From positions 4,576,001 to 4,640,000 of the forward strand of contig OY970325.1 of assembly GCA_963717145.1 (NCBI GenBank): a stretch of 64,000 bases of DNA. Direction: 5' to 3'. Shown here piece after piece: positions 1 through 64,000 of this stretch. The notes under the pieces were generated by a model that was given only the letters and a program-made list of their open reading frames with translations, did no database searches and was not told the origin of the DNA. A program made the translations under genes and the position numbers. Position 1 is the first letter of the stretch; each line of letters opens with the position of its first letter. Source of the DNA: an uncultured Armatimonadetes bacterium. Its GTDB lineage: Bacteria; Armatimonadota; UBA5829; DTJY01.

Positions 1-121
1 GAATCCCACTGGCAATGGCACCGGCATCGCCCAGACCTTCGAGAATCCGGGGTGCTGCAAGTTGATGGTCGACTCGGAGTACATCGGCTTCCAACTCGGC
101 GTCTTCCAGCCGGTCAAGTAA
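1..121 (+). CDS. 3' end of a CDS entering from the left edge (…NPTGNGTGIAQTFENPGCCKLMVDSEYIGFQLGVFQPVK*), product unknown
   Basis: Open frame from position 2 to TAA at 119-121, host-like codon use, followed by a hairpin. Confidence 0.5.
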   Translation, partial: NPTGNGTGIAQTFENPGCCKLMVDSEYIGFQLGVFQPVK

Positions 122-155
122 CCGTAGTTCCGGCGTAAGGCCTGAACGCCACGAT

Positions 156-192
156 GACAAGGGCGGACCGCTCTTGCGGTCCGACCCTTGTC
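156..192. terminator. Hairpin, possible terminator
   Basis: gacaagggcggaccgc-tctt-gcggtccgacccttgtc inverted repeat about 35 nt after the stop; no clear U-tract. Confidence 0.45.
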
Positions 193-214
193 GCTCGAGT
201 AATACCCCTCCACC

Positions 215-289
215 GCGCCGCTCTCCAGACGACTCCGTCGTCGTCCGGAGCCGGCCACCGACGACGACGGAGTCGTCTGGAGATCGGCG
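215..289. repeat. Long palindrome, GACGACTCC family
   Basis: tctccagacgactccgtcgtcgtc … gacgacgacggagtcgtctggaga; related element at 22361-22408. Confidence 0.85.
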
Positions 290-813
290 CTTTCTGCTCG
301 AAATAGCCGCGTTCCTGCGCGGTACGTTGCTCAGATGACATCCACTATCCTTGATCGTGAACTCCTTCTTATCTCCCTCTGCCTCGCCTACGGTGGTTGA
401 TTGCACAGTAGTACTGCAACCGCTTATGGACCAAGACGGCCAGTGGTTTGACACAAGCCACCGAATGACAAGGACTGCGACCGGCAGGGTAGCCTGCCAT
501 AGCTATAGAACCATACATTGAGACTATGTTTAGGCATCTCGGTGCATTGGGTACTCAGGGTGAGGTGAGTGGAGCAGACGCGCGCGCAGAACGCTCGGAG
601 TGCGTCGGCTTCCCACTCGGCATCCTGCAGCCAGGGCCGAGCGGGCATGATTTCGGCAGGGAGGCCCTCGACGGTCAGGATGACACGGGCGGGCCGCGAA
701 AGCGGTCCGCCCCTATCTATGTGGAGTTCGGGCGAAGTCTGACGGAGACTCCGCCTTGCCGTCGTCGAATGCATCTTACATTCCCTGCCTCACTGGAAGG
801 CAGTCAGGTATAC

Positions 814-1203
814 TCAGCGCGTCAGCCACTCCCGGAGTTCGATCGTGAGCCCGTCGGGGTCGCGGATCTCGGCGCGCTTGAAGTTGCCCATTGTGAGCGG
901 ACCCCATACTACCTCGATCCCCTTGCCGTTCAGATACGCGACTGCCTCGTCCATGCTGTCGATCTCGATGGCGATCGCCTTGTAGCCGACGGTCCACGGG
1001 TCCTCAGGCATCGGGCCGGGGCCGTCGACGTGTATCAGCTCGATGGTTGTGTCGCCGAGGTGGACGTAGGCGATCTCCTTCAGCCTGGGCGCATCCACCG
1101 TCACACGCTCGCCCATCTTGAAGCCGAGCACATCGATGTAGAACCGCATCGTTCGCTCGAAGTCGCTCGGCACGATCTCGAAGTGGTCGATTCTCTTGAA
1201 CAT
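814..1203 (-). CDS. VOC family (glyoxalase/bleomycin-resistance) protein
   Basis: IDHFEIV…RFYIDVLG…IELI…DPDGLTIEL motifs; AAGGAGG SD. Confidence 0.9.
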   Translation of the reverse strand: MFKRIDHFEIVPSDFERTMRFYIDVLGFKMGERVTVDAPRLKEIAYVHLGDTTIELIHVDGPGPMPEDPWTVGYKAIAIEIDSMDEAVAYLNGKGIEVVWGPLTMGNFKRAEIRDPDGLTIELREWLTR

Positions 1204-1227
1204 TTGTGCCCTCCTTATCCCTGTTCG

Positions 1228-1267
1228 ATGCTTCGGTAGCGGCGCCGGGCCTCTGCTACCGAAGCAT
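1228..1267. repeat. REP-like palindrome (copy 1 of 2)
   Basis: atgcttcggtagc…gctaccgaagcat; 37/39 identical to the copy within 55699-55748. Confidence 0.85.
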
Positions 1268-1281
1268 TGTAACTATCGTGA

Positions 1282-1360
1282 CGGGGATGGATGCTGAATC
1301 AAGTTCAGCATGACGGTAGACGAGCGAGTCATGCTGAACTTGATTCAGCATCCATCCCCG
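1282..1360. repeat. GTCATGCTGAAC-type palindromic repeat pair
   Basis: cggggatggatgctgaatcaagttcagcatgac … gtcatgctgaacttgattcagcatccatccccg perfect inverted repeat; followed by CTGACTT heptamers at 1364-1392. Confidence 0.9.
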
Positions 1361-1438
1361 ATCCTGACTTCTGACTTCTGACCCCTGACTCCTTCATTCC
1401 GCCTTGACTCCGCGCACGGGCCAACCTATACTTGCTCC

Positions 1439-2116
1439 ATGAGTGGACGACTCGACTGCATCGACCTCGGGCGGATCGGCTACGGGGCGGCGTTGGATCT
1501 TCAGAAGAAGCTCCTCGATCGCCGGCTCGCCGGGCTTATCCCCGACACGCTTCTCCTCCTGGAGCACGACCCCGTGATCACCATCGGCACGGCGGGCGGC
1601 GAGGAGAACGTGCTGGTCGATGAGGAGCGCCTCCGACAGGCGGGGATCGAGCTTCACCGGACCGACCGTGGCGGCAACATCACCTACCACGGGCCGGGAC
1701 AGCTCGTCGGCTACCCGATCTTCGACCTCCGCGAGCACGGCAAGGACGTCCATCTATTCCTGCGACAACTTGAACAGAGTGTGATCGGCATCCTCGGCCA
1801 CTACGGCATCCGGGGCGAGGCGGTCCCGAAGCTCACCGGCGTCTGGGTCGGCGGCGACAAGATCTGCTCGATCGGGGTCGCGGTCCGGAAGTGGATTTCA
1901 TATCACGGGTTCGCCCTCAACGTGAGCCCCGACTTTCGGCACTGGTCGTTCATCCATCCCTGCGGGCTCGTGGGGAAGGAAGTCACGTCGATCGAGCGGA
2001 TTCTCGGCGCTCCGGTCGATATGGCTCAGGTCAAGTCCCTCGCGGCGGAGAAGGTCGCGGAGGTGTTCGGGCTTACGCCGGAGTGGAGGCAAAAGTTCAG
2101 TGCCAGGATCCGCTAG
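1439..2116 (+). CDS. lipB: Lipoyl(octanoyl) transferase
   Basis: LLLEHDPVIT, RGGNITYHGPGQLVGYP, KICSIG, HGFALN, PCG motifs. Confidence 0.96.
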   Translation: MSGRLDCIDLGRIGYGAALDLQKKLLDRRLAGLIPDTLLLLEHDPVITIGTAGGEENVLVDEERLRQAGIELHRTDRGGNITYHGPGQLVGYPIFDLREHGKDVHLFLRQLEQSVIGILGHYGIRGEAVPKLTGVWVGGDKICSIGVAVRKWISYHGFALNVSPDFRHWSFIHPCGLVGKEVTSIERILGAPVDMAQVKSLAAEKVAEVFGLTPEWRQKFSARIR

Positions 2117-2117
2117 T

Positions 2118-2231
2118 CCTGAGTATGCCGGTGAATGACGGCATGTAACGAAGGACGGTCACACATGCCCAGGGGTTGGTGCTTCCCAGGCCGCCCTTCG
2201 TTACATGCCGTCATTCACCGGCATACTCAGG
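2118..2231. repeat. Long hairpin element, CCTGAG…CGAAGGAC family (divergent copy)
   Basis: cctgagtatgccggtgaatgacggcatgtaacgaagg arm and its reverse complement; homologous to the copies at 32111 and 37915. Confidence 0.9.
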
Positions 2232-2269
2232 GTCTACGGTAGTAGGATGCGTTGCTCACTGGAGGTTTG

Positions 2270-3124
2270 GTGAACAGACGAATACCCGAATGGCTGACAG
2301 TCAAGGCGCCCAGGCGCGGGATGTACGAGGAGATGGCAGGCTTCCTGGAGTCGATGGGTCTCCATACCGTCTGCCAGAGCGCCTCGTGCCCGAACATCGG
2401 CGAGTGCTTCGGGCGGCACACCGCGACGTTCATGATCCTCGGCAACGAGTGTACTCGGAGCTGCGGGTTCTGCGGCGTCCGGCACGATCAACCGCTTCCG
2501 GTCGATCCCGACGAGCCGCGCCGGGTCGCGGAGGCGTCGATGAAGCTCGGGCTGAGGTACGTCGTCGTCACGTCGGTCACGCGGGACGACCTGCCCGACG
2601 GCGGTGCGTCCCAGTTTGCCGAGACGATCCGCTGCTTGAAGGCGGCGATCCCCGAGGCGAGAGTCGAGGTGCTGATCCCCGACTTCCAGGGCGATCGGGA
2701 TGCCCTCGAGACGGTGCTGGTGGCCGAGCCGTTCGTGCTCAACCATAACGTCGAGACGGTGCCCCGCCTTTACTCAGTGGTGCGACCTCAGGCGGATTAT
2801 CGCAGATCACTGGCAGTGCTTGAAACCTCGAAACGCTTCCCGGCGTCTATATATGTAAAGTCGGGCTTGATGGTCGGGCTCGGCGAGCGGGAGGAAGAGG
2901 TAGTCGAGGTTCTAAGCGATCTACGCAGTAAGGGATGCGACATCGTCACCATCGGCCAGTATCTTCAGCCCTCCAGAAAGAATCTCCCGGTAGTCGAGTA
3001 CATCCCGCCGTCTCAGTTCGAGGAATACGAACGGATCGGCCGCGACATGGGGTTCAAGCATGTCGCGTCAGGTCCCTTCGTTCGCAGTTCCTACCACGCG
3101 GCGGAGATCAGCGGGATCGAGTGA
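2270..3124 (+). CDS. lipA: Lipoyl synthase
   Basis: [12 protein letters not shown] and CTRSCGFC clusters, RSSY C-terminal motif; GTG start after GGAGG. Confidence 0.96.
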
Positions 3125-3134
3125 ACCCACGCCC

Positions 3135-3210
3135 GTAGTGGCCGTGCCTCAGTGCCGGCCATCCGGGTTTCAGACGGAACGGATGGCCGGCACTGAGGCA
3201 CGGCCACTAC
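3135..3210. repeat. GTAG-type REP doublet (GTAGTGGCCGTGCCTC family)
   Basis: gtagtggccgtgcctcagtgccggccatccg … cggatggccggcactgaggcacggccactac; siblings at 46398 and 47079. Confidence 0.9.
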
Positions 3211-3220
3211 AGAAGTTCCC

Positions 3221-6200
3221 ATGCGCAGACCCAAGAGTCCAGCGGTTATCATAGGTTTGTTGTCCATGCTCGTCGTGGCTGCCATCGCGGCGGTCCACGT
3301 CCTTTCCAACGTCCGGTCCGCATGGGGCATGCTCTCACAGACGCTCTCGACCGCGATCTCGGAGCAGGTGAAGGGCAAGCTCACGCTCGGCAGTGTCGAT
3401 GTCTATGTCGGCGGCGCAGTGTTCCGAGACGTGTCGCTCGCCGGCGAGGACGGCTCGAAGCCGATCGTGGCGGCGGAGGCCGTGAGGGTTCGTTTCGGAC
3501 TCGCCGATCTGATTGCCAACCGCAAGGATCCCGTGCGCGCGATCGATTCGGTGGAGATCATCCGCCCGAGAGTCGCCCTCGAACGAGGCGTCGATGGGCG
3601 GTGGAACGTCGCCGACCTCTTGAAGCCATCAGCCCAGCGCCCGCGGAAGGAGTTCAGGGGGCGCGTCGTCATCACCTCGGGCACTGTGAGTGTGCTCGAC
3701 CGAATGATCGCGGGCAACCCCGAGAAGAACGCCCTGCGGAACGTCGGCGGGGTCATCGACTTTGCCGATCCGAATGCCGATTTCCGGCTGACCGCCGACG
3801 GAACCGCCGGGCGAATGGGCAGAATCTCCGTCAGAGGACGGTATGACCTCGAGAGCGAATCGTTCGACGCCGATCTCGAGGGCCTGAGCGCCGATATCTC
3901 CTACTGGACGAAGTACCCCTTCCACATGAAGTTCATGGACGTGTCCTCCGGCGGTTTCGATGCCCGTGCGCACCTGTCGAGCGGCAACGGCAAGCCGTTC
4001 CGCTGTTCCGCCGAGTTTCAGGTGACTGATGCGTCTGTGAAGCTCAAGATGATGCGGTCGCCCGCCAGGCACGTGCGCGGACTGGTCAAGCTGGCGAATG
4101 ATGAGGTCGGCCTCTCACTTCGGGCGAGCCTCGGTTCTTCACCATTCCTCATCTCCGGCAAGGTGCTCGGTCTGAAGGGATCGAAGCTCGCGCTCGATCT
4201 TCAGTCCGACCGAGCCAACTTTCGGGAGATCAGCCGGCTGGTCTCCATCTCAGTTCCAAAGGGCATGACACTTCCTACCACGGGCAACGCTCTCGTCTCC
4301 CTGAGCGGGCCGTCAAAGAAGCCGAACGCCCTCTTCAAGCTGGCTGGTCCGACGTTCATCTACAAGACTTTCACCGCCGCCGGAGTTCGCGCCGAAGGAA
4401 GCTATTCGCCTCAGCACGTGGAAATCCGCCGGGCAACCGGGAGCGCGTACGGCGGCTCGGTCGAGGCGCGCGGCGAGTTCGGCTGGGGGCCGCGGAGAGG
4501 CATCTCGCTCCACGGGAGCGCATCCGGCGTTCGTCTGTCCCAGGTGCAGTCGCTCAAGGGCCGCGGAATCGATGCGATCACGTCCGGCCGGTTCGGCCTC
4601 GAATGGGGCGCATCGAGCGGCCTGGGGACGTACCGAGGCTCGATGACCGATGGCGTAGTCCACGGCCAGAAACTCGGGCGGGGAGCGATCGCGGTTTCGT
4701 ACGACGGCGCCAACGTGCATCTGGATGAGGTCAGCGCCGAGATGTTCGGCGGCAAGGTGGCGGCTTCCGGTGATGTCCTGCCGAACGGCGATCTTGACCT
4801 CGAGGTATCTGGCGCGGGGATCAACCTCGGCGAGGTGCAGGATATCTACTGGAGCCGGCCCACGGTCGGCATGCTGCAGTTCGATGGACGGCTGCTGGGA
4901 ACGCCCGAGTCGCCCACGTTCAGCGGGCAGGTCGAAGCCTACCATGTCATGTCACAGGGCATATCGGCGGAGCGCATCTCAGGCGACCTGGAGGTCACGC
5001 GCAGATACATTCGGCTGCATGCCCTCGAGATCAGTGACCCCGCGGGCCGGATCATCGCTTCGGGTGAGGTTCTGAGGCCGTTCTCATCGTCCCCCCGTCT
5101 CGATCTGGCGCTCGGCATCGAGGATCTCGACATCGAGCGGTGGGCGGTATCCGCCGGGCTGCCGTTCGTGATCACAGGCAGCCTCTCCGCGGACGTGAAA
5201 GTCAGCAGGACGCTTCCCAATCCCTACATTCAGGGCACCGCGCGCATCGATCACGGTCGGATCGCCGACATACCGCTCGATTCCGTCGGGTCGCAGGTGA
5301 CGTATCAGAACGACCGCCTCACCGTCGCTGATCTGGAGGCCCGCAGCGGGAACGGTATCCTTACGGCTGACGGCAGTTTCGGGTTCGAAGACCGGGCGGT
5401 TCGCCTCGACTTCGATGCCCGCGATCTGCCCATGGACAAGCTGGCCGGCCACTTGCGAGAGTACGTTCTGCTCTCTGGTGGACTGAATGCGCATGGGGAA
5501 CTGACCGGCTCATTCGAGAACGCCGTGCTCAAGGCGAATCTGGACTCCGTCGGCACGAAGATCAACGGCCAGGGGTTCGATGCGTTCCAGGCCGACCTGT
5601 CATGGGTCGATGACAAGCTCCAGGTCGGCAAGGCATCGCTCGAAAGTGGCGCGGCTTCATACTCCGTGTCCGGCTCCTATTCGCAGGCCGATGATAAGGT
5701 GGACTTGATCGCTGAGGTCAGGAATGGGGCGATCGAGAAGCTCATCGGGCTGGTCGCGAGAGGCCCTCAGAGCAGGGCAACCGCGTCGCTCAGGGGACAT
5801 CTATCATCTCTTCCGCAGCCGTGCCGGGGCGTTCTGGACCTGACGGTGACCGGCGGCATAGACCTTTCGGGTCCGCGGCCGGCTCCACACCTTCAGGTCG
5901 AGGGCAAGGTATCCGACGCCGATGTCGGCCTCAGCGGCATCAAGACGGTGCTGCTGGCAGGCGCATGGGAGGACGATACCATCAACGTGGACAAGTTCGA
6001 GGCGCTGGACGGCGATACGCGTCTCACCGCCGGCGGTGTCTACGGACCTGATGGCAGGCTCGACCTTCATGCCGACGCGCGCAGTCTCGATCTGGGGTCG
6101 GTGGCCACCTGGCTCAAACTCGACCAAAACATTTCGGGCGCCGCCGACGTAACCATTACTGCAAAGGGGACTGCCGAGTCACCCTACGTGCAACTGAACC

Positions 6201-7727
6201 TTGACATTCAGGAACCCTGCGATCGAGAGCACGAAGTTCGACAGCCTGCATGCAGGTCTCTCGGCGCGGCGGCTGAGTGAAGCCGGTTCGCCGCAGAACA
6301 GGATCAACATCGACGCTCTGACGATCGTGCTCGGCAGCAGTCAGTTGGACGCGTCCGGATACCTTCCGGTAGACTGGACTGCTCACTCCATCCCGCGTGA
6401 CAGGGAGATCCTTGTCGAGGCGGCATTGAACGATGAGAGCCTGAAGCTGCTCTCCGCTTTCGCGGGATCTGCCATCCAGGGCGAGGCCGGAGGAAGTCTC
6501 AGCGGCAAGGTCAGCTACGGCGGCACGATCGATCAACCCAGTCTCCAGGGGGGACTGCAATGGCGCGATGGAAGCGTCCGATTGGCCGGGCTGAACAAGC
6601 CGTTCGAGCAGATCGACGCGGATGTGTCGCTCAGCGGACATACGATGTCGGTCGATTCGCTCGCAGGCCGGTCGGAGGAAGGTGGCAGCTTCCGGATCGC
6701 CGGCCCCGTGGACCTGACGGGACTCAAGCCGATCCTCGATCTCAGTCTGACGACCTCGGAACTGAGGGTCTCCGGCAGAGACATCAGCGGCAAGTACGGT
6801 GAGAGCGTCGACGCGGTGTTCGACTCGGACCTGAAGCTTACCGGCGAGTGGCGCAAGCCCCGCATCGCGGGAACGGTCTCGGTCCCGAGGGGCTCGATCG
6901 GCATCGGCTCGAACGGAAACGCGCGGAAGAGCGCGGTACGGGTTTTCGATCCCGGGTTCGATCTGCGAGTGACGCTTGGGCGTGATGTCGTGCTGAGGAC
7001 GGCTCAGCTTCAGACCGCGCTCCCGGGATCCTTGTCCGTGGGCGGCTCGCTCGGCGAGCCGATCGTCGATGGCCTGATCGATCTGGCCGACGGCACGATC
7101 GCGTTCCCGATGCGGACGTTCAAGATCCTGCCGGGGAGCGACATGCAGATCAGGACGTCACCCGGACAGCCGGCGCTTGTTCTGGTGGACGTACAGGCGC
7201 GCGGAAGCGTTGTGGACGTCCCGCCGCTCGGTAAGCGCACGAGGTACGTCGTCACGATGCAGGCAACCGGTCCGCTCGATAAGCTGCGTCCGACGTTCAC
7301 ATCGTCTCCGGTTGGTCTGGCGGAGCAGCGGATCGTGGCTCTGGTCACGGGTCAGTACCATTTCGAGAAGATACTGAGTGGGAACTCCGGTCAGGATGTG
7401 GGCAAGGAGTTGTCGGGACTCTTCTCCTCGGCGGTCATGCCCGTCATGTTCGGGCCGATCGAACAGGCTTTCCGAGAGGCTCTCGGATTCGACGAATTCG
7501 CGCTCGAGATGGGCTACCAGCAGCCGATGGAGCTGAGCATAGGCAATCAGTTGGGGCACGATACATATTTGAGCTACTCGGCGGTTCTCGGAGCAAGGCC
7601 GGACTATGCGGACAGCAGCTATCAGTTGAAGCTCTCGTACCGCATACGAAACAATCTCGAGATCGGCGTGCAGACGGATGAGAACAGGACGATGCAGATC
7701 AGCGCCGAGGGCAAGATCCGATTCTAG
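3221..7727 (+). CDS. tamB: TamB/AsmA-like translocation and assembly protein, frameshifted near 6210
   Basis: N-terminal TM anchor, repetitive beta-rich body, TamB-like C-terminus; ORFs 3221-6280 and 6201-7727 join by removing one base; two genes upstream of bamA. Confidence 0.8.
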
Positions 7728-7741
7728 CCACGAGAGGATAG

Positions 7742-8461
7742 TTGCGCCGGCATGGGAAATCATATACTATGTGTCCGGAAGCAAGTCAACACGGATGTCA
7801 CGCGCTCTCCGCGTCGGAGGTATCTGCAGATTCGCTCAGGCTTCTCGCCATCCTCCGACGCAGAGAACGTGCGGACGGTGACGACGGGTCCGGCGTTGGC
7901 GGTGATGCCTTGGATGGTGGGTTGCCGAGCTTCGAATCCATCTTGACGAGTCATCATAAGAAAGTCTACAACTTGCTCTTCAGGCTCGTCGGGAACGCTG
8001 AAGATGCGGCCGACCTGACCCAGGAGACATTCGTCCGTGCATATGGAGCATATCCCCGATTCAGGGGCGCTTCGTCAGCGGTGTATCCCTGGCTGTGCCG
8101 GATCGCCGTCAATGCCGGCAAGAACAAGTTCAAAGAGCTGAGTCGCCGCCATTCGCACGAGGCTTTTTCCCTGGACGGACCCATGAGCGACTCGGATTCC
8201 TGCCTGCACAGCGAGCCGGGGGACGACTCGGCCGATCCCATGGGGTTGGTGCAGAGGCAGGAGTTGGACGGGAAGATCCAGGAGGCGGTACAGGCGCTCT
8301 CAGTCGAGTATCGGACGGTCATCGTTCTGCGGGACATGAACGGCCTGTCATACAAAGAGGTCGCCGAAGTGGCGGGTCTGTCGGTGGATATCGTGAAGAC
8401 CCGGCTGTTCAGAGCCAGAGGAATACTTCGACGCCGTCTTGCAGGGTATCTGGAGGACTAG
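7742..8461 (+). CDS. ECF sigma-70 factor (RpoE-like); true start uncertain and probably later
   Basis: DAADLTQETF, WLCRIAVN, GLSYKEVAE…VKTRLFRAR. Confidence 0.9.
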   Translation: MRRHGKSYTMCPEASQHGCHALSASEVSADSLRLLAILRRRERADGDDGSGVGGDALDGGLPSFESILTSHHKKVYNLLFRLVGNAEDAADLTQETFVRAYGAYPRFRGASSAVYPWLCRIAVNAGKNKFKELSRRHSHEAFSLDGPMSDSDSCLHSEPGDDSADPMGLVQRQELDGKIQEAVQALSVEYRTVIVLRDMNGLSYKEVAEVAGLSVDIVKTRLFRARGILRRRLAGYLED

Positions 8462-8556
8462 CGTGAGTAGTGGCCGGGACTCGGCGCCGGCCCGGACGGG
8501 AACGGAACGCGGGCGTTCCATGCCGAGATCAAACGGACAGGAAGGTAGGATTGCAT

Positions 8557-10344
8557 ATGCGCGTCACAAGACTAATGGCCAGGATGGTCACTCTGCTGCT
8601 GATCGTCAACATGCTGCTGCCGGGTATAGTATCGGCGCAGGACCAGGTGATCGGCGAAGTTGTCATAGCCGGAAACGAGAATATCTCCAAAGAAGCCATA
8701 ATGACCGTCGTGGCGCTCAAGCCCGGCACGAAATTCACCGAGGAAGCCGTGCAGCAGGCCAAGACGGCCATCGAGGGGATGGGCCTCTTCGAACGCGTTG
8801 TTGTCGGCACGGAGACCACCGACCAGGGCGTCAATGTCATGCTCAACGTCGTCGAGAACCCGCTTGTCAAGGAGATCAAGTTCACCGGCAACACCGTAGT
8901 TACCACGGAGGCGCTGCTCGGTGTGATGCGCACGAGCGTCGGTCAGGTCTTGAACACCAATACCCTCGAGCGCGACGCCGATGCTATTCGCACGCTGTAC
9001 AAGGAGCAGGGGTACATCGCCGACATCACAGAGGAGATCGGGATCGACCCGGATTCAGGGGTGTTGTCCATCCCGGTGCTGGAGAATGTAGTCGAATCCA
9101 TAGAGATAACCGGCAACAAGAAGACCAAGACCAGCGTCATTCTCCGGGAGATGGATCTCAAGCCCGGCGACGTGTACAACAGCAAAATCCTCGTCCGCGA
9201 CCTGACACGGATCTATGATCTGGACTTCTTCGAGGTCGATGTCGAGCAGTGGTACAGGCTCGAACCGGGATCGGACATCGGCAAGCTCAAGGTTGTCATC
9301 CCGCTCAAAGAGAAGAAGACCGGTCAGATCACCCTGGGCGTCGGTTACAGCTCGCAGCAGAGGATCGTCGGACAGGCAAAGATCTCGGAGACGAACTTCC
9401 GAGGGCGCGGTCAGGGAGTCAACGCCCTGATCGAAGTCGGGAGCGCAAGCCGTGGATCGAGTTACGAGCTTGGATACTACGAGCCGTGGCTCGACACGAA
9501 ACATACCTCGCTGTCTGCGAGCGTCTACAACAAGCTTATCTACAGGTTTACGTCGAATCCACTCACCTCGAGCGGTTCGGACAGCGACTACGATGAGCGC
9601 CGCCAGGGAGCCAGCCTTACACTGGCCAGACCACTCAACCGCGTCAACAAGGGCTTCCTGACGCTGCGGCACGAGTCGGTCGATACTCATAATGTCGTCA
9701 ACCCCATCCTTCTGCAGGATGGAACAGTCTCATCGGGTACTCTGCGGTTCACCAGCAACACCAGGGACTCGGAGCTGGATCCCGTACTCGGCACTTACAG
9801 CTCCTATGCCGTGGAGGTCGGCCAGTCCGACTTCACCAGCGAGGGGGCCAAGTCAGGGAACTCGATCTTCAGCAAGTACAGCCTCGATTTTCGCAAGTAC
9901 TTCAGCAAGGGAGGGTACCGCGAGGACCTGAATGAACGGCGGAAGACCATCGCCGTGCGGTTGATGGTGGGGAGTCTGACGGGCAACGTGCCGTTCTTCG
10001 AGCAGTACTTCCTCGGCGGCGCTGAGTCCCTCCGCGGCTACAGGGAGGATCGCTTCTGGGGCAAGAACATGGTGTTGCTGAACACGGAGTATCGGTTCCC
10101 GATAACGTCCGGTCTCACCGGCGTCGGATTCGCTGATGTCGGCGATGCGTGGGGCGCGATCCCCGACTACCTGAATGTCGGCGACGCGTTCGGCGAGAGT
10201 CTGCCTCAGCATTCCGGTTTCGATCCGAGCTTCGGCTACGGTGTCGGTATCAGAGTGCGCACGCCGATAGGTCCGATCCGTCTCGACTATGGGTTCGGCA
10301 GCGAGGGATCCCGGGCGCATTTCAGCCTCGGACATGCATTCTAA
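8557..10344 (+). CDS. bamA: Outer membrane protein assembly factor BamA (Omp85)
   Basis: Signal peptide, POTRA repeats, SLRGY motif, IRLDYG…HFSLGHAF C-terminus. Confidence 0.93.
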   Translation: MRVTRLMARMVTLLLIVNMLLPGIVSAQDQVIGEVVIAGNENISKEAIMTVVALKPGTKFTEEAVQQAKTAIEGMGLFERVVVGTETTDQGVNVMLNVVENPLVKEIKFTGNTVVTTEALLGVMRTSVGQVLNTNTLERDADAIRTLYKEQGYIADITEEIGIDPDSGVLSIPVLENVVESIEITGNKKTKTSVILREMDLKPGDVYNSKILVRDLTRIYDLDFFEVDVEQWYRLEPGSDIGKLKVVIPLKEKKTGQITLGVGYSSQQRIVGQAKISETNFRGRGQGVNALIEVGSASRGSSYELGYYEPWLDTKHTSLSASVYNKLIYRFTSNPLTSSGSDSDYDERRQGASLTLARPLNRVNKGFLTLRHESVDTHNVVNPILLQDGTVSSGTLRFTSNTRDSELDPVLGTYSSYAVEVGQSDFTSEGAKSGNSIFSKYSLDFRKYFSKGGYREDLNERRKTIAVRLMVGSLTGNVPFFEQYFLGGAESLRGYREDRFWGKNMVLLNTEYRFPITSGLTGVGFADVGDAWGAIPDYLNVGDAFGESLPQHSGFDPSFGYGVGIRVRTPIGPIRLDYGFGSEGSRAHFSLGHAF

Positions 10345-10359
10345 GGCAAGCCCGAGCGC

Positions 10360-10388
10360 TTGCCTGCCAGTGGACGATCTGCTATAAT
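10360..10388 (+). promoter_or_regulatory. Sigma-70 promoter for skp-lpx genes
   Basis: TTGCCT-N17-TATAAT. Confidence 0.65.
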
Positions 10389-10458
10389 CCAGCGATCAAG
10401 CCATCGCCACGAACAGTTTGGAAGAACTAGTTATTTCGCATTCGAAAGGAGTCATCAA

Positions 10459-11112
10459 ATGGGAAAAACCCGCACAACCGCGGCACTAGTGGCCGCGGTC
10501 GCCATCATTCTGAGCATTTTCATGGTCGCCCCTGCGCTCGCAGCAGACGCGCAGGTCTTCGCGACCGTTGACATCGAGAAAGCCTTCAACGACTACACGA
10601 AGAAGCAGGATCTCGACAAGCAGATCATGACCGATCTGCAAGGCCTGCAGTCGAAGCTCGAATTGCGCAAGACTCACGAAATGCTCAGCTCGGCCGAGTT
10701 CGAGGAACTCGCCACTCTCAAGGCCAAAGTCAAGCCGACCGACGCCGAGAAGAAGCGGACCGAGGAGTTGGAGGGCGCATCCACGGCGCGCGCTCAGGAG
10801 CTGCAGACTCTTCGGCAGAAGACAACTCCCACCGATGAAGAGAAGAACCGCATGGCGGCGCTTCAGTCCCAGGTCACGCAGACCGGTACCGAGCTGAAGG
10901 ATGCCGCGAAGCAGGCCGACACCGACTGGCAGAAGAAGAGGTACGACCTGAGCAAGCAGGTCATGGATGATGTCCAGACCCAGGTCGCCGCCGTTGCGAA
11001 GGCCAAAGGGATCACCATGGTCTTCAACAAATCGGTCGGCGAAACCGTCCTGGTTGTCTTCTCTGCAAACGACATCACGGACGAAGTCCTGAAGAAGCTC
11101 AACAAGAAGTAA
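10459..11112 (+). CDS. skp: OmpH/Skp family periplasmic chaperone
   Basis: Signal peptide, ATVDIEKAF start, coiled-coil body, DITDEVLKKLNK end; located between bamA and lpxD. Confidence 0.85.
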   Translation: MGKTRTTAALVAAVAIILSIFMVAPALAADAQVFATVDIEKAFNDYTKKQDLDKQIMTDLQGLQSKLELRKTHEMLSSAEFEELATLKAKVKPTDAEKKRTEELEGASTARAQELQTLRQKTTPTDEEKNRMAALQSQVTQTGTELKDAAKQADTDWQKKRYDLSKQVMDDVQTQVAAVAKAKGITMVFNKSVGETVLVVFSANDITDEVLKKLNKK

Positions 11113-11118
11113 AGAACT

Positions 11119-11754
11119 ATGCGACTTGCGCCGGCTCTCGGGACCTGCTGGCTGGCGACGGTGACTCTTCTCACAGGTTGCGGTATCTGGGACGCTCCCA
11201 AGGCTGCACAGGTACCGCCGCCGAAGTCACCGTCCGCCGTACACAGCGCAGGACGCGCAGTTTCGGCGTCCCACCGTTCGCACGACTGCCCAGTTAGCGT
11301 CCCACACCTCAAGGACTCAGACATCCATAGGAGCCGTGAGATCGGGGACGGCCAATCGACGATCCCGGGTGTGTCGGCCGACATCGAGAGAGAGATGGCC
11401 GACGCAAGAGCCGAGTGGGAAGCGCGCGGCCGGGAGATGAGGTCCGACCTCGCCGTGCTGCCCGCTTCGTCCGAGCTTGGTGCGCGCGCGGATTCCAAGG
11501 CCTCGGATCTTCTGGTCACGGATCGAATGCTCGCGATTGAGCGGAAGTACGCTCCCCGGTATCTCAACTGCCGGATCCGCATCCGGCTGCTCGAGTCGCG
11601 GCTGGCCGACGCGAGCGGTGCACCGAAAGATGTCCTGCTCCGGAAACTGGAGCTTGCCAAAACCGAGCTGGCAGCGGTCGACAAGGCATACGCCGCCGAG
11701 ATCGAGATCGCTCGACTGAAGACAGTGCCGATGATTGGGAAGGACGCGCAATGA
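11119..11754 (+). CDS. Hypothetical lipoprotein
   Basis: LLTGC lipobox; ATGA overlap with lpxD. Confidence 0.55.
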
Positions 11755-12782
11755 TCCGCAAATCCCTCGGAGAGCTTGCCGCGTTGGTCGGAGGCGAGGT
11801 CGTCGGCGACCCGGCGATCGAGATCCTCGCAGCGGCGGACATTGACGATGCGCGCGAAGGCGACATAGTCTTTGCAGAGTCGCCGAAGCATCTGGAGCGG
11901 GCACTGGACTCGGATGCGGCGGCCGTCATTGCTCTTCCCGAGGCGGCGAACTCGGTCAAACCTTTGATCAGGATACGGCATCCCAGGCTGGCGTTTGCCA
12001 AGGTACTCGGAGCGCTGTCGCCCCGATCCGAACGCCCGATCGGTATCGACCCGACAAGCCGCATTGGAGCGAATCTTCAGGCAGGCGACGGCATCTCCAT
12101 CGGCTTCAACGCGTGCATTGGGGATGATGTCGTCCTGGGTTGCGACGTCTGGATCCATCCCCTGGTGTACATCGGGAGCAATGTGACGATCGGCAGGGGC
12201 TGCGTCATCCACCCAGCGGTCACGATACTCGATAGCGTCACCATCGGCGACAACGTGATCATCCACTCCGGAGCGGTCATCGGCGCGGATGGATTCGGAT
12301 ATACTGTGGCTGGTGGGGAGCACTTCAAGATTCCGCAAGTCGGCTCGGTTGTGATCGGCGACGACGTCGAGATCGGGGCCAATGTGACGATAGACCGCGC
12401 GCGAACCGGCAAGACGATGATCGGGCGTGGGACGAAGATAGACAACCTCGTGCACGTCGCGCACAACGTGACGATAGGCGAGAACTGCATCATAGTCGCG
12501 CAGGTCGGCATTTCGGGCAGTGTGAAGATAGGCGACCACGTCCTCTTCGGCGGACAGTGCGGCATCGTGGATCACCTCACGATCGGCAGCGGTTCGAGCA
12601 TCTGTGCTCAGGCAGGCGTGATCGGGAGCCTCCCGCCGGGGTCATCCGTTTCGGGGATGCCCGCCGTGCCGCACAACGAGCAGATGCGCGCTCAGGCGGC
12701 GCTTCTCCGGTTGCCTGCATTGCTGAAGACGATCCGCAGCCTCGAAAAGCGGGTCAAGGCGCTCGAAGAGGATGCTGAATGA
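11751..12782 (+). CDS. lpxD: UDP-3-O-acylglucosamine N-acyltransferase
   Basis: Hexapeptide repeats, [20 protein letters not shown]. Confidence 0.96.
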
Positions 12783-13600
12783 CCGCGAGGCCGCAGTATA
12801 CGCTCAGATCGAGCGTCTCCATGCAAGGTATCGGCCTGCATTCCGGCGAACCTTGTACTATGGCGATCCAGCCGGCCTCGCCGGATACGGGGATCACCTT
12901 CGTGACCCCTCGAGGCGAGGTCCGGGCGTCGGTTGAGAATGTCTATGACACCAACCGCTGCACATGCATTCGATCCGGGAACGCCGAGGTCATCACGGTA
13001 GAGCACGTGCTGGCGGCGCTCTACGGGATGCGGGTGGATAATGCCCGTATCCTGTTAGACGGCCCGGAGCTTCCGGCGGGCGATGGAAGCGCTCTGCCCT
13101 TCGTTGAGCTTATCGAGCAGGCGGGGACCGAGATGCAGCCCGGTGAGCGGCGGGTACTGGAGATCGAGAAGCCGGTATGGGCCATCGACCGGGACAAGTG
13201 CGCGCTTGCACTGCCGTCGTCGGAGTTCAGGGTCAGTGGGCTGGTTTCGTTCGACCATCCGATGATCGGGGAGCAGGCGGTAAGTATCTGTGTGAGCCCT
13301 GAGATCTTCAAGAGAGAGATCGCTCCGGCGCGGACCTTTTGCACCGCGGAAGAGATCGAGACCTTGCATGCGGCGGGTCTCGGTCTGGGTGGCAGCGCCG
13401 ACAACGTACTTGTTATACACAGTAACCATTATTCGCCGGGTCTGCGCTTCCCGGATGAGATCGTTCGGCACAAAGTCCTGGACATGATCGGCGACCTGTC
13501 GCTTGCAGGCGGGACCCTGGCAGCGGATGTGACAGGCATCAGACCGAGCCATGCGTTGAATACTGAACTGGTCAGGCGGATTGTACAACTCTCGACGTAA
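12779..13600 (+). CDS. lpxC: UDP-3-O-acyl-GlcNAc deacetylase
   Basis: [33 protein letters not shown]. Confidence 0.96.
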
Positions 13601-13679
13601 CCTTCCGTAGGGGCGATCCTTCAACGGTCGCCCGCGGACAGGGCGACCGTTGAAGGATCGCCCCTACGGAAGGTTACGT
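13595..13679. repeat. GTAG-type REP doublet
   Basis: acgtaaccttccgtaggggcgatccttcaacggtcgccc … perfect reverse complement; relative at 22429-22490. Confidence 0.9.
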
Positions 13680-13702
13680 TCAGGGCAAAGGAGGTTGATG
13701 AC

Positions 13703-14200
13703 ATGTTGGATGTGGAGGAGATACTCGCGATATTACCGCACCGGTACCCTTTCCTCTTGGTCGACCGGATACTCGAGCTTGAGCCCGGGAAGCGCGCGGT
13801 CGGCGTGAAGAATGTGACGTTCAATGAGAGCTTCTTCCAGGGGCACTTCCCCGGGCATCCCGTCATGCCGGGTGTGCTCGTGCTCGAAGCGATGGCCCAG
13901 GTAGGGGGAGTGTTGCTCCTCAGCATGACCGGCAACGCCGGGAAGCTGGCCTACTTCGGAGGAATAGACAAGGTTCGGTTCAGAAAGCCCGTGGTGCCCG
14001 GTGATCAGTTGATCACGGAGGTAGAACTCCTGAAGAACCGAGGCGGCATCGGCAAAGTGCGAGTGACTGGTCGTGTTGACCGGCAGATCGTATGCGAGGG
14101 CGAGTTCATATTTGCCCTGGTCAAGCGAGACGGCATGGAGTCCGTGGAGGAGCCAGATGAAGTCATTACAGAGTGCGACCGAACTCTCGTTGCCACGTGA
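13703..14200 (+). CDS. fabZ: 3-hydroxyacyl-ACP dehydratase
   Basis: [25 protein letters not shown]. Confidence 0.97.
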
Positions 14201-14228
14201 GACAGGGCCCGCTGGATCGGGGGAAGTC

Positions 14229-15014
14229 ATGATACACGAGACAGCAATCGTCAACCCTGGCGCACAACTCGGAGCCGGGGTCGAGGTCGGGGCCTTCAGC
14301 ATCATTGGGCAGGATGTCAGGATCGGCGATGGATGCGTGATCGAGCCGCATGCCATTGTCGAGCCGTTCACGACCGTCGGCGACAACTGCCGGATCTGCT
14401 CAGGCGTGATACTCGGCGGCCAGCCCCAGGACCACAAGTTCAAGGGCGAGCGGAGCTACCTCACGATTGGGAGCAACAACATCATACGCGAGTATGTGAC
14501 CATACACCGCGCCACCGGCCTGGACAAACAGACCACCATCGGCAGCGACAACATGCTGATGGCGTACTGCCACATCGGGCACAACTGCCATCTGGGAAGC
14601 GGCATCATGATGGCGAACATGGTCGGCATAAGCGGCCACGTGATCATCGAGGACAAGGTCGTCTTCGGCGGGATGGTCGGCGTCCATCAGTTCGTGCGGA
14701 TCGGCAAGATGGCGATGGTCGGCGGGTACTCCAAGATCGTGCAGGATGTGCCTCCCTTCGCGATGGTCGACGGCCGTCCCGCGAAGGTGTACGATCTCAA
14801 TGTGATCGGCCTCAGGAGGAGCGGGGTCAGTCCGAACGTGCGTAACGGGCTCAGGCAGGCGTACAAGCTGCTCTACCGGTCGAACCTCAATCTCTCGCAG
14901 TCTGTCGAGAGCATCGAGAGCGAGATCGAGCCGAGCCCCGAGCGGGACTACCTGTTGGAGTTTATCAGGAGCGTGAAGGTCGGGTTTGCCGGAAGACAAC
15001 TCGATCGTCGATAG
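14229..15014 (+). CDS. lpxA: UDP-GlcNAc O-acyltransferase
   Basis: MIHETAIV start, PQDHKFKGE, IREYVTIHR, LNVIGLRR. Confidence 0.96.
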   Translation: MIHETAIVNPGAQLGAGVEVGAFSIIGQDVRIGDGCVIEPHAIVEPFTTVGDNCRICSGVILGGQPQDHKFKGERSYLTIGSNNIIREYVTIHRATGLDKQTTIGSDNMLMAYCHIGHNCHLGSGIMMANMVGISGHVIIEDKVVFGGMVGVHQFVRIGKMAMVGGYSKIVQDVPPFAMVDGRPAKVYDLNVIGLRRSGVSPNVRNGLRQAYKLLYRSNLNLSQSVESIESEIEPSPERDYLLEFIRSVKVGFAGRQLDRR

Positions 15015-16343
15015 ATGAGCAAATCCACCCCGAGTATCGCCATTGTTGCCGGAGAGGCCTCGGGTGATCTGCAGGGGGCCATGCTCGCGGCCCGGTTGCG
15101 CGAGAGGTGTCCCGCGATCAGGATATCGGGAGTCGGCGGGCTGAGGATGCGGGATGCCGGCGTGCGGATGCTCCGCGATAGCTCGAAATGGAGCGCAATC
15201 GGAGTCGTTGAGGCCCTCAGGCTTGTGCCCAGGCTCTTCTTGATCCAGTCTCGGCTCGTCAAGGAACTCGAGTCCGATCCCCCTGACCTTCTGATATTGA
15301 TAGACTTCGGCGCGTTCAATATCAGGCTGGCGAGAAGGCTTCGTCGGACCGGGATGAAGGTGCTGTACTACTTCCCGCCGGGCTCATGGAGTCGGAGCAG
15401 TACCTACGAGAAGCTCCAGGGCCTGGTCGATGCCGTCGTGACCCCCTTCCCGTGGTCGGCCGAGACGCTCAGGGAGAAGGGATTCCGTGCTGAGTTTTTC
15501 GGTCATCCAGTTCTCGATACCGCAAAGCCCACGCTCAGCTATGAGGAATTCCTCGACCCTTTGGAGTGCGGAAGCGGAGTCTGCGGAGCTTCCGCTCTCG
15601 GATCCAAAGCGGAAGCTCCGCAGACTCCGCTTCCGCACTCCAAAGGGTCGATCGTCGGGTTGCTGCCCGGGAGCCGGGTCCAGGAGATCAGGCACAACCT
15701 GCCGGCCATGATGTTGGCGGCAGCTCGGCTCACGGAGTCGATGCCGAGCCTGCAGTTCGTCGTGCCCGTCGCGCCGACCATGGACATCCGTGTGGTCGCG
15801 GACGGCCTGAGGGCCGTGCCGTGGATCGATGTGCGGGGTGGGGGATCGGCGAGTTTCGGTGGACGTGCCCTGCCGATCGCTCGGGCGGTGGACGCTCTCG
15901 CGCGGAGCGAGGGCTTCCCACCGCCGCAGGGGAAGGTCACGGTCCACCTGATCCGGGGAATGGCCCAGGACGTGCTCGCATACTCCCGCGCGGCGGTCGT
16001 GTGCTCGGGAACGGCGACGTTGGAGGCCGCGGTGCTCGGTTGCCCGATGGTGATCATCTACCGCGCCTCGAAGCTGAGCCGGCTCGAGTACAGACTCCTC
16101 GGCAGGGGCATCGAGTTCATCGGCCTGCCGAACATCATCGCCAACGAGGAGATCTGCCCGGAGTTGATCGGCGACGAGGCATCGCCGGCCCGGATCGCGC
16201 AGTTGATGCACGGCCTGATCGAGGATTCCCACGAGCGAGGGGCGATGCTCGACGGCCTGGGGGACGTCAGGGATGCGCTCGGCAGTCCCGGCGCAGTCGA
16301 CCGGACCGCCGGCATGGTGCTGGAAATGCTGGGAGACAGATAA
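15015..16343 (+). CDS. lpxB: Lipid-A-disaccharide synthase with an in-frame palindromic insertion
   Basis: AGEASGD, GHPVLD, LLPGSRVQE, SGTATLE, IGLPNI motifs. Confidence 0.95.
   Translation: MSKSTPSIAIVAGEASGDLQGAMLAARLRERCPAIRISGVGGLRMRDAGVRMLRDSSKWSAIGVVEALRLVPRLFLIQSRLVKELESDPPDLLILIDFGAFNIRLARRLRRTGMKVLYYFPPGSWSRSSTYEKLQGLVDAVVTPFPWSAETLREKGFRAEFFGHPVLDTAKPTLSYEEFLDPLECGSGVCGASALGSKAEAPQTPLPHSKGSIVGLLPGSRVQEIRHNLPAMMLAAARLTESMPSLQFVVPVAPTMDIRVVADGLRAVPWIDVRGGGSASFGGRALPIARAVDALARSEGFPPPQGKVTVHLIRGMAQDVLAYSRAAVVCSGTATLEAAVLGCPMVIIYRASKLSRLEYRLLGRGIEFIGLPNIIANEEICPELIGDEASPARIAQLMHGLIEDSHERGAMLDGLGDVRDALGSPGAVDRTAGMVLEMLGDR
15553..15651. repeat. TTGGAGTGCG-family palindrome inside lpxB
   Basis: 44-bp perfect stem, 99 nt in total; family member at 43823-43943. 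Confidence 0.92.
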
Positions 16344-16358
16344 TGGTTAATGGTTAAT

Positions 16359-17430
16359 TGTCAAGTCCCACCACGTTGTGAACGGTAGTTCAGTAAGTCG
16401 GTAGGCTCTTTGATAAACGGATCTGGTCTTTGCGCGTACCAGTCGCAGACCTTCTCATAGGGTGTCTTGCCACCGATCGCGCTGTGCTGTCTCCTTAGAT
16501 TGTAGATGGTCAGCCACTGGTGGAGTCCATCTATCAACTCCGGATATCCAGGATATCTGTGCATCTTGTACGTGCCCTCCTGGATCAGTCCGTTCATGCG
16601 TTCCACCAGACCGTTGGTCTTTGGTGTATACGGCCGGGTGAGCCTGTGTTCAATACCACAGGCTGAGCATACTTCATCAAAGAAGTGAGGTCTCTTCGCC
16701 GGACTGCCCCAACGGCTCCAATTGGCCAGAGTGAACTCTCTACCGTTGTCTGTCAGGATCTTGTGGATCATGAACGGATAGAACCACATGCACAGTCCAA
16801 GGAAGCCCACTGCGGATTCCTTGGTTAGGTTGTCGTACACCTGGAGGAAGGCTAGCCTTGTTGCTCTGTCTACCGCAACGAAGCAATACTTCCTCTTGCC
16901 CCCGATCTTGGGCAGGTAGAAACAGTCTATGTGAAGGTATCCAGGCAGATACTCTTTGAACTTGCCTGGACTTTCTCTCTTTTCTTTTTGGTACTGGGGG
17001 AGTCTGCTCACCCCTTTTCTGCTCAGTAAGCGATGTATACTGGCGCGTTCTGCATTCGGCAGAACTGTGACTACTGCACGCACCAGTGCATCGAGTGCTA
17101 GACCTTTGTCCCGGAGCGAGAGGATGATCTCCTCCTCTTCGGGGCTGAATGCATAATGGATCTTCCTGGGCCGACTGCTGCGGTCTTGCTGGTCACCCCG
17201 GGCCTTCCATTTGCAGACTGTTGCCGGCGATACATGGCAGATATCTGCGAGCTTTCTGCAGCTCTTGGGACTCTGCCTGAAAAACCGCCGTTGCTTCATA
17301 TTGCTGGTTGCGTTAGAATGGATCTGCATGCGAGTGGTCTCCTTTTTTGGTTTGGCGATCATCAAAGAGACTACCGCATGCACCTCCTTCTTTTCAACCC
17401 ACGGTGTTCATAATGTCATGAGACTGGACA
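16359..17430 (-). mobile_element. IS481-family insertion sequence (1072 bp)
   Basis: TGT…ACA ends, 25-nt imperfect IRs (19/25), GTTAAT 6-bp target duplication at 16353-16358 and 17431-17436. Confidence 0.93.
16361..17329 (-). CDS. IS481 DDE transposase
   Basis: MQIHSNAT start, LHID, ILTDNGREF, PKTNGLVERMN; lower GC than host genes. Confidence 0.93.
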   Translation of the reverse strand: MQIHSNATSNMKQRRFFRQSPKSCRKLADICHVSPATVCKWKARGDQQDRSSRPRKIHYAFSPEEEEIILSLRDKGLALDALVRAVVTVLPNAERASIHRLLSRKGVSRLPQYQKEKRESPGKFKEYLPGYLHIDCFYLPKIGGKRKYCFVAVDRATRLAFLQVYDNLTKESAVGFLGLCMWFYPFMIHKILTDNGREFTLANWSRWGSPAKRPHFFDEVCSACGIEHRLTRPYTPKTNGLVERMNGLIQEGTYKMHRYPGYPELIDGLHQWLTIYNLRRQHSAIGGKTPYEKVCDWYAQRPDPFIKEPTDLLNYRSQRGGT

Positions 17431-17496
17431 GTTAATGGCTGATGGGATGCCCCAGGTCTCCCATCAGCCATCAACCATCAACCATCCACCATTATT

Positions 17497-19287
17497 ATGG
17501 CCAATTCGAAAGACGACAAACGAGCGACCCATTCTCGAGATGCTGAGAAGCGGCTCGCCGGGTACTACAGACGGCACAGGAGACTGTTCCTCTCAGGCCT
17601 CTTGTGCACGATCGCCATTCAGGGAACCGTTTGGGTCTTCGCGTTCCTCATGGGCGATGTGTTGCGCGCCACTTTCGGCAAGGACCAGTCGAAACTCACC
17701 CTCGTCGCCGCCGCCATAGTCGGAATTCATGTCATCAAGTGGGGGCTGACCTACGGACAGACGTGCCTGATCTCCGCCGCTACGCAGAAGATCGCGGTCA
17801 GGCTCCGGAACGAGTTGTACGCCCATCTCCAAGCGCTTTCCCTCAGTTTCTTCGAGCGCACCAAGATCGGCCACCTGATGTCGAGGATGACCAACGACGT
17901 GAACGTCATCCAGTCGTCGTCCCAGCAGGTGGTAGAGGCCGTCTCAGCGCCAGTGGGCATCGTCGGGGGCCTCATCGCTGTCTTCGTCACGAACTGGCGG
18001 CTGGCCCTGGTTTCTGTGGTCGTGCTGCCGTTCATGTCATACGCCTTAGTCAAGATCAGTCGGGGCATGCGCAGCCTATCCGAGTTCCTCCAGCACAGTC
18101 TCTCGGACGTCGCCGCCGTCCTTCAGGAAACGCTCTCCGCGGTTCGGATCGTGAAGTCCTTTGGGATGGAAGACTACGAGACGAACCGTTTCGCCGGCGA
18201 AAACGAACGCACCTACGGAGCCGCCATGCGCGCCATCCGACGGAGCGCCCTGATGTCGCCGACCATCGAGCTTCTGGGCGTCACGGGGATCGCGTTCGTG
18301 CTGTGGTATGGCGGCCTGATGGTCGTGCGGAACACGATGCCGGGCTTCGACGCCGCCGACATGGTGGTCTTCCTCATGCTGCTCAGAGGTATCTCGGATT
18401 CCGCCAGGCAGCTCGGCAGGATCAACATCACCTATCATCAGATCATGACCGGCGCCACGAGGATATTCGATGTCCTCGACGAGGTCCCCGATGTCCGGGA
18501 GTCGCCCGAGGCAAGTGTGATGCCCGACATCGCCGGACGGATCGAGTTCCGACAGGTCTCATTCGGCTACAGTCCCGACAAGCCGGTACTCCACGACATA
18601 TCGTTCACCGTCGAGCCCGGCCGACAAGTCGCGCTGGTCGGTCCAAGCGGCGCGGGGAAGTCCACGATCGCGAACCTGATTCCGAGGTTCTACGACGTGA
18701 CGGACGGCGCTGTACTGATCGACGGGATGGACGTGCGCGATGTCACCCTCAGTTCGGTTCGCAGGCAGATCGGCATCGTCCCGCAGGAGACAATGCTGTT
18801 TAGCTCGAGCATCAAGGAGAACATCGCTTACGGGAGGATGGACGCCTCCGATGCGGACATACAGGCGGCCGCGGAAGCCGCCAACGCCCGCGAGTTCATC
18901 GAGGCCATGCCCGAGGGGTACGACACGCTGGTCGGCGAGCGTGGCGCGAAGCTCTCGGGCGGTCAGAGGCAGCGGATTGCGATCGCACGGGCGCTTCTCA
19001 AGGATCCGAGGCTGCTCATCCTCGATGAGGCGACCTCCTCGCTGGATGTGGCATCGGAGCAGGTCGTTCAGGAGGCCTTGGAGCGGCTCATGGCAAACAG
19101 GACGACCCTGGTGATCGCTCACAGGCTTTCCACCATCGTCAATGCGGACCGGATCGTCGTCATGAAGGATGGCGGGATAGTGGAGATCGGGAATCACACG
19201 GAGCTGATGGCGAAAGGCGGGGTGTACGCCCAGTTGTATGCGATCCAAAGCCGGAAGGTACCGGAGAGTGCGGGCGGGAGGAAATAG
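17497..19287 (+). CDS. msbA: Lipid A flippase-type ABC transporter
   Basis: TM domain plus GPSGAGKST, LSGGQRQR, LDEATS; context between lpxB and waaA. Confidence 0.85.
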   Translation: MANSKDDKRATHSRDAEKRLAGYYRRHRRLFLSGLLCTIAIQGTVWVFAFLMGDVLRATFGKDQSKLTLVAAAIVGIHVIKWGLTYGQTCLISAATQKIAVRLRNELYAHLQALSLSFFERTKIGHLMSRMTNDVNVIQSSSQQVVEAVSAPVGIVGGLIAVFVTNWRLALVSVVVLPFMSYALVKISRGMRSLSEFLQHSLSDVAAVLQETLSAVRIVKSFGMEDYETNRFAGENERTYGAAMRAIRRSALMSPTIELLGVTGIAFVLWYGGLMVVRNTMPGFDAADMVVFLMLLRGISDSARQLGRINITYHQIMTGATRIFDVLDEVPDVRESPEASVMPDIAGRIEFRQVSFGYSPDKPVLHDISFTVEPGRQVALVGPSGAGKSTIANLIPRFYDVTDGAVLIDGMDVRDVTLSSVRRQIGIVPQETMLFSSSIKENIAYGRMDASDADIQAAAEAANAREFIEAMPEGYDTLVGERGAKLSGGQRQRIAIARALLKDPRLLILDEATSSLDVASEQVVQEALERLMANRTTLVIAHRLSTIVNADRIVVMKDGGIVEIGNHTELMAKGGVYAQLYAIQSRKVPESAGGRK

Positions 19288-19289
19288 CG

Positions 19290-19945
19290 GTGACTTTGCT
19301 CCCCAAGGGTTCAAAGCCTGGTCTCATCTCCTTCTTCGGCTGGCTACTCATGCAGTTCATCGGACTTACGAGCCGGTGCAGGATCGTGGGCTATGACCGG
19401 GTAGAAGAGATGATCCGGAGCCGCCAGGGGTTTATCTTCATGCTGTGGCATGGGCGCACGATGCTCCCGGTCTATTTCTACCGCAACATGGGCGTTCATG
19501 CGATCATCGCGCTGTCGCGGGATGGCGAGCTTCAGTCGCGGATATTCCGGAGATTCGGTTTCGCCGTTATCCGGGGCTCGACCGGTCGCGGCGGCGTCAA
19601 GGCCGCTCTGACCGCTGTGAAGCGCCTGAGGGAGGGCGGGATGCTTGCCATCACGCCTGATGGACCCCTGGGTCCCCGAACGAGATTCAGGATGGAACGA
19701 TCTTTATTGCGAAGAAGGCCGGGGTGCCGATCGTTCCGGTCGGAGTAGGGATCAGCCGCCGGAAGCTCATGCCGACGTGGGACAGCTATGCGCTTCCGAT
19801 GCCGTTCTGCAGGTGCGGACTGGTCTTCGGAGATCCGCTCTCAGTCGCCGCCGAAGCAGATGATGCCGAGCTGAGGGACATGCTCAAGAGCGCCCTCGAT
19901 CGCGCGGAGTGCGAGGCCAGGATGCTCGTCGGAGAGGAGCACTGA
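19290..19945 (+). CDS. DUF374/lysophospholipid acyltransferase-family protein, frameshift near 19680
   Basis: LWHG, SRDGE, IRGSTGRGG, ITPDGPLGP; continues in another frame as …PIVPVG…WD…LPMPF. Confidence 0.8.
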
Positions 19946-19950
19946 ACACG

Positions 19951-21261
19951 GTGGCGTCGTTTCTGTACAATCTCCTTCTCATGGTCTGCTCTCCGGCGCT
20001 TTTCATCTACTTCCTCTGGCGGATTTTCATCAGCGGGAAGTCGAATGAGTCCTGGCGTCAGAATCTCGGGGCGCTCCCGCGTCTCGCCGACCGCGGCGGA
20101 CGTAAGCTGGTCTGGATCCATGCGGTCTCCGTAGGCGAGACCGTCGCATCTTTCCCGGTGGAGGAAGAGATCAAGCGTCTGATGCCGGACGTAATCATCC
20201 TCCACACGACGATCACACAGACGGGGCATGACGTCGCCCGCAAATCCGCGAAGTCGGCCGATGCGACCGCATACTTCCCATTCGATTTCCTCTTCTCCGT
20301 GAATCGCGCGCTCGACCGGGTGAGGCCTGACGTCTTCGTGATGATAGACACTGAGATCTGGCCGAACTTCCTCTCGGAGGCGCACAGTCGAGGCGTAAAG
20401 ACCGTCTTGGCGAACGGGCGGATCTCCGATAAGACGATAAAGAGCAGCAAGAGGTGGCCGTCGCTGCTAAAGTGGGCCACGTCCAACATCGATCAGTGCC
20501 TGATGCAGACCGACGAGGATGGGTTCCGGATCATATCGCTCGGCGCCCGACCGAATTCCGTGCACATCGTCGGCAGCACGAAGTTCGACCAGGACGGCGG
20601 ACAGCTCCCCCCGGCTGATGTGATCGCTCTCCGCGCTGACCTCGGCATCCCCGACTCGTCGCGTGTCCTCGTGGCGGGGAGCACCAATCCGGGTGAGGAC
20701 GAGCCGGTCCTCGATGCCTTCCGCATCCTGCGCAACACCTCTGATGGCGCGCGGGAAATGCGCCTCGTCATCGCACCGAGGCAGCTCGATCGGGCTGAGG
20801 AGATATGCTCCCTGGCCCAGTCGCGAGGGCTCACCTGCGCCCGGCGGTCGATGAAGGAGTCGGTCACCCCCGGCGGCTACGATGTCCTGATCCTCGACAC
20901 TTTCGGCGAGTTGGCGTCGGTCTACGCTGCCGGAGAGATAGCGTTCGTCGGAGGCAGCCTCATTCCCAAGGGCGGGCACAGCATCGTGCAGCCGATCCTG
21001 CAGGGGAAACCGGTCCTCTTCGGTCCGTACACGCACAAGACCCGCGATGTGGCGCAGATGGCGCTCTCTGCGGGCGTCGGCTTCGAGGTCAGGGACGCGG
21101 CGGAGTTCGCCTCGCGGGCCGAATCCCTGCTCTCGGATCGTGACCTCCTTGCTCAGATAGACGCCGCATGCCGGGAGCTTGTGGCCCGGAACAGAGGGGC
21201 CTCCACCCGCTGCGCGGAGGCGATCGTCAAGTTGCTGGAGCCCGACCATGGCCGGGAATAG
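19951..21261 (+). CDS. waaA: Kdo transferase
   Basis: WIHAVSVGE, DTEIWPN, NGRIS, FVGGSL…GGH; start codon approximate. Confidence 0.95.
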   Translation: MASFLYNLLLMVCSPALFIYFLWRIFISGKSNESWRQNLGALPRLADRGGRKLVWIHAVSVGETVASFPVEEEIKRLMPDVIILHTTITQTGHDVARKSAKSADATAYFPFDFLFSVNRALDRVRPDVFVMIDTEIWPNFLSEAHSRGVKTVLANGRISDKTIKSSKRWPSLLKWATSNIDQCLMQTDEDGFRIISLGARPNSVHIVGSTKFDQDGGQLPPADVIALRADLGIPDSSRVLVAGSTNPGEDEPVLDAFRILRNTSDGAREMRLVIAPRQLDRAEEICSLAQSRGLTCARRSMKESVTPGGYDVLILDTFGELASVYAAGEIAFVGGSLIPKGGHSIVQPILQGKPVLFGPYTHKTRDVAQMALSAGVGFEVRDAAEFASRAESLLSDRDLLAQIDAACRELVARNRGASTRCAEAIVKLLEPDHGRE

Positions 21262-22339
21262 GGCCGCGCTGGAGTACCTCGAGTCGGTCGTCTATGGTGA
21301 TCGTCGCCGGCTGATCGACCTGCCGGTCCTCGGAGCGCTCAGAGGGCTGTCGTGCGTCTACCGCGCGGGCCTGCAACTCTACATGCTCCCATTCGATCTC
21401 GGCATCCGCCGAAGGAAGCGCCTCCCGGTCCCCGTGATCAGTATCGGCAACATCACCATGGGCGGCACGGGCAAAACTCCGATGACGAGGTACGTGTGCG
21501 AGGGACTGCTGGCCCGTGGACGGAAGCCCGCGGTGTTGAGTTATGGCTATGGAGGATCGCTCGCGGGACGGTTCGGCATCGTCTCTGTGCCGGAGGAGTT
21601 GCGTCTCACCGCGCGCGAGGCCGGCGACGAACCCGTGATGCTGGCGTCGAAGCTGCCCGGAGTCCCTGTCCTCGTCGGGAAGCACCGCCACGAGACTGGG
21701 ACTCATGCGGTCAGGGAATTCGGCACAGACATCGCGGTTCTGGATGATGGCTTCCAGGTCTGGAAGCTCCATCGGGACCTCGACATAGTCCTGGTGGATG
21801 GGACCGCCCCGTTCGACAACGGCAGAACGCTCCCCGCAGGCAGACTTCGTGAGCCGCCATCCGCGCTTCGGCGCGCGAAGTGCATTGTAATCACAGGCAT
21901 CGATTCGGGCGACGTCACAGCCGCAGTCTCCCGTATCGCTCCCGGCGCGTCCATCTTCTCCGCCAGGCACGTCGCAGAGGCCCTCCGTCCCATCGGCGGC
22001 GGTGAACAGATCGGCTTGGGCGACCTCCACGGGCGGAGGGTCTTCGCGCTCTCTTCGATTGCCCATCCGGAGTCGTTTGCGAGGACCCTCGGCGAGACCG
22101 GCGCGCTGTCTGCCGGCAGAGGTTGTTACCCGGACCATCACCTCTACACGCAGGAAGACATCCTTGATATAGAGAACAAGGCCAGAGAATGCGGCGCGGA
22201 ATTCGTCGTCACGACCGAGAAGGACGCCGTGAAGCTGGAAGGCATTCGCACCGATCTGTCATTCCTCGCGATCGGAACGCGATTCTCTGTCAGCGATGAG
22301 GCCCGCTTCTGGGATATCATATGGAGTGCGGTGGCGTAA
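21248..22339 (+). CDS. lpxK: Tetraacyldisaccharide 4'-kinase
   Basis: GNITMGGTGKTP, GDEPVML, LDDGFQ, PAGRLRE, TTEKDAVK. Confidence 0.96.
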   Translation: MAGNRAALEYLESVVYGDRRRLIDLPVLGALRGLSCVYRAGLQLYMLPFDLGIRRRKRLPVPVISIGNITMGGTGKTPMTRYVCEGLLARGRKPAVLSYGYGGSLAGRFGIVSVPEELRLTAREAGDEPVMLASKLPGVPVLVGKHRHETGTHAVREFGTDIAVLDDGFQVWKLHRDLDIVLVDGTAPFDNGRTLPAGRLREPPSALRRAKCIVITGIDSGDVTAAVSRIAPGASIFSARHVAEALRPIGGGEQIGLGDLHGRRVFALSSIAHPESFARTLGETGALSAGRGCYPDHHLYTQEDILDIENKARECGAEFVVTTEKDAVKLEGIRTDLSFLAIGTRFSVSDEARFWDIIWSAVA

Positions 22340-22360
22340 TGCCGCCCTGCGCCCGATTCC

Positions 22361-22490
22361 CTGACGACTCCCGTCGTCGGGGCCGTCCCCGACGACGGGA
22401 GTCGTCAGGACATCGCTAGCGTGCTATCCCGTAGGGGAGGCCTTCAACGGCCTCCGGTTTGCGGGCGACCGTAGAAGGTCGCCCCTACGG
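22361..22490. repeat. Two adjacent palindromes (GACGACTCC type and GTAG REP doublet)
   Basis: ctgacgactcccgtcgtcgggg…ccccgacgacgggagtcgtcag and ccgtagggg…cccctacgg. Confidence 0.85.
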
Positions 22491-22505
22491 CTGGAGTTCC
22501 AACTG

Positions 22506-23603
22506 ATGCTCGAAAGCCTCGAGGTTGCCGGGAGCAGCCGAATTCTCATAGTAAAGCTCAGCTCGATCGGCGATGTCATCATGGCCACGCCCGTCGCCAA
22601 GGCGCTCAGGGCCGCCTTCCCGAACGCCCACATCTCATGGGTGGTCGAATCCAGGGCGCGTGATATCCTCCTGGACAATCCATATCTCGATGAGGTTATC
22701 GTCTGGGAACGGCCGCCCTTCGCAGGCCGGAATCCCCGGGACTGGGTGACCATGACGGGCAGTCTCAGGGCGCTTGGCCGGGAACTGCGCAAGCGGGAAT
22801 TCGACATTGCTATCGACCTGCAGGGACTCCTGCGCAGCGCCCTCATCGCCAAACTGTCCCACGCCCGGCATATCCTTGGCTATGAAAACGGCAGGGAAGG
22901 CAGCCCGTGGTTCTACACCGATCGCTTCCCCGCGAGCCAGAACTCACGCGGCCCGCAGATCTATCTGGATATGCTCCAACTCCTCGGGATCAACTGCACG
23001 GATCTCGATATGCACATCCCGGTCGGCGACGACGACCGCGCCTATGTCCGCGACCTGATCGACCGGGAGTCCGCTCGATGTCTCCCCGGGCGCAGGTATG
23101 TGGTGGCTCTGGCGCCGGCGACCACCTGGCCGCAGAAGCACTGGACCGTGGAGGGTTGGGCTGGGCTTGCCGACAGCCTGATCGACCGGTACAACGCGCT
23201 CCCGGTTCTCCTCGGAGCGCCGGTGGACTCTGAGTTGATCGGTCAGATCCACGCTCTGATGCGTCACAGGGCAGGGGGCCTGGTGGGTAAGACCACGCTC
23301 AAGCAGGCGGCGGCGGCCCTCGAGCTGTCCGATCTTGTGGTGTGCGTAGACACCGGCATGCTGCACATTTCCGCCGCGCTCGGCCGTCCGTCCGTCGGTA
23401 TCTTCGGGCCCACCGGCTGGCAGCATCTTATCAGCGGCGAAAACGTGTCCGTGGTGGCCAAGGACCTGCCGTGCATGCCGTGCATGAGGCATCCCACGTG
23501 CACGGAGTACGACTGCATGAAGGCGATCACTCCTGAAGACATCCTTGAGGCGGGCCGACAATGGCTGGGCGATGCGCGTCAGGTAGCCAGAGAAACGAGT
23601 TGA
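22506..23603 (+). CDS. GT9 LPS heptosyltransferase (WaaC/WaaF-like)
   Basis: KLSSIGDV, IDLQGLLRS, DTGMLHISAA, IFGPT. Confidence 0.9.
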   Translation: MLESLEVAGSSRILIVKLSSIGDVIMATPVAKALRAAFPNAHISWVVESRARDILLDNPYLDEVIVWERPPFAGRNPRDWVTMTGSLRALGRELRKREFDIAIDLQGLLRSALIAKLSHARHILGYENGREGSPWFYTDRFPASQNSRGPQIYLDMLQLLGINCTDLDMHIPVGDDDRAYVRDLIDRESARCLPGRRYVVALAPATTWPQKHWTVEGWAGLADSLIDRYNALPVLLGAPVDSELIGQIHALMRHRAGGLVGKTTLKQAAAALELSDLVVCVDTGMLHISAALGRPSVGIFGPTGWQHLISGENVSVVAKDLPCMPCMRHPTCTEYDCMKAITPEDILEAGRQWLGDARQVARETS

Positions 23604-23610
23604 GCTAGAG

Positions 23611-25848
23611 ATGAGTCGCAGCAAGAGAATATACTTTCTGGCATATTATTCGCCGCACACAAAGCTGTGCCGCCAGATGAAGCGCAGCTTGCCAGAAGAT
23701 GTCAGAGGCGACCTGAAACTCGTGTACGCGCTCACTCCACTGAGCCTCTGCTGCAGCTCGACCCCGCCGGATGGTGTTCCCGAGGAATTCTTCGACCAGA
23801 TGATAGTTCCGTACGTCAGCATGAAGACTCTGCGGGAGCCGAAACTCGATACGCCGGCCTGGCGCGCCAGGATTCGCCGCCGAGCCATTCAGTGGTACCG
23901 GTTCTTCCTCAGGGAACTGAAAGACGTGGACTTGCTGGTCATGTGGAGTGGGTTTCCCGTCCCCCTGGCGGCCGCAGCAGCGGCGGCAAAGCAACTGGGC
24001 AAGCGAGTCGCTTTCTGCGAAAACGGCGTACTGCCGGGAACAATCGCCATTGACCCGGTGGGGGTCAACTACCGATGCTCCCTGACCGGGAAAGAAGCCG
24101 ATTTCTACGAGTCCTTTCCGTATGATGAGGCCGCAGCCGAGAAGCTGTTCGCGACCGTTTGGCCTCAACGCCCTCTTCATACCGCCGGATTGCGCCAGGG
24201 GAATGTTGTCGGCGATGAGAACACGCCGTTACCCGCGAACTATGTCCTCTACGCGATGCAGGTCAACGATGACAGTCAGATACGGCTGTTCTCGCCGCGC
24301 TTCCGCAACATGGAGGAATCGGTAACGTACACGTATCGGCAGTTGCAGGAGTACAACCGACACGCCAAGGAGCCTCTGACCCTCGTGGTGAAGGAGCATC
24401 CGTCTGATTTCGGACGCGTCGATTACAGCCGCCTTCGGGCGTCGATGCCCGATGCAGTGTTCCTGCGGAGTACGCCCATACGCGACCTGATAAAGCATGC
24501 GAAACTGGTCATTGCGATCAACTCCTCTGTTGCGGTGGAAGCCCTGTTCTCCAATCTGCCTGTCCTGACGCTGGGCCAGGCGTTCTACAATGTGAAGGGA
24601 CTTGTGCGTCATCTCGAAGCCGATGAGGAACTGGCCGACATCCTGCCGACTCTCCTCTCGGACCCGATAGACTACCGACTGCGAAAGCACTTCCTCTGTT
24701 TCATGTGGGAGCACTATCTTGTTCTGCATCCGGGCAAGCATGCTATCGGCATAGTCAAAGCACGAGAACGGCTGATGGATATGCTGGAGGATCGCCTTGC
24801 CTGGTACCCCGGAGGCGGGCGGAAGGGCAGCCAGTTGCCTGGAAAGCCATTGCACATAGCCTGCTTTCACCTCAACCAGATCGGGGATCTGCTTTTCTCC
24901 CTGCCTGCCCTCTACAATCTCCGAGCGCGGTACCCCAAGGTGCACATCACGGGCATCACCCGGCCTGCATGTAAGGACTTGCTGCTCCTATCCGGCATGG
25001 TGGATGACGTTATAGAACGGCCGGGCGGATCGCTGATCGACTCAGTAAGGCTCGGTCTGCAGATTCGGCGCAAGCCGTTCGACCTCATGCTTCTCTTCTC
25101 CACCTCCCCTTCCGCATGGATCGTGGGCCATCTCTCCGGCTCCAAGGTCAAGGCCGGATTCGATCACGATATCCCCGGGATCGGACTCCAGTGCCGCGTG
25201 CCGTGGTCTTTCCCGGCGTCCACCGAGAACAACCTGCGGATGATAGAGGCAATCGGATCCCCGGTGGCGAAGAGGGACTACGTAGGGCTGATTTCCCCCG
25301 GCGACGCCGAGCTTTCCGAAGCGGACCGGCTCCTCGACTCCGTCGGTGTGCCGGAAGGAGAGCCGATCGCCGTTCTATCACCGGCCACGTCGAGAGGGCG
25401 CGAGATCAAGCGTTGGCCGGACAAGTGCTGTGCGGAGGTCGCCGATGCCCTGAAGGAGCAGTTCGGACTGACTCCGGTCATCGTCGGGATGCAGGGCGAT
25501 GCGGACGGCATCTCTGGAACCAGTCGGCACGCTCGCGATATCACCGGCCGGACATCACTACCGGTCCTGGCCGGAGTCATCGCGAGGTCCCGCATGATGA
25601 TCGGTACGGACTCCGGCGTGATGCACCTGGCCGGCGCGGTCGGCGTCCCGGTGATCGCGCTCTTTGGCCCGACCGATCATGCGATTACCGGTCCGCAGGG
25701 AGTGCATCGGATCGTGCGCCTCGACTTGCCGTGCGCTCCATGCCGGGCCAACAAGTGCGGCATAGGGCGTCCGTGCATGGAAGGTATCACGCCCGAGATG
25801 GTGATCCGGGCGGTCAGGGACTTGGGAGAGGACTGCCGTGCGGATTGA
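23611..25848 (+). CDS. Fusion: KpsS/KpsC-like (GT107) domain plus GT9 heptosyltransferase
   Basis: N-half ENG…DPVGVN, QVNDDSQI, KEHP, INSSVAVEA; C-half NQIGDL, DSGVMHLA, LFGPT. Confidence 0.8.
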   Translation: MSRSKRIYFLAYYSPHTKLCRQMKRSLPEDVRGDLKLVYALTPLSLCCSSTPPDGVPEEFFDQMIVPYVSMKTLREPKLDTPAWRARIRRRAIQWYRFFLRELKDVDLLVMWSGFPVPLAAAAAAAKQLGKRVAFCENGVLPGTIAIDPVGVNYRCSLTGKEADFYESFPYDEAAAEKLFATVWPQRPLHTAGLRQGNVVGDENTPLPANYVLYAMQVNDDSQIRLFSPRFRNMEESVTYTYRQLQEYNRHAKEPLTLVVKEHPSDFGRVDYSRLRASMPDAVFLRSTPIRDLIKHAKLVIAINSSVAVEALFSNLPVLTLGQAFYNVKGLVRHLEADEELADILPTLLSDPIDYRLRKHFLCFMWEHYLVLHPGKHAIGIVKARERLMDMLEDRLAWYPGGGRKGSQLPGKPLHIACFHLNQIGDLLFSLPALYNLRARYPKVHITGITRPACKDLLLLSGMVDDVIERPGGSLIDSVRLGLQIRRKPFDLMLLFSTSPSAWIVGHLSGSKVKAGFDHDIPGIGLQCRVPWSFPASTENNLRMIEAIGSPVAKRDYVGLISPGDAELSEADRLLDSVGVPEGEPIAVLSPATSRGREIKRWPDKCCAEVADALKEQFGLTPVIVGMQGDADGISGTSRHARDITGRTSLPVLAGVIARSRMMIGTDSGVMHLAGAVGVPVIALFGPTDHAITGPQGVHRIVRLDLPCAPCRANKCGIGRPCMEGITPEMVIRAVRDLGEDCRAD

Positions 25849-26533
25849 ATGGCCCTTCGGACGCAGAGCCTACAAGAGCCGAGCTTTCAGACAGCCGCGG
25901 ATCTGGTCGAACCGCGTGCTCCGGACGATCTCGCCTCTCTTCACAGGCAGCGTCATCAATGTGAGCGCGTGGCAGGACGAGGACAAAGAAGGCGGCAGGT
26001 ATGTCGATTACTTCACCAGTGCGTCCGGGTACTCAATCTCCAACTACACGGGCGACTGTGGGGCCACCGGCCGCGCGGATGAAGTCATCCTCGACCTCAG
26101 CCGGGACCTTCCGGATGGCCTTCGACGCGGGTTCGATGTCGTGTTCAACCACACGACTCTCGAACACATCTATGATGTGCGCAAGGCATTCTCGAATCTC
26201 TGCGATATGAGCCGCGATGTCGTCATCGTGGTCGTTCCCTTCATGCAGCCGAGCCACATCACCTCATCCTACGAGGACTATTGGCGCTTCACCCCTCAGG
26301 CGCTCAGAAAGATGTTCGCCGAGCAGGGCCTGACGGTTGTCTTCGAAAGCTCGAATCATCCGACGCACACCGGCGTCTACGTTCTGACAGTGGCCGCCAG
26401 AGACCCCGAGAAGTGGCGGGAGAAGTTACCGCCGAGCCGGGTATGCGATGACGATCTCGGCTGCCATGTCTTCCAAGCGACGCACCTGTGGAGACGGTTG
26501 AGCAACCGTATCATGCGTCGGCAAGGAAGCTGA
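25838..26533 (+). CDS. SAM-dependent methyltransferase-like protein
   Basis: FDVVFNHTTLEH, VPF…H…DYWRFT. Confidence 0.7.
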   Translation: MRIEWPFGRRAYKSRAFRQPRIWSNRVLRTISPLFTGSVINVSAWQDEDKEGGRYVDYFTSASGYSISNYTGDCGATGRADEVILDLSRDLPDGLRRGFDVVFNHTTLEHIYDVRKAFSNLCDMSRDVVIVVVPFMQPSHITSSYEDYWRFTPQALRKMFAEQGLTVVFESSNHPTHTGVYVLTVAARDPEKWREKLPPSRVCDDDLGCHVFQATHLWRRLSNRIMRRQGS

Positions 26534-26539
26534 TCCACT

Positions 26540-27760
26540 GTGAGGCTCATCTACGCGAACCCGAACCCCATGCCCTCCTCCAGTCCGCCGTCGTTGCAGG
26601 TGATCCATACGGTCGCCGCGATGGCGAGCCGCGCCGAAGTGCACCTCATCGCTCAACGGGGCACGGATCTGCGGGCCGGGGACGATGCGAGGGAGGCGGT
26701 GGCGTCGTACTACGGTATTGATGTCCCGGGCGGACTCCACCTTCATCTGATGAGGGGCTTCGACTACAGACTCGGCGGGGTGCGCCTGTTCTGGAATCTT
26801 CCCTTCAACGCCCGAGTCGCCGCGACCATCCTCGGAATCATGCGATCGTCCCAGCCCGCCGATGCGATACTCGTGCGAAATCTCAGGCTGGCCGAGTTCC
26901 TGCTTCGACACCGGGGGTTGCTCAAGCTCCCACGGGTAGTCTTCGAGACGCATGAGCTGTTCGTGCTTTCCTACCAGGATGAACTGCAGAGGGCCGGCGA
27001 GCAGCGCCCCGAGAAGCTCGCCCGTCTCGGAGATCTCGAACGCTACGTCTATGAGCATGCCGATGGTCTCATCTGTATCACCTCGCATCTGGACTCCATG
27101 ATCCGCGAGCGGTATGGCATCGACAGACCGACACTGATCGCACCCGACGGAGTGAACCTCGATGCGTTCGCTCGATCGCCCGATCGACCGTCGAGGTCCG
27201 ATCGGCCTCCCACGGTGCTTTACCTCGGCAGCCTGCACCGATGGAAGGGAGTGGACGTTCTGCTCGGCGCGGTCGAGCGGCTGCCCGGGGTGCACGCGAG
27301 GATCGTCGGAGGCACGGATGAGACCATCGGTCGGTATACGGACCTCGCCCGGAAGCTCGGCATCGAAGGCCGAGTCCATTTCGAGGGATATGTTCAGCCC
27401 TCAGACAGGTCCCGGCACATGGCCGATGCAGACGTGTTCGTCTTGCCGCTCAAGCCCACAAGCATCGGCAGCTACTTCACCTCGCCGCTCAAACTTTTCG
27501 AGTATATGGCCTCAGGTCGCCCGATCGTCGCATCGAACCTCCCCGCGATTCGTGAGGTATTGGAGGATGGCGTCAACGCGTTGCTCGTTCAGAGCGATGA
27601 TCCTGACGCGCTGGCGGAGGGTATCCGGACGGTCTTGGAGAACCCTGCCTTGGGAGAGCGCCTTGCTTCTCGGGCATCAGAGGATGTGAAGAGCTACACC
27701 TGGGATCGGCGGGCGCAATCAATCTTGGATTTCATCGGCGGCAACTCGATCTCGAGATGA
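26540..27760 (+). CDS. GT4 glycosyltransferase
   Basis: YLGSLHRWKG, SPLKLFEYMASGRP. Confidence 0.92.
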   Translation: MRLIYANPNPMPSSSPPSLQVIHTVAAMASRAEVHLIAQRGTDLRAGDDAREAVASYYGIDVPGGLHLHLMRGFDYRLGGVRLFWNLPFNARVAATILGIMRSSQPADAILVRNLRLAEFLLRHRGLLKLPRVVFETHELFVLSYQDELQRAGEQRPEKLARLGDLERYVYEHADGLICITSHLDSMIRERYGIDRPTLIAPDGVNLDAFARSPDRPSRSDRPPTVLYLGSLHRWKGVDVLLGAVERLPGVHARIVGGTDETIGRYTDLARKLGIEGRVHFEGYVQPSDRSRHMADADVFVLPLKPTSIGSYFTSPLKLFEYMASGRPIVASNLPAIREVLEDGVNALLVQSDDPDALAEGIRTVLENPALGERLASRASEDVKSYTWDRRAQSILDFIGGNSISR

Positions 27761-28923
27761 CCGCACTGTCTGAAAGGAAAGTATCCATGCGCCCGTTGGT
27801 CATTCTGCATACCGAATCATCCACCGGGTGGGGCGGACAGGAGATCCGGATCATCACCGAGTCCGTCGGGATGATGAAGCGCGGCCACCGGGTACTGATC
27901 GCGTGCCGTCCGGGCGCCAAGATCGCCAGACGCGCTCGGGAACAGGGGATCGAGACCTTCATCATGTCGCTCGGCGGCGCCTTCGACATCGTCGGTATCC
28001 GTCGAATGCGGTCATTCCTCCGCCGGCACAACGTCGATATCGTCAACACGCACAGCTCGAAGGACAGTTGGTGCGGAGGATTCGCGGCCAAGTTCTCAGG
28101 GACTGTGAAAGTCATCCGCACCCGTCACCTGTCGATACCGGTCAAGAGGAGCTTCGAGTCGAGACTGCTCTACGGGTCGCTGCCGGACGCGGTCGTGACC
28201 ACCGGCGAGTCCCTCAGGCAGCACATCATCGAGCGCGTGGATCTCGATCCCGACCGGGCGGTCTCGATTCCCACAGGCATAGACCTCGTCCGCTTCGACC
28301 CCGATGTGGTGAGCGGCGACGGTTTTCGCGCGGAGTGCCGGGCTCAGGACACGACGCCGCTGATCGGCTGTGTGGGCATGCTTCGGCACATGAAGGGACA
28401 CATATACCTGGTCGAGTCTGCGGTCGAGGTGCTCCAGGAGTATCCGCAGGCGAGGTTCGTTCTCGTTGGCGATATACCCTCCGCCAGTACGCTGAAGGAG
28501 CGCCTGAGCAGTCGCGCCGCCGAACTCGGGATCACCGACCGTTTCTACATGGCCGGCTACCGGGACGACATACCTCAGGTCATGGCGGGCCTCGATGTCT
28601 TCGTGCTGCCGTCGATCAGCTATGAAGGCGTTCCCCAGGCGATCAACCAGGCGATGGCGATGCGGCGGCCGGTCGTTGCGACTGATGTTGGCGCAGTGAG
28701 CGAGCAGGTCATCAACGGCCAGACGGGAATCCTGGTCGAAAAGGCGGATGGGCATCAGCTCGCGCAGGGGATATTGACGCTGCTGAAGAATCCCGATGCC
28801 GCCGCTCGCATGGGTGACAACGGACGCCGGTTGGTCGAGGAGCGCTTCTCCCTGGAGGGCATGCTCGACGCGACAGAGCAGCTCTACGGGAGACTGATGG
28901 CGGAGGGGGTGGGGAATGGTTGA
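27757..28923 (+). CDS. GT4 glycosyltransferase
   Basis: GWGGQE, VNTHSSKD, KGH, EGVPQAINQAMA. Confidence 0.92.
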   Translation: MTALSERKVSMRPLVILHTESSTGWGGQEIRIITESVGMMKRGHRVLIACRPGAKIARRAREQGIETFIMSLGGAFDIVGIRRMRSFLRRHNVDIVNTHSSKDSWCGGFAAKFSGTVKVIRTRHLSIPVKRSFESRLLYGSLPDAVVTTGESLRQHIIERVDLDPDRAVSIPTGIDLVRFDPDVVSGDGFRAECRAQDTTPLIGCVGMLRHMKGHIYLVESAVEVLQEYPQARFVLVGDIPSASTLKERLSSRAAELGITDRFYMAGYRDDIPQVMAGLDVFVLPSISYEGVPQAINQAMAMRRPVVATDVGAVSEQVINGQTGILVEKADGHQLAQGILTLLKNPDAAARMGDNGRRLVEERFSLEGMLDATEQLYGRLMAEGVGNG

Positions 28924-28998
28924 TGGTTCATGGCTGATGGTCAATGGGGACAACCCTCCCATCCGCCATTAACCATCAACCATGAACCATCAACCATG
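28916..28998. repeat. Heptamer (ATGGTTG/CAACCAT) fold-back repeat
   Basis: atggttgatggttcatggctgatgg … ccattaaccatcaaccatgaaccatcaaccat. Confidence 0.85.
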
Positions 28999-30180
28999 TC
29001 CCTGAATGTCGCCATAGTCGTGGAGAGGCTGCACACTCATGGAGGGGTCGAGCGCCGGACTTCCGAGCTGGTGAGAGGCCTGCTTGACGCAGGGCACGAG
29101 GTCCATGTCTATGCCCACCGCTGGGACTCGGACCTGGGGCTCGATGTCGAGTTTCATAGGATACCGATGCTTCCGCTCAGCAGGTCGATGAAGGCGTTGA
29201 GCTTCGCCTGGTTCTGCGGACGGAGAGTGCGGGGGCATGACCTGGTGCATACCCAGGCGCGGATCTTCCGGTGTGATGTGGCAACGCTTGGGGTCGGCTG
29301 CCACCGAGCATACCTCGAAAAAATGGAAAAAACGGGGACAGGCACGATTTTCCCCAGCACAGGTATGCCTGCAAGCAAGCTCAGCTTGGGGAAAATCGTG
29401 CCTGTCCCCGTTTTTTCGGCGTTCGACAGGGCGATACTGCGCATCGAGCAGAGCATGTTGACGCCCGGTTACTACCGCCGCATCATCACGAATTCGGCGA
29501 TGTGCAAGCGCGAGATCGCCGAGTACTACGGCGTCCCGGCCAAGGATGTCACGGTCGTCCACAACGGCGTCGATCATGCGACGTTCTCGCCGTCGATGCG
29601 GGCCGAGCGTCGAGTAAGTGCGAGGAGCGCCCTCGGCCTCATGCCGGACGACGTGGCGGTCCTGTACGTCGGGACCGGCTTCGACCGCAAGGGACTTGAT
29701 ACGCTGATCGGATCGCTCGGAATCCTGAAGCCTCGGAATGCCAGACTCATCGTCGTGGGCAGCGGGGATACCGAACGCTTCGGTCGGCTGGCGGAGGACT
29801 GCGGGGTAGGGGATCGGCTGATCTGGGCCGGCAAGTCCGACGATGTGGCGGGTTACTATGCTGCCGCCGACGTATTCGCCCTGCCGACGAGGTACGATCC
29901 GTTCGCCAACTCGACCATGGAGGCGCTGGCATCGGGCGTTCCGGTGGTCACGACCCGTTCGAACGGCGTTTCGGAGATCCTCCAGGACGGCTGCGACGCA
30001 TACGTCATCGATGCGAACGACCCGGAAGCGCTTGCCGAACGCCTCGGCCTCCTGATCGGGGACGAAGGACTGCGCGAGCGAATCGGTAAAGCTGGGTGCA
30101 GGGCCGCCGAGCCGTTCACGTGGGAGCGCACGACCCGGGAGACCATGGCCGTGTACGAAGGGCTGGGAAGTCGCCAGTGA
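28996..30180 (+). CDS. GT4 glycosyltransferase (WaaG-like) with an in-frame palindromic insertion
   Basis: GGVER, GTGFDRKG, YDPFANSTMEALASG. Confidence 0.9.
   Translation: MSLNVAIVVERLHTHGGVERRTSELVRGLLDAGHEVHVYAHRWDSDLGLDVEFHRIPMLPLSRSMKALSFAWFCGRRVRGHDLVHTQARIFRCDVATLGVGCHRAYLEKMEKTGTGTIFPSTGMPASKLSLGKIVPVPVFSAFDRAILRIEQSMLTPGYYRRIITNSAMCKREIAEYYGVPAKDVTVVHNGVDHATFSPSMRAERRVSARSALGLMPDDVAVLYVGTGFDRKGLDTLIGSLGILKPRNARLIVVGSGDTERFGRLAEDCGVGDRLIWAGKSDDVAGYYAAADVFALPTRYDPFANSTMEALASGVPVVTTRSNGVSEILQDGCDAYVIDANDPEALAERLGLLIGDEGLRERIGKAGCRAAEPFTWERTTRETMAVYEGLGSRQ
29326..29417. repeat. GGGGACAGGCAC-family palindrome inside the GT4 gene
   Basis: 31-bp perfect arms gaaaaaacggggacaggcacgattttcccca / tggggaaaatcgtgcctgtccccgttttttc. 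Confidence 0.9.
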
Positions 30181-30249
30181 TCAGTGATCAGTGATCAGTT
30201 ATCAGTCGGGAATCAGAACCGATCACCGATCACCGATCACTGATTACTG
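30175..30249. repeat. Heptamer (CAGTGAT/ATCACCG) fold-back repeat
   Basis: cagtgatcagtgatcagtgatcagttatcag … ccgatcaccgatcaccgatcactgattactg. Confidence 0.85.
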
Positions 30250-30265
30250 CCCTTGAGAGTTTCAC

Positions 30266-31030
30266 ATGCCAACCATTTCCGTAGCCATCATCACTAAGAA
30301 TGAGGAAGCCAACATCCGCCGGTGTCTGGAGTCGGTCAAATGGGCGGATGAGTCTGTCGTCGTCGACTGCGGGAGCACTGACGGCACGCTCGACATATGT
30401 CGGGAGTACGGCTGCCGGATCATCGAGCGCGAGTGGGAGGGCTATGCCGGGCAGAAGAACTTCGCCATCGCTCAGGTCACCGGCGACTGGATCCTCAGCC
30501 TCGATGCCGACGAGGAGGTCACGCCGGAACTCGCCCGGGAGATGCAGGCCGCGGTCGAATCGGGCAGCGCGGACGCGTACGACATGCCGAGGCTCAGCCG
30601 GTTCCTGGGCAGGTGGATGCGTCACGGCGGATGGTATCCCGACCGCCAGCTCAGGTTGCTCAGGCGCGGGTCCGGCAGCTTCAAGATCGTGCCCGTTCAC
30701 GAGCATATCGTGCTGAATGACGGCATGACCCTGGGACGACTTCGGAGCGTGCTGCTGCACTACACCTACCCTGAGGTGAAGGACTTTGTTCGAAAATCCG
30801 ACCTGTACACTGACATAGAGGTCGAAGCCCGAATCGCGGCGAACAGGATTCCGAAGCAGTTGACCCTTGCGCTATTGACCGCCTTCCCGAGGAAATTCGC
30901 CGAGGTCTATCTCTACAAGCAGGGATGGCGCGACGGGATGCATGGCCTGGTAGCCGCGACTCTTGTGTCATCGCGCGTATACATGCGGACCGCCAAGCTC
31001 TGGGCGCGTACCATGAAAGAATCGGAATGA
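30266..31030 (+). CDS. GT2 glycosyltransferase (WaaE/KdtX-like)
   Basis: ITKNEE, DCGSTDGT, LDADE, GWYPD, VHE. Confidence 0.92.
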   Translation: MPTISVAIITKNEEANIRRCLESVKWADESVVVDCGSTDGTLDICREYGCRIIEREWEGYAGQKNFAIAQVTGDWILSLDADEEVTPELAREMQAAVESGSADAYDMPRLSRFLGRWMRHGGWYPDRQLRLLRRGSGSFKIVPVHEHIVLNDGMTLGRLRSVLLHYTYPEVKDFVRKSDLYTDIEVEARIAANRIPKQLTLALLTAFPRKFAEVYLYKQGWRDGMHGLVAATLVSSRVYMRTAKLWARTMKESE

Positions 31031-31042
31031 GATGCCACTTAG

Positions 31043-31097
31043 CCTGTAGCCTAGCCCTTTATGGGCGTCAGACGGGGACAAGCCCCTAGGCTACAGG
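31043..31097. repeat. Degenerate GTAG REP doublet
   Basis: cctgtagcctag … ctaggctacagg. Confidence 0.6.
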
Positions 31098-31116
31098 TGT
31101 GATGCAGGAACACCAT

Positions 31117-32070
31117 ATGCCATCGAAGTATGAAGAGATCGACCTGTCCGGACTGAGGACGACAAGCATAACAGAGCGCAAGAGCACGGTGAGCATCGAC
31201 CGGTTCGCGACACCGGCCGATGCGGGACGGAGCGCACGTGAACTGCTCGATTCGATGCCCGACATCCTTGCCGGGCGCACGATCCGGCGACTGGCGGCCG
31301 CCATCGCCGATGCGCGCCGTGCGGGAAAGCCGGTGATCGTCGCGATAGGCGGGCACGTGATCAAGTGCGGGCTCGCCCCGGTGTTGGGCGACCTGATGCG
31401 CCGGCGTGTGATCACTGGAATCGCCGGCAACGGCGCGGTCGCCATTCACGATGCTGAGATCGCGCTCTTCGGCCAGACCTCTGAGGATGTGGGCGCCACG
31501 CTGGCTGAGGGGACTTTCGGGATGGCCCGCGAGACCGCCGAGTTCATCAACTCAGCAGCGACCGAGGCCCGCGACGGGGGGTTCGGCTTTGGCGAGTCGA
31601 TCGGCCGGAAGCTGGTCGAGTGCAACTCGCCGCACGCCGATCTCAGCCTGATCGCAACTGCCTACTCACTCGATCTGCCGGTCACCATTCACGTCGCGAT
31701 GGGCACCGATATCGCACACATGCACCCGGAGGCCGACGGCGCGGCTTATGGTGACGCCAGCCTTCGGGACTTCCGCATCTTCACTGCGGCCATGAAGGAC
31801 ATGGGCGGCGGTGGGGTGCTGCTCAACATAGGCTCAGCCGTCGTTCTCCCCGAGGTGGCGCTCAAGGCGGTCTCGGTCCTGTGCAACCTGGGATACGACC
31901 TCACAGGCATTGTGGGCGCGAACATGGATTTCATTCAGCAGTATCGCTCGACTCAGCAGATCGTCAGCCGGCTCGAACTGGTGGGTGGAACGGGGATGAG
32001 CCTGATCGGGCATCACGAGATCATGGTTCCGCTGCTCGCCCACGCAGTGCTGGAGGAGATGAACAGCTGA
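31117..32070 (+). CDS. Conserved hypothetical protein, deoxyhypusine-synthase-like fold suspected
   Basis: GGHVIKCG, NGAVAIHD, FGMARET, GSAVVLPEV, GHHEIM; host codon use. Confidence 0.75.
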   Translation: MPSKYEEIDLSGLRTTSITERKSTVSIDRFATPADAGRSARELLDSMPDILAGRTIRRLAAAIADARRAGKPVIVAIGGHVIKCGLAPVLGDLMRRRVITGIAGNGAVAIHDAEIALFGQTSEDVGATLAEGTFGMARETAEFINSAATEARDGGFGFGESIGRKLVECNSPHADLSLIATAYSLDLPVTIHVAMGTDIAHMHPEADGAAYGDASLRDFRIFTAAMKDMGGGGVLLNIGSAVVLPEVALKAVSVLCNLGYDLTGIVGANMDFIQQYRSTQQIVSRLELVGGTGMSLIGHHEIMVPLLAHAVLEEMNS

Positions 32071-32110
32071 GGGCGTAATGAGTGTTCAGTGGATTGGTTG
32101 CGGGGAGTCC

Positions 32111-32229
32111 CCACCGTCAGTCCTGAGTTCGCCGGTGAATGACGGCGTGTAACGAAGGACGGCTCGGTGCAGCAAGGCCGTCCTTCGTTACACGCCGTCA
32201 TTCACCGGCGAACTCAGGACTGACGGTGG
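32111..32229. repeat. MITE-like perfect hairpin (53-bp stem)
   Basis: ccaccgtcagtcctgagttcgccggtgaatgacggcgtgtaacgaaggacggc and its reverse complement; 117 nt identical to 37915-38031. Confidence 0.95.
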
Positions 32230-32369
32230 TTTCTGACGGAAGCCACTGCATGCAGTGCAGTCACTGCTCAGAATGACAGATTGCCCTGAGGTGTTTCGGG
32301 ATTTCCGTTCGCAGACTCACTCAAATCCCGAAACACCGCGCTCGTTGTACCTGACCCGAGGAGTCAACC

Positions 32370-33359
32370 TTGCCAAACAGCCGCCTCGACAAGATTATGG
32401 ATGGAATCGCCGGACGCCACGTGCTCGTGATCGGCGATGTGATGATGGACGAATACGTCTGGGGGAATGTCCGCCGGATATCCCCCGAGGCGCCGGTCAT
32501 GGTCGTCGAAGTCGACCGCGAATCTTACATGCCCGGTGGCGCGGCGAACGTCGTCAATAACGTCCAGGCGCTCAAAGGGAAGACATCGATGATCGGGGTC
32601 ATCGGCGACGATGAACACGGCCGCCGGCTTGCCGCGTGCCTTTCCGACACGGGAGTCGATGTCAGCGGGCTCGTGATAGATCACGCGCGGCCCACGACGC
32701 GAAAGACCCGGATCATCGCCCACAGTCAACAGGTCGTCCGGGTCGATCGTGAGAGCCGCAGGAAACTGAGCGGATCGGTCATGAAGAAGGTGGCCGCGCT
32801 CGTCGAGGAGCGCCTCCCCAGCGTGGACATCATCGTCTTCTCGGACTATGACAAAGGCATGGCATCCTCGGCGCTCGTGAACTCGGTCATAGAAGGCGCC
32901 CGGAAGCATGGGAAGCGCGTGGTCGTGAATCCGAAGCCCAGGAATGCCAGGCAGTTCAAGACGGCTGCGATCATCTCGATCAACCAATCGGAGGCCGAGG
33001 GCGTCTCGGGGATCGGGATTACGGACCAGCGCGATCTCAGGCGCGTATCGGCGAGACTGCTCAGTCTGTTGAAGCCGGAAGCGCTGCTGATCACCCGTGG
33101 GCCGCAGGGCATGAGGGTACTCACCGCCGATGGAGATGCCGAGGACATCCCGGCGCACCTGGTCGAGGTCTACGATGTCGCGGGCGCGGGCGATACCGTC
33201 GTCAGCGTAATGGCGCTCTCGCTCGCAAGTGGCGCGGAGATCCGTGAGGCGGCCGTCCTCGCCAACTGCGCCGGTGGAGCGGTCGTGCGCAAAGTGGGCG
33301 TCGCGACGGTCACACTGGCCGAGATACGCGCCCTCCTGAACGAAGGTGATCCGAGATGA
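32370..33359 (+). CDS. rfaE1: D-glycero-beta-D-manno-heptose-7-phosphate kinase
   Basis: GDVMMDEY, RISPEAPV, GGAANV, SDYDKG, DVAGAGDTV. Confidence 0.93.
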   Translation: MPNSRLDKIMDGIAGRHVLVIGDVMMDEYVWGNVRRISPEAPVMVVEVDRESYMPGGAANVVNNVQALKGKTSMIGVIGDDEHGRRLAACLSDTGVDVSGLVIDHARPTTRKTRIIAHSQQVVRVDRESRRKLSGSVMKKVAALVEERLPSVDIIVFSDYDKGMASSALVNSVIEGARKHGKRVVVNPKPRNARQFKTAAIISINQSEAEGVSGIGITDQRDLRRVSARLLSLLKPEALLITRGPQGMRVLTADGDAEDIPAHLVEVYDVAGAGDTVVSVMALSLASGAEIREAAVLANCAGGAVVRKVGVATVTLAEIRALLNEGDPR

Positions 33360-34666
33360 CGGTCACCAAGATCGTTCGGCGGTCAGTCCTCAAGGGCATT
33401 CTCGACGAACTGCGTGGGAAGGGGAAGCGGATCGTCTTCACCAACGGCTGCTTCGACATCCTGCACATCGGCCATCTTCGATACCTCCAGGAAGCGAAAG
33501 CGCTCGGTGACTACCTGGTCGTCGGCGTCAACACCGACGAGTCCGTCCGCCAACTCAAGGGCCCGGACCGCCCGCTGGTGCCGCAGTTCGAGCGCGCCGA
33601 GATCCTCTCCGGCCTCGAATGTGTCGACTACGTCACTCTCTTCTCCGAGACGACGCCGGTCGCGCTGATCGGCGAGTTGAAGCCGGATATCCATGTCAAG
33701 GGCGGCGACTACACCGCCGATGAGCTTCCCGAGGCGGAGATCGTGAAGTCCTACGGCGGCGAGGTGCGCATCCTGCAGGAGGTCGAGGGCAAATCGACCA
33801 CGAGTCTTGTGAACCGTGTTATGGAATGCGACCCCCGGAAACCCTCACCCCCGACCCCTCTCCCTTCAGAAAGGGAGAGGGGAGGCGCAACCCCCCTCTC
33901 CCTTTCTGAAGGGAGAGGGGTCGGGGGTGAGGGTTTCCGCAGGACCGCAATCGGCATCATCCCCGCGAGATTGGCCGCGACTCGGCTGCCGAACAAGCCG
34001 CTGCTCGACATCGCGGGGAAGCCGATGATCCAGTGGGTCTACGAGCACGCGCGCGAGGCGAGTCTGCTGACCGACGTCCTGGTGGCGACCCCCGACGAGG
34101 AGATCTTCGAGGCCGTCGAGTCGTTCGGCGGGAAGGCGATCATGACATCAGAGGCACATCGGTCGGGCACTGACCGCCTCGCGGAGGCGGTGCAGTTCGA
34201 GGGGTGCCCGGACGCCGAGGTAATCATCAATATCCAGGGCGATGAGCCGCTCCTCGATCCAGCGGCGATCGACCTGCTCGCGGAGGCGATTCTCGCCGAT
34301 CCCGCGATCCCGATGGCCAGCTTGATGTGTCCCCTGCCCGAGGACGAGGAGAATGATCCCTCAGTCGTGAAAGTAGTGACGGACCTGCAGGGGTTCGCCC
34401 TGTACTTTTCGCGGGCCGGGATTCCGTATCCGAGGCATCCCGCCCAGGCATGGAAGCACATCGGACTCTATGCGTACACGCGCGAGTTCCTGCTCACGTT
34501 TCCGGCGCTCGCCCCGACTCCGCTCGAGCAGGCGGAGTCCCTGGAGCAGCTTCGTGCGCTGGAGAACGGCTACCGGATCAGAATGGTCGAGACTGATTTC
34601 GCGCCGACCAGCGTCGATACGCCCGATGACCTGGAGAGAGTAAGGCGAATACTGGAGCAAACATGA
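33356..34666 (+). CDS. kdsB: Fusion: heptose-1-phosphate adenylyltransferase (RfaE2) plus CMP-Kdo synthetase (KdsB)
   Basis: [13 protein letters not shown]…KGGDY…GKSTT, then [40 protein letters not shown]. Confidence 0.92.
33836..33939. repeat. CCCTCACCCC…GGGAGAGGG-family palindrome forming the fusion linker
   Basis: 47-bp perfect arms. Confidence 0.92.
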
Positions 34667-35487
34667 CACGAGAGATATCAATCGGGGATTTCACCATAGG
34701 CGGGAACAGCCCGATCGCGCTCATCGCCGGGCCCTGCGTTATCGAGAGCCGGGAGATCTGCTTCGAGATCGCCGAGCGCGTTAGGGCGGTCTGCGATGAA
34801 CTCGGCATCGGCTACGTTTTCAAGGCCTCGTTCGACAAGGCCAACCGCATGTCGATCGACTCGTTCCGTGGGCCTGGGATCGAGAAAGGCCTCGAGATTC
34901 TTGCCGAGATCAAGTCGACGCTCGGCCTCCCGGTGCTGACCGACGTGCATGAGGTATGGCAGGTCGAAAAGGTCGCCGAGGTCGTAGACATCCTGCAGGT
35001 CCCGGCGTTCCTCTGCCGGCAGACCGACCTCGTGATCGCCGCCGCGAAGGCGGGTAAGCCCGTTAACTTCAAGAAGGCGCAGTTCATGTCGCCCGCCGAG
35101 ATGAAGCCGGTCGCCGACAAGGCTGCGTCGAGCGGAAACAGCGACATCCTGCTCACCGAGCGCGGATCGAGCTTCGGATACGGCAACCTCGTCGTGGATA
35201 TGCGGGGCCTGGTAATAATGAGGGAACTCGGATACCCGGTGGTCTTCGATGCGACCCACAGCGTCCAGCGGCCGGGAGGGCTCGGGACGAAATCCGGCGG
35301 CGACCCGCAGTTCGTGCCGTACCTCGTGCGAGCGGCATGCGCGGTCGGCATCGACGCCCTGTTCATCGAGACTCACCCCAATCCATCGAAGGCGCTGTCC
35401 GACGCGGCGACGATGATTCCGCTCGACACGCTCAGGTCTGTGCTCGCACAGGCCAAGGCGGTGGACAGGGTAGTGAAGAATCTGTAG
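34663..35487 (+). CDS. kdsA: Kdo-8-phosphate synthase
   Basis: [37 protein letters not shown]. Confidence 0.97.
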
Positions 35488-35503
35488 GATAGTTTTCGCG
35501 CGT

Positions 35504-35655
35504 ACGTAGGGAACGGCCGCCGTCCCGTTCCGTGTGCGGCGGATCGGAACGGGACGGCGGCCGTTCCCTACGTGGGCGGGGCCCCTGTCGTTGCGGATGG
35601 AGTTGGACTCCATCCCCGATCACTGAGCCATGGGGGATGGAGTCCAACTCTATCC
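35504..35655. repeat. GTAG REP doublet (35504-35573) plus GGAGTTGGACTCC palindrome (35595-35655)
   Basis: acgtagggaacggccgccgtcccgttccg…cggaacgggacggcggccgttccctacgt; ggatggagttggactccatcccc…ggggatggagtccaactctatcc. Confidence 0.88.
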
Positions 35656-35681
35656 CCAACGACGTAGGAGGAGACACAACA

Positions 35682-36668
35682 ATGGCAGACAAGATCAGAG
35701 TCGGTTTGATCGGATGCGGCGGCGTCATGCGAGGGCATGCGAAACGCCTGCTGACCATCCCTGAGGTCGAGATCGTCGCCCTCGATGACATCAGCGAGGA
35801 CCAGCTCGCCAAGTTCTACGAGGCGGTTCCCGAGGTCAAGGGCCTGCCGGTGTTCTACGACTACCGAGAGATGCTCGATAAGGTCGAGATGGACGCCGTA
35901 GAGATCGCGACGCCGCACACGCTGCATTTCCAGCAGACGATGGACTGCCTCGATGCGGGGAAGCACATCCTCCTCGAGAAGCCGATGGTCTGCACCGTCG
36001 ACCACGCGCACAAGCTGATCGACAGGGCCGAGAAGACGAAGCGCGTCGTCGTGATCTCATATCAGCGCCACTACCAGCCGGAATTCCGCTACATGCGGGA
36101 TGCAATCCAGCAGGGCAAGCTCGGGAATGTCACCTACATATCGGCCCTCCAGTGCCAGAATTGGAAGAAGGGCACCGTTGGTATGTGGCGACAGGACCCG
36201 GAACTCAGCGGAGGCGGGCAGCTCAACGACTCGGGCAGCCACCTGATCGACATCATCCTCTGGACGACCGGCCTCGCGGTCGATGAGCTGTTCGGCTACA
36301 TAGACAACCTGGATACTCCGGTGGACATCAACTCGGCGCTCTCGATGAAGTTCAAGAACGGCGCCCAGGCAACGGTCGCAGTCGTTGGAGACGCGCCGCC
36401 TTTCTATGAGGATTTCACCATCTGGGGCGATAAGGGGATGCTCTTCTATCGGAACGGACAACTCACTGAATGCGGAGAAGACGGGAAGATCTTTACGCCG
36501 GAGAACCTGCCTGAGGGAGGGAATCCGGATCAGAACCTCGTGGACGCGATCCTCGGCCGGGATATCGTCTGGTCGCCGCCGATCTGTGGCCTCCGGGTCA
36601 TCGAGCTTACCGAATCTGCCTGGAAATCCGCGGAGAAGGGCTGCACAGTCAAAGTCGAGAGCCTGTAA
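35682..36668 (+). CDS. Gfo/Idh/MocA oxidoreductase
   Basis: IGCGG, TPHTLH, EKPM, GGGQLNDSGSHLID; AGGAGGAG SD. Confidence 0.93.
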   Translation: MADKIRVGLIGCGGVMRGHAKRLLTIPEVEIVALDDISEDQLAKFYEAVPEVKGLPVFYDYREMLDKVEMDAVEIATPHTLHFQQTMDCLDAGKHILLEKPMVCTVDHAHKLIDRAEKTKRVVVISYQRHYQPEFRYMRDAIQQGKLGNVTYISALQCQNWKKGTVGMWRQDPELSGGGQLNDSGSHLIDIILWTTGLAVDELFGYIDNLDTPVDINSALSMKFKNGAQATVAVVGDAPPFYEDFTIWGDKGMLFYRNGQLTECGEDGKIFTPENLPEGGNPDQNLVDAILGRDIVWSPPICGLRVIELTESAWKSAEKGCTVKVESL

Positions 36669-36825
36669 CTGAAGCTCACTCATGTCATTCTGAGCACGTT
36701 ACTGCGTCGGTCTCGCAGTTGTTTCCGTGAGAAACACCATCAGTCCTGACGGTGGGGGACTTTCTGATGACAGGCCCCAAAACGTGAACGAAGCGTGACG
36801 GGTCCTGGATATTACAGCCATATCT

Positions 36826-36866
36826 CCCGAAGTGGGTTGACACTGCAAACCCACTTCGGGTATCAT
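36826..36866 (+). promoter_or_regulatory. Promoter overlapped by a 13-bp inverted repeat
   Basis: TTGACA(36837)-N18-TATCAT; cccgaagtgggtt-N9-aacccacttcggg. Confidence 0.6.
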
Positions 36867-37008
36867 ACCCGACGGTGCCGCATGGCTGGACAGCGGTCTG
36901 ATTGGGTTGTGCTTCCCCCGGAGCAATGCCCCGGCCGGGAAGAAGCCGTCCGATATGCTGCCGGCGCCATGAGTACACGGGCTGCAGGCCCGAAAGGGAG
37001 ATAGCGCC

Positions 37009-37833
37009 TTGTTATCAGACGCAAATCGCACCTTACGGTATACCTTGTCAGCAGTGACAGCACTGTTGTTCATATCGAATCTAGCCCTCGCGGACCAGTC
37101 CTACGTCGTCCGCAGAGGTGATACTCTCTGGTCCATCGCGAACAAGTACTCCACCACTATATCGGAGATCGCGCAGGCCAATGGGATCGATTCCTCAAAG
37201 CCGATCCGCGCCGATCAGAAGCTGACCATCCCCACGGACGTTCCCGTTTCGGGCACGATCGCCCGCGTTTCCAAGGATAAAGTCGAGCTTAGAGCAAATG
37301 GGAAGCCGGCCGGCACACTCGCCAAAGGCGCCGAGGTAACCTTCCTGGAGAAGAAGGACGGCGTGTTGGCCGTGAGGCTCTCCAACGGCCGGATGGGCTG
37401 CGTTCCGGCGGACTCGCTCGAGTTTCTCACCGATCGGCCCATTGTCGACCGCCATCAGTTCGGACGCGAGATCACGCGCACAGCGTATGCATATCGCGGA
37501 GCGCGATACCGCAGAGGCGGCACATCTTCCCGCGGGTTCGACTGCTCCGGGTTCGTGAAGTACGTGTATTCCACCAAGGGCATCAAGCTCCCTCACTCGT
37601 CCCGCGACATGTACCATTGCGGATCACCCGTCGCCAAGAACGACCTTCGTCAGGGCGACATCGTCTTCTTCGTCAATACCTACCGGCGCGGTATATCGCA
37701 CGTCGGGATGTACGTCGGCAACGGCGAGTTCATCCATGCCTCAACCTCGCGCGGCGGCGTCCGAGTTGATAGGTTGGACAGCGCATATTTCCGCAACAAG
37801 TACGCCGGCGCGCGCAGGATCAAGGACGGGTAG
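37009..37833 (+). CDS. LysM + SH3-like + NlpC/P60 peptidoglycan endopeptidase
   Basis: Signal peptide, YVVRRGDTLWSIA, GFDCSGF, ISHVGMYVG. Confidence 0.92.
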   Translation: MLSDANRTLRYTLSAVTALLFISNLALADQSYVVRRGDTLWSIANKYSTTISEIAQANGIDSSKPIRADQKLTIPTDVPVSGTIARVSKDKVELRANGKPAGTLAKGAEVTFLEKKDGVLAVRLSNGRMGCVPADSLEFLTDRPIVDRHQFGREITRTAYAYRGARYRRGGTSSRGFDCSGFVKYVYSTKGIKLPHSSRDMYHCGSPVAKNDLRQGDIVFFVNTYRRGISHVGMYVGNGEFIHASTSRGGVRVDRLDSAYFRNKYAGARRIKDG

Positions 37834-37864
37834 AATCTAGGTTCCAAGTTCAAGGTTCAGATCA

Positions 37865-37904
37865 GCGCTGTCGGATGGGGATTCCCTCCGGCAGCGTTTT
37901 GTTT
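37865..37904 (+). terminator. Intrinsic terminator
   Basis: cgctgtcgga…tccggcagcg hairpin followed by ttttgttt. Confidence 0.6.
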
Positions 37905-37914
37905 CATAGACACC

Positions 37915-38031
37915 CACCGTCAGTCCTGAGTTCGCCGGTGAATGACGGCGTGTAACGAAGGACGGCTCGGTGCAGCAAGGCCGTCCTTCGTTACACGCCG
38001 TCATTCACCGGCGAACTCAGGACTGACGGTG
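37915..38031. repeat. MITE-like perfect hairpin, identical to 32112-32228
   Basis: Same arms and same tcggtgcagcaag loop. Confidence 0.95.
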
Positions 38032-38109
38032 AGGCCTTTCCGGCGGAAATGTCAGAATGACAGCGAGGGACAACGCGCGTTGCGCCTCCTTGCCATCCCT
38101 CCGATTCGG

Positions 38110-38157
38110 TTGACATGGCTGCGCGCCTTGTCCTATAATGGCAACGAACATGTGTAC
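38110..38157 (+). promoter_or_regulatory. Consensus sigma-70 promoter of gyrA with a putative SOS box
   Basis: TTGACA-N18-TATAAT (38110-38139), then cGAAC-ATGT-GTAC (38145-38157). Confidence 0.7.
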
Positions 38158-38187
38158 CGAGATTCGGGTAGATGAGGAGTAGATTTT

Positions 38188-40632
38188 GTGAGTGATATAG
38201 CGAGAGAAGTCGTACCCGTAAACATCGAAGAGGAGATGAAGCGATCGTACCTCGGCTATGCCGTGAGTATGATTATCGCAAGAGCCCTCCCGGACGTTCG
38301 AGACGGTCTGAAGCCCGTGCAGCGGCGGATACTTATGTCGATGCACGATCTTCATCTCACTCCGGGCAGCCACTATAGAAAATCCGCCAAGATTTCCGGT
38401 GACACCACCGCCAACTACCATCCCCACGGCGGTCAGGCCGTGTACCTCACTATGGTGCGCATGGCGCAGGATTTCAGCTTGAGATACCCGCTCGTTGACG
38501 GGCAGGGGAACATGGGGTCCATCGACGGAGACCCGCCGGCGGCCGAGCGGTATACCGAGGCCCGCATGTCGCCGTATGCAGTCGAGATGCTCGACGACCT
38601 CGACAAGGACACCGTCGACTGGCAGCCGAACTACGAGCAGACGCGGGACGAGCCGTTGATCCTTCCCGGCCGGTTCCCCAACCTTCTCTGTAACGGAGGA
38701 GAGGGAATAGCCGTAGGAATGGCGACGAAGATCCCGCCACACAACCTGGGCGAGGTTGTCGACGCCACGATCCATCTGATCGATAACCCGGATGCCACGC
38801 CGTCCGACCTGATGCAGTACGTCCAGGGCCCCGATTTCCCGACCGCCGGCCTGATTCTCGGCGTCAAGGGCATCCGCTCGGCCTACGAGACCGGGCGCGG
38901 CCAGGTAACCATGCAGGCGCAGTCGACCACCGAGACGATGGAGAACGGCAAGTCCGCCATCATCATCACGGAGCTGCCCTATCAGGTCAACAAAGCCCGC
39001 CTGATCGAGCAGATCGCCGATCTGGTCAAGAACAAGAAGATCGACGGCATTACAGACATCAACGACTTCAGCGATCGGACCGGCATGCGCGTGGTCATCG
39101 AGCTTCGGCGCGATTCCTACCCGAGGAAGGTCCTGAACTTCCTCTTGAAGCATACTCAGCTTCGCATGAACTTCAACGTCAACATGCTCGCGCTGGTAGA
39201 CGGCACGCCGAGGACATTGAACCTCGCGCAGATCATCTACTACTACATCGAGCACCGCAAGGAGATCATCACACGGCGCACCAAGTTCGAGCTGGAGAAG
39301 GCCAAGGCAAGGGCGCACATCCTCGAAGGCTTGAGGATTGCGCTCCAGTACCTCGACGAGATCATACGCATCATCCGCCAGTCGCGGACCACAGATATCG
39401 CGCGCTCTGAGATGATGTCCCGGTTCGGCCTCAGCCAGGTACAGGCTGAAGCGATCCTCAATATGCAGCTCAGACAGCTCACCGGACTCGAGCGCGAAGG
39501 CATCGAGAACGAGTACCGCGAGCTTCTGCGCCGGATCGCTCACCTGGAAGACATCCTGACCGACGCGCAGAAGGTCCTCGAGATCATCAAGGCGGAACTC
39601 CGGACGCTCAAGGAGAAGCTCGGCGACGACCGGCGCAGCCGCATCATCCCCGTCGAGGCCGAAGAGATCGGCGACGAGGACCTCATCCCCGATGAGGAGA
39701 TGATCGTGACCATCACCCGCGATGGTTACGTCAAGCGCGTGCCGATCGACACATATAAGACTCAGAGGCGCGGCGGACGGGGCGTCCTGGCGGCCAATTC
39801 CAAGGAAGAGGACAAGCTGGAGCACATCTTCGTGGCTACCACGCATCATTACATCCTCTTCTTCACGGACAAGGGCCGCGTCTACCGCCTCAAGGCATAC
39901 GAGATTCCGCAGGCGAGCCGCCAGGCGATGGGTACCGCGATCATCAACCTGATTCAGATCGAATCGGGCGAGACGATCACGGCGACAGTCCCCGTCAAGG
40001 TCCTCGAGGGCGAGGGATACCTCGTCATGGCGACCAGGATGGGCGAGGTCAAGCGCACGGCCATCCAGGAGTTCCATTACCTGCGAGCGAACGGCCTGCG
40101 CGCATTCGACCTCGAAGAGGGCGATGAGCTTCGATGGGTCCGCTTGACCAGCGGCGCCGACGACGCGGTCCTCGTTACCCGACACGGCATGTCGATTCGG
40201 TTCTCCGAAAAGAACCTCCGGATCGCCAGCCGCGCATCCGGCGGCGTCCGGGGAATCACGCTTCGTCCGGGTGACTACGTGGTCAGCATGGATATCGTCC
40301 GCCCGAAGTGCGAGTTGCTGGTCGTTTCGCAGAAGGGGCTCGGCAAGCGGACCGACCTCGACTCCTACCGCGCTCAGACCAGGGGCGGCAAGGGCATCAA
40401 AACGATGGCGATGACCGATCGCGGCGGCGAGATCGTCGGCGGGCGGGTAGTCTGCAACGAAGACAAGGCGATCGTGCTCACCTCGAACGGGATCGCGATC
40501 CGTATGAGGCTCAACGAAGTCCGAGCCTGCGGGCGCAGTACCATGGGCGTCAAGATGATCAACCTCGAGCCGGGCGACACCGTGGCATCGGTCGCGATCG
40601 TCCCGACCAAGGCGGACGAAGAAGAAGAGTAG
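38188..40632 (+). CDS. gyrA: DNA gyrase subunit A
   Basis: RALPDVRDGLKPVQRR, YHPHG, RYTEAR, GyrA-box QRRGGRG, C-terminal pinwheel repeats. Confidence 0.96.
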   Translation: MSDIAREVVPVNIEEEMKRSYLGYAVSMIIARALPDVRDGLKPVQRRILMSMHDLHLTPGSHYRKSAKISGDTTANYHPHGGQAVYLTMVRMAQDFSLRYPLVDGQGNMGSIDGDPPAAERYTEARMSPYAVEMLDDLDKDTVDWQPNYEQTRDEPLILPGRFPNLLCNGGEGIAVGMATKIPPHNLGEVVDATIHLIDNPDATPSDLMQYVQGPDFPTAGLILGVKGIRSAYETGRGQVTMQAQSTTETMENGKSAIIITELPYQVNKARLIEQIADLVKNKKIDGITDINDFSDRTGMRVVIELRRDSYPRKVLNFLLKHTQLRMNFNVNMLALVDGTPRTLNLAQIIYYYIEHRKEIITRRTKFELEKAKARAHILEGLRIALQYLDEIIRIIRQSRTTDIARSEMMSRFGLSQVQAEAILNMQLRQLTGLEREGIENEYRELLRRIAHLEDILTDAQKVLEIIKAELRTLKEKLGDDRRSRIIPVEAEEIGDEDLIPDEEMIVTITRDGYVKRVPIDTYKTQRRGGRGVLAANSKEEDKLEHIFVATTHHYILFFTDKGRVYRLKAYEIPQASRQAMGTAIINLIQIESGETITATVPVKVLEGEGYLVMATRMGEVKRTAIQEFHYLRANGLRAFDLEEGDELRWVRLTSGADDAVLVTRHGMSIRFSEKNLRIASRASGGVRGITLRPGDYVVSMDIVRPKCELLVVSQKGLGKRTDLDSYRAQTRGGKGIKTMAMTDRGGEIVGGRVVCNEDKAIVLTSNGIAIRMRLNEVRACGRSTMGVKMINLEPGDTVASVAIVPTKADEEEE

Positions 40633-40642
40633 AACATACCAT

Positions 40643-40671
40643 GCAGGGGCAGGTCTCAGACCTGCCCCTGC
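40643..40671. repeat. Short REP-like palindrome
   Basis: gcaggggcaggtctcagacctgcccctgc. Confidence 0.7.
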
Positions 40672-40699
40672 CGAAGCATTAGGGGGGAACATCCTTTCG

Positions 40700-41119
40700 A
40701 TGCCTGATCGTTTTGAACCGCTGGAACATACGGCGGACAAGGGTATAAAGGCATACGGGTTGCGCCCTGAGGAGCTTTTCGAGAATGCCGCATTCGGCAT
40801 GTTCTCGCTCATGGCGGACCTGGAGAAATACACGCCTGTCGAGAGCCGCGAGATCGAGGTCGAGGCGTCCGAAGTCGAGTCGCTGCTTCGGACCTGGCTC
40901 GCGGAATTGCTCTATCAGTTCGAAGTCGATAGAATGCTCTTCGTGGACTTTCATGTGGACTCTATCGAGGGCGGCAAAGTCCGGTCGACCGTAAGCGGCC
41001 TGCCGTTCAGCGATGATATCGAGTGGTTAGGCCCGTCGGTCAAAGCCGTGACGCTCTGCGATCTCTATGTGCGTCGAACGGATGACCGGTGGGAAGCGCA
41101 AGTGATATTCGACGTGTGA
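40700..41119 (+). CDS. Archease
   Basis: LEHTAD, ELFENAA, VKAVT, IFDV C-terminus. Confidence 0.92.
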   Translation: MPDRFEPLEHTADKGIKAYGLRPEELFENAAFGMFSLMADLEKYTPVESREIEVEASEVESLLRTWLAELLYQFEVDRMLFVDFHVDSIEGGKVRSTVSGLPFSDDIEWLGPSVKAVTLCDLYVRRTDDRWEAQVIFDV

Positions 41120-41124
41120 GGGGC

Positions 41125-41250
41125 AAATTCGAAATTCGAATCTCGAAACTCGAAACAATGCTGAATAGCCCAAAAAGCAATCAGGCAAGCGGTTTTGGGA
41201 TTTCCGTATCTGGGATTTGTTTCGAATTTCGATATTCGTGCTTCGAATTT
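41125..41250. repeat. Heptamer (TTCGAAA) fold-back repeat
   Basis: aaattcgaaattcgaatctcgaaactcgaaaca … tgtttcgaatttcgatattcgtgcttcgaattt. Confidence 0.85.
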
Positions 41251-41267
41251 CTCCGAAGGAGAGCGGT

Positions 41268-41882
41268 ATGATGAAACAAGTGACACCCAGACAGAGGCAG
41301 ATCTTGCAGTGCATCCTGCAGCACATCGACCTCAAGGGCTATCCTCCGACGGTCCGGGAGATCGGCGAGGCGGTGAACCTCAGTTCGAGTTCGACCGTTC
41401 ACGCGCACCTCAAGAGCCTGGAGGACTCCGGCCTCATCAGGCGCGACGCGGTTCTCACCCGCGCCATCAAGCTGCTTCCCGGCACCGACACCAAGGCCAA
41501 GCCACGGCGCGTGGTCAATCTCCCGATAGTCGGTCGGGTCGCAGCCGGCAAGCCGTCCCTGGCCTCGGAAGACATCCAGGAAACCTATCCGCTCCCCGCC
41601 GACTTCCTCGCGGGCGGCGAAGGATTCATGCTCGAAGTCCACGGCGAGAGCATGATCGAGGACGGCATCCACGACGGCGATCTCGTCATTGTCCGCCGCC
41701 AGCCGATCGCCGAGAACGGCGATGTGATCGTGGCGCTGATCGAGAATGAAGCCACCGTCAAGCGCTTCTACCGCGAGGACGGCACGATTCGCCTTCAGCC
41801 GGCGAACTCGACGATGGCGCCGATCTTCGCCGATAATGTCTCCATCGTCGGCAAAGTCGTCGGCCTCGTAAGAAAAATGTAG
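41268..41882 (+). CDS. lexA: SOS repressor LexA
   Basis: GYPPTVREI, SSSTVHAHL, VAAG cleavage site, GESM, ATVKRF. Confidence 0.96.
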   Translation: MMKQVTPRQRQILQCILQHIDLKGYPPTVREIGEAVNLSSSSTVHAHLKSLEDSGLIRRDAVLTRAIKLLPGTDTKAKPRRVVNLPIVGRVAAGKPSLASEDIQETYPLPADFLAGGEGFMLEVHGESMIEDGIHDGDLVIVRRQPIAENGDVIVALIENEATVKRFYREDGTIRLQPANSTMAPIFADNVSIVGKVVGLVRKM

Positions 41883-41918
41883 CGCTCGGTTGACGAACAC
41901 AAGAGGAATTCAGATACA

Positions 41919-41985
41919 TAATGAGTAACGAGTAATGAGTAATCGGATAGGCCGCCGGCCATACTCATTACTCGTTACCCATTAC
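41919..41985. repeat. Heptamer (GTAATGA) fold-back repeat
   Basis: taatgagtaacgagtaatgagtaa … tactcattactcgttacccattac. Confidence 0.8.
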
Positions 41986-42004
41986 GGTCCCAGGAGGAAA
42001 GCGC

Positions 42005-42454
42005 TTGCCAAGGATTGAGAGTTCGGTGCTGATCAACGGTGATCTGGAGAAGACATACACGCTGGCCAAGAACGTCGAGGCCTTCCCGGAGTTCATGCCG
42101 GACGTCAAGAGTGTTACCGTTTTGGAGCGCGACAAAGATGGCAATAGCGTGCTCACCGAGTTTGTCGGCATCGTCAGGGAGTTTCGGACCACCCTCAAGT
42201 GGGTCGAGGAGGATCAGTGGGACGACCAGGCCAAAACGTGCCGATTCACGCTCAGGAAGGGCGACTTCAAGAGCTACTCGGGACAGTGGGTTTTTGAAAC
42301 CGAGGACGGGGTCACCAAGTTCACCTCGGTCATCGACTTCGAGTACGATATCCCGATGCTCGGTCCGCTTCTGAAGGCCCTGGTCGCACGGAAGATGCAG
42401 CAGAACGTCGACGGGATGCTCCGGGCGATCAAAGAGCAAGTCGAGTGCGAGTAG
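42005..42454 (+). CDS. SRPBCC/START (polyketide cyclase/RatA-like) protein
   Basis: NVEAFPEFMPDV, GDFKSYSGQW; TTG start after AGGAGG. Confidence 0.88.
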   Translation: MPRIESSVLINGDLEKTYTLAKNVEAFPEFMPDVKSVTVLERDKDGNSVLTEFVGIVREFRTTLKWVEEDQWDDQAKTCRFTLRKGDFKSYSGQWVFETEDGVTKFTSVIDFEYDIPMLGPLLKALVARKMQQNVDGMLRAIKEQVECE

Positions 42455-42482
42455 GTTGGGGACTCTTGGAGCGAAAGGGTCA

Positions 42483-43825
42483 ATGAAGAAATACGACGTC
42501 ATCATAATCGGGGCCGGGCCCGCAGGTATCTTCGCGGCCCTCGAACTCGCGAAGATCGACGGCCTCAAGGTCGCGATCATCGACAAGGGCTCCGACATCG
42601 AAGACCGTGTGAGCGCGCCTAAGCGCTCCCTCCTCTCGGGCTGGGGAGGCGCGGCGCATTCTCCGACGGGAAGCTCACCCTCTCCACCGAGGTCGGCGGC
42701 CAACTCAATGCCTACGTCTCCGACGAGGAACTCCTCCGCCTGATCAAGTACGTCGACCAGATCTACATCGATTTCGGCGCGCCGGACAGGGTCTACGGCA
42801 CCAACGAGGACGAGGTGGAGCAGCTCGCCCACCGTGCGATCCTTGCCGACCTGAAGCTGATCCCGAGCGCCATCCGCCACGTGGGAACGGACCAGTGGCC
42901 GACCCTCCTCCGCGCGATGCACGAGGTAATCGAGCAGCGGGTCGACATCATGATGGAGACGAACGTCGCTCGCCTGATCGTTCACAACAACCGCGTCGGT
43001 GGCGTGGAACTGACCTCGGGCGACGCGATCGAGGCCGACTATGTCATCGCCGCTCCCGGTCGCGAGGGCGCGGACTGGCTGCTCGAGGAAGCGCGCAGGC
43101 TCGGGCTCGAAGCGATCAACAACCCGGTCGATGTCGGCGTCCGAGTCGAGCTTCCCGCTCCGATCCTCGAGGAGATTACCAGCAAGGTCTACGAGCCGAA
43201 GCTGATCTTCTACTCGCGCCTCTTCGGTGATAAGGTGCGAACCTTCTGTGTCTGCCCCCATGGTGAAGTCGTGATCGAGCACAACGAGAGCGTCACGACG
43301 GTCAACGGCCACAGTTACGCGCATCAGAAGACCGCCAACACGAACTTTGCGCTGCTCGTCTCGACCATGTTCACCGAGCCGTTCCGCGAGCCGATCACCT
43401 ACGGCCGGTACATCGCGTCGCTCTCGAACCTGATCAGCGGAAGTGTGATCGTTCAGCGGCTCGGCGACCTGAAGATGGGCCGGCGCTCGACTTGGTCGCG
43501 CATCGAGAGCGGGCTGACAGCACCGACGCTCAAGACGGCGGTCCCCGGCGACCTGAGCTTCGTGCTGCCGTACCGCTATCTCTCGGGCATCATGGAGATA
43601 CTGGAGGCGATGGACAAGCTCGCGCCGGGAGTGGCGTCGAGGCACACGCTCCTCTACGGGGTCGAGGTGAAGTTCTACTCATCGAGGCTGAAGCTCACTC
43701 CATCGCTGGAGACGGACATCGAGAACCTCTTCACCATCGGCGACGGGGCGGGCGTCACACGCGGCCTCGTCCAGGCATCGGTCGCGGGCGTCATCGCGAC
43801 CCGCGAGATCGTGAAGAGGCGGTAG
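42483..43825 (+). CDS. NAD(P)/FAD-dependent oxidoreductase, frameshift near 42653
   Basis: IIGAGPAG; GWGGAG-AFSDGKL restored by one extra G; RHVGTD, GVEVKFYS, IGDGAGVTRG. Confidence 0.85.
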
Positions 43826-43943
43826 CTTTGGAGTGCGATGGCTCGACATCGCTTTGATCCGGGCGGCTTGACGCCCTCCGGAAGGCCGCCGTGTCCAGCC
43901 ACGGTTCGTGAAAGCGATGTCGAGCTATCGCACTCCAAAGCTA
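43823..43943. repeat. TTGGAGTGCG-family REP doublet between convergent genes
   Basis: tagctttggagtgcgatggctcgacatcgcttt … aaagcgatgtcgagctatcgcactccaaagcta; both stop codons lie at the arm ends. Confidence 0.9.
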
Positions 43944-45338
43944 CGGTCGGGTGATCTCCACGCCGGTGTAGTAGTGCTTGAGGACGTCCACGTAGGTGAT
44001 TCCGTCGCGGGACTTCGCGAGGCCGTTCGCGCCCCATTGACAGAGCCCGACGCCGTGCCCGTAGCCTCTCCCCTCGATGACGTACTTGCCCTCGGGGGTC
44101 ACGGTGAGCGCCATCCGGGTGCTCATGATCGTGCTCAAGCCGAAGAGGTCCCTGAACCGCGAGCCGCTGATCCGCTTCTCGCCATCCTGACCTTTGATGA
44201 TGATCGTCCGGACGCGCCCCGAGCCGTCGTATTCCGCGAACTCCATCGAGATCAACTTCCCGACCTTTGTGCTCGATGAGCGCGAGAACACCTTCGCCAG
44301 GTCCTCGACGGAGTACGTCTTCGTCCAAGTGTGCGCGCGGCTTGATGCGCAGTAGTCACCATCCGTCGGCCTCTCGAACTCGGTCATCGCAGGCCTGGGG
44401 CAGGCTTCTGACTGGTCTGACCCGTCTGACCCGTCCGACTGTTCACCGATCACCGATGACTGATCACCGATCACCGGCCTCACGAGACACGGTTCCCCGC
44501 AGGCGTTGTCCACCACCGACTTCATGTAGGCGGTCTTCATCATCCCCGAGTCCTCGCTCGACTGGGTCATCCCGCCGCAATCGGCCGAATAGCACGCGAA
44601 GATCGGCTCGCCCTTGTAGGTGATGATCTCACCCCGCGTGGCATCCACGATCTTCCGCACCCAGTCCGCCTCCCGGTCCGCGCCTGCGAAACCCTGGCAG
44701 TGGACGCCGTCGCACACGTTGAAGCCCTCGGACTTGTGGCGATCGACACTTCGAATCGCATACGTCCGCGCCGCGACGACGAGCGCCTTCTGGGCCTCGG
44801 GATGGAAGCTCGCGGGGATCTCGGTCGGGGTCACGCCGTAGAGGTAGTGCTCGACGCTCAACTCGTTGATGACAGTGAGCCTCGATCCGCCGCGGATTTC
44901 GAGTGTCTCGCGGTAGTGCTTGTACCGGAGCTTCGGGTCGGTGATCTCCAGCATCCCCTCCGCGGTCTGCGTGGCGATCTTCAGCGGCCCCTTGAACGTC
45001 GGCGGCTCCTGAGCCGGTTCCGACACGTCCGACACGTCCGACACCTCCGGTGCTTCGGACGTTGTCTCCACCTCGAACAGCTTCTCCCTGAGCCGGATCG
45101 TGATCTCCTTGCCGGCCTCGATCTCTGCGATCACCGTCTTGGTATCCAGATCGGTGACCGTCATCGGCTCGTCGGCCTTGATCGTGAGCGAGGCGGGATG
45201 TCCCACGCACGACTGAAGCCCGACGCGGATGGTCTGCGGAATCGCGGGAACAGCGGATGAGGCGGAAACCGTCAAAACAAGTAAGAAGAGGGCGTGCATG
45301 AGTAGGGGAATGCGTGAGAGCAAGGCCTTTGCGGTCAA
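43941..45338 (-). CDS. SpoIID/LytB-domain protein
   Basis: INELSVEHYLYGV, EAQKA…AARTYA, GRGYGHGVGLCQWGA, LKHYY; TTG start after AGGAGGT just downstream of the tRNA. Confidence 0.9.
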   Translation of the reverse strand: MTAKALLSRIPLLMHALFLLVLTVSASSAVPAIPQTIRVGLQSCVGHPASLTIKADEPMTVTDLDTKTVIAEIEAGKEITIRLREKLFEVETTSEAPEVSDVSDVSEPAQEPPTFKGPLKIATQTAEGMLEITDPKLRYKHYRETLEIRGGSRLTVINELSVEHYLYGVTPTEIPASFHPEAQKALVVAARTYAIRSVDRHKSEGFNVCDGVHCQGFAGADREADWVRKIVDATRGEIITYKGEPIFACYSADCGGMTQSSEDSGMMKTAYMKSVVDNACGEPCLVRPVIGDQSSVIGEQSDGSDGSDQSEACPRPAMTEFERPTDGDYCASSRAHTWTKTYSVEDLAKVFSRSSSTKVGKLISMEFAEYDGSGRVRTIIIKGQDGEKRISGSRFRDLFGLSTIMSTRMALTVTPEGKYVIEGRGYGHGVGLCQWGANGLAKSRDGITYVDVLKHYYTGVEITRP

Positions 45339-45360
45339 GTGAGAGACCTCCTTGCCTGAG

Positions 45361-45438
<78 letters not shown>

Positions 45439-45447
45439 ACTGCGCAC

Positions 45448-45477
45448 AATAATACCACAAAAGCCGAGTTTGCGCAA
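45448..45477 (-). promoter_or_regulatory. tRNA-Pro promoter
   Basis: Minus strand TTGCGC-N17-TATTAT. Confidence 0.65.
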
Positions 45478-45506
45478 CTGGCCAAAAGAGTTCACGATCC
45501 ATGATG

Positions 45507-45587
45507 GCGGCTGTCATTCTGAACGTAGTGAAGAATCTGGCCGTGCAGCTAAGCCAGATTCTTCACTACGTTCAGAATGACAGCCGC
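45507..45587. repeat. GTCATTCTGA-family palindrome flanked by 18-bp direct repeats
   Basis: gcggctgtcattctgaacgtagtgaagaatctggc and its perfect reverse complement; ttgcgcaactggccaaaa at 45470-45487 and 45617-45634. Confidence 0.9.
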
Positions 45588-45616
45588 TGGGCTATACGAT
45601 CAACGAGCGTGAACTG

Positions 45617-45645
45617 TTGCGCAACTGGCCAAAATCCTGTAATGT
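45617..45645 (+). promoter_or_regulatory. M16 operon promoter
   Basis: TTGCGC-N17-TAATGT. Confidence 0.5.
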
Positions 45646-45678
45646 TAAGGAGCGTAACTGCGTAATAAGTAACGAGTA

Positions 45679-47070
45679 ATGCTGAAACCAAGGCTTCACA
45701 TCATCATAGCCGCGCTTCTCGTCCTCGCGTTGGCATCCGTTCGCGCGGATGAAGTCTCGGCCACGACTCTCCCGAGCGGGCTGAAGGTCATCGTCAGTGA
45801 GGGGCACGCCGTGAACCTCGCGGCGATCGACATCTGGGTCCGGGCGGGGAGCATCAACGAGACGGCGGCGAACTGCGGCGTCTCCCACTTCATCGAGCAC
45901 ATGATCTTCAAGGCCACCGACAAGCACGGTCCCGGCGAGATCGACCGCGTGATCGAGAGTCTCGGCGCGGACCTGAACGGCGGCACGACGGAGGACTACA
46001 CGCACTACTACACGACAGTTCCGAGCGCGGATCTGCCCTCCGCCCTGAACGTCATCGCCGATGCGATCGTGCATCCGAAGTTCAGCGCGGAGGAGATGGA
46101 GAAGGAGCGCCGCGTCATCCTCGATGAACTCGCTCGCAGGGACAGCGACCCGGCACAGCGCGCGCTCGATGTGCTCGACAGCCTGATCTTTCCCACCCAT
46201 CCGTACGGTCGCTCGATGGCCGGGACCCGTGACACGATCGGCAAGCTGACCCGCGACGACCTGGCAGCCTACTACTCGGCGCATTTCACCCCGGCGACCA
46301 CGTCGGTCGTGATCGCCGGCGACGTCTCGAAGGCCGACACCCTCGCCCTCGTCGAGAAGGCGTTCCAGGGCTATGACCGCGCGGCTCCCGTGGACGCCGT
46401 AGTGGCCGTGCCTCCGCGCCGGCCTGATGCGGTGGATGGCCCACAAGATACGAACGAAGGCCGGCACGGAGGCACGGCCACTACGCTGACAGATGAGCCG
46501 TTCACCTCTCCGCGCACTCAGCGAGTGACAGGCAAGGTCTCCCAGGCATACGTGGCCGTCGGATTCCGCGCGCCGGGGGTCGCCGATTTCAAGGAGGCTT
46601 GCGCCCTCGATGCCATGCTGATCCTCTTCGGCGAAACGGCCCACGGACGCATCGCAGATGCGCTCACCGCAGCGGGCATTCCGTTCATTCGGATCAAGGC
46701 CGACTACATCACCCACCGCGAACCGAGCATCTTCTCGGTCATCGCGGCGGTCGATCCCGCGGATGCGGACCGAGTAGTATTGGCGATCGTCGGCGAGTTC
46801 GCCAAGCCGACGAAGTACGCGGTCTCCGAGGACGAGCTGTCGTATGCGAAGCGGGTGATCGTCGGGAGCGATCTCTTCGAGCAGGAGACGTTCGCCGGCC
46901 AGGCGCGGGCGCTCGGATTCTATGACTCGCTCCAGTCCTACGACCTCTCGCTGAAGTACATCGAGACGGTTCGGAGCATCACCCCCGCCGATATCACCGC
47001 CCTCGCGCGGAAGTACTTCACCACCGATCGTTACGCCGTCGCCATCCTCGAACCGGAGGCAGCGAAATGA
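45679..47070 (+). CDS. M16 (pitrilysin) zinc peptidase, catalytic subunit
   Basis: Signal peptide, GVSHFIEHMIFK (HxxEH), ERRVILDE, HPYGR. Confidence 0.93.
   Translation: MLKPRLHIIIAALLVLALASVRADEVSATTLPSGLKVIVSEGHAVNLAAIDIWVRAGSINETAANCGVSHFIEHMIFKATDKHGPGEIDRVIESLGADLNGGTTEDYTHYYTTVPSADLPSALNVIADAIVHPKFSAEEMEKERRVILDELARRDSDPAQRALDVLDSLIFPTHPYGRSMAGTRDTIGKLTRDDLAAYYSAHFTPATTSVVIAGDVSKADTLALVEKAFQGYDRAAPVDAVVAVPPRRPDAVDGPQDTNEGRHGGTATTLTDEPFTSPRTQRVTGKVSQAYVAVGFRAPGVADFKEACALDAMLILFGETAHGRIADALTAAGIPFIRIKADYITHREPSIFSVIAAVDPADADRVVLAIVGEFAKPTKYAVSEDELSYAKRVIVGSDLFEQETFAGQARALGFYDSLQSYDLSLKYIETVRSITPADITALARKYFTTDRYAVAILEPEAAK
46398..46485. repeat. GTAG REP doublet in frame within the first M16 gene
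   Basis: cgtagtggccgtgcctccgcgccggcc … ggccggcacggaggcacggccactacg. Confidence 0.9.
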
Positions 47071-48440
47071 GCGGATCGTGTAGTGGCCGTGCCTCCGTGC
47101 CGGCCTCCAACGTAGCAAGGCCGGCACGGAGGCACGGCCACTACATGATCTGCTTGTGCGCCCTGATGCTCCTCCTCCCGGCGATCGCACATGCCGCAGT
47201 CGAGAAGACCATCCTGAGCAACGGCCTCACCCTCATGGTCAAGCGCGAGCCCGAGTCCCGGACCGCCGCCATCGAGGTCTTCATCCGCGTCGGCGCGGCC
47301 CAGGAGAACAAACAGACCGCCGGGATCGGGCATCTCCTCGCCGGCACGCTGCTATCGGGCTCGGAAGGACGCACTCCCCGCAAGCTCTCGGAACTCGTGT
47401 CGGAGGTTGGCGGCAACTTCCACGCCGTCTGGCAGTGGGACTACATCGAGATCTACGCCGTGACGCTCCCGGGGATGTGCGACGAGGCGATCGGCCTGCT
47501 CGCGGAGTCGATCTCGCGGCCCTCTTTCGAGCCGGATGCCATCGAGAGCGCCAGGTCCGCGATCCTCAAGCAGATGAAGGCGCTCGAGGACAATCAGTAC
47601 AGCACCGGGTACAACATGCTCGCCGCGCAGGCCCACAAGGGCGATCCCTATGGCAGGCCCTACCTCGGCGATCCGGACGTCATCAGGGCGATCAACCGCC
47701 CGCAGTTGGAGGCATTCTACCGCAAGTACGTCGTCCCCAGCAGCATTGTGATCTCCGTCGTCGGCAACGTCGATCCCATGCGCATCTCGCGGCTCGTCGA
47801 GTTGCGGTTCGGCGGGATGGACTTCGCGCCCCAGAAGCCGACCGGCGTGCCATTCCGCTTCCGTCCCGAACCGCCCGAGGAGCCCGAGCCGCCCGCGCCC
47901 GAGCAAACCGCAGCCTCATACGTGATGCTCGGCTGGGTCGCGCCCGGAGCGGCGGACAAGGATTACCCCGCCGCGTGCATCGCGAACGTGCTCCTCGGCG
48001 GCAACAAGAGTTCGCTGATGTTCACGAAGCTGCGGGAAGGGCAGGGGATCGGGTATCAGGTCGGGAGCATCTACCCCCCGCTCAGGAAGTCCGGGCACAT
48101 CGCGGCGTATGTCGGGCTCGATTCCTCGCGCGGCGGCCCGGAGGTCACGCAGGCGGTCAAGACATCGGTGATGGGATTGGCCACGACCCTCGCGACCGGC
48201 GACTTCACGGATGAGGACATCGAGCGCGCCAAGAGCTACCTCATCGGATCGCACGCCCTGAAGCATGAGCGCGCCCGCGACCGGTCCTACTATCTGGGCC
48301 TCTACGAAGCGCTCGGCCTCGGCTTCCGGTACGACTCGACCTACGCGGCCTCGATCCGAGCGGTCACCCGCCCGGACCTCGAACGCGTCTGCGCCTTCAT
48401 CTTCATCGCCTCCCCGACCGTCGTCACCGTGGGGAGGTAG
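47067..48440 (+). CDS. M16 peptidase, non-catalytic subunit (start 47067 or 47145)
   Basis: LSNGL, GIGHLLAG (no HxxEH), SSLMFTKLRE…GY; ATGA overlap with the upstream gene. Confidence 0.9.
   Translation: MSGSCSGRASVPASNVARPARRHGHYMICLCALMLLLPAIAHAAVEKTILSNGLTLMVKREPESRTAAIEVFIRVGAAQENKQTAGIGHLLAGTLLSGSEGRTPRKLSELVSEVGGNFHAVWQWDYIEIYAVTLPGMCDEAIGLLAESISRPSFEPDAIESARSAILKQMKALEDNQYSTGYNMLAAQAHKGDPYGRPYLGDPDVIRAINRPQLEAFYRKYVVPSSIVISVVGNVDPMRISRLVELRFGGMDFAPQKPTGVPFRFRPEPPEEPEPPAPEQTAASYVMLGWVAPGAADKDYPAACIANVLLGGNKSSLMFTKLREGQGIGYQVGSIYPPLRKSGHIAAYVGLDSSRGGPEVTQAVKTSVMGLATTLATGDFTDEDIERAKSYLIGSHALKHERARDRSYYLGLYEALGLGFRYDSTYAASIRAVTRPDLERVCAFIFIASPTVVTVGR
47079..47145. repeat. GTAG REP doublet at the 5' end of the second M16 gene
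   Basis: tgtagtggccgtgcctccgtgccggcct … aggccggcacggaggcacggccactaca. Confidence 0.9.
48304..48440 (+). repeat. Direct repeat copy 1: M16 gene 3' end
   Basis: Ungapped 137-nt match to 62021-62157 with 21 mismatches by manual count. Confidence 0.93.
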
Positions 48441-48531
48441 CCTTCCTACTCATACTCCTAATCGTGATCGTACTCGTCCCCCGCCTCTCGTCTCTTCCGC
48501 TTGTTCTGTGGTATAATATCCGGGCGAGGAC

Positions 48532-48818
48532 ATGATGCATATCGGCCGCCTGGTTTTCAGAACGCACGAATCGAGCGAATGTTCAGACGATCCATCTCCG
48601 CCGACGACGTGCGGCGTGTGCTCTCATCCGGAGAGGTCATAGAGGACTATCCTCATGACACGCCATATCCCAGTCGGCTGATGCTTGGCTGGTGTGACAA
48701 TCGTGCGGTTCACGTCGTGGCCGCATGTAACCTCGATGCGAATGAGACCGTGGTCATCACGGTCTACGAGCCGGACCCCAAGCGGTGGTCGGTGGATTTC
48801 AGAAGGAGAAAGCAGTGA
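48532..48818 (+). CDS. DUF4258 family putative toxin, 1-nt deletion near 48568
   Basis: MMHIGRLVFRTH(A)IERMFRRSIS…VIEDYP…PYPSRL…VHVV…ITVYEPD; TGTGGTATAAT upstream. Confidence 0.8.
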
Positions 48819-49042
48819 AGTGCGTCATCTGCAAGCATGGTGAGACAGAGCCTGGGACGACTACGGTCACCCTTGAGCGGGACGGCATGACTCTCGTCAT
48901 CAAGGGAGTGCCCGCGCAGCTATGTGCCAACTGCGGCGAGGCGTATGTCGATGAGGAAACCACCTCCGGCCTACTCGCGACTGCCGAACAGCTCGTGAAG
49001 TCCGGCACCGAGGTCGAGATCAGGGAATACATGGCGGCGTAG
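48815..49042 (+). CDS. YgiT-type zinc-finger (MqsA-like) putative antitoxin
   Basis: KCVIC…VPAQLCANCGE; GTGA overlap with the toxin. Confidence 0.88.
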   Translation: MKCVICKHGETEPGTTTVTLERDGMTLVIKGVPAQLCANCGEAYVDEETTSGLLATAEQLVKSGTEVEIREYMAA

Positions 49043-49080
49043 AAGCACCTCCTCCTCGGCTACCGGTACGACATCGCCTC
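49042..49080 (+). repeat. Decayed partial copy of the M16 3'-end repeat
   Basis: gaagcacctcctcctcggctaccggtacgac vs gaagcgctcggcctcggcttccggtacgac. Confidence 0.55.
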
Positions 49081-49180
49081 CCCCCGCCGCCGTCGCGCCG
49101 CCATTGACCGCCTGCCTGAGACGTGATACCCTTATCACAAGCATGCAATCCGTCGCCGGGGGATTCCCAGGACATTCCGG

Positions 49181-51412
49181 ATGCCATACTCACTCCACCA
49201 GCAGCTCAAGCTGTTCAGTCGCGACCGCTTCGAGGAACTCTGCGGCCAACTCCTCAAGGCCGAGGACCCCTCGGTCGTCCCCGTCGAGGGCGCGGGCGGC
49301 GACGAGGGCGTCGACATATACAAGGGGCCGCTCGACACACCGAAGAACGAGCGCGCGGGCGAGAAGCTCCACGTCTGGCAGGTCAAGCACTTCCCCACGG
49401 GCCTAGGCGTGAGCCAGAAGAAACAGGCCAGAGAGTCCCTCAAGCGGGTGATCGCGACCCAGGACCCGGATAGCTGGACTCTCTGCGTCCCCTTCGAGTT
49501 CTCGCTCGGCGACCGCAGGTGGCTCGAAGACCTGCGGAAGGAATACCCCGGGCGCATCACTGAGCCGCTCGACGCCCCGGCGATCATGGCGCTCCTCGGC
49601 AAGCCGGAGAACCGGTCTCTTCTCGATGCGCACTTCCTCCTGCCGACCGATCAGCGGATCGCGAAGGAAGTGCTCGACCTCCTGACCGACTTCGACCTCG
49701 TGAGCGAGCGCCTGAGTGAGGAGAAGCTGCCCACGAAGACCGAGAGCGAGTTCTACAACGGCGCTGTCGCCGACTGGAAGGACATCTATGACGACCTGGA
49801 CGCCCGACGGGAGATCATCGGCGAGCTGTGGGACTTCGTGCTCGAGGCCGAGAAGAGCACCGGGGCGCTCGTGCCGTTCGCGGTGCTCACCGGGCTGAGC
49901 GGGGAGGGGAAGTCGACCGTCCTGCGTCGTCTCGCCGCCGAGTTGGTCCGCTCCGGGCGCAACGAGGTCTTCTGGCACAAGCCCGGCCGGAACGACCTGT
50001 CCGCCGAGCAGTTCTGCCATATGCCCAGAGGCGCGCTGGTCTATATCTTCATCGACAGCATCATGCTCTTTGGCCCGGACGCGATCGGGGGATTCCTCCA
50101 GCGGCTGAGGGACTTCCCGATCCGGCCGATCGTGATCTCAGCGGCGATCAACTCCCAATGGGACGGGTCAAGGCTGAATGTCGGCCAGTTCGCCGATGTC
50201 CGGGAGATCGAACTGGCGCACATGAGCCTGGCCGATGTGGAAACGCTTCTCGACAAGCTCTCCGAGGACGAAGAGCGTGCATCCGAGAACCTCGGCAAGC
50301 TGGCTAGGCTGAGCAGGGAGCAGCAGGTCAGCTGGTTCACGAAGGATGCCAAGCGGCAGCTCCTGGTTGCGCTGATCGAGGCCAAGGGCGGGCAGGGGTT
50401 CGAGCAGCACGTACTCGACGAGCTTCGGAAGCTCGACGGGGGTGAGGATGACCTCGTCCGTCAGGCCTGCATCTACGTCAGCGCCCTCCACCGCTTCGAC
50501 CTTCGCATGCCGAAGCGCCTCCTCCAGCGCCTCCTCGGGGAGGATGTCCTCCTCGAAGACCAGGTCCTCTCCAAGACCCACGGCCTCATCACCCTGATTT
50601 CCGACGAAGAGGAGTCGGTGATCACCCGCCATACTCTTGTCGCCCAGATCATCTACAAGTCCGAAGCCGGCGACAGCCCTGAGTGGTGCGAGCGGATTAT
50701 TGACGCGGGGGGGGAGGAAGATGACTTCCTGCTCTATTTCTGGTTGAGCGCAACGGTGGGTGCGAATCTCCGTCTGGCGATGCATCTGATAAGGCGTGAG
50801 AAGAAAGGCTCTTTCGGGGATGTCGGGATGGCTCCCACCTGGCCCTTATGGGATGAGCGTTGTGCCGAGCTCATGCGCAGCCGTGCATTCTACAGGAAGG
50901 CAACGCAAGAGGAGCCTGAGAATGCTAATCCCTGGTGCGAATGGGCGCATGTAGAGAACGCACTGGGGAACACCGGGGAGAAGGAAGACCCCGAGGCCTA
51001 CACCGCGAGGTGGCTGTTCATGAGGGCGACAGAGGCGGATCCGCACTACGCTTGGCTTTGGGAACAGTGGGCGGACATGGAGAAGGACGATGGAAACTGG
51101 GATGCTGCCGAGGGGTTGTACCGACGATCATTGAAGGAGACAGGCAAACCGCTATACCGCAGCCATGTGCATCACAAGTTGGGCGTCATGTTCTACTCGC
51201 TCGGTCGCATGGACGAAGCATGTGAGAACTTGGAACTGGCGGTCACCGAGATGTCTGGAGAATGGATGTCACACCACTGGCTCGCGCGTGCCTACCTGGA
51301 AAGACATCGTGTCGCGGACGCGGAGCGCCATTGCTGCATTGCGCTCAGACTCCAGCCAGACGACAGGGATACGCAGGAACTGCATGAGAAGATAAAGCGT
51401 GCCCGAGAGTAA
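49181..51412 (+). CDS. Restriction-endonuclease-like + STAND-like NTPase + TPR protein (Avs-like defence candidate)
   Basis: FEELC…GGDEGVD…QVK nuclease motif; GLSGEGKST Walker A; YIFID Walker B; C-terminal TPR/HAT repeats. Confidence 0.8.
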   Translation: MPYSLHQQLKLFSRDRFEELCGQLLKAEDPSVVPVEGAGGDEGVDIYKGPLDTPKNERAGEKLHVWQVKHFPTGLGVSQKKQARESLKRVIATQDPDSWTLCVPFEFSLGDRRWLEDLRKEYPGRITEPLDAPAIMALLGKPENRSLLDAHFLLPTDQRIAKEVLDLLTDFDLVSERLSEEKLPTKTESEFYNGAVADWKDIYDDLDARREIIGELWDFVLEAEKSTGALVPFAVLTGLSGEGKSTVLRRLAAELVRSGRNEVFWHKPGRNDLSAEQFCHMPRGALVYIFIDSIMLFGPDAIGGFLQRLRDFPIRPIVISAAINSQWDGSRLNVGQFADVREIELAHMSLADVETLLDKLSEDEERASENLGKLARLSREQQVSWFTKDAKRQLLVALIEAKGGQGFEQHVLDELRKLDGGEDDLVRQACIYVSALHRFDLRMPKRLLQRLLGEDVLLEDQVLSKTHGLITLISDEEESVITRHTLVAQIIYKSEAGDSPEWCERIIDAGGEEDDFLLYFWLSATVGANLRLAMHLIRREKKGSFGDVGMAPTWPLWDERCAELMRSRAFYRKATQEEPENANPWCEWAHVENALGNTGEKEDPEAYTARWLFMRATEADPHYAWLWEQWADMEKDDGNWDAAEGLYRRSLKETGKPLYRSHVHHKLGVMFYSLGRMDEACENLELAVTEMSGEWMSHHWLARAYLERHRVADAERHCCIALRLQPDDRDTQELHEKIKRARE

Positions 51413-51448
51413 GGGAAGCGCCGTCGGTGAGAATAGGTCGCACGTGCG

Positions 51449-51497
51449 GTTGAGACCGCGGGCGACGAAAGGCACGAAGTCCGCCTCCGCGGACTGG
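51449..51497. repeat. REP-like unit AGTCCGC-N-GCGGACT
   Basis: …ggcacgaagtccgcctccgcggactg hairpin. Confidence 0.6.
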
Positions 51498-51651
51498 GGC
51501 TGTGCCTCGGCAGACCGCCGATCTCCCTCCGAGTCAACTGCTGTTGGTGCGAGGCCTCGGAGTGTGACATCTGATTGGCTGAGTCTCCCGTCCATGCTAT
51601 AATAAGGCGGCGCTAGGCCGTCGATTCTACTTGAATGAGGAGGTCATCTTC

Positions 51652-53025
51652 ATGGCACTGGTTCGTCCCCGGCTCAATGATCACTACGACCTTCCATTCA
51701 CGCAATCGGACGTAGACTTCGCCATTCCTCTGCTGGACGAGGACATCCCTCTGTATGCTGATCCATTCCTGCTGTGGAACTCCCCCTCACAGCAGGACAA
51801 CTCCCTCCATACTACTCTGATCAGCGCCTTCAATCATTTGGGACGCATGGCTCGGAAGGGCAAGGAGGATGAGGCAGCAGCGATACTCGTTGCCCTCTCT
51901 GAGTGCCGCGAGGTCGGACTGGGGAGCGCTCGCAACAAGCAGGGCCATAGGATAGGGAAGAAGACCGCTCTGGAGATTCTGTCGCTCTTCGGCAAGATTC
52001 CACAGGTGGCAGAGCAGGGATTTGAGCATATCGAGGAGGTCCAGCTTTTCGTGGACCAGATTGCGGCGGACCGCATAAGCGACATCACCTGCAGCGTGGT
52101 CAAGTCATTCCTGATCGACTTCACGATCGACCAGTGTGTGAAGTGGGGGATACCGAGGACAGCAGTAGTCGTGACGGAACTGCTTGACACTAAGCGCATG
52201 CGTCTGACCTCGGAGACTCTTGAACTGCCTGTGAACCCGAACAGTGGAAGTCCTGTGCTCCTAGTGCCAAAGCGATGGCTGCGATACCAGCCGTGGATCA
52301 ACTACGAGGACTATTTCGATGATGCGTACTGCAAAGCTGTTGCTCAGCCAGGCGATGGCAAGGTCGATAGGATAGCCGTACTGAACTACAACCGTCAGAA
52401 CTACGGCATGGTGCAGACCTACGTGCGCGAGAAAGAGCGTACGCAGGCCGACTGCAAGAACGATCCGCTGTTCAAGGCGATACCGATCATTTCGGCGAAG
52501 CGAAAGCTGGCGGAGATACGCAGACTGCCTACCGGTAAGACCGGCGACGCGGACAAACGATATGAGGATCTCGCGTGCCAGTTGATGGCGTCGATGCTTT
52601 ACCCTCAACTGGATTTCGCCGATGAGCAGAGCAGGACGGATTCCGGCGTCTTGATTCGTGACCTGATCTTCTACAACAACCGAGCAATGGACTTCCTGCG
52701 GGACATCCGCGAGGACTATGGAAGCCGTCAGATCGTCTTCGAACTCAAGAACGTAGCGAAGATCGAGCGAGAGCACATAAACCAGATCAACCGATACATG
52801 GCGGACCAATTCGGCAAGTTTGGCGTGATTCTTACGCGGAACCCCTTGCCCAAAGCCATGTTTCAGAGTACCATAGACCTATGGTCAGGTCAGCGAAGGT
52901 GCATTATCGCGCTCACTGACATTGATGTCGAGATGATGGTGACTCTGTTTGAGAGCAAGCAGCGGTTGCCAGCGGAAGTACTCAAGAAGGTATACTTAGA
53001 GTTCACTCGTGCTTGTCCAGCATGA
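51652..53025 (+). CDS. Hypothetical protein with a C-terminal PD-(D/E)xK nuclease-like domain
   Basis: YEDLAC…RDLIFYN…IVFELKN…QINRY…FGVILTR; GAGGAGG SD; TGcTATAAT extended -10. Confidence 0.75.
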   Translation: MALVRPRLNDHYDLPFTQSDVDFAIPLLDEDIPLYADPFLLWNSPSQQDNSLHTTLISAFNHLGRMARKGKEDEAAAILVALSECREVGLGSARNKQGHRIGKKTALEILSLFGKIPQVAEQGFEHIEEVQLFVDQIAADRISDITCSVVKSFLIDFTIDQCVKWGIPRTAVVVTELLDTKRMRLTSETLELPVNPNSGSPVLLVPKRWLRYQPWINYEDYFDDAYCKAVAQPGDGKVDRIAVLNYNRQNYGMVQTYVREKERTQADCKNDPLFKAIPIISAKRKLAEIRRLPTGKTGDADKRYEDLACQLMASMLYPQLDFADEQSRTDSGVLIRDLIFYNNRAMDFLRDIREDYGSRQIVFELKNVAKIEREHINQINRYMADQFGKFGVILTRNPLPKAMFQSTIDLWSGQRRCIIALTDIDVEMMVTLFESKQRLPAEVLKKVYLEFTRACPA

Positions 53026-53046
53026 CAGCGGAAAGGAGTATAGGCG

Positions 53047-53436
53047 ATGAAGGCTGAGGATGTCGATTTCTTTGAGAAGGTGCAGGCGCAGTTGGGACAG
53101 CTACACAAAGAGATGAGTGCTCTTGCCAAGAGCAAGGCCGACAACCCCGTCAACAAGTTCAAGCTGAAGCTAATGAACCAGAAGTTGGCGGAAGCCAACA
53201 CTATCCTCGTAGGTGGCTTCGCCCCGTTCGAGGACTTCGAGACTTTTCCCGAGGAGGACTTACCATCCAACAGTGACGTCGTGATGGTGCTATCCCAGTA
53301 TCTGGAGTGTCTTGAGGGATGGAGATCGGCCAACGTAGTATACAACCCCAGCGACTACGAATGGTATTGGAAGACTGATGATCGTAGCAGCATCAAGTCA
53401 CGACAACCGTCGAGGTTCCGAGTGAACGCAAAGTGA
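53047..53436 (+). CDS. Small helical hypothetical protein, paralogue A
   Basis: AAGGAG SD; NKFKL, LPSNSDV, SQYL, WYW shared with the next gene. Confidence 0.85.
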   Translation: MKAEDVDFFEKVQAQLGQLHKEMSALAKSKADNPVNKFKLKLMNQKLAEANTILVGGFAPFEDFETFPEEDLPSNSDVVMVLSQYLECLEGWRSANVVYNPSDYEWYWKTDDRSSIKSRQPSRFRVNAK

Positions 53437-53462
53437 TGCAGAGAGGCGCAAAGCCAGGGACG

Positions 53463-53840
53463 ATGAAGAGGCAAGAAGTAGATGCGTTCGAGGCGCTCGA
53501 AGGACAGCTTGCCAGCTTGTACGACGAGATGCAGACCCTCGTAAAGAAGAGCCCGAATGACTTGATGAATAAGTTCAAGTTGCAGCTTGTAAACTCGATC
53601 CTGAAGCGGGTTAACGAGATGCTCGGTGATAAGCGCAAGCCGTTCCCCGATTTCTGCATGTTCGATCAGGACGTCTTACCTTCAAACAGCGATGTTCTCG
53701 TCATCGTCTCCCAGTATCTGAGTAGCATGGAGGAACTCAGAGTGGCCAACATCCACATGAGCGGGGGACGGTGGTACTGGACCATGACTGACGATTCCTC
53801 GACTAGGAGTGCCGCAACCCCGAGGAGGCTGCGCAAGTAG
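53463..53840 (+). CDS. Small helical hypothetical protein, paralogue B
   Basis: Aligns from MK…VD.FE with paralogue A (43 identities in the first 96 residues, no gaps). Confidence 0.85.
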   Translation: MKRQEVDAFEALEGQLASLYDEMQTLVKKSPNDLMNKFKLQLVNSILKRVNEMLGDKRKPFPDFCMFDQDVLPSNSDVLVIVSQYLSSMEELRVANIHMSGGRWYWTMTDDSSTRSAATPRRLRK

Positions 53841-54095
53841 TGGGATAGCCTGAGGTCGGCAGCTTGTGTTGAGCGAGATGCGGGACATCGATCAGCCTAT
53901 CAGATGTAAACAGCGCGGATTCGTTTCCTGTTTCATGGGGATCAGATCGGACGATCCCTAGTACCTTCTCGATTCCAGCTCTTCGCCACAGAAGTGCCCG
54001 CAAATGGAACCCCTATACCCCGTAGCCACCCCTAAAGATAGCACACTCCGATGCCGAAGATAGGGGTAGATCGCTCCATGCGCCGTTGCCCCTGA

Positions 54096-54288
54096 TATCG
54101 AAACATCACAGGCGGCTATCCGGCGCGAAACGGTGCTTATCCCGGGCGAAGGGATACGTATCCCGGGCGAAAAGATAGCTATCCCGGGCGGCGGGATATG
54201 TATCTCGCCGGGAAGGATATGTATCTCGGCGCGGGGGATAGCGATCCCTCGCACCGGTATAGCTATCCCCGGCGGACCGATAGCGATC
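54096..54288. repeat. 21-nt-period tandem array (TATC-N11-GATA-N2), nine units
   Basis: Units start at 54096, 54117, 54138, 54159, 54180, 54201, 54222, 54243, 54264. Confidence 0.85.
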
Positions 54289-54355
54289 GGATTCGTAACG
54301 GGGGATGGGCGGGCGGATCGAGCGACCGTGCGACCCTCGGGAGGAGGAAATCATC

Positions 54356-55015
54356 GTGGCAAGAGATTACATCGTTCGGAAGGACCAGGAGTTCAATGCC
54401 TGGCTCGCGAACTTCATCACCAGTCTGAGTGCGCATTCGGCGGAATTCGGCCTTGTGCCGGAGGACCTGCTGCCCATCGAGGGCGAATCCACCGCCTTCG
54501 ATTCCGCGCTTACCTTACTGGAGCAGCGGCGAATCGCATTGAACTCGGCTTCGAAGAACAAGATGAGCAGGCGGGTCTCGACGGAGGCGGTCCTGCGCCC
54601 GCTCGTCCGCCGTATCACGGGCCATCCCGCGATGACCGACGGACTCCTGGGCCAACTGGGCCTGCCGGTTCGGAGAGTCCGCAAAGGAATCCTGCCGGTC
54701 GGACCAGAGGTCCCGGCGATACTCACCGAGGCCGCCCCGGGCCGGGTGATCATTCATTTTGGGACCGCGCCGGCGAACGAGCAGCGCAATGGAAAACCGG
54801 GATGGGCGAAGGGATGCAACATCTACCGCAGCAAGGCCGGCGAGTCTGACTTCCGGATGGTCGGCTTCGCGAGCGCATCTCCGTATGTCGATGAGGTGGT
54901 AGGAGCGGGATCGGATTACACGTACTACGTCCAGTATCGGGGAACGAAGGCCACCCAACTGGGTCAAGGCTCGCATCAGATGACCGTCGCGGCCCGTGGG
55001 TTGGAGGCGGCGTAG
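54356..55015 (+). CDS. Hypothetical protein: helical N-domain plus FN3/Ig-like C-domain
   Basis: GTG after GAGGAGG; DYIVRKDQEFNAW start; IIHFG…GKP…GCNIY…SPYVD…YTYYVQY beta pattern. Confidence 0.8.
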   Translation: MARDYIVRKDQEFNAWLANFITSLSAHSAEFGLVPEDLLPIEGESTAFDSALTLLEQRRIALNSASKNKMSRRVSTEAVLRPLVRRITGHPAMTDGLLGQLGLPVRRVRKGILPVGPEVPAILTEAAPGRVIIHFGTAPANEQRNGKPGWAKGCNIYRSKAGESDFRMVGFASASPYVDEVVGAGSDYTYYVQYRGTKATQLGQGSHQMTVAARGLEAA

Positions 55016-55020
55016 GGGGA

Positions 55021-55096
55021 ATGGTTGATGGGGGATGGTTCATGGTTGATGCCGGATCATTCCCCGTTTGCCATCGACCATCAGCCATCAACCATT
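55021..55096. repeat. Heptamer (ATGGTTG) fold-back repeat between convergent genes
   Basis: atggttgatggggga-tggttcatggttgatg … catcgaccatcagccatcaaccat. Confidence 0.8.
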
Positions 55097-55098
55097 CC

Positions 55099-55653
55099 CT
55101 ACATGTATTTCTCGCCGAGCCGGTCGAGGAGCGCGTGATATCGCTCGTGGACTCCCGGCCCGATGCGCTCCTGCTCGACCCGCTCGAATTCAGTCGTCAA
55201 CCTCGCATGCTCGTCCTCGCACAGATGCTGCTCGGCCATGCAGAAGAGGATGTTGTTCTCCTTCTCGATGTGCTCGGTGAGAAGCTGAACGTATCCATGG
55301 GCCGCCGATGCGAACGCCTTCCGCGCATCCGGATCGCCCTCACGGATGCCGGGCAGCGCATCGGCCATCCCTCGGACGAACTCCCGCCCACATTTGTGCT
55401 CGGTCAGCATCACGCCGATCGGCCCGCCCTCCCTCGGGATTCCGACCTTCTCGAGAGCGGGGAACAGCAGGTCCTCTTCCTTCCCATGGTGGCATCGGTC
55501 GGCAAATGTCTTGATGAAGTCCACCAGGCCGTCCAGATCGTCGGCCTCCACCGTGCGTCCGGCCTCGAGGTCGTCGGCCAGGCGGTCGAGGACGGCGATC
55601 GCGACCTTGATCCCCTCGTGTTCGTCTCGCAGTTCCTGGGTTGCGTATGTCAT
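55099..55653 (-). CDS. Hemerythrin (HHE) domain protein
   Basis: DEHEGI, FADRCHHGKEEDLLFP, MLTEH, HIEKENNILF. Confidence 0.93.
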   Translation of the reverse strand: MTYATQELRDEHEGIKVAIAVLDRLADDLEAGRTVEADDLDGLVDFIKTFADRCHHGKEEDLLFPALEKVGIPREGGPIGVMLTEHKCGREFVRGMADALPGIREGDPDARKAFASAAHGYVQLLTEHIEKENNILFCMAEQHLCEDEHARLTTEFERVEQERIGPGVHERYHALLDRLGEKYM

Positions 55654-55698
55654 GCATCATTGTTACCCGGAAGCGAGTGCAGCTACACGTCACGTGGT

Positions 55699-55748
55699 CC
55701 CCGGTGCTTCGGCAGCGCCGCCGGGCCTCTGCTACCGAAGCATCGGGG
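55699..55748. repeat. REP-like palindrome (copy 2 of 2)
   Basis: Near-identical to 1228-1267. Confidence 0.85.
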
Positions 55749-55955
55749 AATGGGGGGCGGCATTCTCCTTTGTCAGCAGGTCACTCTGACGGAGGGATGG
55801 AGCACAATATCTTTGTGAAGGAAGGAACAATCGCCGGCATGCCGAAGCATAGCGTAATGTAGTAAAATCAGAATGCACCTGCGGCGCTATCCGAGGGTAT
55901 CTCGGGCTGAGACAATGCCGCAGAGTCGCAGCAACATCGAGAGGAGTTTTCGCAA

Positions 55956-56243
55956 GTGCTTCACGAACCAGCATCACCTCAAGGGAAGGACTACGCGGCG
56001 GCGTTCAAGATGCGGTTGGGCGTCTGGATGTTCATCTGCTACTCACTGTTCTACGCCGGCTTCGTCGCCATCAACCTGTACAGCCCGGTGCTCATGGAGA
56101 AGATCGTGCTCTTCGGGCTGAACCTGGCCACGGTCTACGGGTTCGCGCTGATCATCGTGGCGCTGATCCAGGCCCTGGTCTACGACGGGCTCTGCCGCCG
56201 CCAGGAGCGTCTGCTCGGCGGGCGGTCGACCGAGGAGGAGTAA
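55956..56243 (+). CDS. DUF485 family small membrane protein
   Basis: Two TM helices, FGLNLATVYG; precedes an SSS symporter. Confidence 0.85.
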   Translation: MLHEPASPQGKDYAAAFKMRLGVWMFICYSLFYAGFVAINLYSPVLMEKIVLFGLNLATVYGFALIIVALIQALVYDGLCRRQERLLGGRSTEEE

Positions 56244-58156
56244 GTGACATGGTGCATCAGCATTTTCCTCGGATTCGTGCTCTTCGTCCTCGGCCTGTCG
56301 TTCTACCTCGGCAACAGAGACCGACGACCTCCAGCGGCTACTACGCCGCCGGCGGGCAGATCCACTGGGGCGTCAACGGCATCGCCTTCGCCGGCGACTA
56401 CCTTTCGGCCGCCTCGTTCCTGGGCATCTGCGGCATGATCGCCACCGTCGGCTACGACGGCTTCCTCTACTCCATCGGCTACCTGGCCGGCTGGATCGTC
56501 GCGCTCTTCGTCGTGGCCGAGCCGATGAAGCGGCTGGGCAAGTACACCTTCACCGACGCCGTGGACTCCAAGTTCAACTCGCGCGGCATCAAGCTGGCGG
56601 CCGCGATCAGCACGCTGGTCGTCTCCGTCTGCTACCTGATCCCGCAGATGGTCGGCGCCGGCGTGCTGGTGGAGCCGCTGCTGGGCCTGGCGCACCACTG
56701 GGGCGTGATCATGGTCGGCGCGATCGTCATCACCATCGTGGCCACGGCCGGCATGGCCTCCACGACCTACGTGCAGTTCCTCAAGGGCGCGCTGCTGATC
56801 GTCTTCTCGACGGTGCTGGTGATCGCGGTCTGCGTCCGCGGCTTCAACACCCAGCCCGACCAGGGCGGCAAGGTGCCGTTCCACGAGTACAAGACGCTGG
56901 CCGCGCAGAAGGTCGACGGACAGCTCGCGGTGACCGAGCCGGGCTGGCAGGTCGTCGAGGTGCAGGAAGTCAAGGCCGCCAAGGCGACGCTTCGCTCAAG
57001 CTGGCGAAGGACGGCAAGGAGACCTGGTGGCTGGTCGACGACAAGGACGGCGTGGTATCGCTGGAGGAGACGCAGTCCGTCGTGATCACCAAGGACGGCC
57101 GCAAGCTCATCAACGGCGCGCCGGCCTCGAAGGAGAACGCCCTGCGCCAGGTCGGCAACATCGAGCAGCTGCGCGGGCAAGAGGTAGCGCCGAAGGGCAG
57201 CGTCTCGCCGTTCGAGTTCCTCGCCGCCCTGTCCGACAAGGACACGGTCGTGCGCCGCTGGAAGGACGCGAAGTTCGCCGACAAGGACGGCGCCAAGGTG
57301 ACCGTCTACTTCCCGTGCGCACACCGAGGGCAACCAGCTGATGCGCCCGGGCCTGAAGTTCAAGGTGCAGGGCACGCCGCTGGAGAAGCTCGACTTCGTC
57401 TCGCTGATGCTGGCGCTCTTCCTCGGCACGGCCGCCCTGCCGCACATCCTGATCCGCTACTACACCGTGCCCAACCCGGCCAGCCGCGCGCAAGTCCACC
57501 ATCGTGGCCATCGCCGCCATCGGGTTCTTCTACATCCTGACGCTGTTCATGGGCCTGGGCGCGATGATCAACGGCGTGATGAACCCGGCCGACAGCAACA
57601 TGGCCGCGCCGCTGCTGGCCCGTTCCTTCGGCAACTTCCTGTTCGCCGTCATCTCGGCCATCGCGTTCGCCACCGTGCTGGGCACGGTCAGCGGCCTGAT
57701 CGTGGCCGCCTCCGGCGCGGTGGCCCACGACTTCATGCGACCGCTTCCTGAACCGTCAGATGGACGACCACCAGAAGATCCGAGCCGGCAAGATCTCGGC
57801 CTTCGTCGTCGGCGCCATCGCCATCGTCCTGGGCATCCTCTTCAAGGGCATGAACGTGACGTTCCTGGTCGGCCTGGCCTTCGCGGTGGCGGCGTCGGCC
57901 AACCTGCCCGCCGATCCTGATGCTGCTGTTCTGGAAGAGGACGACCGCCAAGGGCATCACGGCGTCCATCTTCGTGGGCATCGTCTCGTCGCTGGCGCTG
58001 ATCGCCTTCTCGCCGGACCTGTACAAGCTGTACGGCCTGGACCCGACCACGGCGCCCATCCCGTTCACCAACCCGGGCATCATCTCGATCCCGCTGAGCT
58101 TCCTCACGCTGATCGTGGTGTCGCTGGTCACGAAGCGGGTCGAGGCCGCGGCTTAG
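56244..58156 (+). pseudogene. actP: ActP-like sodium:solute (cation/acetate) symporter broken by about six frameshifts (decay or assembly error)
   Basis: GDYLSAASFLG, PQMVGAG, GTAALPHILIRYYTVP, AIAFATVLGTVSGL, AASANLP, NPGIISIP motifs in shifting frames. Confidence 0.8.
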
Positions 58157-58185
58157 GAGATTAGTCCAACGGACGCCTTCCCGCG

Positions 58186-58259
58186 CGCTGTAGGGGCGTG
58201 CCTTGTGCCGCCCCCGGCGCGCGGTGAGACCAGGCGGCACAAGGCACGCCCCTACAGCG
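58186..58259. repeat. GTAG REP doublet
   Basis: cgctgtaggggcgtgccttgtgccgcc … ggcggcacaaggcacgcccctacagcg. Confidence 0.9.
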
Positions 58260-58298
58260 TTGCGGGGAGGCGTCCGTTCGAGGGCCGAGAGAGAGCGT

Positions 58299-61200
58299 AT
58301 GAAGGGTACCACGCGCGTCGATCTCCACTGTCACTCGATCTACAGCGACGGGACACTCGCGCCCCGCGACATTGCCGAACACCTCGCCGCGAACGGCGTG
58401 ACTGCGGCCGCCCTCACGGATCATGACAGCATCGACGGCCTCGCGGAGTTCTCGCGGACGTTGGCGCGTCGGGGAGTCGCACACATCACGGGCGTCGAGA
58501 TCACGGCCACGTGCCGGGGGAAAGAGGCGCACCTGCTCGGCTTCGGCTTCGATCCCGCGCACTCGGAACTCCGGACGGTCCTGCCGTCACTGCGTCAGGG
58601 CAGGACTCTCGACGTACATAGCATCGCCGGCTCCATCCGCAAGATGGGCTCGCCCCCTCAGACCGAGTCGGGCGCGGAGAGTGCCGGCTCTGACGGGCGG
58701 ATCGACATCTCCGAGGCGATCGCCCTCATCCACCGTGCGGGCGGATGCGCGGTCCTGGCGCATCCCTTGATCCTCGAACCGGACCTCGCCGAGCTGGAGA
58801 GTCTGCTGGCTGCTCTGAAGGACGACGGACTTGACGGCATTGAGGCGATCTACGAATCGTTCACCAACGATCAGCGCAAGCATCTGTGCGCGATGGCGAA
58901 GAGGCTCGACCTCATCGTGAGCGGGGGCACGGACGTTCACGACCGCAAGCCGCAGGACAGCTCAGAGGCGGGCATCCAGATGCCGACCGAGCTGTGGAAG
59001 GAGTTCCGCGACTCCGTCTGCTTCAACAATCCGCAGGCGCTGCAGGGCGTTCCCGCTTCGACCCCGCTGCACCCGCGGCGACGTCTGCAGTGGCGGCATT
59101 TCGCATTCCATTTCATGTTTCCCACCTTCCTGGCGATCGCGCTGTTCGTGACTGCCATCTATGCCGTCTTCCTCCCGACGTTCGAGAGGTCGCTCCTCGA
59201 CCGCAAGCGCGAGATGATACGGGAACTCACCAACTCGGCGTGGAGCATCCTGGCCGGGTATGAGCGAGATGAGCGAGCGGGCAGGCTGACTCGCGAACAG
59301 GCTCAGGAAATGGCTCGGTCGCGTGTCGAGTCGCTCCGCTATGGCCGCGAAGGCAAGGACTACTTCTGGCTGCAGGACATGCACCCGCGTATCATCATGC
59401 ATCCCTACCGGAAGGATCTGAACGGCAAGGATGTGTCGATCTTCCAGGATCCGCGCGGCGTTCGGATCTTCGTGAAGTTTGCCGACCTCGTCCGTCGCCA
59501 CGGGGAGGGCTACATCGAATACGTTTGGCAGTGGAAGGACGACCCGAGCCGCCTCGTCCCGAAGGAGTCGTACATCAAGGGATTCCAGCCGTGGGGATGG
59601 ATCATCGGGACAGGCATTTACATCGAGGATGTGAACGAGGAGATCGCGCGAGTCGAACGGCGTCTCGTTCATACATCGCTCGGCATCTCCTTGATCGTCG
59701 TCCTGCTTCTCCTCTACGTGATGCGTCAGAGTCTTTGGTTGGAACGCGAGCGCTCCGAGGCCGAAGAGAGCCTTCAGGAATCCACGGAACGGTATCGCTC
59801 GCTTGTCGAGGCCACCACCGAAGGCACGCTGCTGGTAATGCACGGCCGCCCTCGATATGCGAATCATATCTTCCTCAAGATGCTCGGATGCACGCAGCGC
59901 GAACTCGAGTTCCTCGATCTGTCGGACCTGTTCCCGGACATCAAGGACAACGAGCGCGCGAGGGCAAGTGTGAATCGCCTACTGCGCGGCGATGAGTCGG
60001 TGGAGGGCTTCGACGCCACAATGAAGCGACGGGACGGCACGCTCATCGAGTGCGTTCTGACCCCAAGCCGGATCTCGTTCGCGGGTGGAAGCGGCTTCAT
60101 CCTGCTGACTCGGGATGTCGGCATCACCCCCGAGGGCGGAGGAGTGCGGGACGGATTGGACAAGCGCTGGCATCGCCTTCAGCAGGTCGTGGACGGCCTC
60201 CCGGTCGGTCTCTTCCGTGCGCGGGCCAATTCACGGGGAGCACTGATCGACAGCAATCCGGCCGCTGTGAGGCTTCTGACCGTCGCGGATGCGCCCGATG
60301 ACGCGCCGATCACTCTGTCAGGTCTATTCGATGACGCCAGGCTTTACGACATGTTCCTGCAGGATCTCCGCAAGCAGGGAAGGGCCGAGCGCCGTTTCCA
60401 TGTCACCTCCAAAGACCCGGGCACGAAGATGGTGGCGATCGTCGCCGTTCTTGTGAGAGACAGTGGAGGGGGGGCCGACTACATCGACGGAATCGTACAG
60501 GACATCACCCTTCAGGATAAGCGCGCCACGGAGCTGAACGCGGTGGTGGATAAGCTCCAGGCCACCCTGCTCTTCCTCCACGAGCCGGTAAGCCACATCG
60601 GCCGCAGCATCGTCTTCTGCAAACTGGACACTCCCATCCGCTCCGTCGCGGCCCTCATGTCCGAGCAGGGGTCGAGCGCCGCCCTGATCCAATCGGATGA
60701 CGGCAGCACGGTGGGGATTGTGACCGACAGCGACTGTCGAGCGCGCGTCGTGGCCGCCGGACTCGATCGTCAAGAGCCCGTCTCGCGGATCATGAGTTCC
60801 CCTCTGGTGGTCATCCCCGAGAGCGCCGAGATCTACGAGGCTCTGCTGCTGATGGAACAGAAGGGTGTCCAGCACCTGGCGGTCGCCGATGAGGCGGGGC
60901 GGATAGTGGGGGTCGTCCGAAACCAGGAGCTTCTGCAGTTCGAGAGCTACGGCCCGATCGTGCTGACGCGGGAAGTGGAGCAAGCCGGTACGCCGGAGGA
61001 AGTAGTGGCGTGCTGTCGGCGCGCCCCGGGCCTGGCAAGATCGCTCCTGAACTGCGGGGCCCATCCGCGTCATGTGACCCGCATGATCTCGTCCGTCTGT
61101 GATGCCGCGACAGTGCGCCTGATCGCCCTTGCCGAAGCGGAACTCGGCCCATCGCCTCTACCATTCGTCTTCCTGGCACTCGGCAGTCACGGCCGGCAGG

Positions 61201-62000
61201 AGATGACGCTGTCTAGCGACCAGGACAACGCCATCGTATACGCTCCGCCGCCCGACGCCGGTGCTCAGCCGCAAGTGGATGAGTACCTGGGCAAGCTGAG
61301 CCGATTCGTGTGTGAGACTCTCGATCGGGCGGGATACCCCTTCTGCCGGGGGGATGTGATGGCGCAGAACCCCAAATGGTGCAAGTCGCTCTCCGTGTGG
61401 AAGCAGTATTTCAGCGACTGGATCGAACGTGCCGAGCCCCAGCAGTTGCTGGAGTTCGCAATCTTCTTTGACTTCCGGCCTGTGTCGGGTGCGATGGAAC
61501 TTGCCCACGAGCTGCGACGCCACGTGTACACGGCGCTACGTTCACGCGCGTTGTTCTTCCCTTACTTCGCTCAGAACTCTCTTCTGTTCAAGCCCCCGGT
61601 TCGGCTTTTTGGCCGGATCTTGGTGGGCGGGGCAGGCGGCGAGTCTCATGGGCTTCTCGATCTCAAGGATGCCATGATGCCGATCGTCAGCTTCGCCCGG
61701 CTCTACGCCCTTCGAGCGGAGTTGGACGACACGCATACGCTCGACCGGTTGAACGCACTGGTGGAGGCGAAGGTACTCCCGGAGTCGAGTCGTCAGGAGG
61801 TCACCACGGCTTACGAGTTTCTGATGCGCCTGCGCCTCCAGCATCAGGCGGGTGAGATCCCTTCGGGACAGGAACCGGATAACGTAATCAACTACCGCAG
61901 GTTGGGTCAACTCGAGGAAACGCTCCTGAACCAGTCCTTCGCAGAGATCGCGGCCGTCCAGAAGCGCATCAGCTACGACTTCCTGGGCGGCACGTCCTGA
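58299..62000 (+). CDS. PHP + Cache + PAS + CBS + DUF294 nucleotidyltransferase multidomain protein
   Basis: DLHCHSIYSDG, LTDHD, GGTDVH; TM-DYFW…MHP…GWIIGTGIY-TM; PAS-like segments; CBS pair; LGSHGRQEMTLSSDQDN, FFDFR, DLK. Confidence 0.9.
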   Translation: MKGTTRVDLHCHSIYSDGTLAPRDIAEHLAANGVTAAALTDHDSIDGLAEFSRTLARRGVAHITGVEITATCRGKEAHLLGFGFDPAHSELRTVLPSLRQGRTLDVHSIAGSIRKMGSPPQTESGAESAGSDGRIDISEAIALIHRAGGCAVLAHPLILEPDLAELESLLAALKDDGLDGIEAIYESFTNDQRKHLCAMAKRLDLIVSGGTDVHDRKPQDSSEAGIQMPTELWKEFRDSVCFNNPQALQGVPASTPLHPRRRLQWRHFAFHFMFPTFLAIALFVTAIYAVFLPTFERSLLDRKREMIRELTNSAWSILAGYERDERAGRLTREQAQEMARSRVESLRYGREGKDYFWLQDMHPRIIMHPYRKDLNGKDVSIFQDPRGVRIFVKFADLVRRHGEGYIEYVWQWKDDPSRLVPKESYIKGFQPWGWIIGTGIYIEDVNEEIARVERRLVHTSLGISLIVVLLLLYVMRQSLWLERERSEAEESLQESTERYRSLVEATTEGTLLVMHGRPRYANHIFLKMLGCTQRELEFLDLSDLFPDIKDNERARASVNRLLRGDESVEGFDATMKRRDGTLIECVLTPSRISFAGGSGFILLTRDVGITPEGGGVRDGLDKRWHRLQQVVDGLPVGLFRARANSRGALIDSNPAAVRLLTVADAPDDAPITLSGLFDDARLYDMFLQDLRKQGRAERRFHVTSKDPGTKMVAIVAVLVRDSGGGADYIDGIVQDITLQDKRATELNAVVDKLQATLLFLHEPVSHIGRSIVFCKLDTPIRSVAALMSEQGSSAALIQSDDGSTVGIVTDSDCRARVVAAGLDRQEPVSRIMSSPLVVIPESAEIYEALLLMEQKGVQHLAVADEAGRIVGVVRNQELLQFESYGPIVLTREVEQAGTPEEVVACCRRAPGLARSLLNCGAHPRHVTRMISSVCDAATVRLIALAEAELGPSPLPFVFLALGSHGRQEMTLSSDQDNAIVYAPPPDAGAQPQVDEYLGKLSRFVCETLDRAGYPFCRGDVMAQNPKWCKSLSVWKQYFSDWIERAEPQQLLEFAIFFDFRPVSGAMELAHELRRHVYTALRSRALFFPYFAQNSLLFKPPVRLFGRILVGGAGGESHGLLDLKDAMMPIVSFARLYALRAELDDTHTLDRLNALVEAKVLPESSRQEVTTAYEFLMRLRLQHQAGEIPSGQEPDNVINYRRLGQLEETLLNQSFAEIAAVQKRISYDFLGGTS

Positions 62001-62020
62001 GAGAGGGGACAGCGGGCTCG

Positions 62021-62157
62021 ACGAAGCGCTCGGCCTCGGCCACAGGTACGATATGACCTACGCTGACGCCATCCGTTCCGTCACCCGCCCGGACCTCGAA
62101 CGCGTCTGCGCCGACATCTTCACCTCGCCCCCGACCGTCGTCACCGTCGGGCGGTAG
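62021..62157 (+). repeat. Direct repeat copy 2: orphan alternative M16 3' end
   Basis: Encodes EALGLGHRYDMTYADAIRSVTRPDLERVCADIFTSPPTVVTVGR*, with no start codon. Confidence 0.93.
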
Positions 62158-62264
62158 TCTTTCTTCAGTTTGTAGTATAATGGGTAGCGATATTCACTGA
62201 AAGGCTCTTGAGTCGCTGTACCAACGAACGCCCGCCAGTCAATTCAGCACAAGAGGTTACGGCA

Positions 62265-64000
62265 ATGCGTATCGGAGAGGTCGATCTTCCTTCCGAGATA
62301 TTGGAGGCACAGGACAGTGATAAGCTTGTTGTCTTCGCCGGTGCCGGTGTGTCTGTACCCAAGCCCTCCTCTTACCCGAGTTTCGTGCAACTAGTTGAGA
62401 AGATAGCAGGCCGTCGGCTCAGGAAGGGCGAGATGGGCCACCTCGACCGGGTCCTCAGTGAGCTTGAAGAGGGCGGGAGGAACGTGCGACGGGCAGCGAA
62501 GGACATGCTCACAAACCCGGCGTCCAAACCTAACAGCCTTCATCGTGACACGCTCCGCCTATTTCAGAGGCCGGAGAGCGTCCGCATCGTCACCACCAAC
62601 TTCGACAGGCACTTCACAAGCGCGGCTCGGGCTCAGTTCGGGAGCAAGACGGCCGTATTTGACGATGGGTGCGCGGTGTTCCGCGCGCCGGCACTGCCCT
62701 TGGGGCGCGACTTTCATGGGATAGTGTATCTGCATGGCAGCGTGGAGCAGGACGATCGAAGGCTCGTCCTGACTGATCGAGACTACGGCCGCGCTTACGT
62801 TACCGAAGGTTGGGCCGCTCAGTTTCTACGCGAGCTATACAACGAGTTCACAGTGCTGTTCATCGGCTACGGCCACAAAGATCCTATCACGGACTATCTT
62901 GCCCGGGGTCTGCCCCCCAGCGGCAAGAACCAGCGCTATGCACTGACAGTACCCAGGGAGGCGGCGCATTGGGAGAAACTGGACATAAGGCCCGTGCCTT
63001 ATCCAGCCAAAGGCAACCATATCGCTCTGGTGAAGATGCTTGGGAGGTGGGCAGACCGCACGGAGTGGGGATCGCTGGAACATGAGCATCGGATAAGAGA
63101 GATCGTCGGTGGCTCCACGGTGCTCGATCCCGAGACCGAAGACTACCTTGTTGGAGCGCTTAAGCATCCGCAACGCGTCCAGTTCTTTACCCGCCATGCC
63201 ACGGCCCCGGATTGGCTCAAGTGGGCGGATGAGAAGGGAGCCTGGAAACCTCTGTTCACGTATGGCCACGAATGCGACGACGTGGCCAAGGAGCTGGCTC
63301 ACTGGTTTGCCACGAAGTTTGTGAAGCAGCACGCCAATGATGCTCTTGCCTTGATCGCCCGTCAAGATGCGCAAGTCAACTTCAGGTTGTGGATTGCCAT
63401 CGCTGAAGCCGTGGCTAACGAGCGAGGCGGTTTCCAAGACGGCGAACGGTCAAACTGGATAAACCTTCTAGTTGCTGCTGCATATCCCGGAATCGAGTCC
63501 TGGTACCTAGAGTGGATCCTATACAACTGTGACCCCGCCAAGGATATTGGTGCTGCAGTGCTCTTGTTCTCGTACCTGACAAGACCTCGCCTGAAGCTCA
63601 GAGAGTCTTGGATGTCGCACGTCCCGGGATACGAGAGTCACTCGGTGTACTGGGAAGAACGCCATCACAACGTTGGCACAAACTGGCTGGCCAGAGCTTG
63701 GTCTGACTTGCTTAAGCCAAACATGGCCTGTTGCGCGGAAGAGATCGCTGCTGTCGTGACCGGTCACTTGAGCTTGGCGCATATCATGTTTCAGAGTGTG
63801 GGGCAAGCGGATATTGCGCGAGACGGATTCGCATTCGCCGGAGAACCGATCGAGGAAGCTGACATTGACTACCCACGGCGACCTCTCGAGCTTACGGCCG
63901 TTGCCGCAAAGGATACTATCGCCTGGCTGTTGGAACATCAGGAAGATCGAGGAGTGGCTCTCCTGAATGCCTGGTTTGCGTCAGAAGCACCAATCCTACG
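62265..64000 (+). CDS. SIR2-domain defence protein (Dsr1-like), truncated by the window edge
   Basis: Not in the ORF track; manual translation gives MRIGEVDLP…LVVFAGAGVS…VTTNFD…YLHGSV…YGRAY…VLFIGY, then a long helical region. Confidence 0.85.
   Translation, partial: MRIGEVDLPSEILEAQDSDKLVVFAGAGVSVPKPSSYPSFVQLVEKIAGRRLRKGEMGHLDRVLSELEEGGRNVRRAAKDMLTNPASKPNSLHRDTLRLFQRPESVRIVTTNFDRHFTSAARAQFGSKTAVFDDGCAVFRAPALPLGRDFHGIVYLHGSVEQDDRRLVLTDRDYGRAYVTEGWAAQFLRELYNEFTVLFIGYGHKDPITDYLARGLPPSGKNQRYALTVPREAAHWEKLDIRPVPYPAKGNHIALVKMLGRWADRTEWGSLEHEHRIREIVGGSTVLDPETEDYLVGALKHPQRVQFFTRHATAPDWLKWADEKGAWKPLFTYGHECDDVAKELAHWFATKFVKQHANDALALIARQDAQVNFRLWIAIAEAVANERGGFQDGERSNWINLLVAAAYPGIESWYLEWILYNCDPAKDIGAAVLLFSYLTRPRLKLRESWMSHVPGYESHSVYWEERHHNVGTNWLARAWSDLLKPNMACCAEEIAAVVTGHLSLAHIMFQSVGQADIARDGFAFAGEPIEEADIDYPRRPLELTAVAAKDTIAWLLEHQEDRGVALLNAWFASEAPIL

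What the first reader, a model, noticed from the sequence alone, without database searches (positions are those of the whole stretch)
48304..62157. Repeated copies of a housekeeping gene's 3' end delimit defence cassettes, with no integrase in view
Seen: the last 137 nt of the second M16 gene, ending exactly at its TAG, recur at 62021-62157 without gaps (about 85% identical). The copy is still in frame and encodes a variant C-terminus. A decayed third copy sits at 49042-49080. Copy 1 is followed by a TA pair, the decayed copy by the nuclease-STAND-TPR gene, and copy 2 by a SIR2 gene. Known: integrative elements carry a replacement 3' end of their target gene. Inference: this is a tandem-accretion defence hotspot in which cassettes headed by an M16 gene end are stacked or swapped, by homologous recombination or a recombinase in trans. 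The shared 20-nt core acgaagcgctcggcctcggc is a candidate crossover site.
Basis: partly seen in the sequence, partly recalled or inferred. Interest (0 to 1): 0.85.

Follow-up and report, generated by a model that had tools for sequence, protein, structure and literature searches.

The report
Duplicated defence hotspot, not attachment sites
The repeated end of a peptidase gene is real, but it is one edge of a larger old duplication that also copied the neighbouring hemerythrin gene, leaving two copies of an integrase-free defence-gene landing site side by side, each with different cargo.

Summary
The repeat is real: 48297-48447 and 62014-62164, 151 nt, 83% identical, gapless, and the only two copies in the 5.37 Mb genome. 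The "third copy" is at chance level.

The hemerythrin gene on the other side of the site is also present twice, at 85.5% over 572 nt.

A ~90% identical metagenome contig shows the empty site: M16B, about 170 nt of spacer, a convergent hemerythrin, then a 1522-aa gene.

The layout here is:
- M16B, then cargo 1 (toxin-antitoxin pair, nuclease-STAND-TPR, PDC-M36), then hemerythrin 1
- DUF485, broken SSF symporter, DUF294 sensor
- M16B 3' remnant, then cargo 2 (split Dsr1), then hemerythrin 2, then the 1522-aa gene

The two hemerythrins are sister genes (bootstrap 98) and both are under purifying selection. Soil-metagenome contigs from two studies bridge the sensor/remnant junction at 90-93% identity, so the structure is old and not an assembly error.

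No recombinase was found in the island. The nearest serine recombinase is about 260 kb away and the nearest tyrosine recombinase about 2 Mb away.

The identical "core" runs are conserved coding sequence, also present at the empty site.

Verdict: an integrase-free hotspot whose whole frame was duplicated. It is not a tandem array bounded by att sites. Interest is modest.

The parts
45679..47070 (+). M16A peptidase, first gene of the M16 pair (left core flank)
   Evidence: Pfam Peptidase_M16 2.5e-32 and M16_C 2.8e-20. Collinear in 5 of the 5 same-family relatives fetched.
47067..48440 (+). M16B peptidase, left flank of the hotspot. The real start is probably near 47148, because relatives align from residue 27-28.
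   Evidence: Pfam M16_C 1.6e-25 and M16 8.5e-20. Orthologs found in 41 of 41 genomes searched, the window's own included. 87% aa identity to L036.
48297..48447 (+). Repeat copy 1 (a1): the functional 3' end of M16B plus 7 nt
   Evidence: 128/144 identical to the L036 M16B end.
48501..49042 (+). Toxin-antitoxin-like pair: DUF4258 (48501-48818) and MqsA/YgiT zinc-finger protein (48785-49042). Start of cargo 1.
   Evidence: Pfam DUF4258 4.3e-22 and MqsA_antitoxin 4.4e-08. TIGR03831 YgiT finger 4.2e-14.
49043..49080 (+). Alleged decayed third copy: not supported
   Evidence: nhmmer profile E = 4, rank 16 genome-wide. Not among the 40 places listed. About 0.3% of 1992 random windows score as well.
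49181..51412 (+). Nuclease-STAND NTPase-TPR protein, 743 aa (cargo 1)
   Evidence: Pfam nSTAND_NTPase5 9.5e-22, TPR families, weak Mrr_cat. PADLOC LmuA-like N-terminus 7.8e-11.
51631..53840 (+). PDC-M36 candidate defence system: one A gene (51631-53025) and two B genes (53047-53436, 53433-53840). Cargo 1, GC about 53-57%.
   Evidence: PADLOC PDC-M36A 6.6e-229; PDC-M36B 8.5e-45 and 1.5e-46. Composition.
54117..54290 (.). Tandem 21-nt units with TATCCC...GGGATA palindromes, upstream of ORF 54305-55015
   Evidence: The 11-mer occurs 5 times in the genome, 3 of them here.
54305..55015 (+). ORF of a multi-copy family with no Pfam hit. A homolog lies near the hemerythrin in G001.
   Evidence: At least 10 paralogs at 40-46% aa identity in the genome. 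No Pfam family. 49% aa match in G001 upstream of its hemerythrin.
55099..55653 (-). Hemerythrin copy 1 (H1), intact, 184 aa. The duplicated block is 55118-55688. Its twin H2 lies just right of the window (L029:3938-4504, window-equivalent 65938-66504).
   Evidence: Pfam Hemerythrin 1.1e-22. 85.5% nt over 572 nt to H2 and 87% aa. Sister of H2 with UFBoot 98.
55689..55955 (.). Junction J1 (55688|55689), followed by 267 nt of unassigned sequence that begins with a hairpin
   Evidence: Homology of H1, H2 and L036 stops sharply 35 nt upstream of the hemerythrin ATG.
55956..58164 (+). DUF485 ORF (55956-56243) and a sodium:solute symporter pseudogene (56249-58164) with at least 6 frame switches
   Evidence: Pfam DUF485 2.8e-06. 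SSF 4.7e-37. tblastn of the intact 632-aa G013 ortholog runs through frames 1,3,2,3,1,2,3.
58203..62000 (+). PHP-Cache-PAS-CBS-DUF294 nucleotidyltransferase-type sensor, intact, 1265 aa. Last gene of the inserted module.
   Evidence: Pfam. No paralog in the genome. Found in 0 of 10 same-family genomes, but in G038 (66% aa) and G013 (about 48-49% aa) with the same DUF485-SSF-sensor order.
62014..62164 (+). Repeat copy 2 (a2): a promoterless remnant of the M16B 3' end. Junction J2 lies at 62013|62014, 13 nt after the sensor's stop codon.
   Evidence: Stop codons lie upstream in its frame. D replaces an otherwise invariant Y and H replaces an aromatic residue. Junction bridged by metagenome contigs X1 record 8 and X2 record 16.
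62208..64000 (+). N-terminal (SIR2) part of a Dsr1-type defence gene (cargo 2). It runs on beyond the window, where it is split into 671-aa and 581-aa overlapping ORFs.
   Evidence: Pfam SIR2_2 3.1e-19. PADLOC Dsr1 1.3e-38 (model positions 9-310) and 3.1e-34 (761-1222 of 1248). NCBIfam NF041818, below its cut-off. ORFs.

Best explanation
The 151-nt repeat is not an attachment site. It is the left edge of a duplicated block that originally ran from 144 nt before the M16B stop codon, across the short spacer, through the convergent hemerythrin gene, to 35 nt beyond its start codon. In the empty state this block is about 0.9 kb.

One duplicative insertion placed a foreign DUF485-SSF-DUF294 sensor module (55689-62013) between the two copies. 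This could have been a single homologous crossover with a circular DNA carrying a copy of the block joined to that module. It could equally have been an illegitimate insertion between staggered sister copies.

The event created two copies of the spacer between the M16B stop and the hemerythrin stop. This spacer is a recombinase-free landing site. The two copies now hold different defence cargo:
- the left one holds a toxin-antitoxin pair, a nuclease-STAND-TPR gene and PDC-M36;
- the right one holds Dsr1.

Cargo most likely enters and leaves by homologous recombination in the conserved flanking genes.

Copy 2 of the M16B end has no gene in front of it and is decaying. Both hemerythrin copies stayed functional.

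What is shown:
- both duplications and their sharp junctions;
- the empty site in a relative;
- the absence of recombinases;
- the sister relation and purifying selection of the hemerythrins;
- the age of junction J2.

What is inferred:
- that a single event made both duplications;
- the circular intermediate;
- that cargo turns over by flank recombination.
For: - Two collinear duplicated blocks have like divergence. The M16B end is 83% over 151 nt and the hemerythrin is 85.5% over 572 nt. There are no other repeats in 45-68 kb apart from REP hairpins.
- Metagenome contig L036 is about 90% nt identical and has M16B, about 170 nt, hemerythrin(-), then the 1522-aa gene. This is the unduplicated empty site.
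- In G001 the frame M16B ... hemerythrin(-) - 1522-aa gene is kept around 18.6 kb of other genes. In G004 the 1522-aa gene follows M16B after about 200 nt.
- Both novel junctions are sharp and both touch the same inserted module: J1 at 55688|55689 and J2 at 62013|62014.
- The module is foreign to the family. The sensor was found in 0 of 10 same-family genomes, and it has the same three-gene order in G038 and G013.
- In the codon tree {H1,H2} separate from {L036 + 8 outgroups} with UFBoot 98. Third-position identity is 71% against 91-92% at positions 1 and 2.
- Contigs from two soil-metagenome studies bridge J2 at about 93% and 90% identity.
- The genome has 3 PF00589 hits, all at least 2 Mb away. 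The nearest PF00239 hit is about 260 kb away. No recombinase or transposase family appears in any of the roughly 90 ORFs scanned across 48.3-66.8 kb.
- The 33-nt and 20-nt identical runs are also 33/33 and 19/20 in L036. Informative sites show no crossover pattern.
- A 185-nt tract of M16B (47973-48157) has 1 mismatch to L036 against about 12% background. Third-position identity is 95% over 47961-48200, which contains the tract, against 78% on either side. This is the footprint expected of homologous exchange in the flank.
- Oliveira et al. 2017 (PMC5635113; passages read) describe integrase-free hotspots with raised recombination in the flanking core genes.
Against: - Only one close relative with the site (L036, 5 kb) is available, so 'hotspot' rests on three states in the genus plus more distant genera.
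- In the other genera the interval holds mostly non-defence genes.
- No intermediate or circular form was observed.
- The left ends of copy 2 and of the doubtful third copy lie near the same position of the M16B end. One metagenome contig stops matching after position 47 of copy 2, which is close to where the third copy ends. A site-specific process would explain that coincidence better.
- The tree cannot separate an in-lineage duplication from capture of the block from a close sister lineage.
- The near-identical tract in M16B could in principle reflect constraint rather than recombination.
Confidence: 0.62

Rival explanations
1. Site-specific tandem accretion. Elements carrying a replacement M16B 3' end integrate into the M16B end through a tyrosine or serine recombinase that is encoded elsewhere or has been lost. 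Copy 1, the third copy and copy 2 would then be att sites.
For: - The repeat ends 7 nt after the stop codon and keeps M16B intact, as with islands that target gene 3' ends.
- The left boundary of copy 2 is sharp.
- The doubtful third copy lies exactly between the toxin-antitoxin pair and the STAND gene. Its nominal chance of falling in this interval is about 0.04.
- One metagenome contig leaves copy 2 after about 47 nt.
Against: - There is no recombinase in the island or within about 260 kb.
- Only 2 significant copies exist in the genome.
- The hemerythrin flank is duplicated as well, which an att model does not predict.
- The identical runs are shared with the empty site, and there is no mosaic.
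- No copy closes the Dsr1 cassette on the right.
- The right-hand cargo boundaries differ by 25 nt between the two units.
Confidence: 0.1
2. Capture of a foreign allele. A relative's whole hotspot allele (M16B end, cargo 1, hemerythrin, sensor module) entered by one homologous crossover in M16B and one illegitimate join 144 nt before the resident stop codon (homology-facilitated illegitimate recombination). On this view the roughly 15% divergence of the repeats was present from the start.
For: - The repeats differ by 15-17% and the cargo sets are unrelated.
- Copy 2 keeps residues shared with other M16B proteins (S22, acidic 34, T37, PP) where copy 1 is unique.
- A recombination-like tract in M16B lies next to the site.
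Against: - H1 and H2 are each other's closest relatives, UFBoot 98 against L036. The donor would therefore have to be closer than L036.
- The donor would need hemerythrin followed by the sensor module, an order seen in none of the genomes searched.
- Junction J2 is shared by lineages 7-10% apart, so the event is not recent.
Confidence: 0.2
3. Assembly chimera. Two strain haplotypes of one locus were joined in tandem by the assembler.
For: - The genome scores 4.89% contamination by marker genes.
- The two units look like alleles of one locus.
Against: - 6.3 kb of unrelated sequence separates the units, and the junctions are not at shared sequence.
- Independent metagenome contigs from two studies bridge J2.
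- Both hemerythrins show long independent evolution under selection.
Confidence: 0.02

Closest known systems
Integrase-free horizontal-transfer hotspots between core genes (Oliveira et al. 2017, PMC5635113; passages read)
   Same: A variable interval lies between conserved genes. It has no integrase or transposase. There are signs of homologous exchange in a flanking core gene. Cargo differs between relatives.
   Different: Here the whole frame (the ends of both flanking genes) is duplicated in tandem around an inserted module, so one genome holds two copies of the landing site. The passages read do not describe that.
Core defence hotspots cDHS1/cDHS2 of Pseudomonas aeruginosa (Johnson et al. 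2023, PMC10250203; passages read)
   Same: Defence systems gather between fixed core flanks. Many sites there have no mobile gene (29% and 47% by that paper). That paper proposes transfer of whole sites through the conserved flanks.
   Different: The phylum is different (Armatimonadota, by the names that sources give to homologs). The cargo is much smaller. Occupancy is known for one genome and one empty relative only. Those hotspots adjoin a tRNA or tmRNA gene directly. Here a tRNA-Pro lies 3 kb away, beyond the M16 pair.
Genomic islands integrated in the 3' end of a gene with a replacement end (att direct repeats, tandem arrays); recalled from general knowledge
   Same: A direct repeat of a gene's 3' end brackets foreign DNA, and the target gene stays intact.
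   Different: There is no recombinase. The repeats are 83% identical, with no core beyond ordinary coding conservation. The opposite flank is duplicated as well. Only two copies exist.
Campbell-type single-crossover integration giving a merodiploid duplication, and homology-facilitated illegitimate recombination; recalled from general knowledge, no paper read
   Same: The topology is a block of chromosomal homology present twice as direct repeats on either side of inserted DNA.
   Different: No circular donor was seen. The duplication is old and has diverged, and each copy has since acquired its own cargo.

Membership tests
Integrase-mediated island with att direct repeats (tandem accretion) | A tyrosine or serine recombinase gene in or beside the island | tested here: not met
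   None among about 90 ORFs of 48.3-66.8 kb or in the 14 ORFs scanned in the first 20 kb to the right. The 3 PF00589 hits lie at 0.94, 2.21 and 2.57 Mb. The nearest PF00239 hit is at 4.90 Mb, with the island at 4.624-4.643 Mb.
Integrase-mediated island with att direct repeats (tandem accretion) | An identical core shared by the repeats that is specific to the recombination site | tested here: not met
   The longest identical runs (33, 20 and 19 nt) are coding sequence. The first two are also 33/33 and 19/20 in the empty-site relative. There is no switch of informative sites along the repeat.
Integrase-mediated island with att direct repeats (tandem accretion) | Only the att sequence is repeated; each further island adds a further copy | tested here: not met
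   A 572-nt hemerythrin block is repeated too. Only 2 M16B-end copies exist in the genome. The third is at chance level.
Integrase-free hotspot between core genes | The same flanking genes in relatives with different content between them, including an empty state | tested here: met
   L036 is empty (about 170 nt). The genome's own site holds cargo 1 and cargo 2. G001 holds 18.6 kb of other genes between M16B and hemerythrin. G004 has about 200 nt and G009 about 2 kb before the 1522-aa gene.
Integrase-free hotspot between core genes | Signs of homologous recombination in the flanking core genes | tested here: inconclusive
   One 185-nt tract with 1 mismatch against about 12% background in M16B. 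This is a single pair of sequences with no population sample.
Segmental duplication by duplicative insertion (Campbell-type) | Two direct copies of one contiguous chromosomal block, directly flanking the inserted DNA, with sharp ends | tested here: met
   The blocks [M16B end ... hemerythrin + 35 nt] lie on both sides of 55689-62013. The junctions are sharp at 55688|55689 and 62013|62014.
Segmental duplication by duplicative insertion (Campbell-type) | The copies are each other's closest relatives | tested here: met
   H1 and H2 are sisters, UFBoot 98. For the short M16B end the result is unclear: copy 1 is nearer to L036 (128/144) than to copy 2 (121/144). This is as expected if copy 2 drifts freely.
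Dsr1 (defence-associated sirtuin) | One protein of about 1250 aa with an N-terminal SIR2 domain and the Dsr1 C-terminal region, scoring above the family cut-off | tested here: not met
   It is split into 671-aa and 581-aa overlapping ORFs that cover model positions 9-310 and 761-1222. The NCBIfam scores of 163.6 and 115 bits are far below the 1400-bit cut-off. It is Dsr1-like and probably broken.
PDC-M36 (PADLOC candidate system) | Adjacent A and B genes matching both models over their full length | tested here: met
   A: 6.6e-229 over model positions 1-457/457. B: 8.5e-45 and 1.5e-46 over about 1-124/125, in two tandem B genes. No paper in the library holds the name. A defence function has not been tested.

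The most novel reading that the evidence does not exclude
The M16B end does hold a recombination site used by an unrecognised recombinase acting in trans, or by a recombinase-free mechanism. The site would lie near positions 10-47 of the repeat. That is where the doubtful third copy lies, and position 47 is where one metagenome relative leaves copy 2. Cassettes would then be stacked one after another behind partial copies of the gene end. Alternatively, duplication of a whole hotspot frame may be a general, selected way for bacteria to keep two alternative defence alleles at once.
Probability: 0.08. Interest if true: 0.7.

Novelty: new variant of a known kind. Interest (0 to 1): 0.3.

Why it matters
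Defence islands without mobility genes are common, and how they are built is still debated. This locus keeps a readable record of one such history. It shows an empty site in a relative, and an old duplication of the site's whole frame caused by the insertion of an unrelated gene module. It then shows independent filling of the two copies with different defence systems. It also shows that a repeated gene 3' end is not enough to call an att site, because the opposite flank must be checked as well. The case is a single locus in an uncultured-type lineage (Armatimonadota, by the source names), so its weight is anecdotal.

Tried and rejected
- The third copy (49043-49080) was tested three ways: own-genome BLAST, random-window control and nhmmer profile. 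It was rejected as not distinguishable from chance.
- Mosaic or crossover patterns were sought in the M16B-end copies and in the hemerythrins (38, 40 and 44 sites of the three patterns, evenly spread). None was found.
- Terminal inverted repeats of the inserted module: none link 55.7 kb and 62.0 kb among the 25 longest of 75 inverted pairs listed.
- The promoter and terminator scan of 48-64 kb gave counts equal to shuffled sequence. It was not used.
- Public runs: no run held more than 5% of the sampled words, so the source reads were not available. Empty-site reads, circle joints and junction J1 could not be tested.
- In the three soil runs no contig was laid on 62828-64000 and next to none on 62227-62827. 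This says nothing firm about Dsr1 in those organisms.
- The joints listed in table 5 have short sides (21-23 letters where they span the island) and were ignored.
- Ultra-conservation of the 33-nt run beyond the genus was checked. It does not hold in G001 or further relatives.
- Earlier findings of the scan were not open.
No further close relatives could be fetched.
- The name PDC-M36 occurs in no paper of the library.
- Supplementary files were not consulted.

Full report
**Observation**

The repeat exists. The repeat finder reports 48297-48447 and 62014-62164, 151 nt, 83% identical and without gaps. BLASTN gives E about 4e-40. Searching the whole 5.37-Mb single-contig genome with copy 1 finds these two places and nothing else better than E = 0.06.

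Copy 1 is the true 3' end of the second M16 peptidase gene (M16B, 47067-48440; Pfam). Copy 2 begins 13 nt after the stop codon of an unrelated 1265-aa gene. It stays open in the M16B frame for 47 codons plus TAG, with 37 of 47 residues identical. It has stop codons upstream in that frame. Its nucleotide differences fall 10/5/8 on codon positions 1/2/3.

The proposed third copy (49042-49080) does not hold up:
- A profile of the three available versions of the M16B end scores it E = 4, rank 16 in the genome.
- A plain local alignment score of 19 is reached by about 0.3% of 1992 random windows. That is about 0.4 expected chance hits in the 13.7 kb between the copies.

**Gene content**

From left to right:
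- M16A and M16B.
- A DUF4258 / MqsA-YgiT toxin-antitoxin-like pair.
- A 743-aa protein with a nuclease-like N-terminus, an nSTAND5 NTPase domain and TPR repeats.
- The PADLOC candidate system PDC-M36, with one A gene (E 7e-229) and two B genes.
- An array of 21-nt palindromic units.
- An ORF of a multi-copy family.
- A hemerythrin gene on the minus strand (H1, 55099-55653).
- A DUF485 ORF.
- A sodium:solute symporter gene broken by at least six frame switches.
- An intact PHP-Cache-PAS-CBS-DUF294 sensor gene (58203-62000).
- Copy 2 of the M16B end.
- A Dsr1-like SIR2 gene, split beyond the window into 671-aa and 581-aa overlapping ORFs.
- A second hemerythrin gene (H2, L029:3938-4504, minus strand).
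- A 1522-aa M28/MacB/FtsX gene.

**The missed duplication**

A self-comparison of 45-68 kb shows a second direct repeat. Positions 55118-55688 match window-equivalent 65969-66539 at 85.5% over 572 nt, which is the hemerythrin gene plus 35 nt upstream. The proteins are 87% identical.

The locus therefore reads as two collinear units of the form [M16B end - cargo - hemerythrin], separated by the DUF485-SSF-sensor module (55689-62013).

Both joints with that module are sharp. Homology between H1, H2 and the relative L036 stops at 55688. Homology between the M16B ends starts at 62014.

**Relatives**

No same-genus genome is held. A metagenome contig (L036, 5060 bp) is about 90% identical in nucleotides. 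It shows M16A, M16B, about 170 nt, hemerythrin (minus strand), REP-like repeats and the 1522-aa gene. This is the unduplicated, empty site.

Homology of both units to L036 ends right after the M16B stop codon. On the other side it ends at or 25 nt beyond the hemerythrin stop.

In other genera of the family:
- G001 keeps the same frame, M16B ... hemerythrin(-) - 1522-aa gene, around 18.6 kb of mixed genes. These include a glycoside-hydrolase-like gene, an Mrr nuclease and a Ser/Thr kinase, and no recombinase.
- In G004 the 1522-aa gene follows M16B after about 200 nt. In G009 it follows after about 2 kb.

The interval is therefore variable across the family. Relative to the empty state, this genome has about 18.3 kb inserted.

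**Origin of the middle module**

The sensor has no paralog in the genome. It was found in 0 of 10 same-family genomes. It does occur, with the same DUF485-SSF-sensor order and no M16 or hemerythrin gene in the 19 kb fetched around it, in G038 (66% aa) and G013 (about 48-49% aa) of other families. It is therefore acquired DNA.

**Age and reality of the structure**

A codon tree of the hemerythrins, with L036 and eight more distant sequences, separates {H1,H2} from all others with ultrafast bootstrap 98. H1 and H2 are 71% identical at third positions against 91-92% at positions 1 and 2. They are sister genes that have both evolved under purifying selection for a long time.

Copy 2 of the M16B end carries D at an otherwise invariant Y and H at an aromatic position. 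It is the most divergent of the three versions: 120/144 to L036, against 128/144 for copy 1. This is expected of a remnant without function.

Logan contigs of soil metagenomes from two studies lie across the sensor-stop / copy 2 joint. X1 record 8 covers 61506-62060 at about 93% identity. X2 record 16 covers 61767-62072 at about 90%. The joint therefore exists in other lineages and is not an assembly artefact of this genome. The source reads themselves were not available.

**Recombinases**

The genome has three PF00589 matches (0.94, 2.21 and 2.57 Mb) and seven PF00239 matches. The nearest of the latter is at 4.90 Mb, about 260 kb from the island at 4.624-4.643 Mb.

No recombinase or transposase family appears in the main ORFs. 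None appears in 66 further ORFs of at least 75 aa on both strands of 48.3-66.8 kb.

**The 'core'**

The longest identical runs between the copies are 33, 20 and 19 nt. The 33-nt run is identical in L036 and the 20-nt run is 19/20. In G001 and beyond the stretch varies.

Sites where copy 1 or copy 2 agrees with L036 are interspersed, without a switch point. The runs are conserved coding sequence, not a recombination core.

**Mechanism**

The most economical reading is a single duplicative event. In it, a block from 144 nt before the M16B stop to 35 nt upstream of the hemerythrin start came to lie on both sides of the incoming sensor module. In the empty state this block is about 0.9 kb.

This is the topology left by a single homologous crossover with a circular DNA that carried a copy of the block joined to the module. 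An illegitimate insertion between staggered sister copies would give the same result.

After the event, or partly before it, the two spacer copies received different cargo. The cargo boundaries lie where flank conservation ends. On the hemerythrin side they differ by 25 nt between the units. This fits replacement by homologous recombination in the flanks rather than a precise enzyme.

A 185-nt tract of M16B (47973-48157) has one mismatch to L036 against about 12% background. Third-position identity is 95% over 47961-48200, which contains the tract, against 78% on either side. This is the kind of footprint such exchange leaves.

The literature describes the general class:
- Many hotspots lack mobile elements and show raised recombination in flanking core genes (PMC5635113, passages read).
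- Core defence hotspots in P. aeruginosa often lack any mobile gene, and that paper suggests they may move through their conserved flanks (PMC10250203, passages read).

**What remains open**

The tree does not tell an in-lineage duplication from capture of the block from a close sister lineage. I give the latter about 0.2.

A site-specific process is not excluded. Three things would fit a site near positions 10-47 of the repeat: the sharp left end of copy 2, the location of the doubtful third copy exactly between two cassettes, and the fact that one metagenome contig stops matching after position 47 of copy 2. I give this about 0.1.

'Hotspot' in the strict, within-species sense rests on only three states.

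**Verdict**

It is wrong that the gene-end copies delimit cassettes or mark a crossover site. The repeats are one edge of an old duplication of the whole hotspot frame. This is a variant of a known kind of locus, of modest interest.

Noticed in passing
window 46399-46485 and 47080-47144: A 27-nt palindromic REP-like family has 266 copies at up to 2 mismatches in the genome. One hairpin pair lies inside the M16A reading frame. It corresponds to a 24-28-aa insertion that G001, G008 and G004 orthologs lack, so it is an in-frame REP insertion in a coding gene. Another pair fills the gap between the M16A stop and the likely real M16B start.
   Followed up: partly
window 47973-48157: A 185-nt stretch of M16B has a single mismatch to metagenome contig L036, against about 12% divergence on both sides. 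Third codon positions are included (95% identity over 47961-48200 against 78% on either side). It looks like a recent recombination tract between lineages.
   Followed up: partly
window 56249-58164: The sodium:solute (ActP-like) symporter gene has at least six frame switches relative to intact 632-aa and 636-aa orthologs. Within the pieces it still shows 52-86% aa identity to the G013 ortholog (76-86% in five of the seven pieces). The sensor gene next to it is intact over 1265 aa.
   Followed up: partly
L029:208-3841 (window-equivalent 62208-65841): The Dsr1-like gene is split into 671-aa and 581-aa ORFs that overlap by 128 nt. Together they cover the Dsr1 model, so there is probably one frameshift near window-equivalent 64096-64223.
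   Followed up: partly
window 54117-54290: About eight tandem 21-nt units each contain a TATCCC...GGGATA palindrome, so this is probably an array of protein-binding sites. The motif is practically unique to this place in the genome. It is not found upstream of nine paralogs of the downstream ORF.
   Followed up: partly
window 54305-55015: A 236-aa ORF without any Pfam, NCBIfam or PADLOC match belongs to a family with at least 10 paralogs at 40-46% aa identity across the genome. A 49% identical homolog sits near the hemerythrin gene in G001.
   Followed up: no
window 45361-45438 (minus strand): A tRNA-Pro(cgg) gene lies just upstream of the M16 pair. The DNA just upstream of M16A is conserved in G001 and G006. 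The variable interval is 3 kb away from the tRNA gene, not adjacent to it.
   Followed up: no
L036:2816-3050: The spacer between hemerythrin and the 1522-aa gene in the relative is filled with short repeats. These match well over a hundred places in the window's genome at 80-97% identity.
   Followed up: no

Follow-up and report, generated by a model that had tools for sequence, protein, structure and literature searches.

The window analysed here, a stretch of 64,000 nucleotides from an uncultured Armatimonadetes bacterium, contains a tandem array (54096..54288, no strand assigned) upstream of a forward-strand gene (54356..55015) that starts with GTG and encodes a 219-aa protein, one of 25 paralogs in the genome. 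The array repeats with an exact 21-nt period in nine steps, each period consisting of the dyad GATA-N2-TATC and a degenerate GC-rich 11-mer, and its best-conserved stretch spans 54117-54288. When the sequence is printed in register, ATC anchors are spaced exactly 21 nt over nine intervals from 54096 to 54288, which bears out the first-pass annotation, and the seven well-formed dyad junctions within 54153..54288 (no strand; starts at 54153, 54174, 54195, 54216, 54237, 54258 and 54279) all read exactly as given there. These junctions, two helical turns apart, are putative binding sites. TRF assigns the array a period of 21, 7.2 copies and a score of 90. Three consecutive GATA-N2-TATC sites at spacing 21, with at most one mismatch each, occur only here in the 5.37-Mb genome, in which no such triplets were found at spacings of 19, 20, 22 or 23. 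The dyad symmetry of the unit reaches 0.72 (p ~0.003 against 300 column shuffles). The 11-mers do vary, as had been described, but they are degenerate copies of one another and not independent spacers, since their mutual identity is 49%, a value that none of 2000 shuffles reached (35% after shuffling).

The gap between array and start codon (54289..54355, forward strand) contains the Shine-Dalgarno sequence GGAGGAGG at 54340-54347. From the end of the array it is 68 nt to the GTG at 54356 and about 52 nt to the Shine-Dalgarno sequence, so that the distance of about 70 nt previously assigned to the latter applies to the start codon. Between array and gene at this locus, neither a recognisable sigma-70 promoter nor a forward-strand terminator was found. 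Directly 3' of the stop codon, an inverted heptamer-repeat hairpin (55017..55099, no strand assigned) belongs to a genome-wide repeat class and is not specific to the cassette. The genome also holds many tandem REP-like palindromes with 38-47-nt periods and many runs of 7- and 8-nt repeats, and several repeats of these kinds sit between array and gene in paralogous cassettes.

Structure prediction confirmed the earlier guess of a helical and FN3-like protein. The AlphaFold2 model (pLDDT 90) places a short helix, a helix of ~54 residues and a further short helix before a fibronectin type III (FN3) sandwich. The predicted N-terminal helical domain (54356..54655, forward strand; helices 10-26, 35-89 and 95-100), in which K69 and R81 are kept in at least 90% of 50 relatives, gave no clear match in fold searches (best Z 6.5; Foldseek E 2.6 or worse). 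The C-terminal FN3 fold covers residues ~112-215 (54689..55000, forward strand; Z 11.5, rmsd 1.9, 91 aligned); its structural matches are receptors, adhesion and muscle proteins, and matches among viral structures are confined to this part. The FN3 assignment is structural only: no Pfam family was found for the protein, and Pfam fn3 itself gave no score. Searches of 83 family members against NCBIfam and Pfam returned only isolated weak unrelated matches, none of them consistent, and a PDB sequence search returned only two weak coiled-coil matches. Hydropathy indicates no signal peptide or membrane helix, and no known DNA-binding fold appears among the structural matches.

The C-terminal tail of the protein (55001..55012, forward strand) ends in LEAA, similar to the tmRNA tag of this genome, which ends in LAA, and may be a protease degron. 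An AA end is present in 50 of 71 full-length members from this phylum versus 26 of 1910 long ORFs, which suggests a ClpXP-type degron; in members of the metagenome clade it occurs in 3 of 74, so it is not universal.

Several other features of the window surround the cassette. A candidate defence pair (49181-53025) comprises a 743-aa protein with a restriction-endonuclease-like N-terminus, an nSTAND NTPase 5 region and TPR, and a 464-aa protein with a weak PD-(D/E)XK match; a related TPR protein apparently lies beside paralog locus L151. Two overlapping ORFs of 129 and 135 aa (53047-53436 and 53433-53840), clear tandem paralogs with no Pfam match above the cut-off, close a defence-like gene run. 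On the other side, a solute-symporter-like gene (56249-58156) is split over several frames, which suggests frameshifts or sequencing errors in the assembly.

Linkage of the arrays to a gene family

Arrays were scored over periods of 21-24, 41-44, 63 and 64 in the 900 nt upstream of each gene, and a score of at least 20 was taken as a pass. Upstream arrays of the 21-nt class were found at 24 of the 25 paralogs in this genome, the 25th having an 85-nt array, at 30 of 50 loci in other genomes (fragments included) and at 39 of 54 metagenome loci, the latter being the non-duplicate loci with at least 400 nt upstream within a sample of 80 of the 252 confirmed loci. Downstream arrays are confined to 3 of 25 paralogs, 2 of 50 loci in other genomes and 1 of 62 metagenome loci, and only 11 of 400 control genes pass the score. 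Kin loci are not independent in these counts, although the contrast with the controls far exceeds that caveat. The first-pass annotation had suggested that the DNA upstream of homologues be examined for periodicity, and periodic arrays are indeed present there; its link between array and adjacent gene holds. The homologues carry arrays, whereas its other concern, that similar arrays might occur independently of the gene, stands in part, there being 12 gene-less ones in this genome. Most arrays comprise 5 to 12 units, and the distance from their end to the start is 49 to 300 nt (10th-90th percentile). With high confidence, the array can be called a non-coding element that is linked to this gene family. 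Array and gene together form a real, widespread and apparently undescribed stand-alone cassette, no description of which was found in the literature searched.

The family comprises 3820 clusters at 50% identity and occurs in 21 of 201 genomes of the phylum. Named members come from Armatimonadota, Acidobacteria and Phycisphaerae, and the nearest Atlas clusters, which serve as a lead only, are mostly from Spirochaetota, Bacteroidota and Planctomycetota. The 25 paralogs of this genome, mostly below 60% identical and of native codon usage, are old. Two family members share one short locus at L074, L113 and L129, and thus tandem cassettes exist.

A conflict-type neighbour (restriction, NTPase, TIR or similar) accompanies 12 of the 25 paralogs versus 3 of 20 random loci (p 0.027), and with toxin-antitoxin pairs included the counts are 14 of 25 versus 6 of 20 (p 0.13), the neighbour classes being assigned by the analyst and 64 hand-picked near neighbours being set against 143 of 154 control ORFs at different cut-offs. 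Defence-type neighbours are thus only moderately enriched in this genome; in other genomes the neighbours are mostly ordinary, and such an enrichment is not evident. The array-side neighbours have foreign codon usage (p 0.0005), and the downstream neighbours, like the paralogs, are native. The homologues L114 and L116 adjoin a PD-(D/E)XK_3 gene and a 23S rRNA intervening-sequence protein gene, small stand-alone cassette-like genes, which suggests common insertion hot spots.

Geometry, sequence turnover and coding status of the arrays

The period is exactly 21, 42, 63 or 84 in 79 of 97 arrays and 22-24, 41, 43, 44, 64, 83 or 85 in fifteen; the remaining three, with periods of 14 and 59, are other repeats. 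Dual periods of 21+21 or 21+22 also occur. The sequence of the arrays, by contrast with this geometry, is not conserved. Among 1485 pairs, many shared 8-mers were found only in one paralog pair that is 94% identical, and below 80% protein identity the arrays of different paralogs have almost no 8-mers in common. At L130, a probable ortholog with 70% identity and the same upstream neighbour nevertheless carries a different dyad. Within one protein clade, 41 arrays can be aligned to a consensus dyad TCCRCTCC-N2-GGAGYGGA followed by three bases, with an alignment score of 135 versus ~70 and a mirror correlation of 0.93 (maximum 0.81 in 1000 shuffles). Array profiles also become more alike as protein identity increases (similarity 0.29 to 0.63; null 0.27). 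In a quick tree, five paralogs whose periods are 22, 43 or 44 nt group as one protein clade (SH-aLRT 98), and a sixth case, of 43-nt period, lies outside it. Such sharing of motif and period at the clade level is equally expected from plain co-descent. Only 22 of 49 arrays are significantly dyad-symmetric, and copies of the dyad inside the coding sequence were not found beyond a few 10-mers. That period and symmetry are kept despite the turnover of sequence points to a reader whose geometry is fixed and which changes from array to array.

The length of the helix as a ruler for the period was rejected, the helical domain being essentially free of indels across period classes. The 23-nt arrays of L005 and L007 were set aside as support for a period-shifted clade, both of them following CRP-family genes. 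Each of these two loci has three 18-bp palindromes at 23-nt spacing, less than 100 nt upstream of the homologue and directly 3' of the CRP-family gene, which we take to resemble CRP-type sites; they are probably sites of the adjacent regulator and would mark a regulator-controlled branch of the family.

The first-pass annotation had offered three readings of the array, namely a heptad peptide linked to the gene, a processed small-RNA array and phased protein-binding sites. A heptad-repeat peptide translated from the array, either as a leader or as an N-terminal extension, would agree with the two of three frames that are open on each strand at this locus, as that annotation had observed, and with several database homologues called with heptad N-terminal extensions, one of them much like the peptide of the locus array. 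However, non-triplet periods (e.g., 22, 41, 43 and 44 nt) occur in 14 of 97 arrays, and in 13 of 55 every sense frame contains stops. For the metagenome clade, stop counts over 2317 codons are similar in the sense frame that is most open (24) and in its mirror antisense frame (28). At the locus itself, moreover, Ile is fixed as ATC at one heptad position and as the rare ATA (~10% of Ile codons) at the other, codons that the DNA dyad demands, and a strong Shine-Dalgarno sequence stands at 54340. The peptide reading is therefore largely refuted and extremely improbable; as a general role of the arrays a peptide appears ruled out by these sequence comparisons, and the heptad extensions of database homologues are best read as gene calls that probably run into the array. 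Transcription of the array into a series of small hairpin RNAs, similar to guides or antitoxins and bound by the protein, is less easily set aside, and we nevertheless regard it as quite improbable. Folding with z < -2 is seen in 25 of 55 arrays, but the antisense strand folds as well (24 of 55), with no strand bias overall (sense favoured in 26 of 55), and there is no G-U excess (G-T versus A-C mismatches of 59 vs 70, 271 vs 303 and 302 vs 332). An excess of compensated changes in one count (72 vs 31 expected) was rejected when units of the same array served as control. Compared with pairs of different units from one array, single units gain at most 0.05 in complementarity, which indicates that the symmetry is a property of the array consensus and not of local hairpins. 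The variable segments are degenerate copies of one another. At 18 of 39 metagenome-clade loci, a sigma-70-like promoter separates the array from the gene (antisense in 2, upstream in 1), a pattern chosen post hoc after a sigma-70 matrix test that favoured sense over antisense (p 0.002, n 70), and there the array is outside the transcript of the gene. Rfam has no family for the arrays and gave one chance match far below threshold, and neither a Nop nor a nuclease fold was found in the protein. An RNA role of the arrays is therefore unlikely and action as DNA probable, the small-RNA reading being disfavoured in general and keeping some room at the locus described here, where no promoter intervenes and the array may be in the transcript.

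The reader of the array

Phased protein-binding sites are the one of the three readings that fits the evidence, and two questions follow, namely whether the array is read at all and, if so, by which protein. If array and gene were a selfish REP-like mobile unit, the period would reflect copying and no reader would be needed. The 25 scattered copies and the 12 solo arrays, which lie in intergenic gaps with no gene remnant, would suit such a unit, as would the insertion sites, which are intergenic hot spots in common with REP-like and heptamer repeats, and the similarity of five solo arrays to gene-linked ones (69-92%), which extends little or not at all into the flanks; the solo arrays could represent relics or satellite sites, or could signal mobility. 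However, the protein has no catalytic fold and no transposase partner, the paralogs are old and of native codon usage, and the array sequence is not conserved, unlike the ends of mobile elements. The family has no matches in plasmid and phage collections, and in viral contigs a first profile gave 0 matches and a second only two partial matches of 30 residues. Mobility of this kind is accordingly given a low probability. A scan of viral sequences for three copies of the locus unit returned one unrelated AT-rich perfect repeat only. One solo array (G000:C1:546374-546997) joins units of two gene-linked arrays, of the 22-nt and the 43-nt type, and thus these types are related and combinable.

Alternatively, the array could be a DNA regulatory element upstream of the promoter that is read by another protein, be it a transcription factor encoded nearby or at a distance or a nucleoid protein tolerant of sequence, in which case the FN3 protein would be only the regulated output. 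A spacing of 21 bp is typical for LytTR and AraC sites. The promoters between array and gene in the metagenome clade agree with this possibility, as do the lack of a known DNA-binding fold in the FN3 protein and the CRP-family genes that precede L005 and L007 and the AraC gene that precedes L052, so that some arrays may belong to such regulators. At loci with a visible promoter, the array does not overlap the -35 box and stops short of it by 11 to 354 nt. On the other hand, only 3 of 85 scanned upstream ORFs are regulators (87 were crudely called, and 45 had no Pfam match, some of them probably miscalled), no transcription-factor family was found among 64 scanned neighbours of the paralogs, and this genome, with about 25 different array sequences, has 0 LytTR genes and a single, distant AraC gene. 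A sequence-tolerant reader, for its part, would leave the clade-specific dyad consensus unexplained. Reading by another protein is thus possible and, in our estimate, rather unlikely. The adjacent gene appears to be the sole constant partner of the arrays, although against its product as the reader stand the lack of a known DNA-binding fold, the net-basic composition (more basic than acidic residues) of only 8 of the 25 paralogs, the limited number of significant dyads, the changed dyad of L130 and the gene-less arrays.

The explanation that we prefer, at evenly balanced probability, is that the array would present dyad sites along one face of double-stranded DNA, to which the adjacent protein would bind cooperatively, with a separate sequence for each paralog. 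The array would act as double-stranded DNA, as a row of two-fold symmetric sites that, because they repeat every two helical turns, would all face the same side of the helix. Its most likely reader would be the product of the adjacent gene, presumably a dimer joined by the long helix, and such dimers would line up cooperatively along the array. The long helix of the putative dimer measures ~8 nm as compared with 7 nm for 21 bp, which is arithmetic and not evidence. Each paralog would co-diverge with its own dyad sequence, and the 25 pairs in this genome would consequently be largely orthogonal. We infer that the array may serve as a docking and sink site that controls the expression of its own gene and sets the free level of a probably unstable, non-enzymatic protein, in which the FN3 domain would be a likely interaction module; a role in conflict or stress seems probable.

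Relation to known systems and significance

The cassette would be most like a centromere or operator array with its cognate binder. In F sopC/SopB, R1 parC/ParR and replication iterons, tandem and helically phased sites, often dyads, lie by the gene of the cognate binder, each system with its own sequence. Phased tandem sites beside a gene are likewise found here. In contrast to these systems, however, the cassettes are chromosomal, with up to 25 different pairs per genome, have no conserved ATPase or Rep partner and no constant neighbour, are absent from plasmid and phage collections, and encode proteins with no ParB, ParR, Rep, ribbon-helix-helix or winged-helix match. LytTR, AraC and CRP operators also have repeats at 21-23-bp spacing, typically with two or three sites. 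Their two-turn phasing upstream of a promoter is a further likeness and may explain L005, L007 and L052, whereas the arrays described here have 5-12 sites and lie in a genome with 0 LytTR genes and 1 AraC gene, none of which is among the scanned neighbours of the paralogs.

Other systems with short repeats differ more clearly. In type III toxin-antitoxin systems, near-identical RNA repeats and a terminator precede an RNase toxin, whereas here there is no forward-strand terminator, no Rfam family and, in place of a toxin family, an FN3 fold. REP/RAYT systems combine one palindrome sequence in many genomic copies with an HUH transposase; the locus unit is arrayed at one genome site only, and the protein belongs to no transposase family. 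CRISPR arrays have a constant repeat and unrelated spacers of ~25-45 nt, as opposed to interrelated 11-nt parts at period 21, and no Cas family was found among 8 window proteins or the 64 scanned neighbours of the paralogs, so that the verdict of the first-pass annotation that this is not CRISPR is upheld. TIGR-Tas arrays (PMC12045711) have 36-nt units in which two spacers are flanked by conserved box C and D motifs, and they are processed into small RNAs. A short-period array by a small and sometimes nuclease-free gene is common to both, and the 21+21 and 21+22 periods recall dual-repeat units. However, the units here are of the 21-nt class and not 36 nt, no motif is common across clades, the variable parts are degenerate copies, and no RNA signature is seen. 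A Nop domain had no Pfam match in 83 members, whose C-terminal domain is FN3 and whose N-terminal domain has no clear match, an absence from match lists and not an exclusion. By defining features the cassette does not belong with CRISPR, type III toxin-antitoxin systems or REP/RAYT, nor, by its array, with TIGR systems.

Two conflict-related systems offer partial likenesses. BstA is a prophage-borne abortive-infection protein with a KilA-N-like domain, and its aba, 63 bp long, is a lone element that contains two short direct repeats (bioRxiv 10.1101/2020.07.13.199331). This short element at the 5' end of the gene itself acts as DNA, with no RNA or peptide role, and is coupled to the neighbouring protein, which resembles the probable role of the array here; the present cassettes differ in having a phased dyad array of 5-12 units and a helical-FN3 protein with no KilA-N domain. 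The HU-HIG clade of Bacteroidetes (PMC5499826) has an HU N-terminal domain and, in some members, a C-terminal Ig-fold. Its small proteins, lineage-specific expansions, lack of conserved operon partners and proposed role in conflict resemble the family described here, in which, however, the N-terminal domain is a long helical hairpin instead of HU, and the accessible text of PMC5499826 mentions no upstream arrays.

A broader proposal, which we consider unlikely though worth stating, is that these proteins would form a large family of DNA readers in which a long dimerising helix is combined with an Ig-type FN3 fold and which, tens per genome, would each have a private and quickly rewritten address array. 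The array would hold an unstable effector on the chromosome, which, set free when that DNA is lost or competed for, as in phage attack or degradation, would serve to sense genome integrity.

For a family so large, no family model or description appears to be available among the resources searched. The arrays account for a class of spurious heptad-repeat ORFs in databases. Even with another reader, an element that is defined by period and symmetry and not by sequence escapes current annotation. If the protein does read its array, it would belong to a new class of DNA-binding proteins in bacteria, in which many pairs of protein and site are orthogonal by nature, and the cassettes would offer a clean case of specificity rewritten while geometry is kept, as well as a possible source of regulatory parts.
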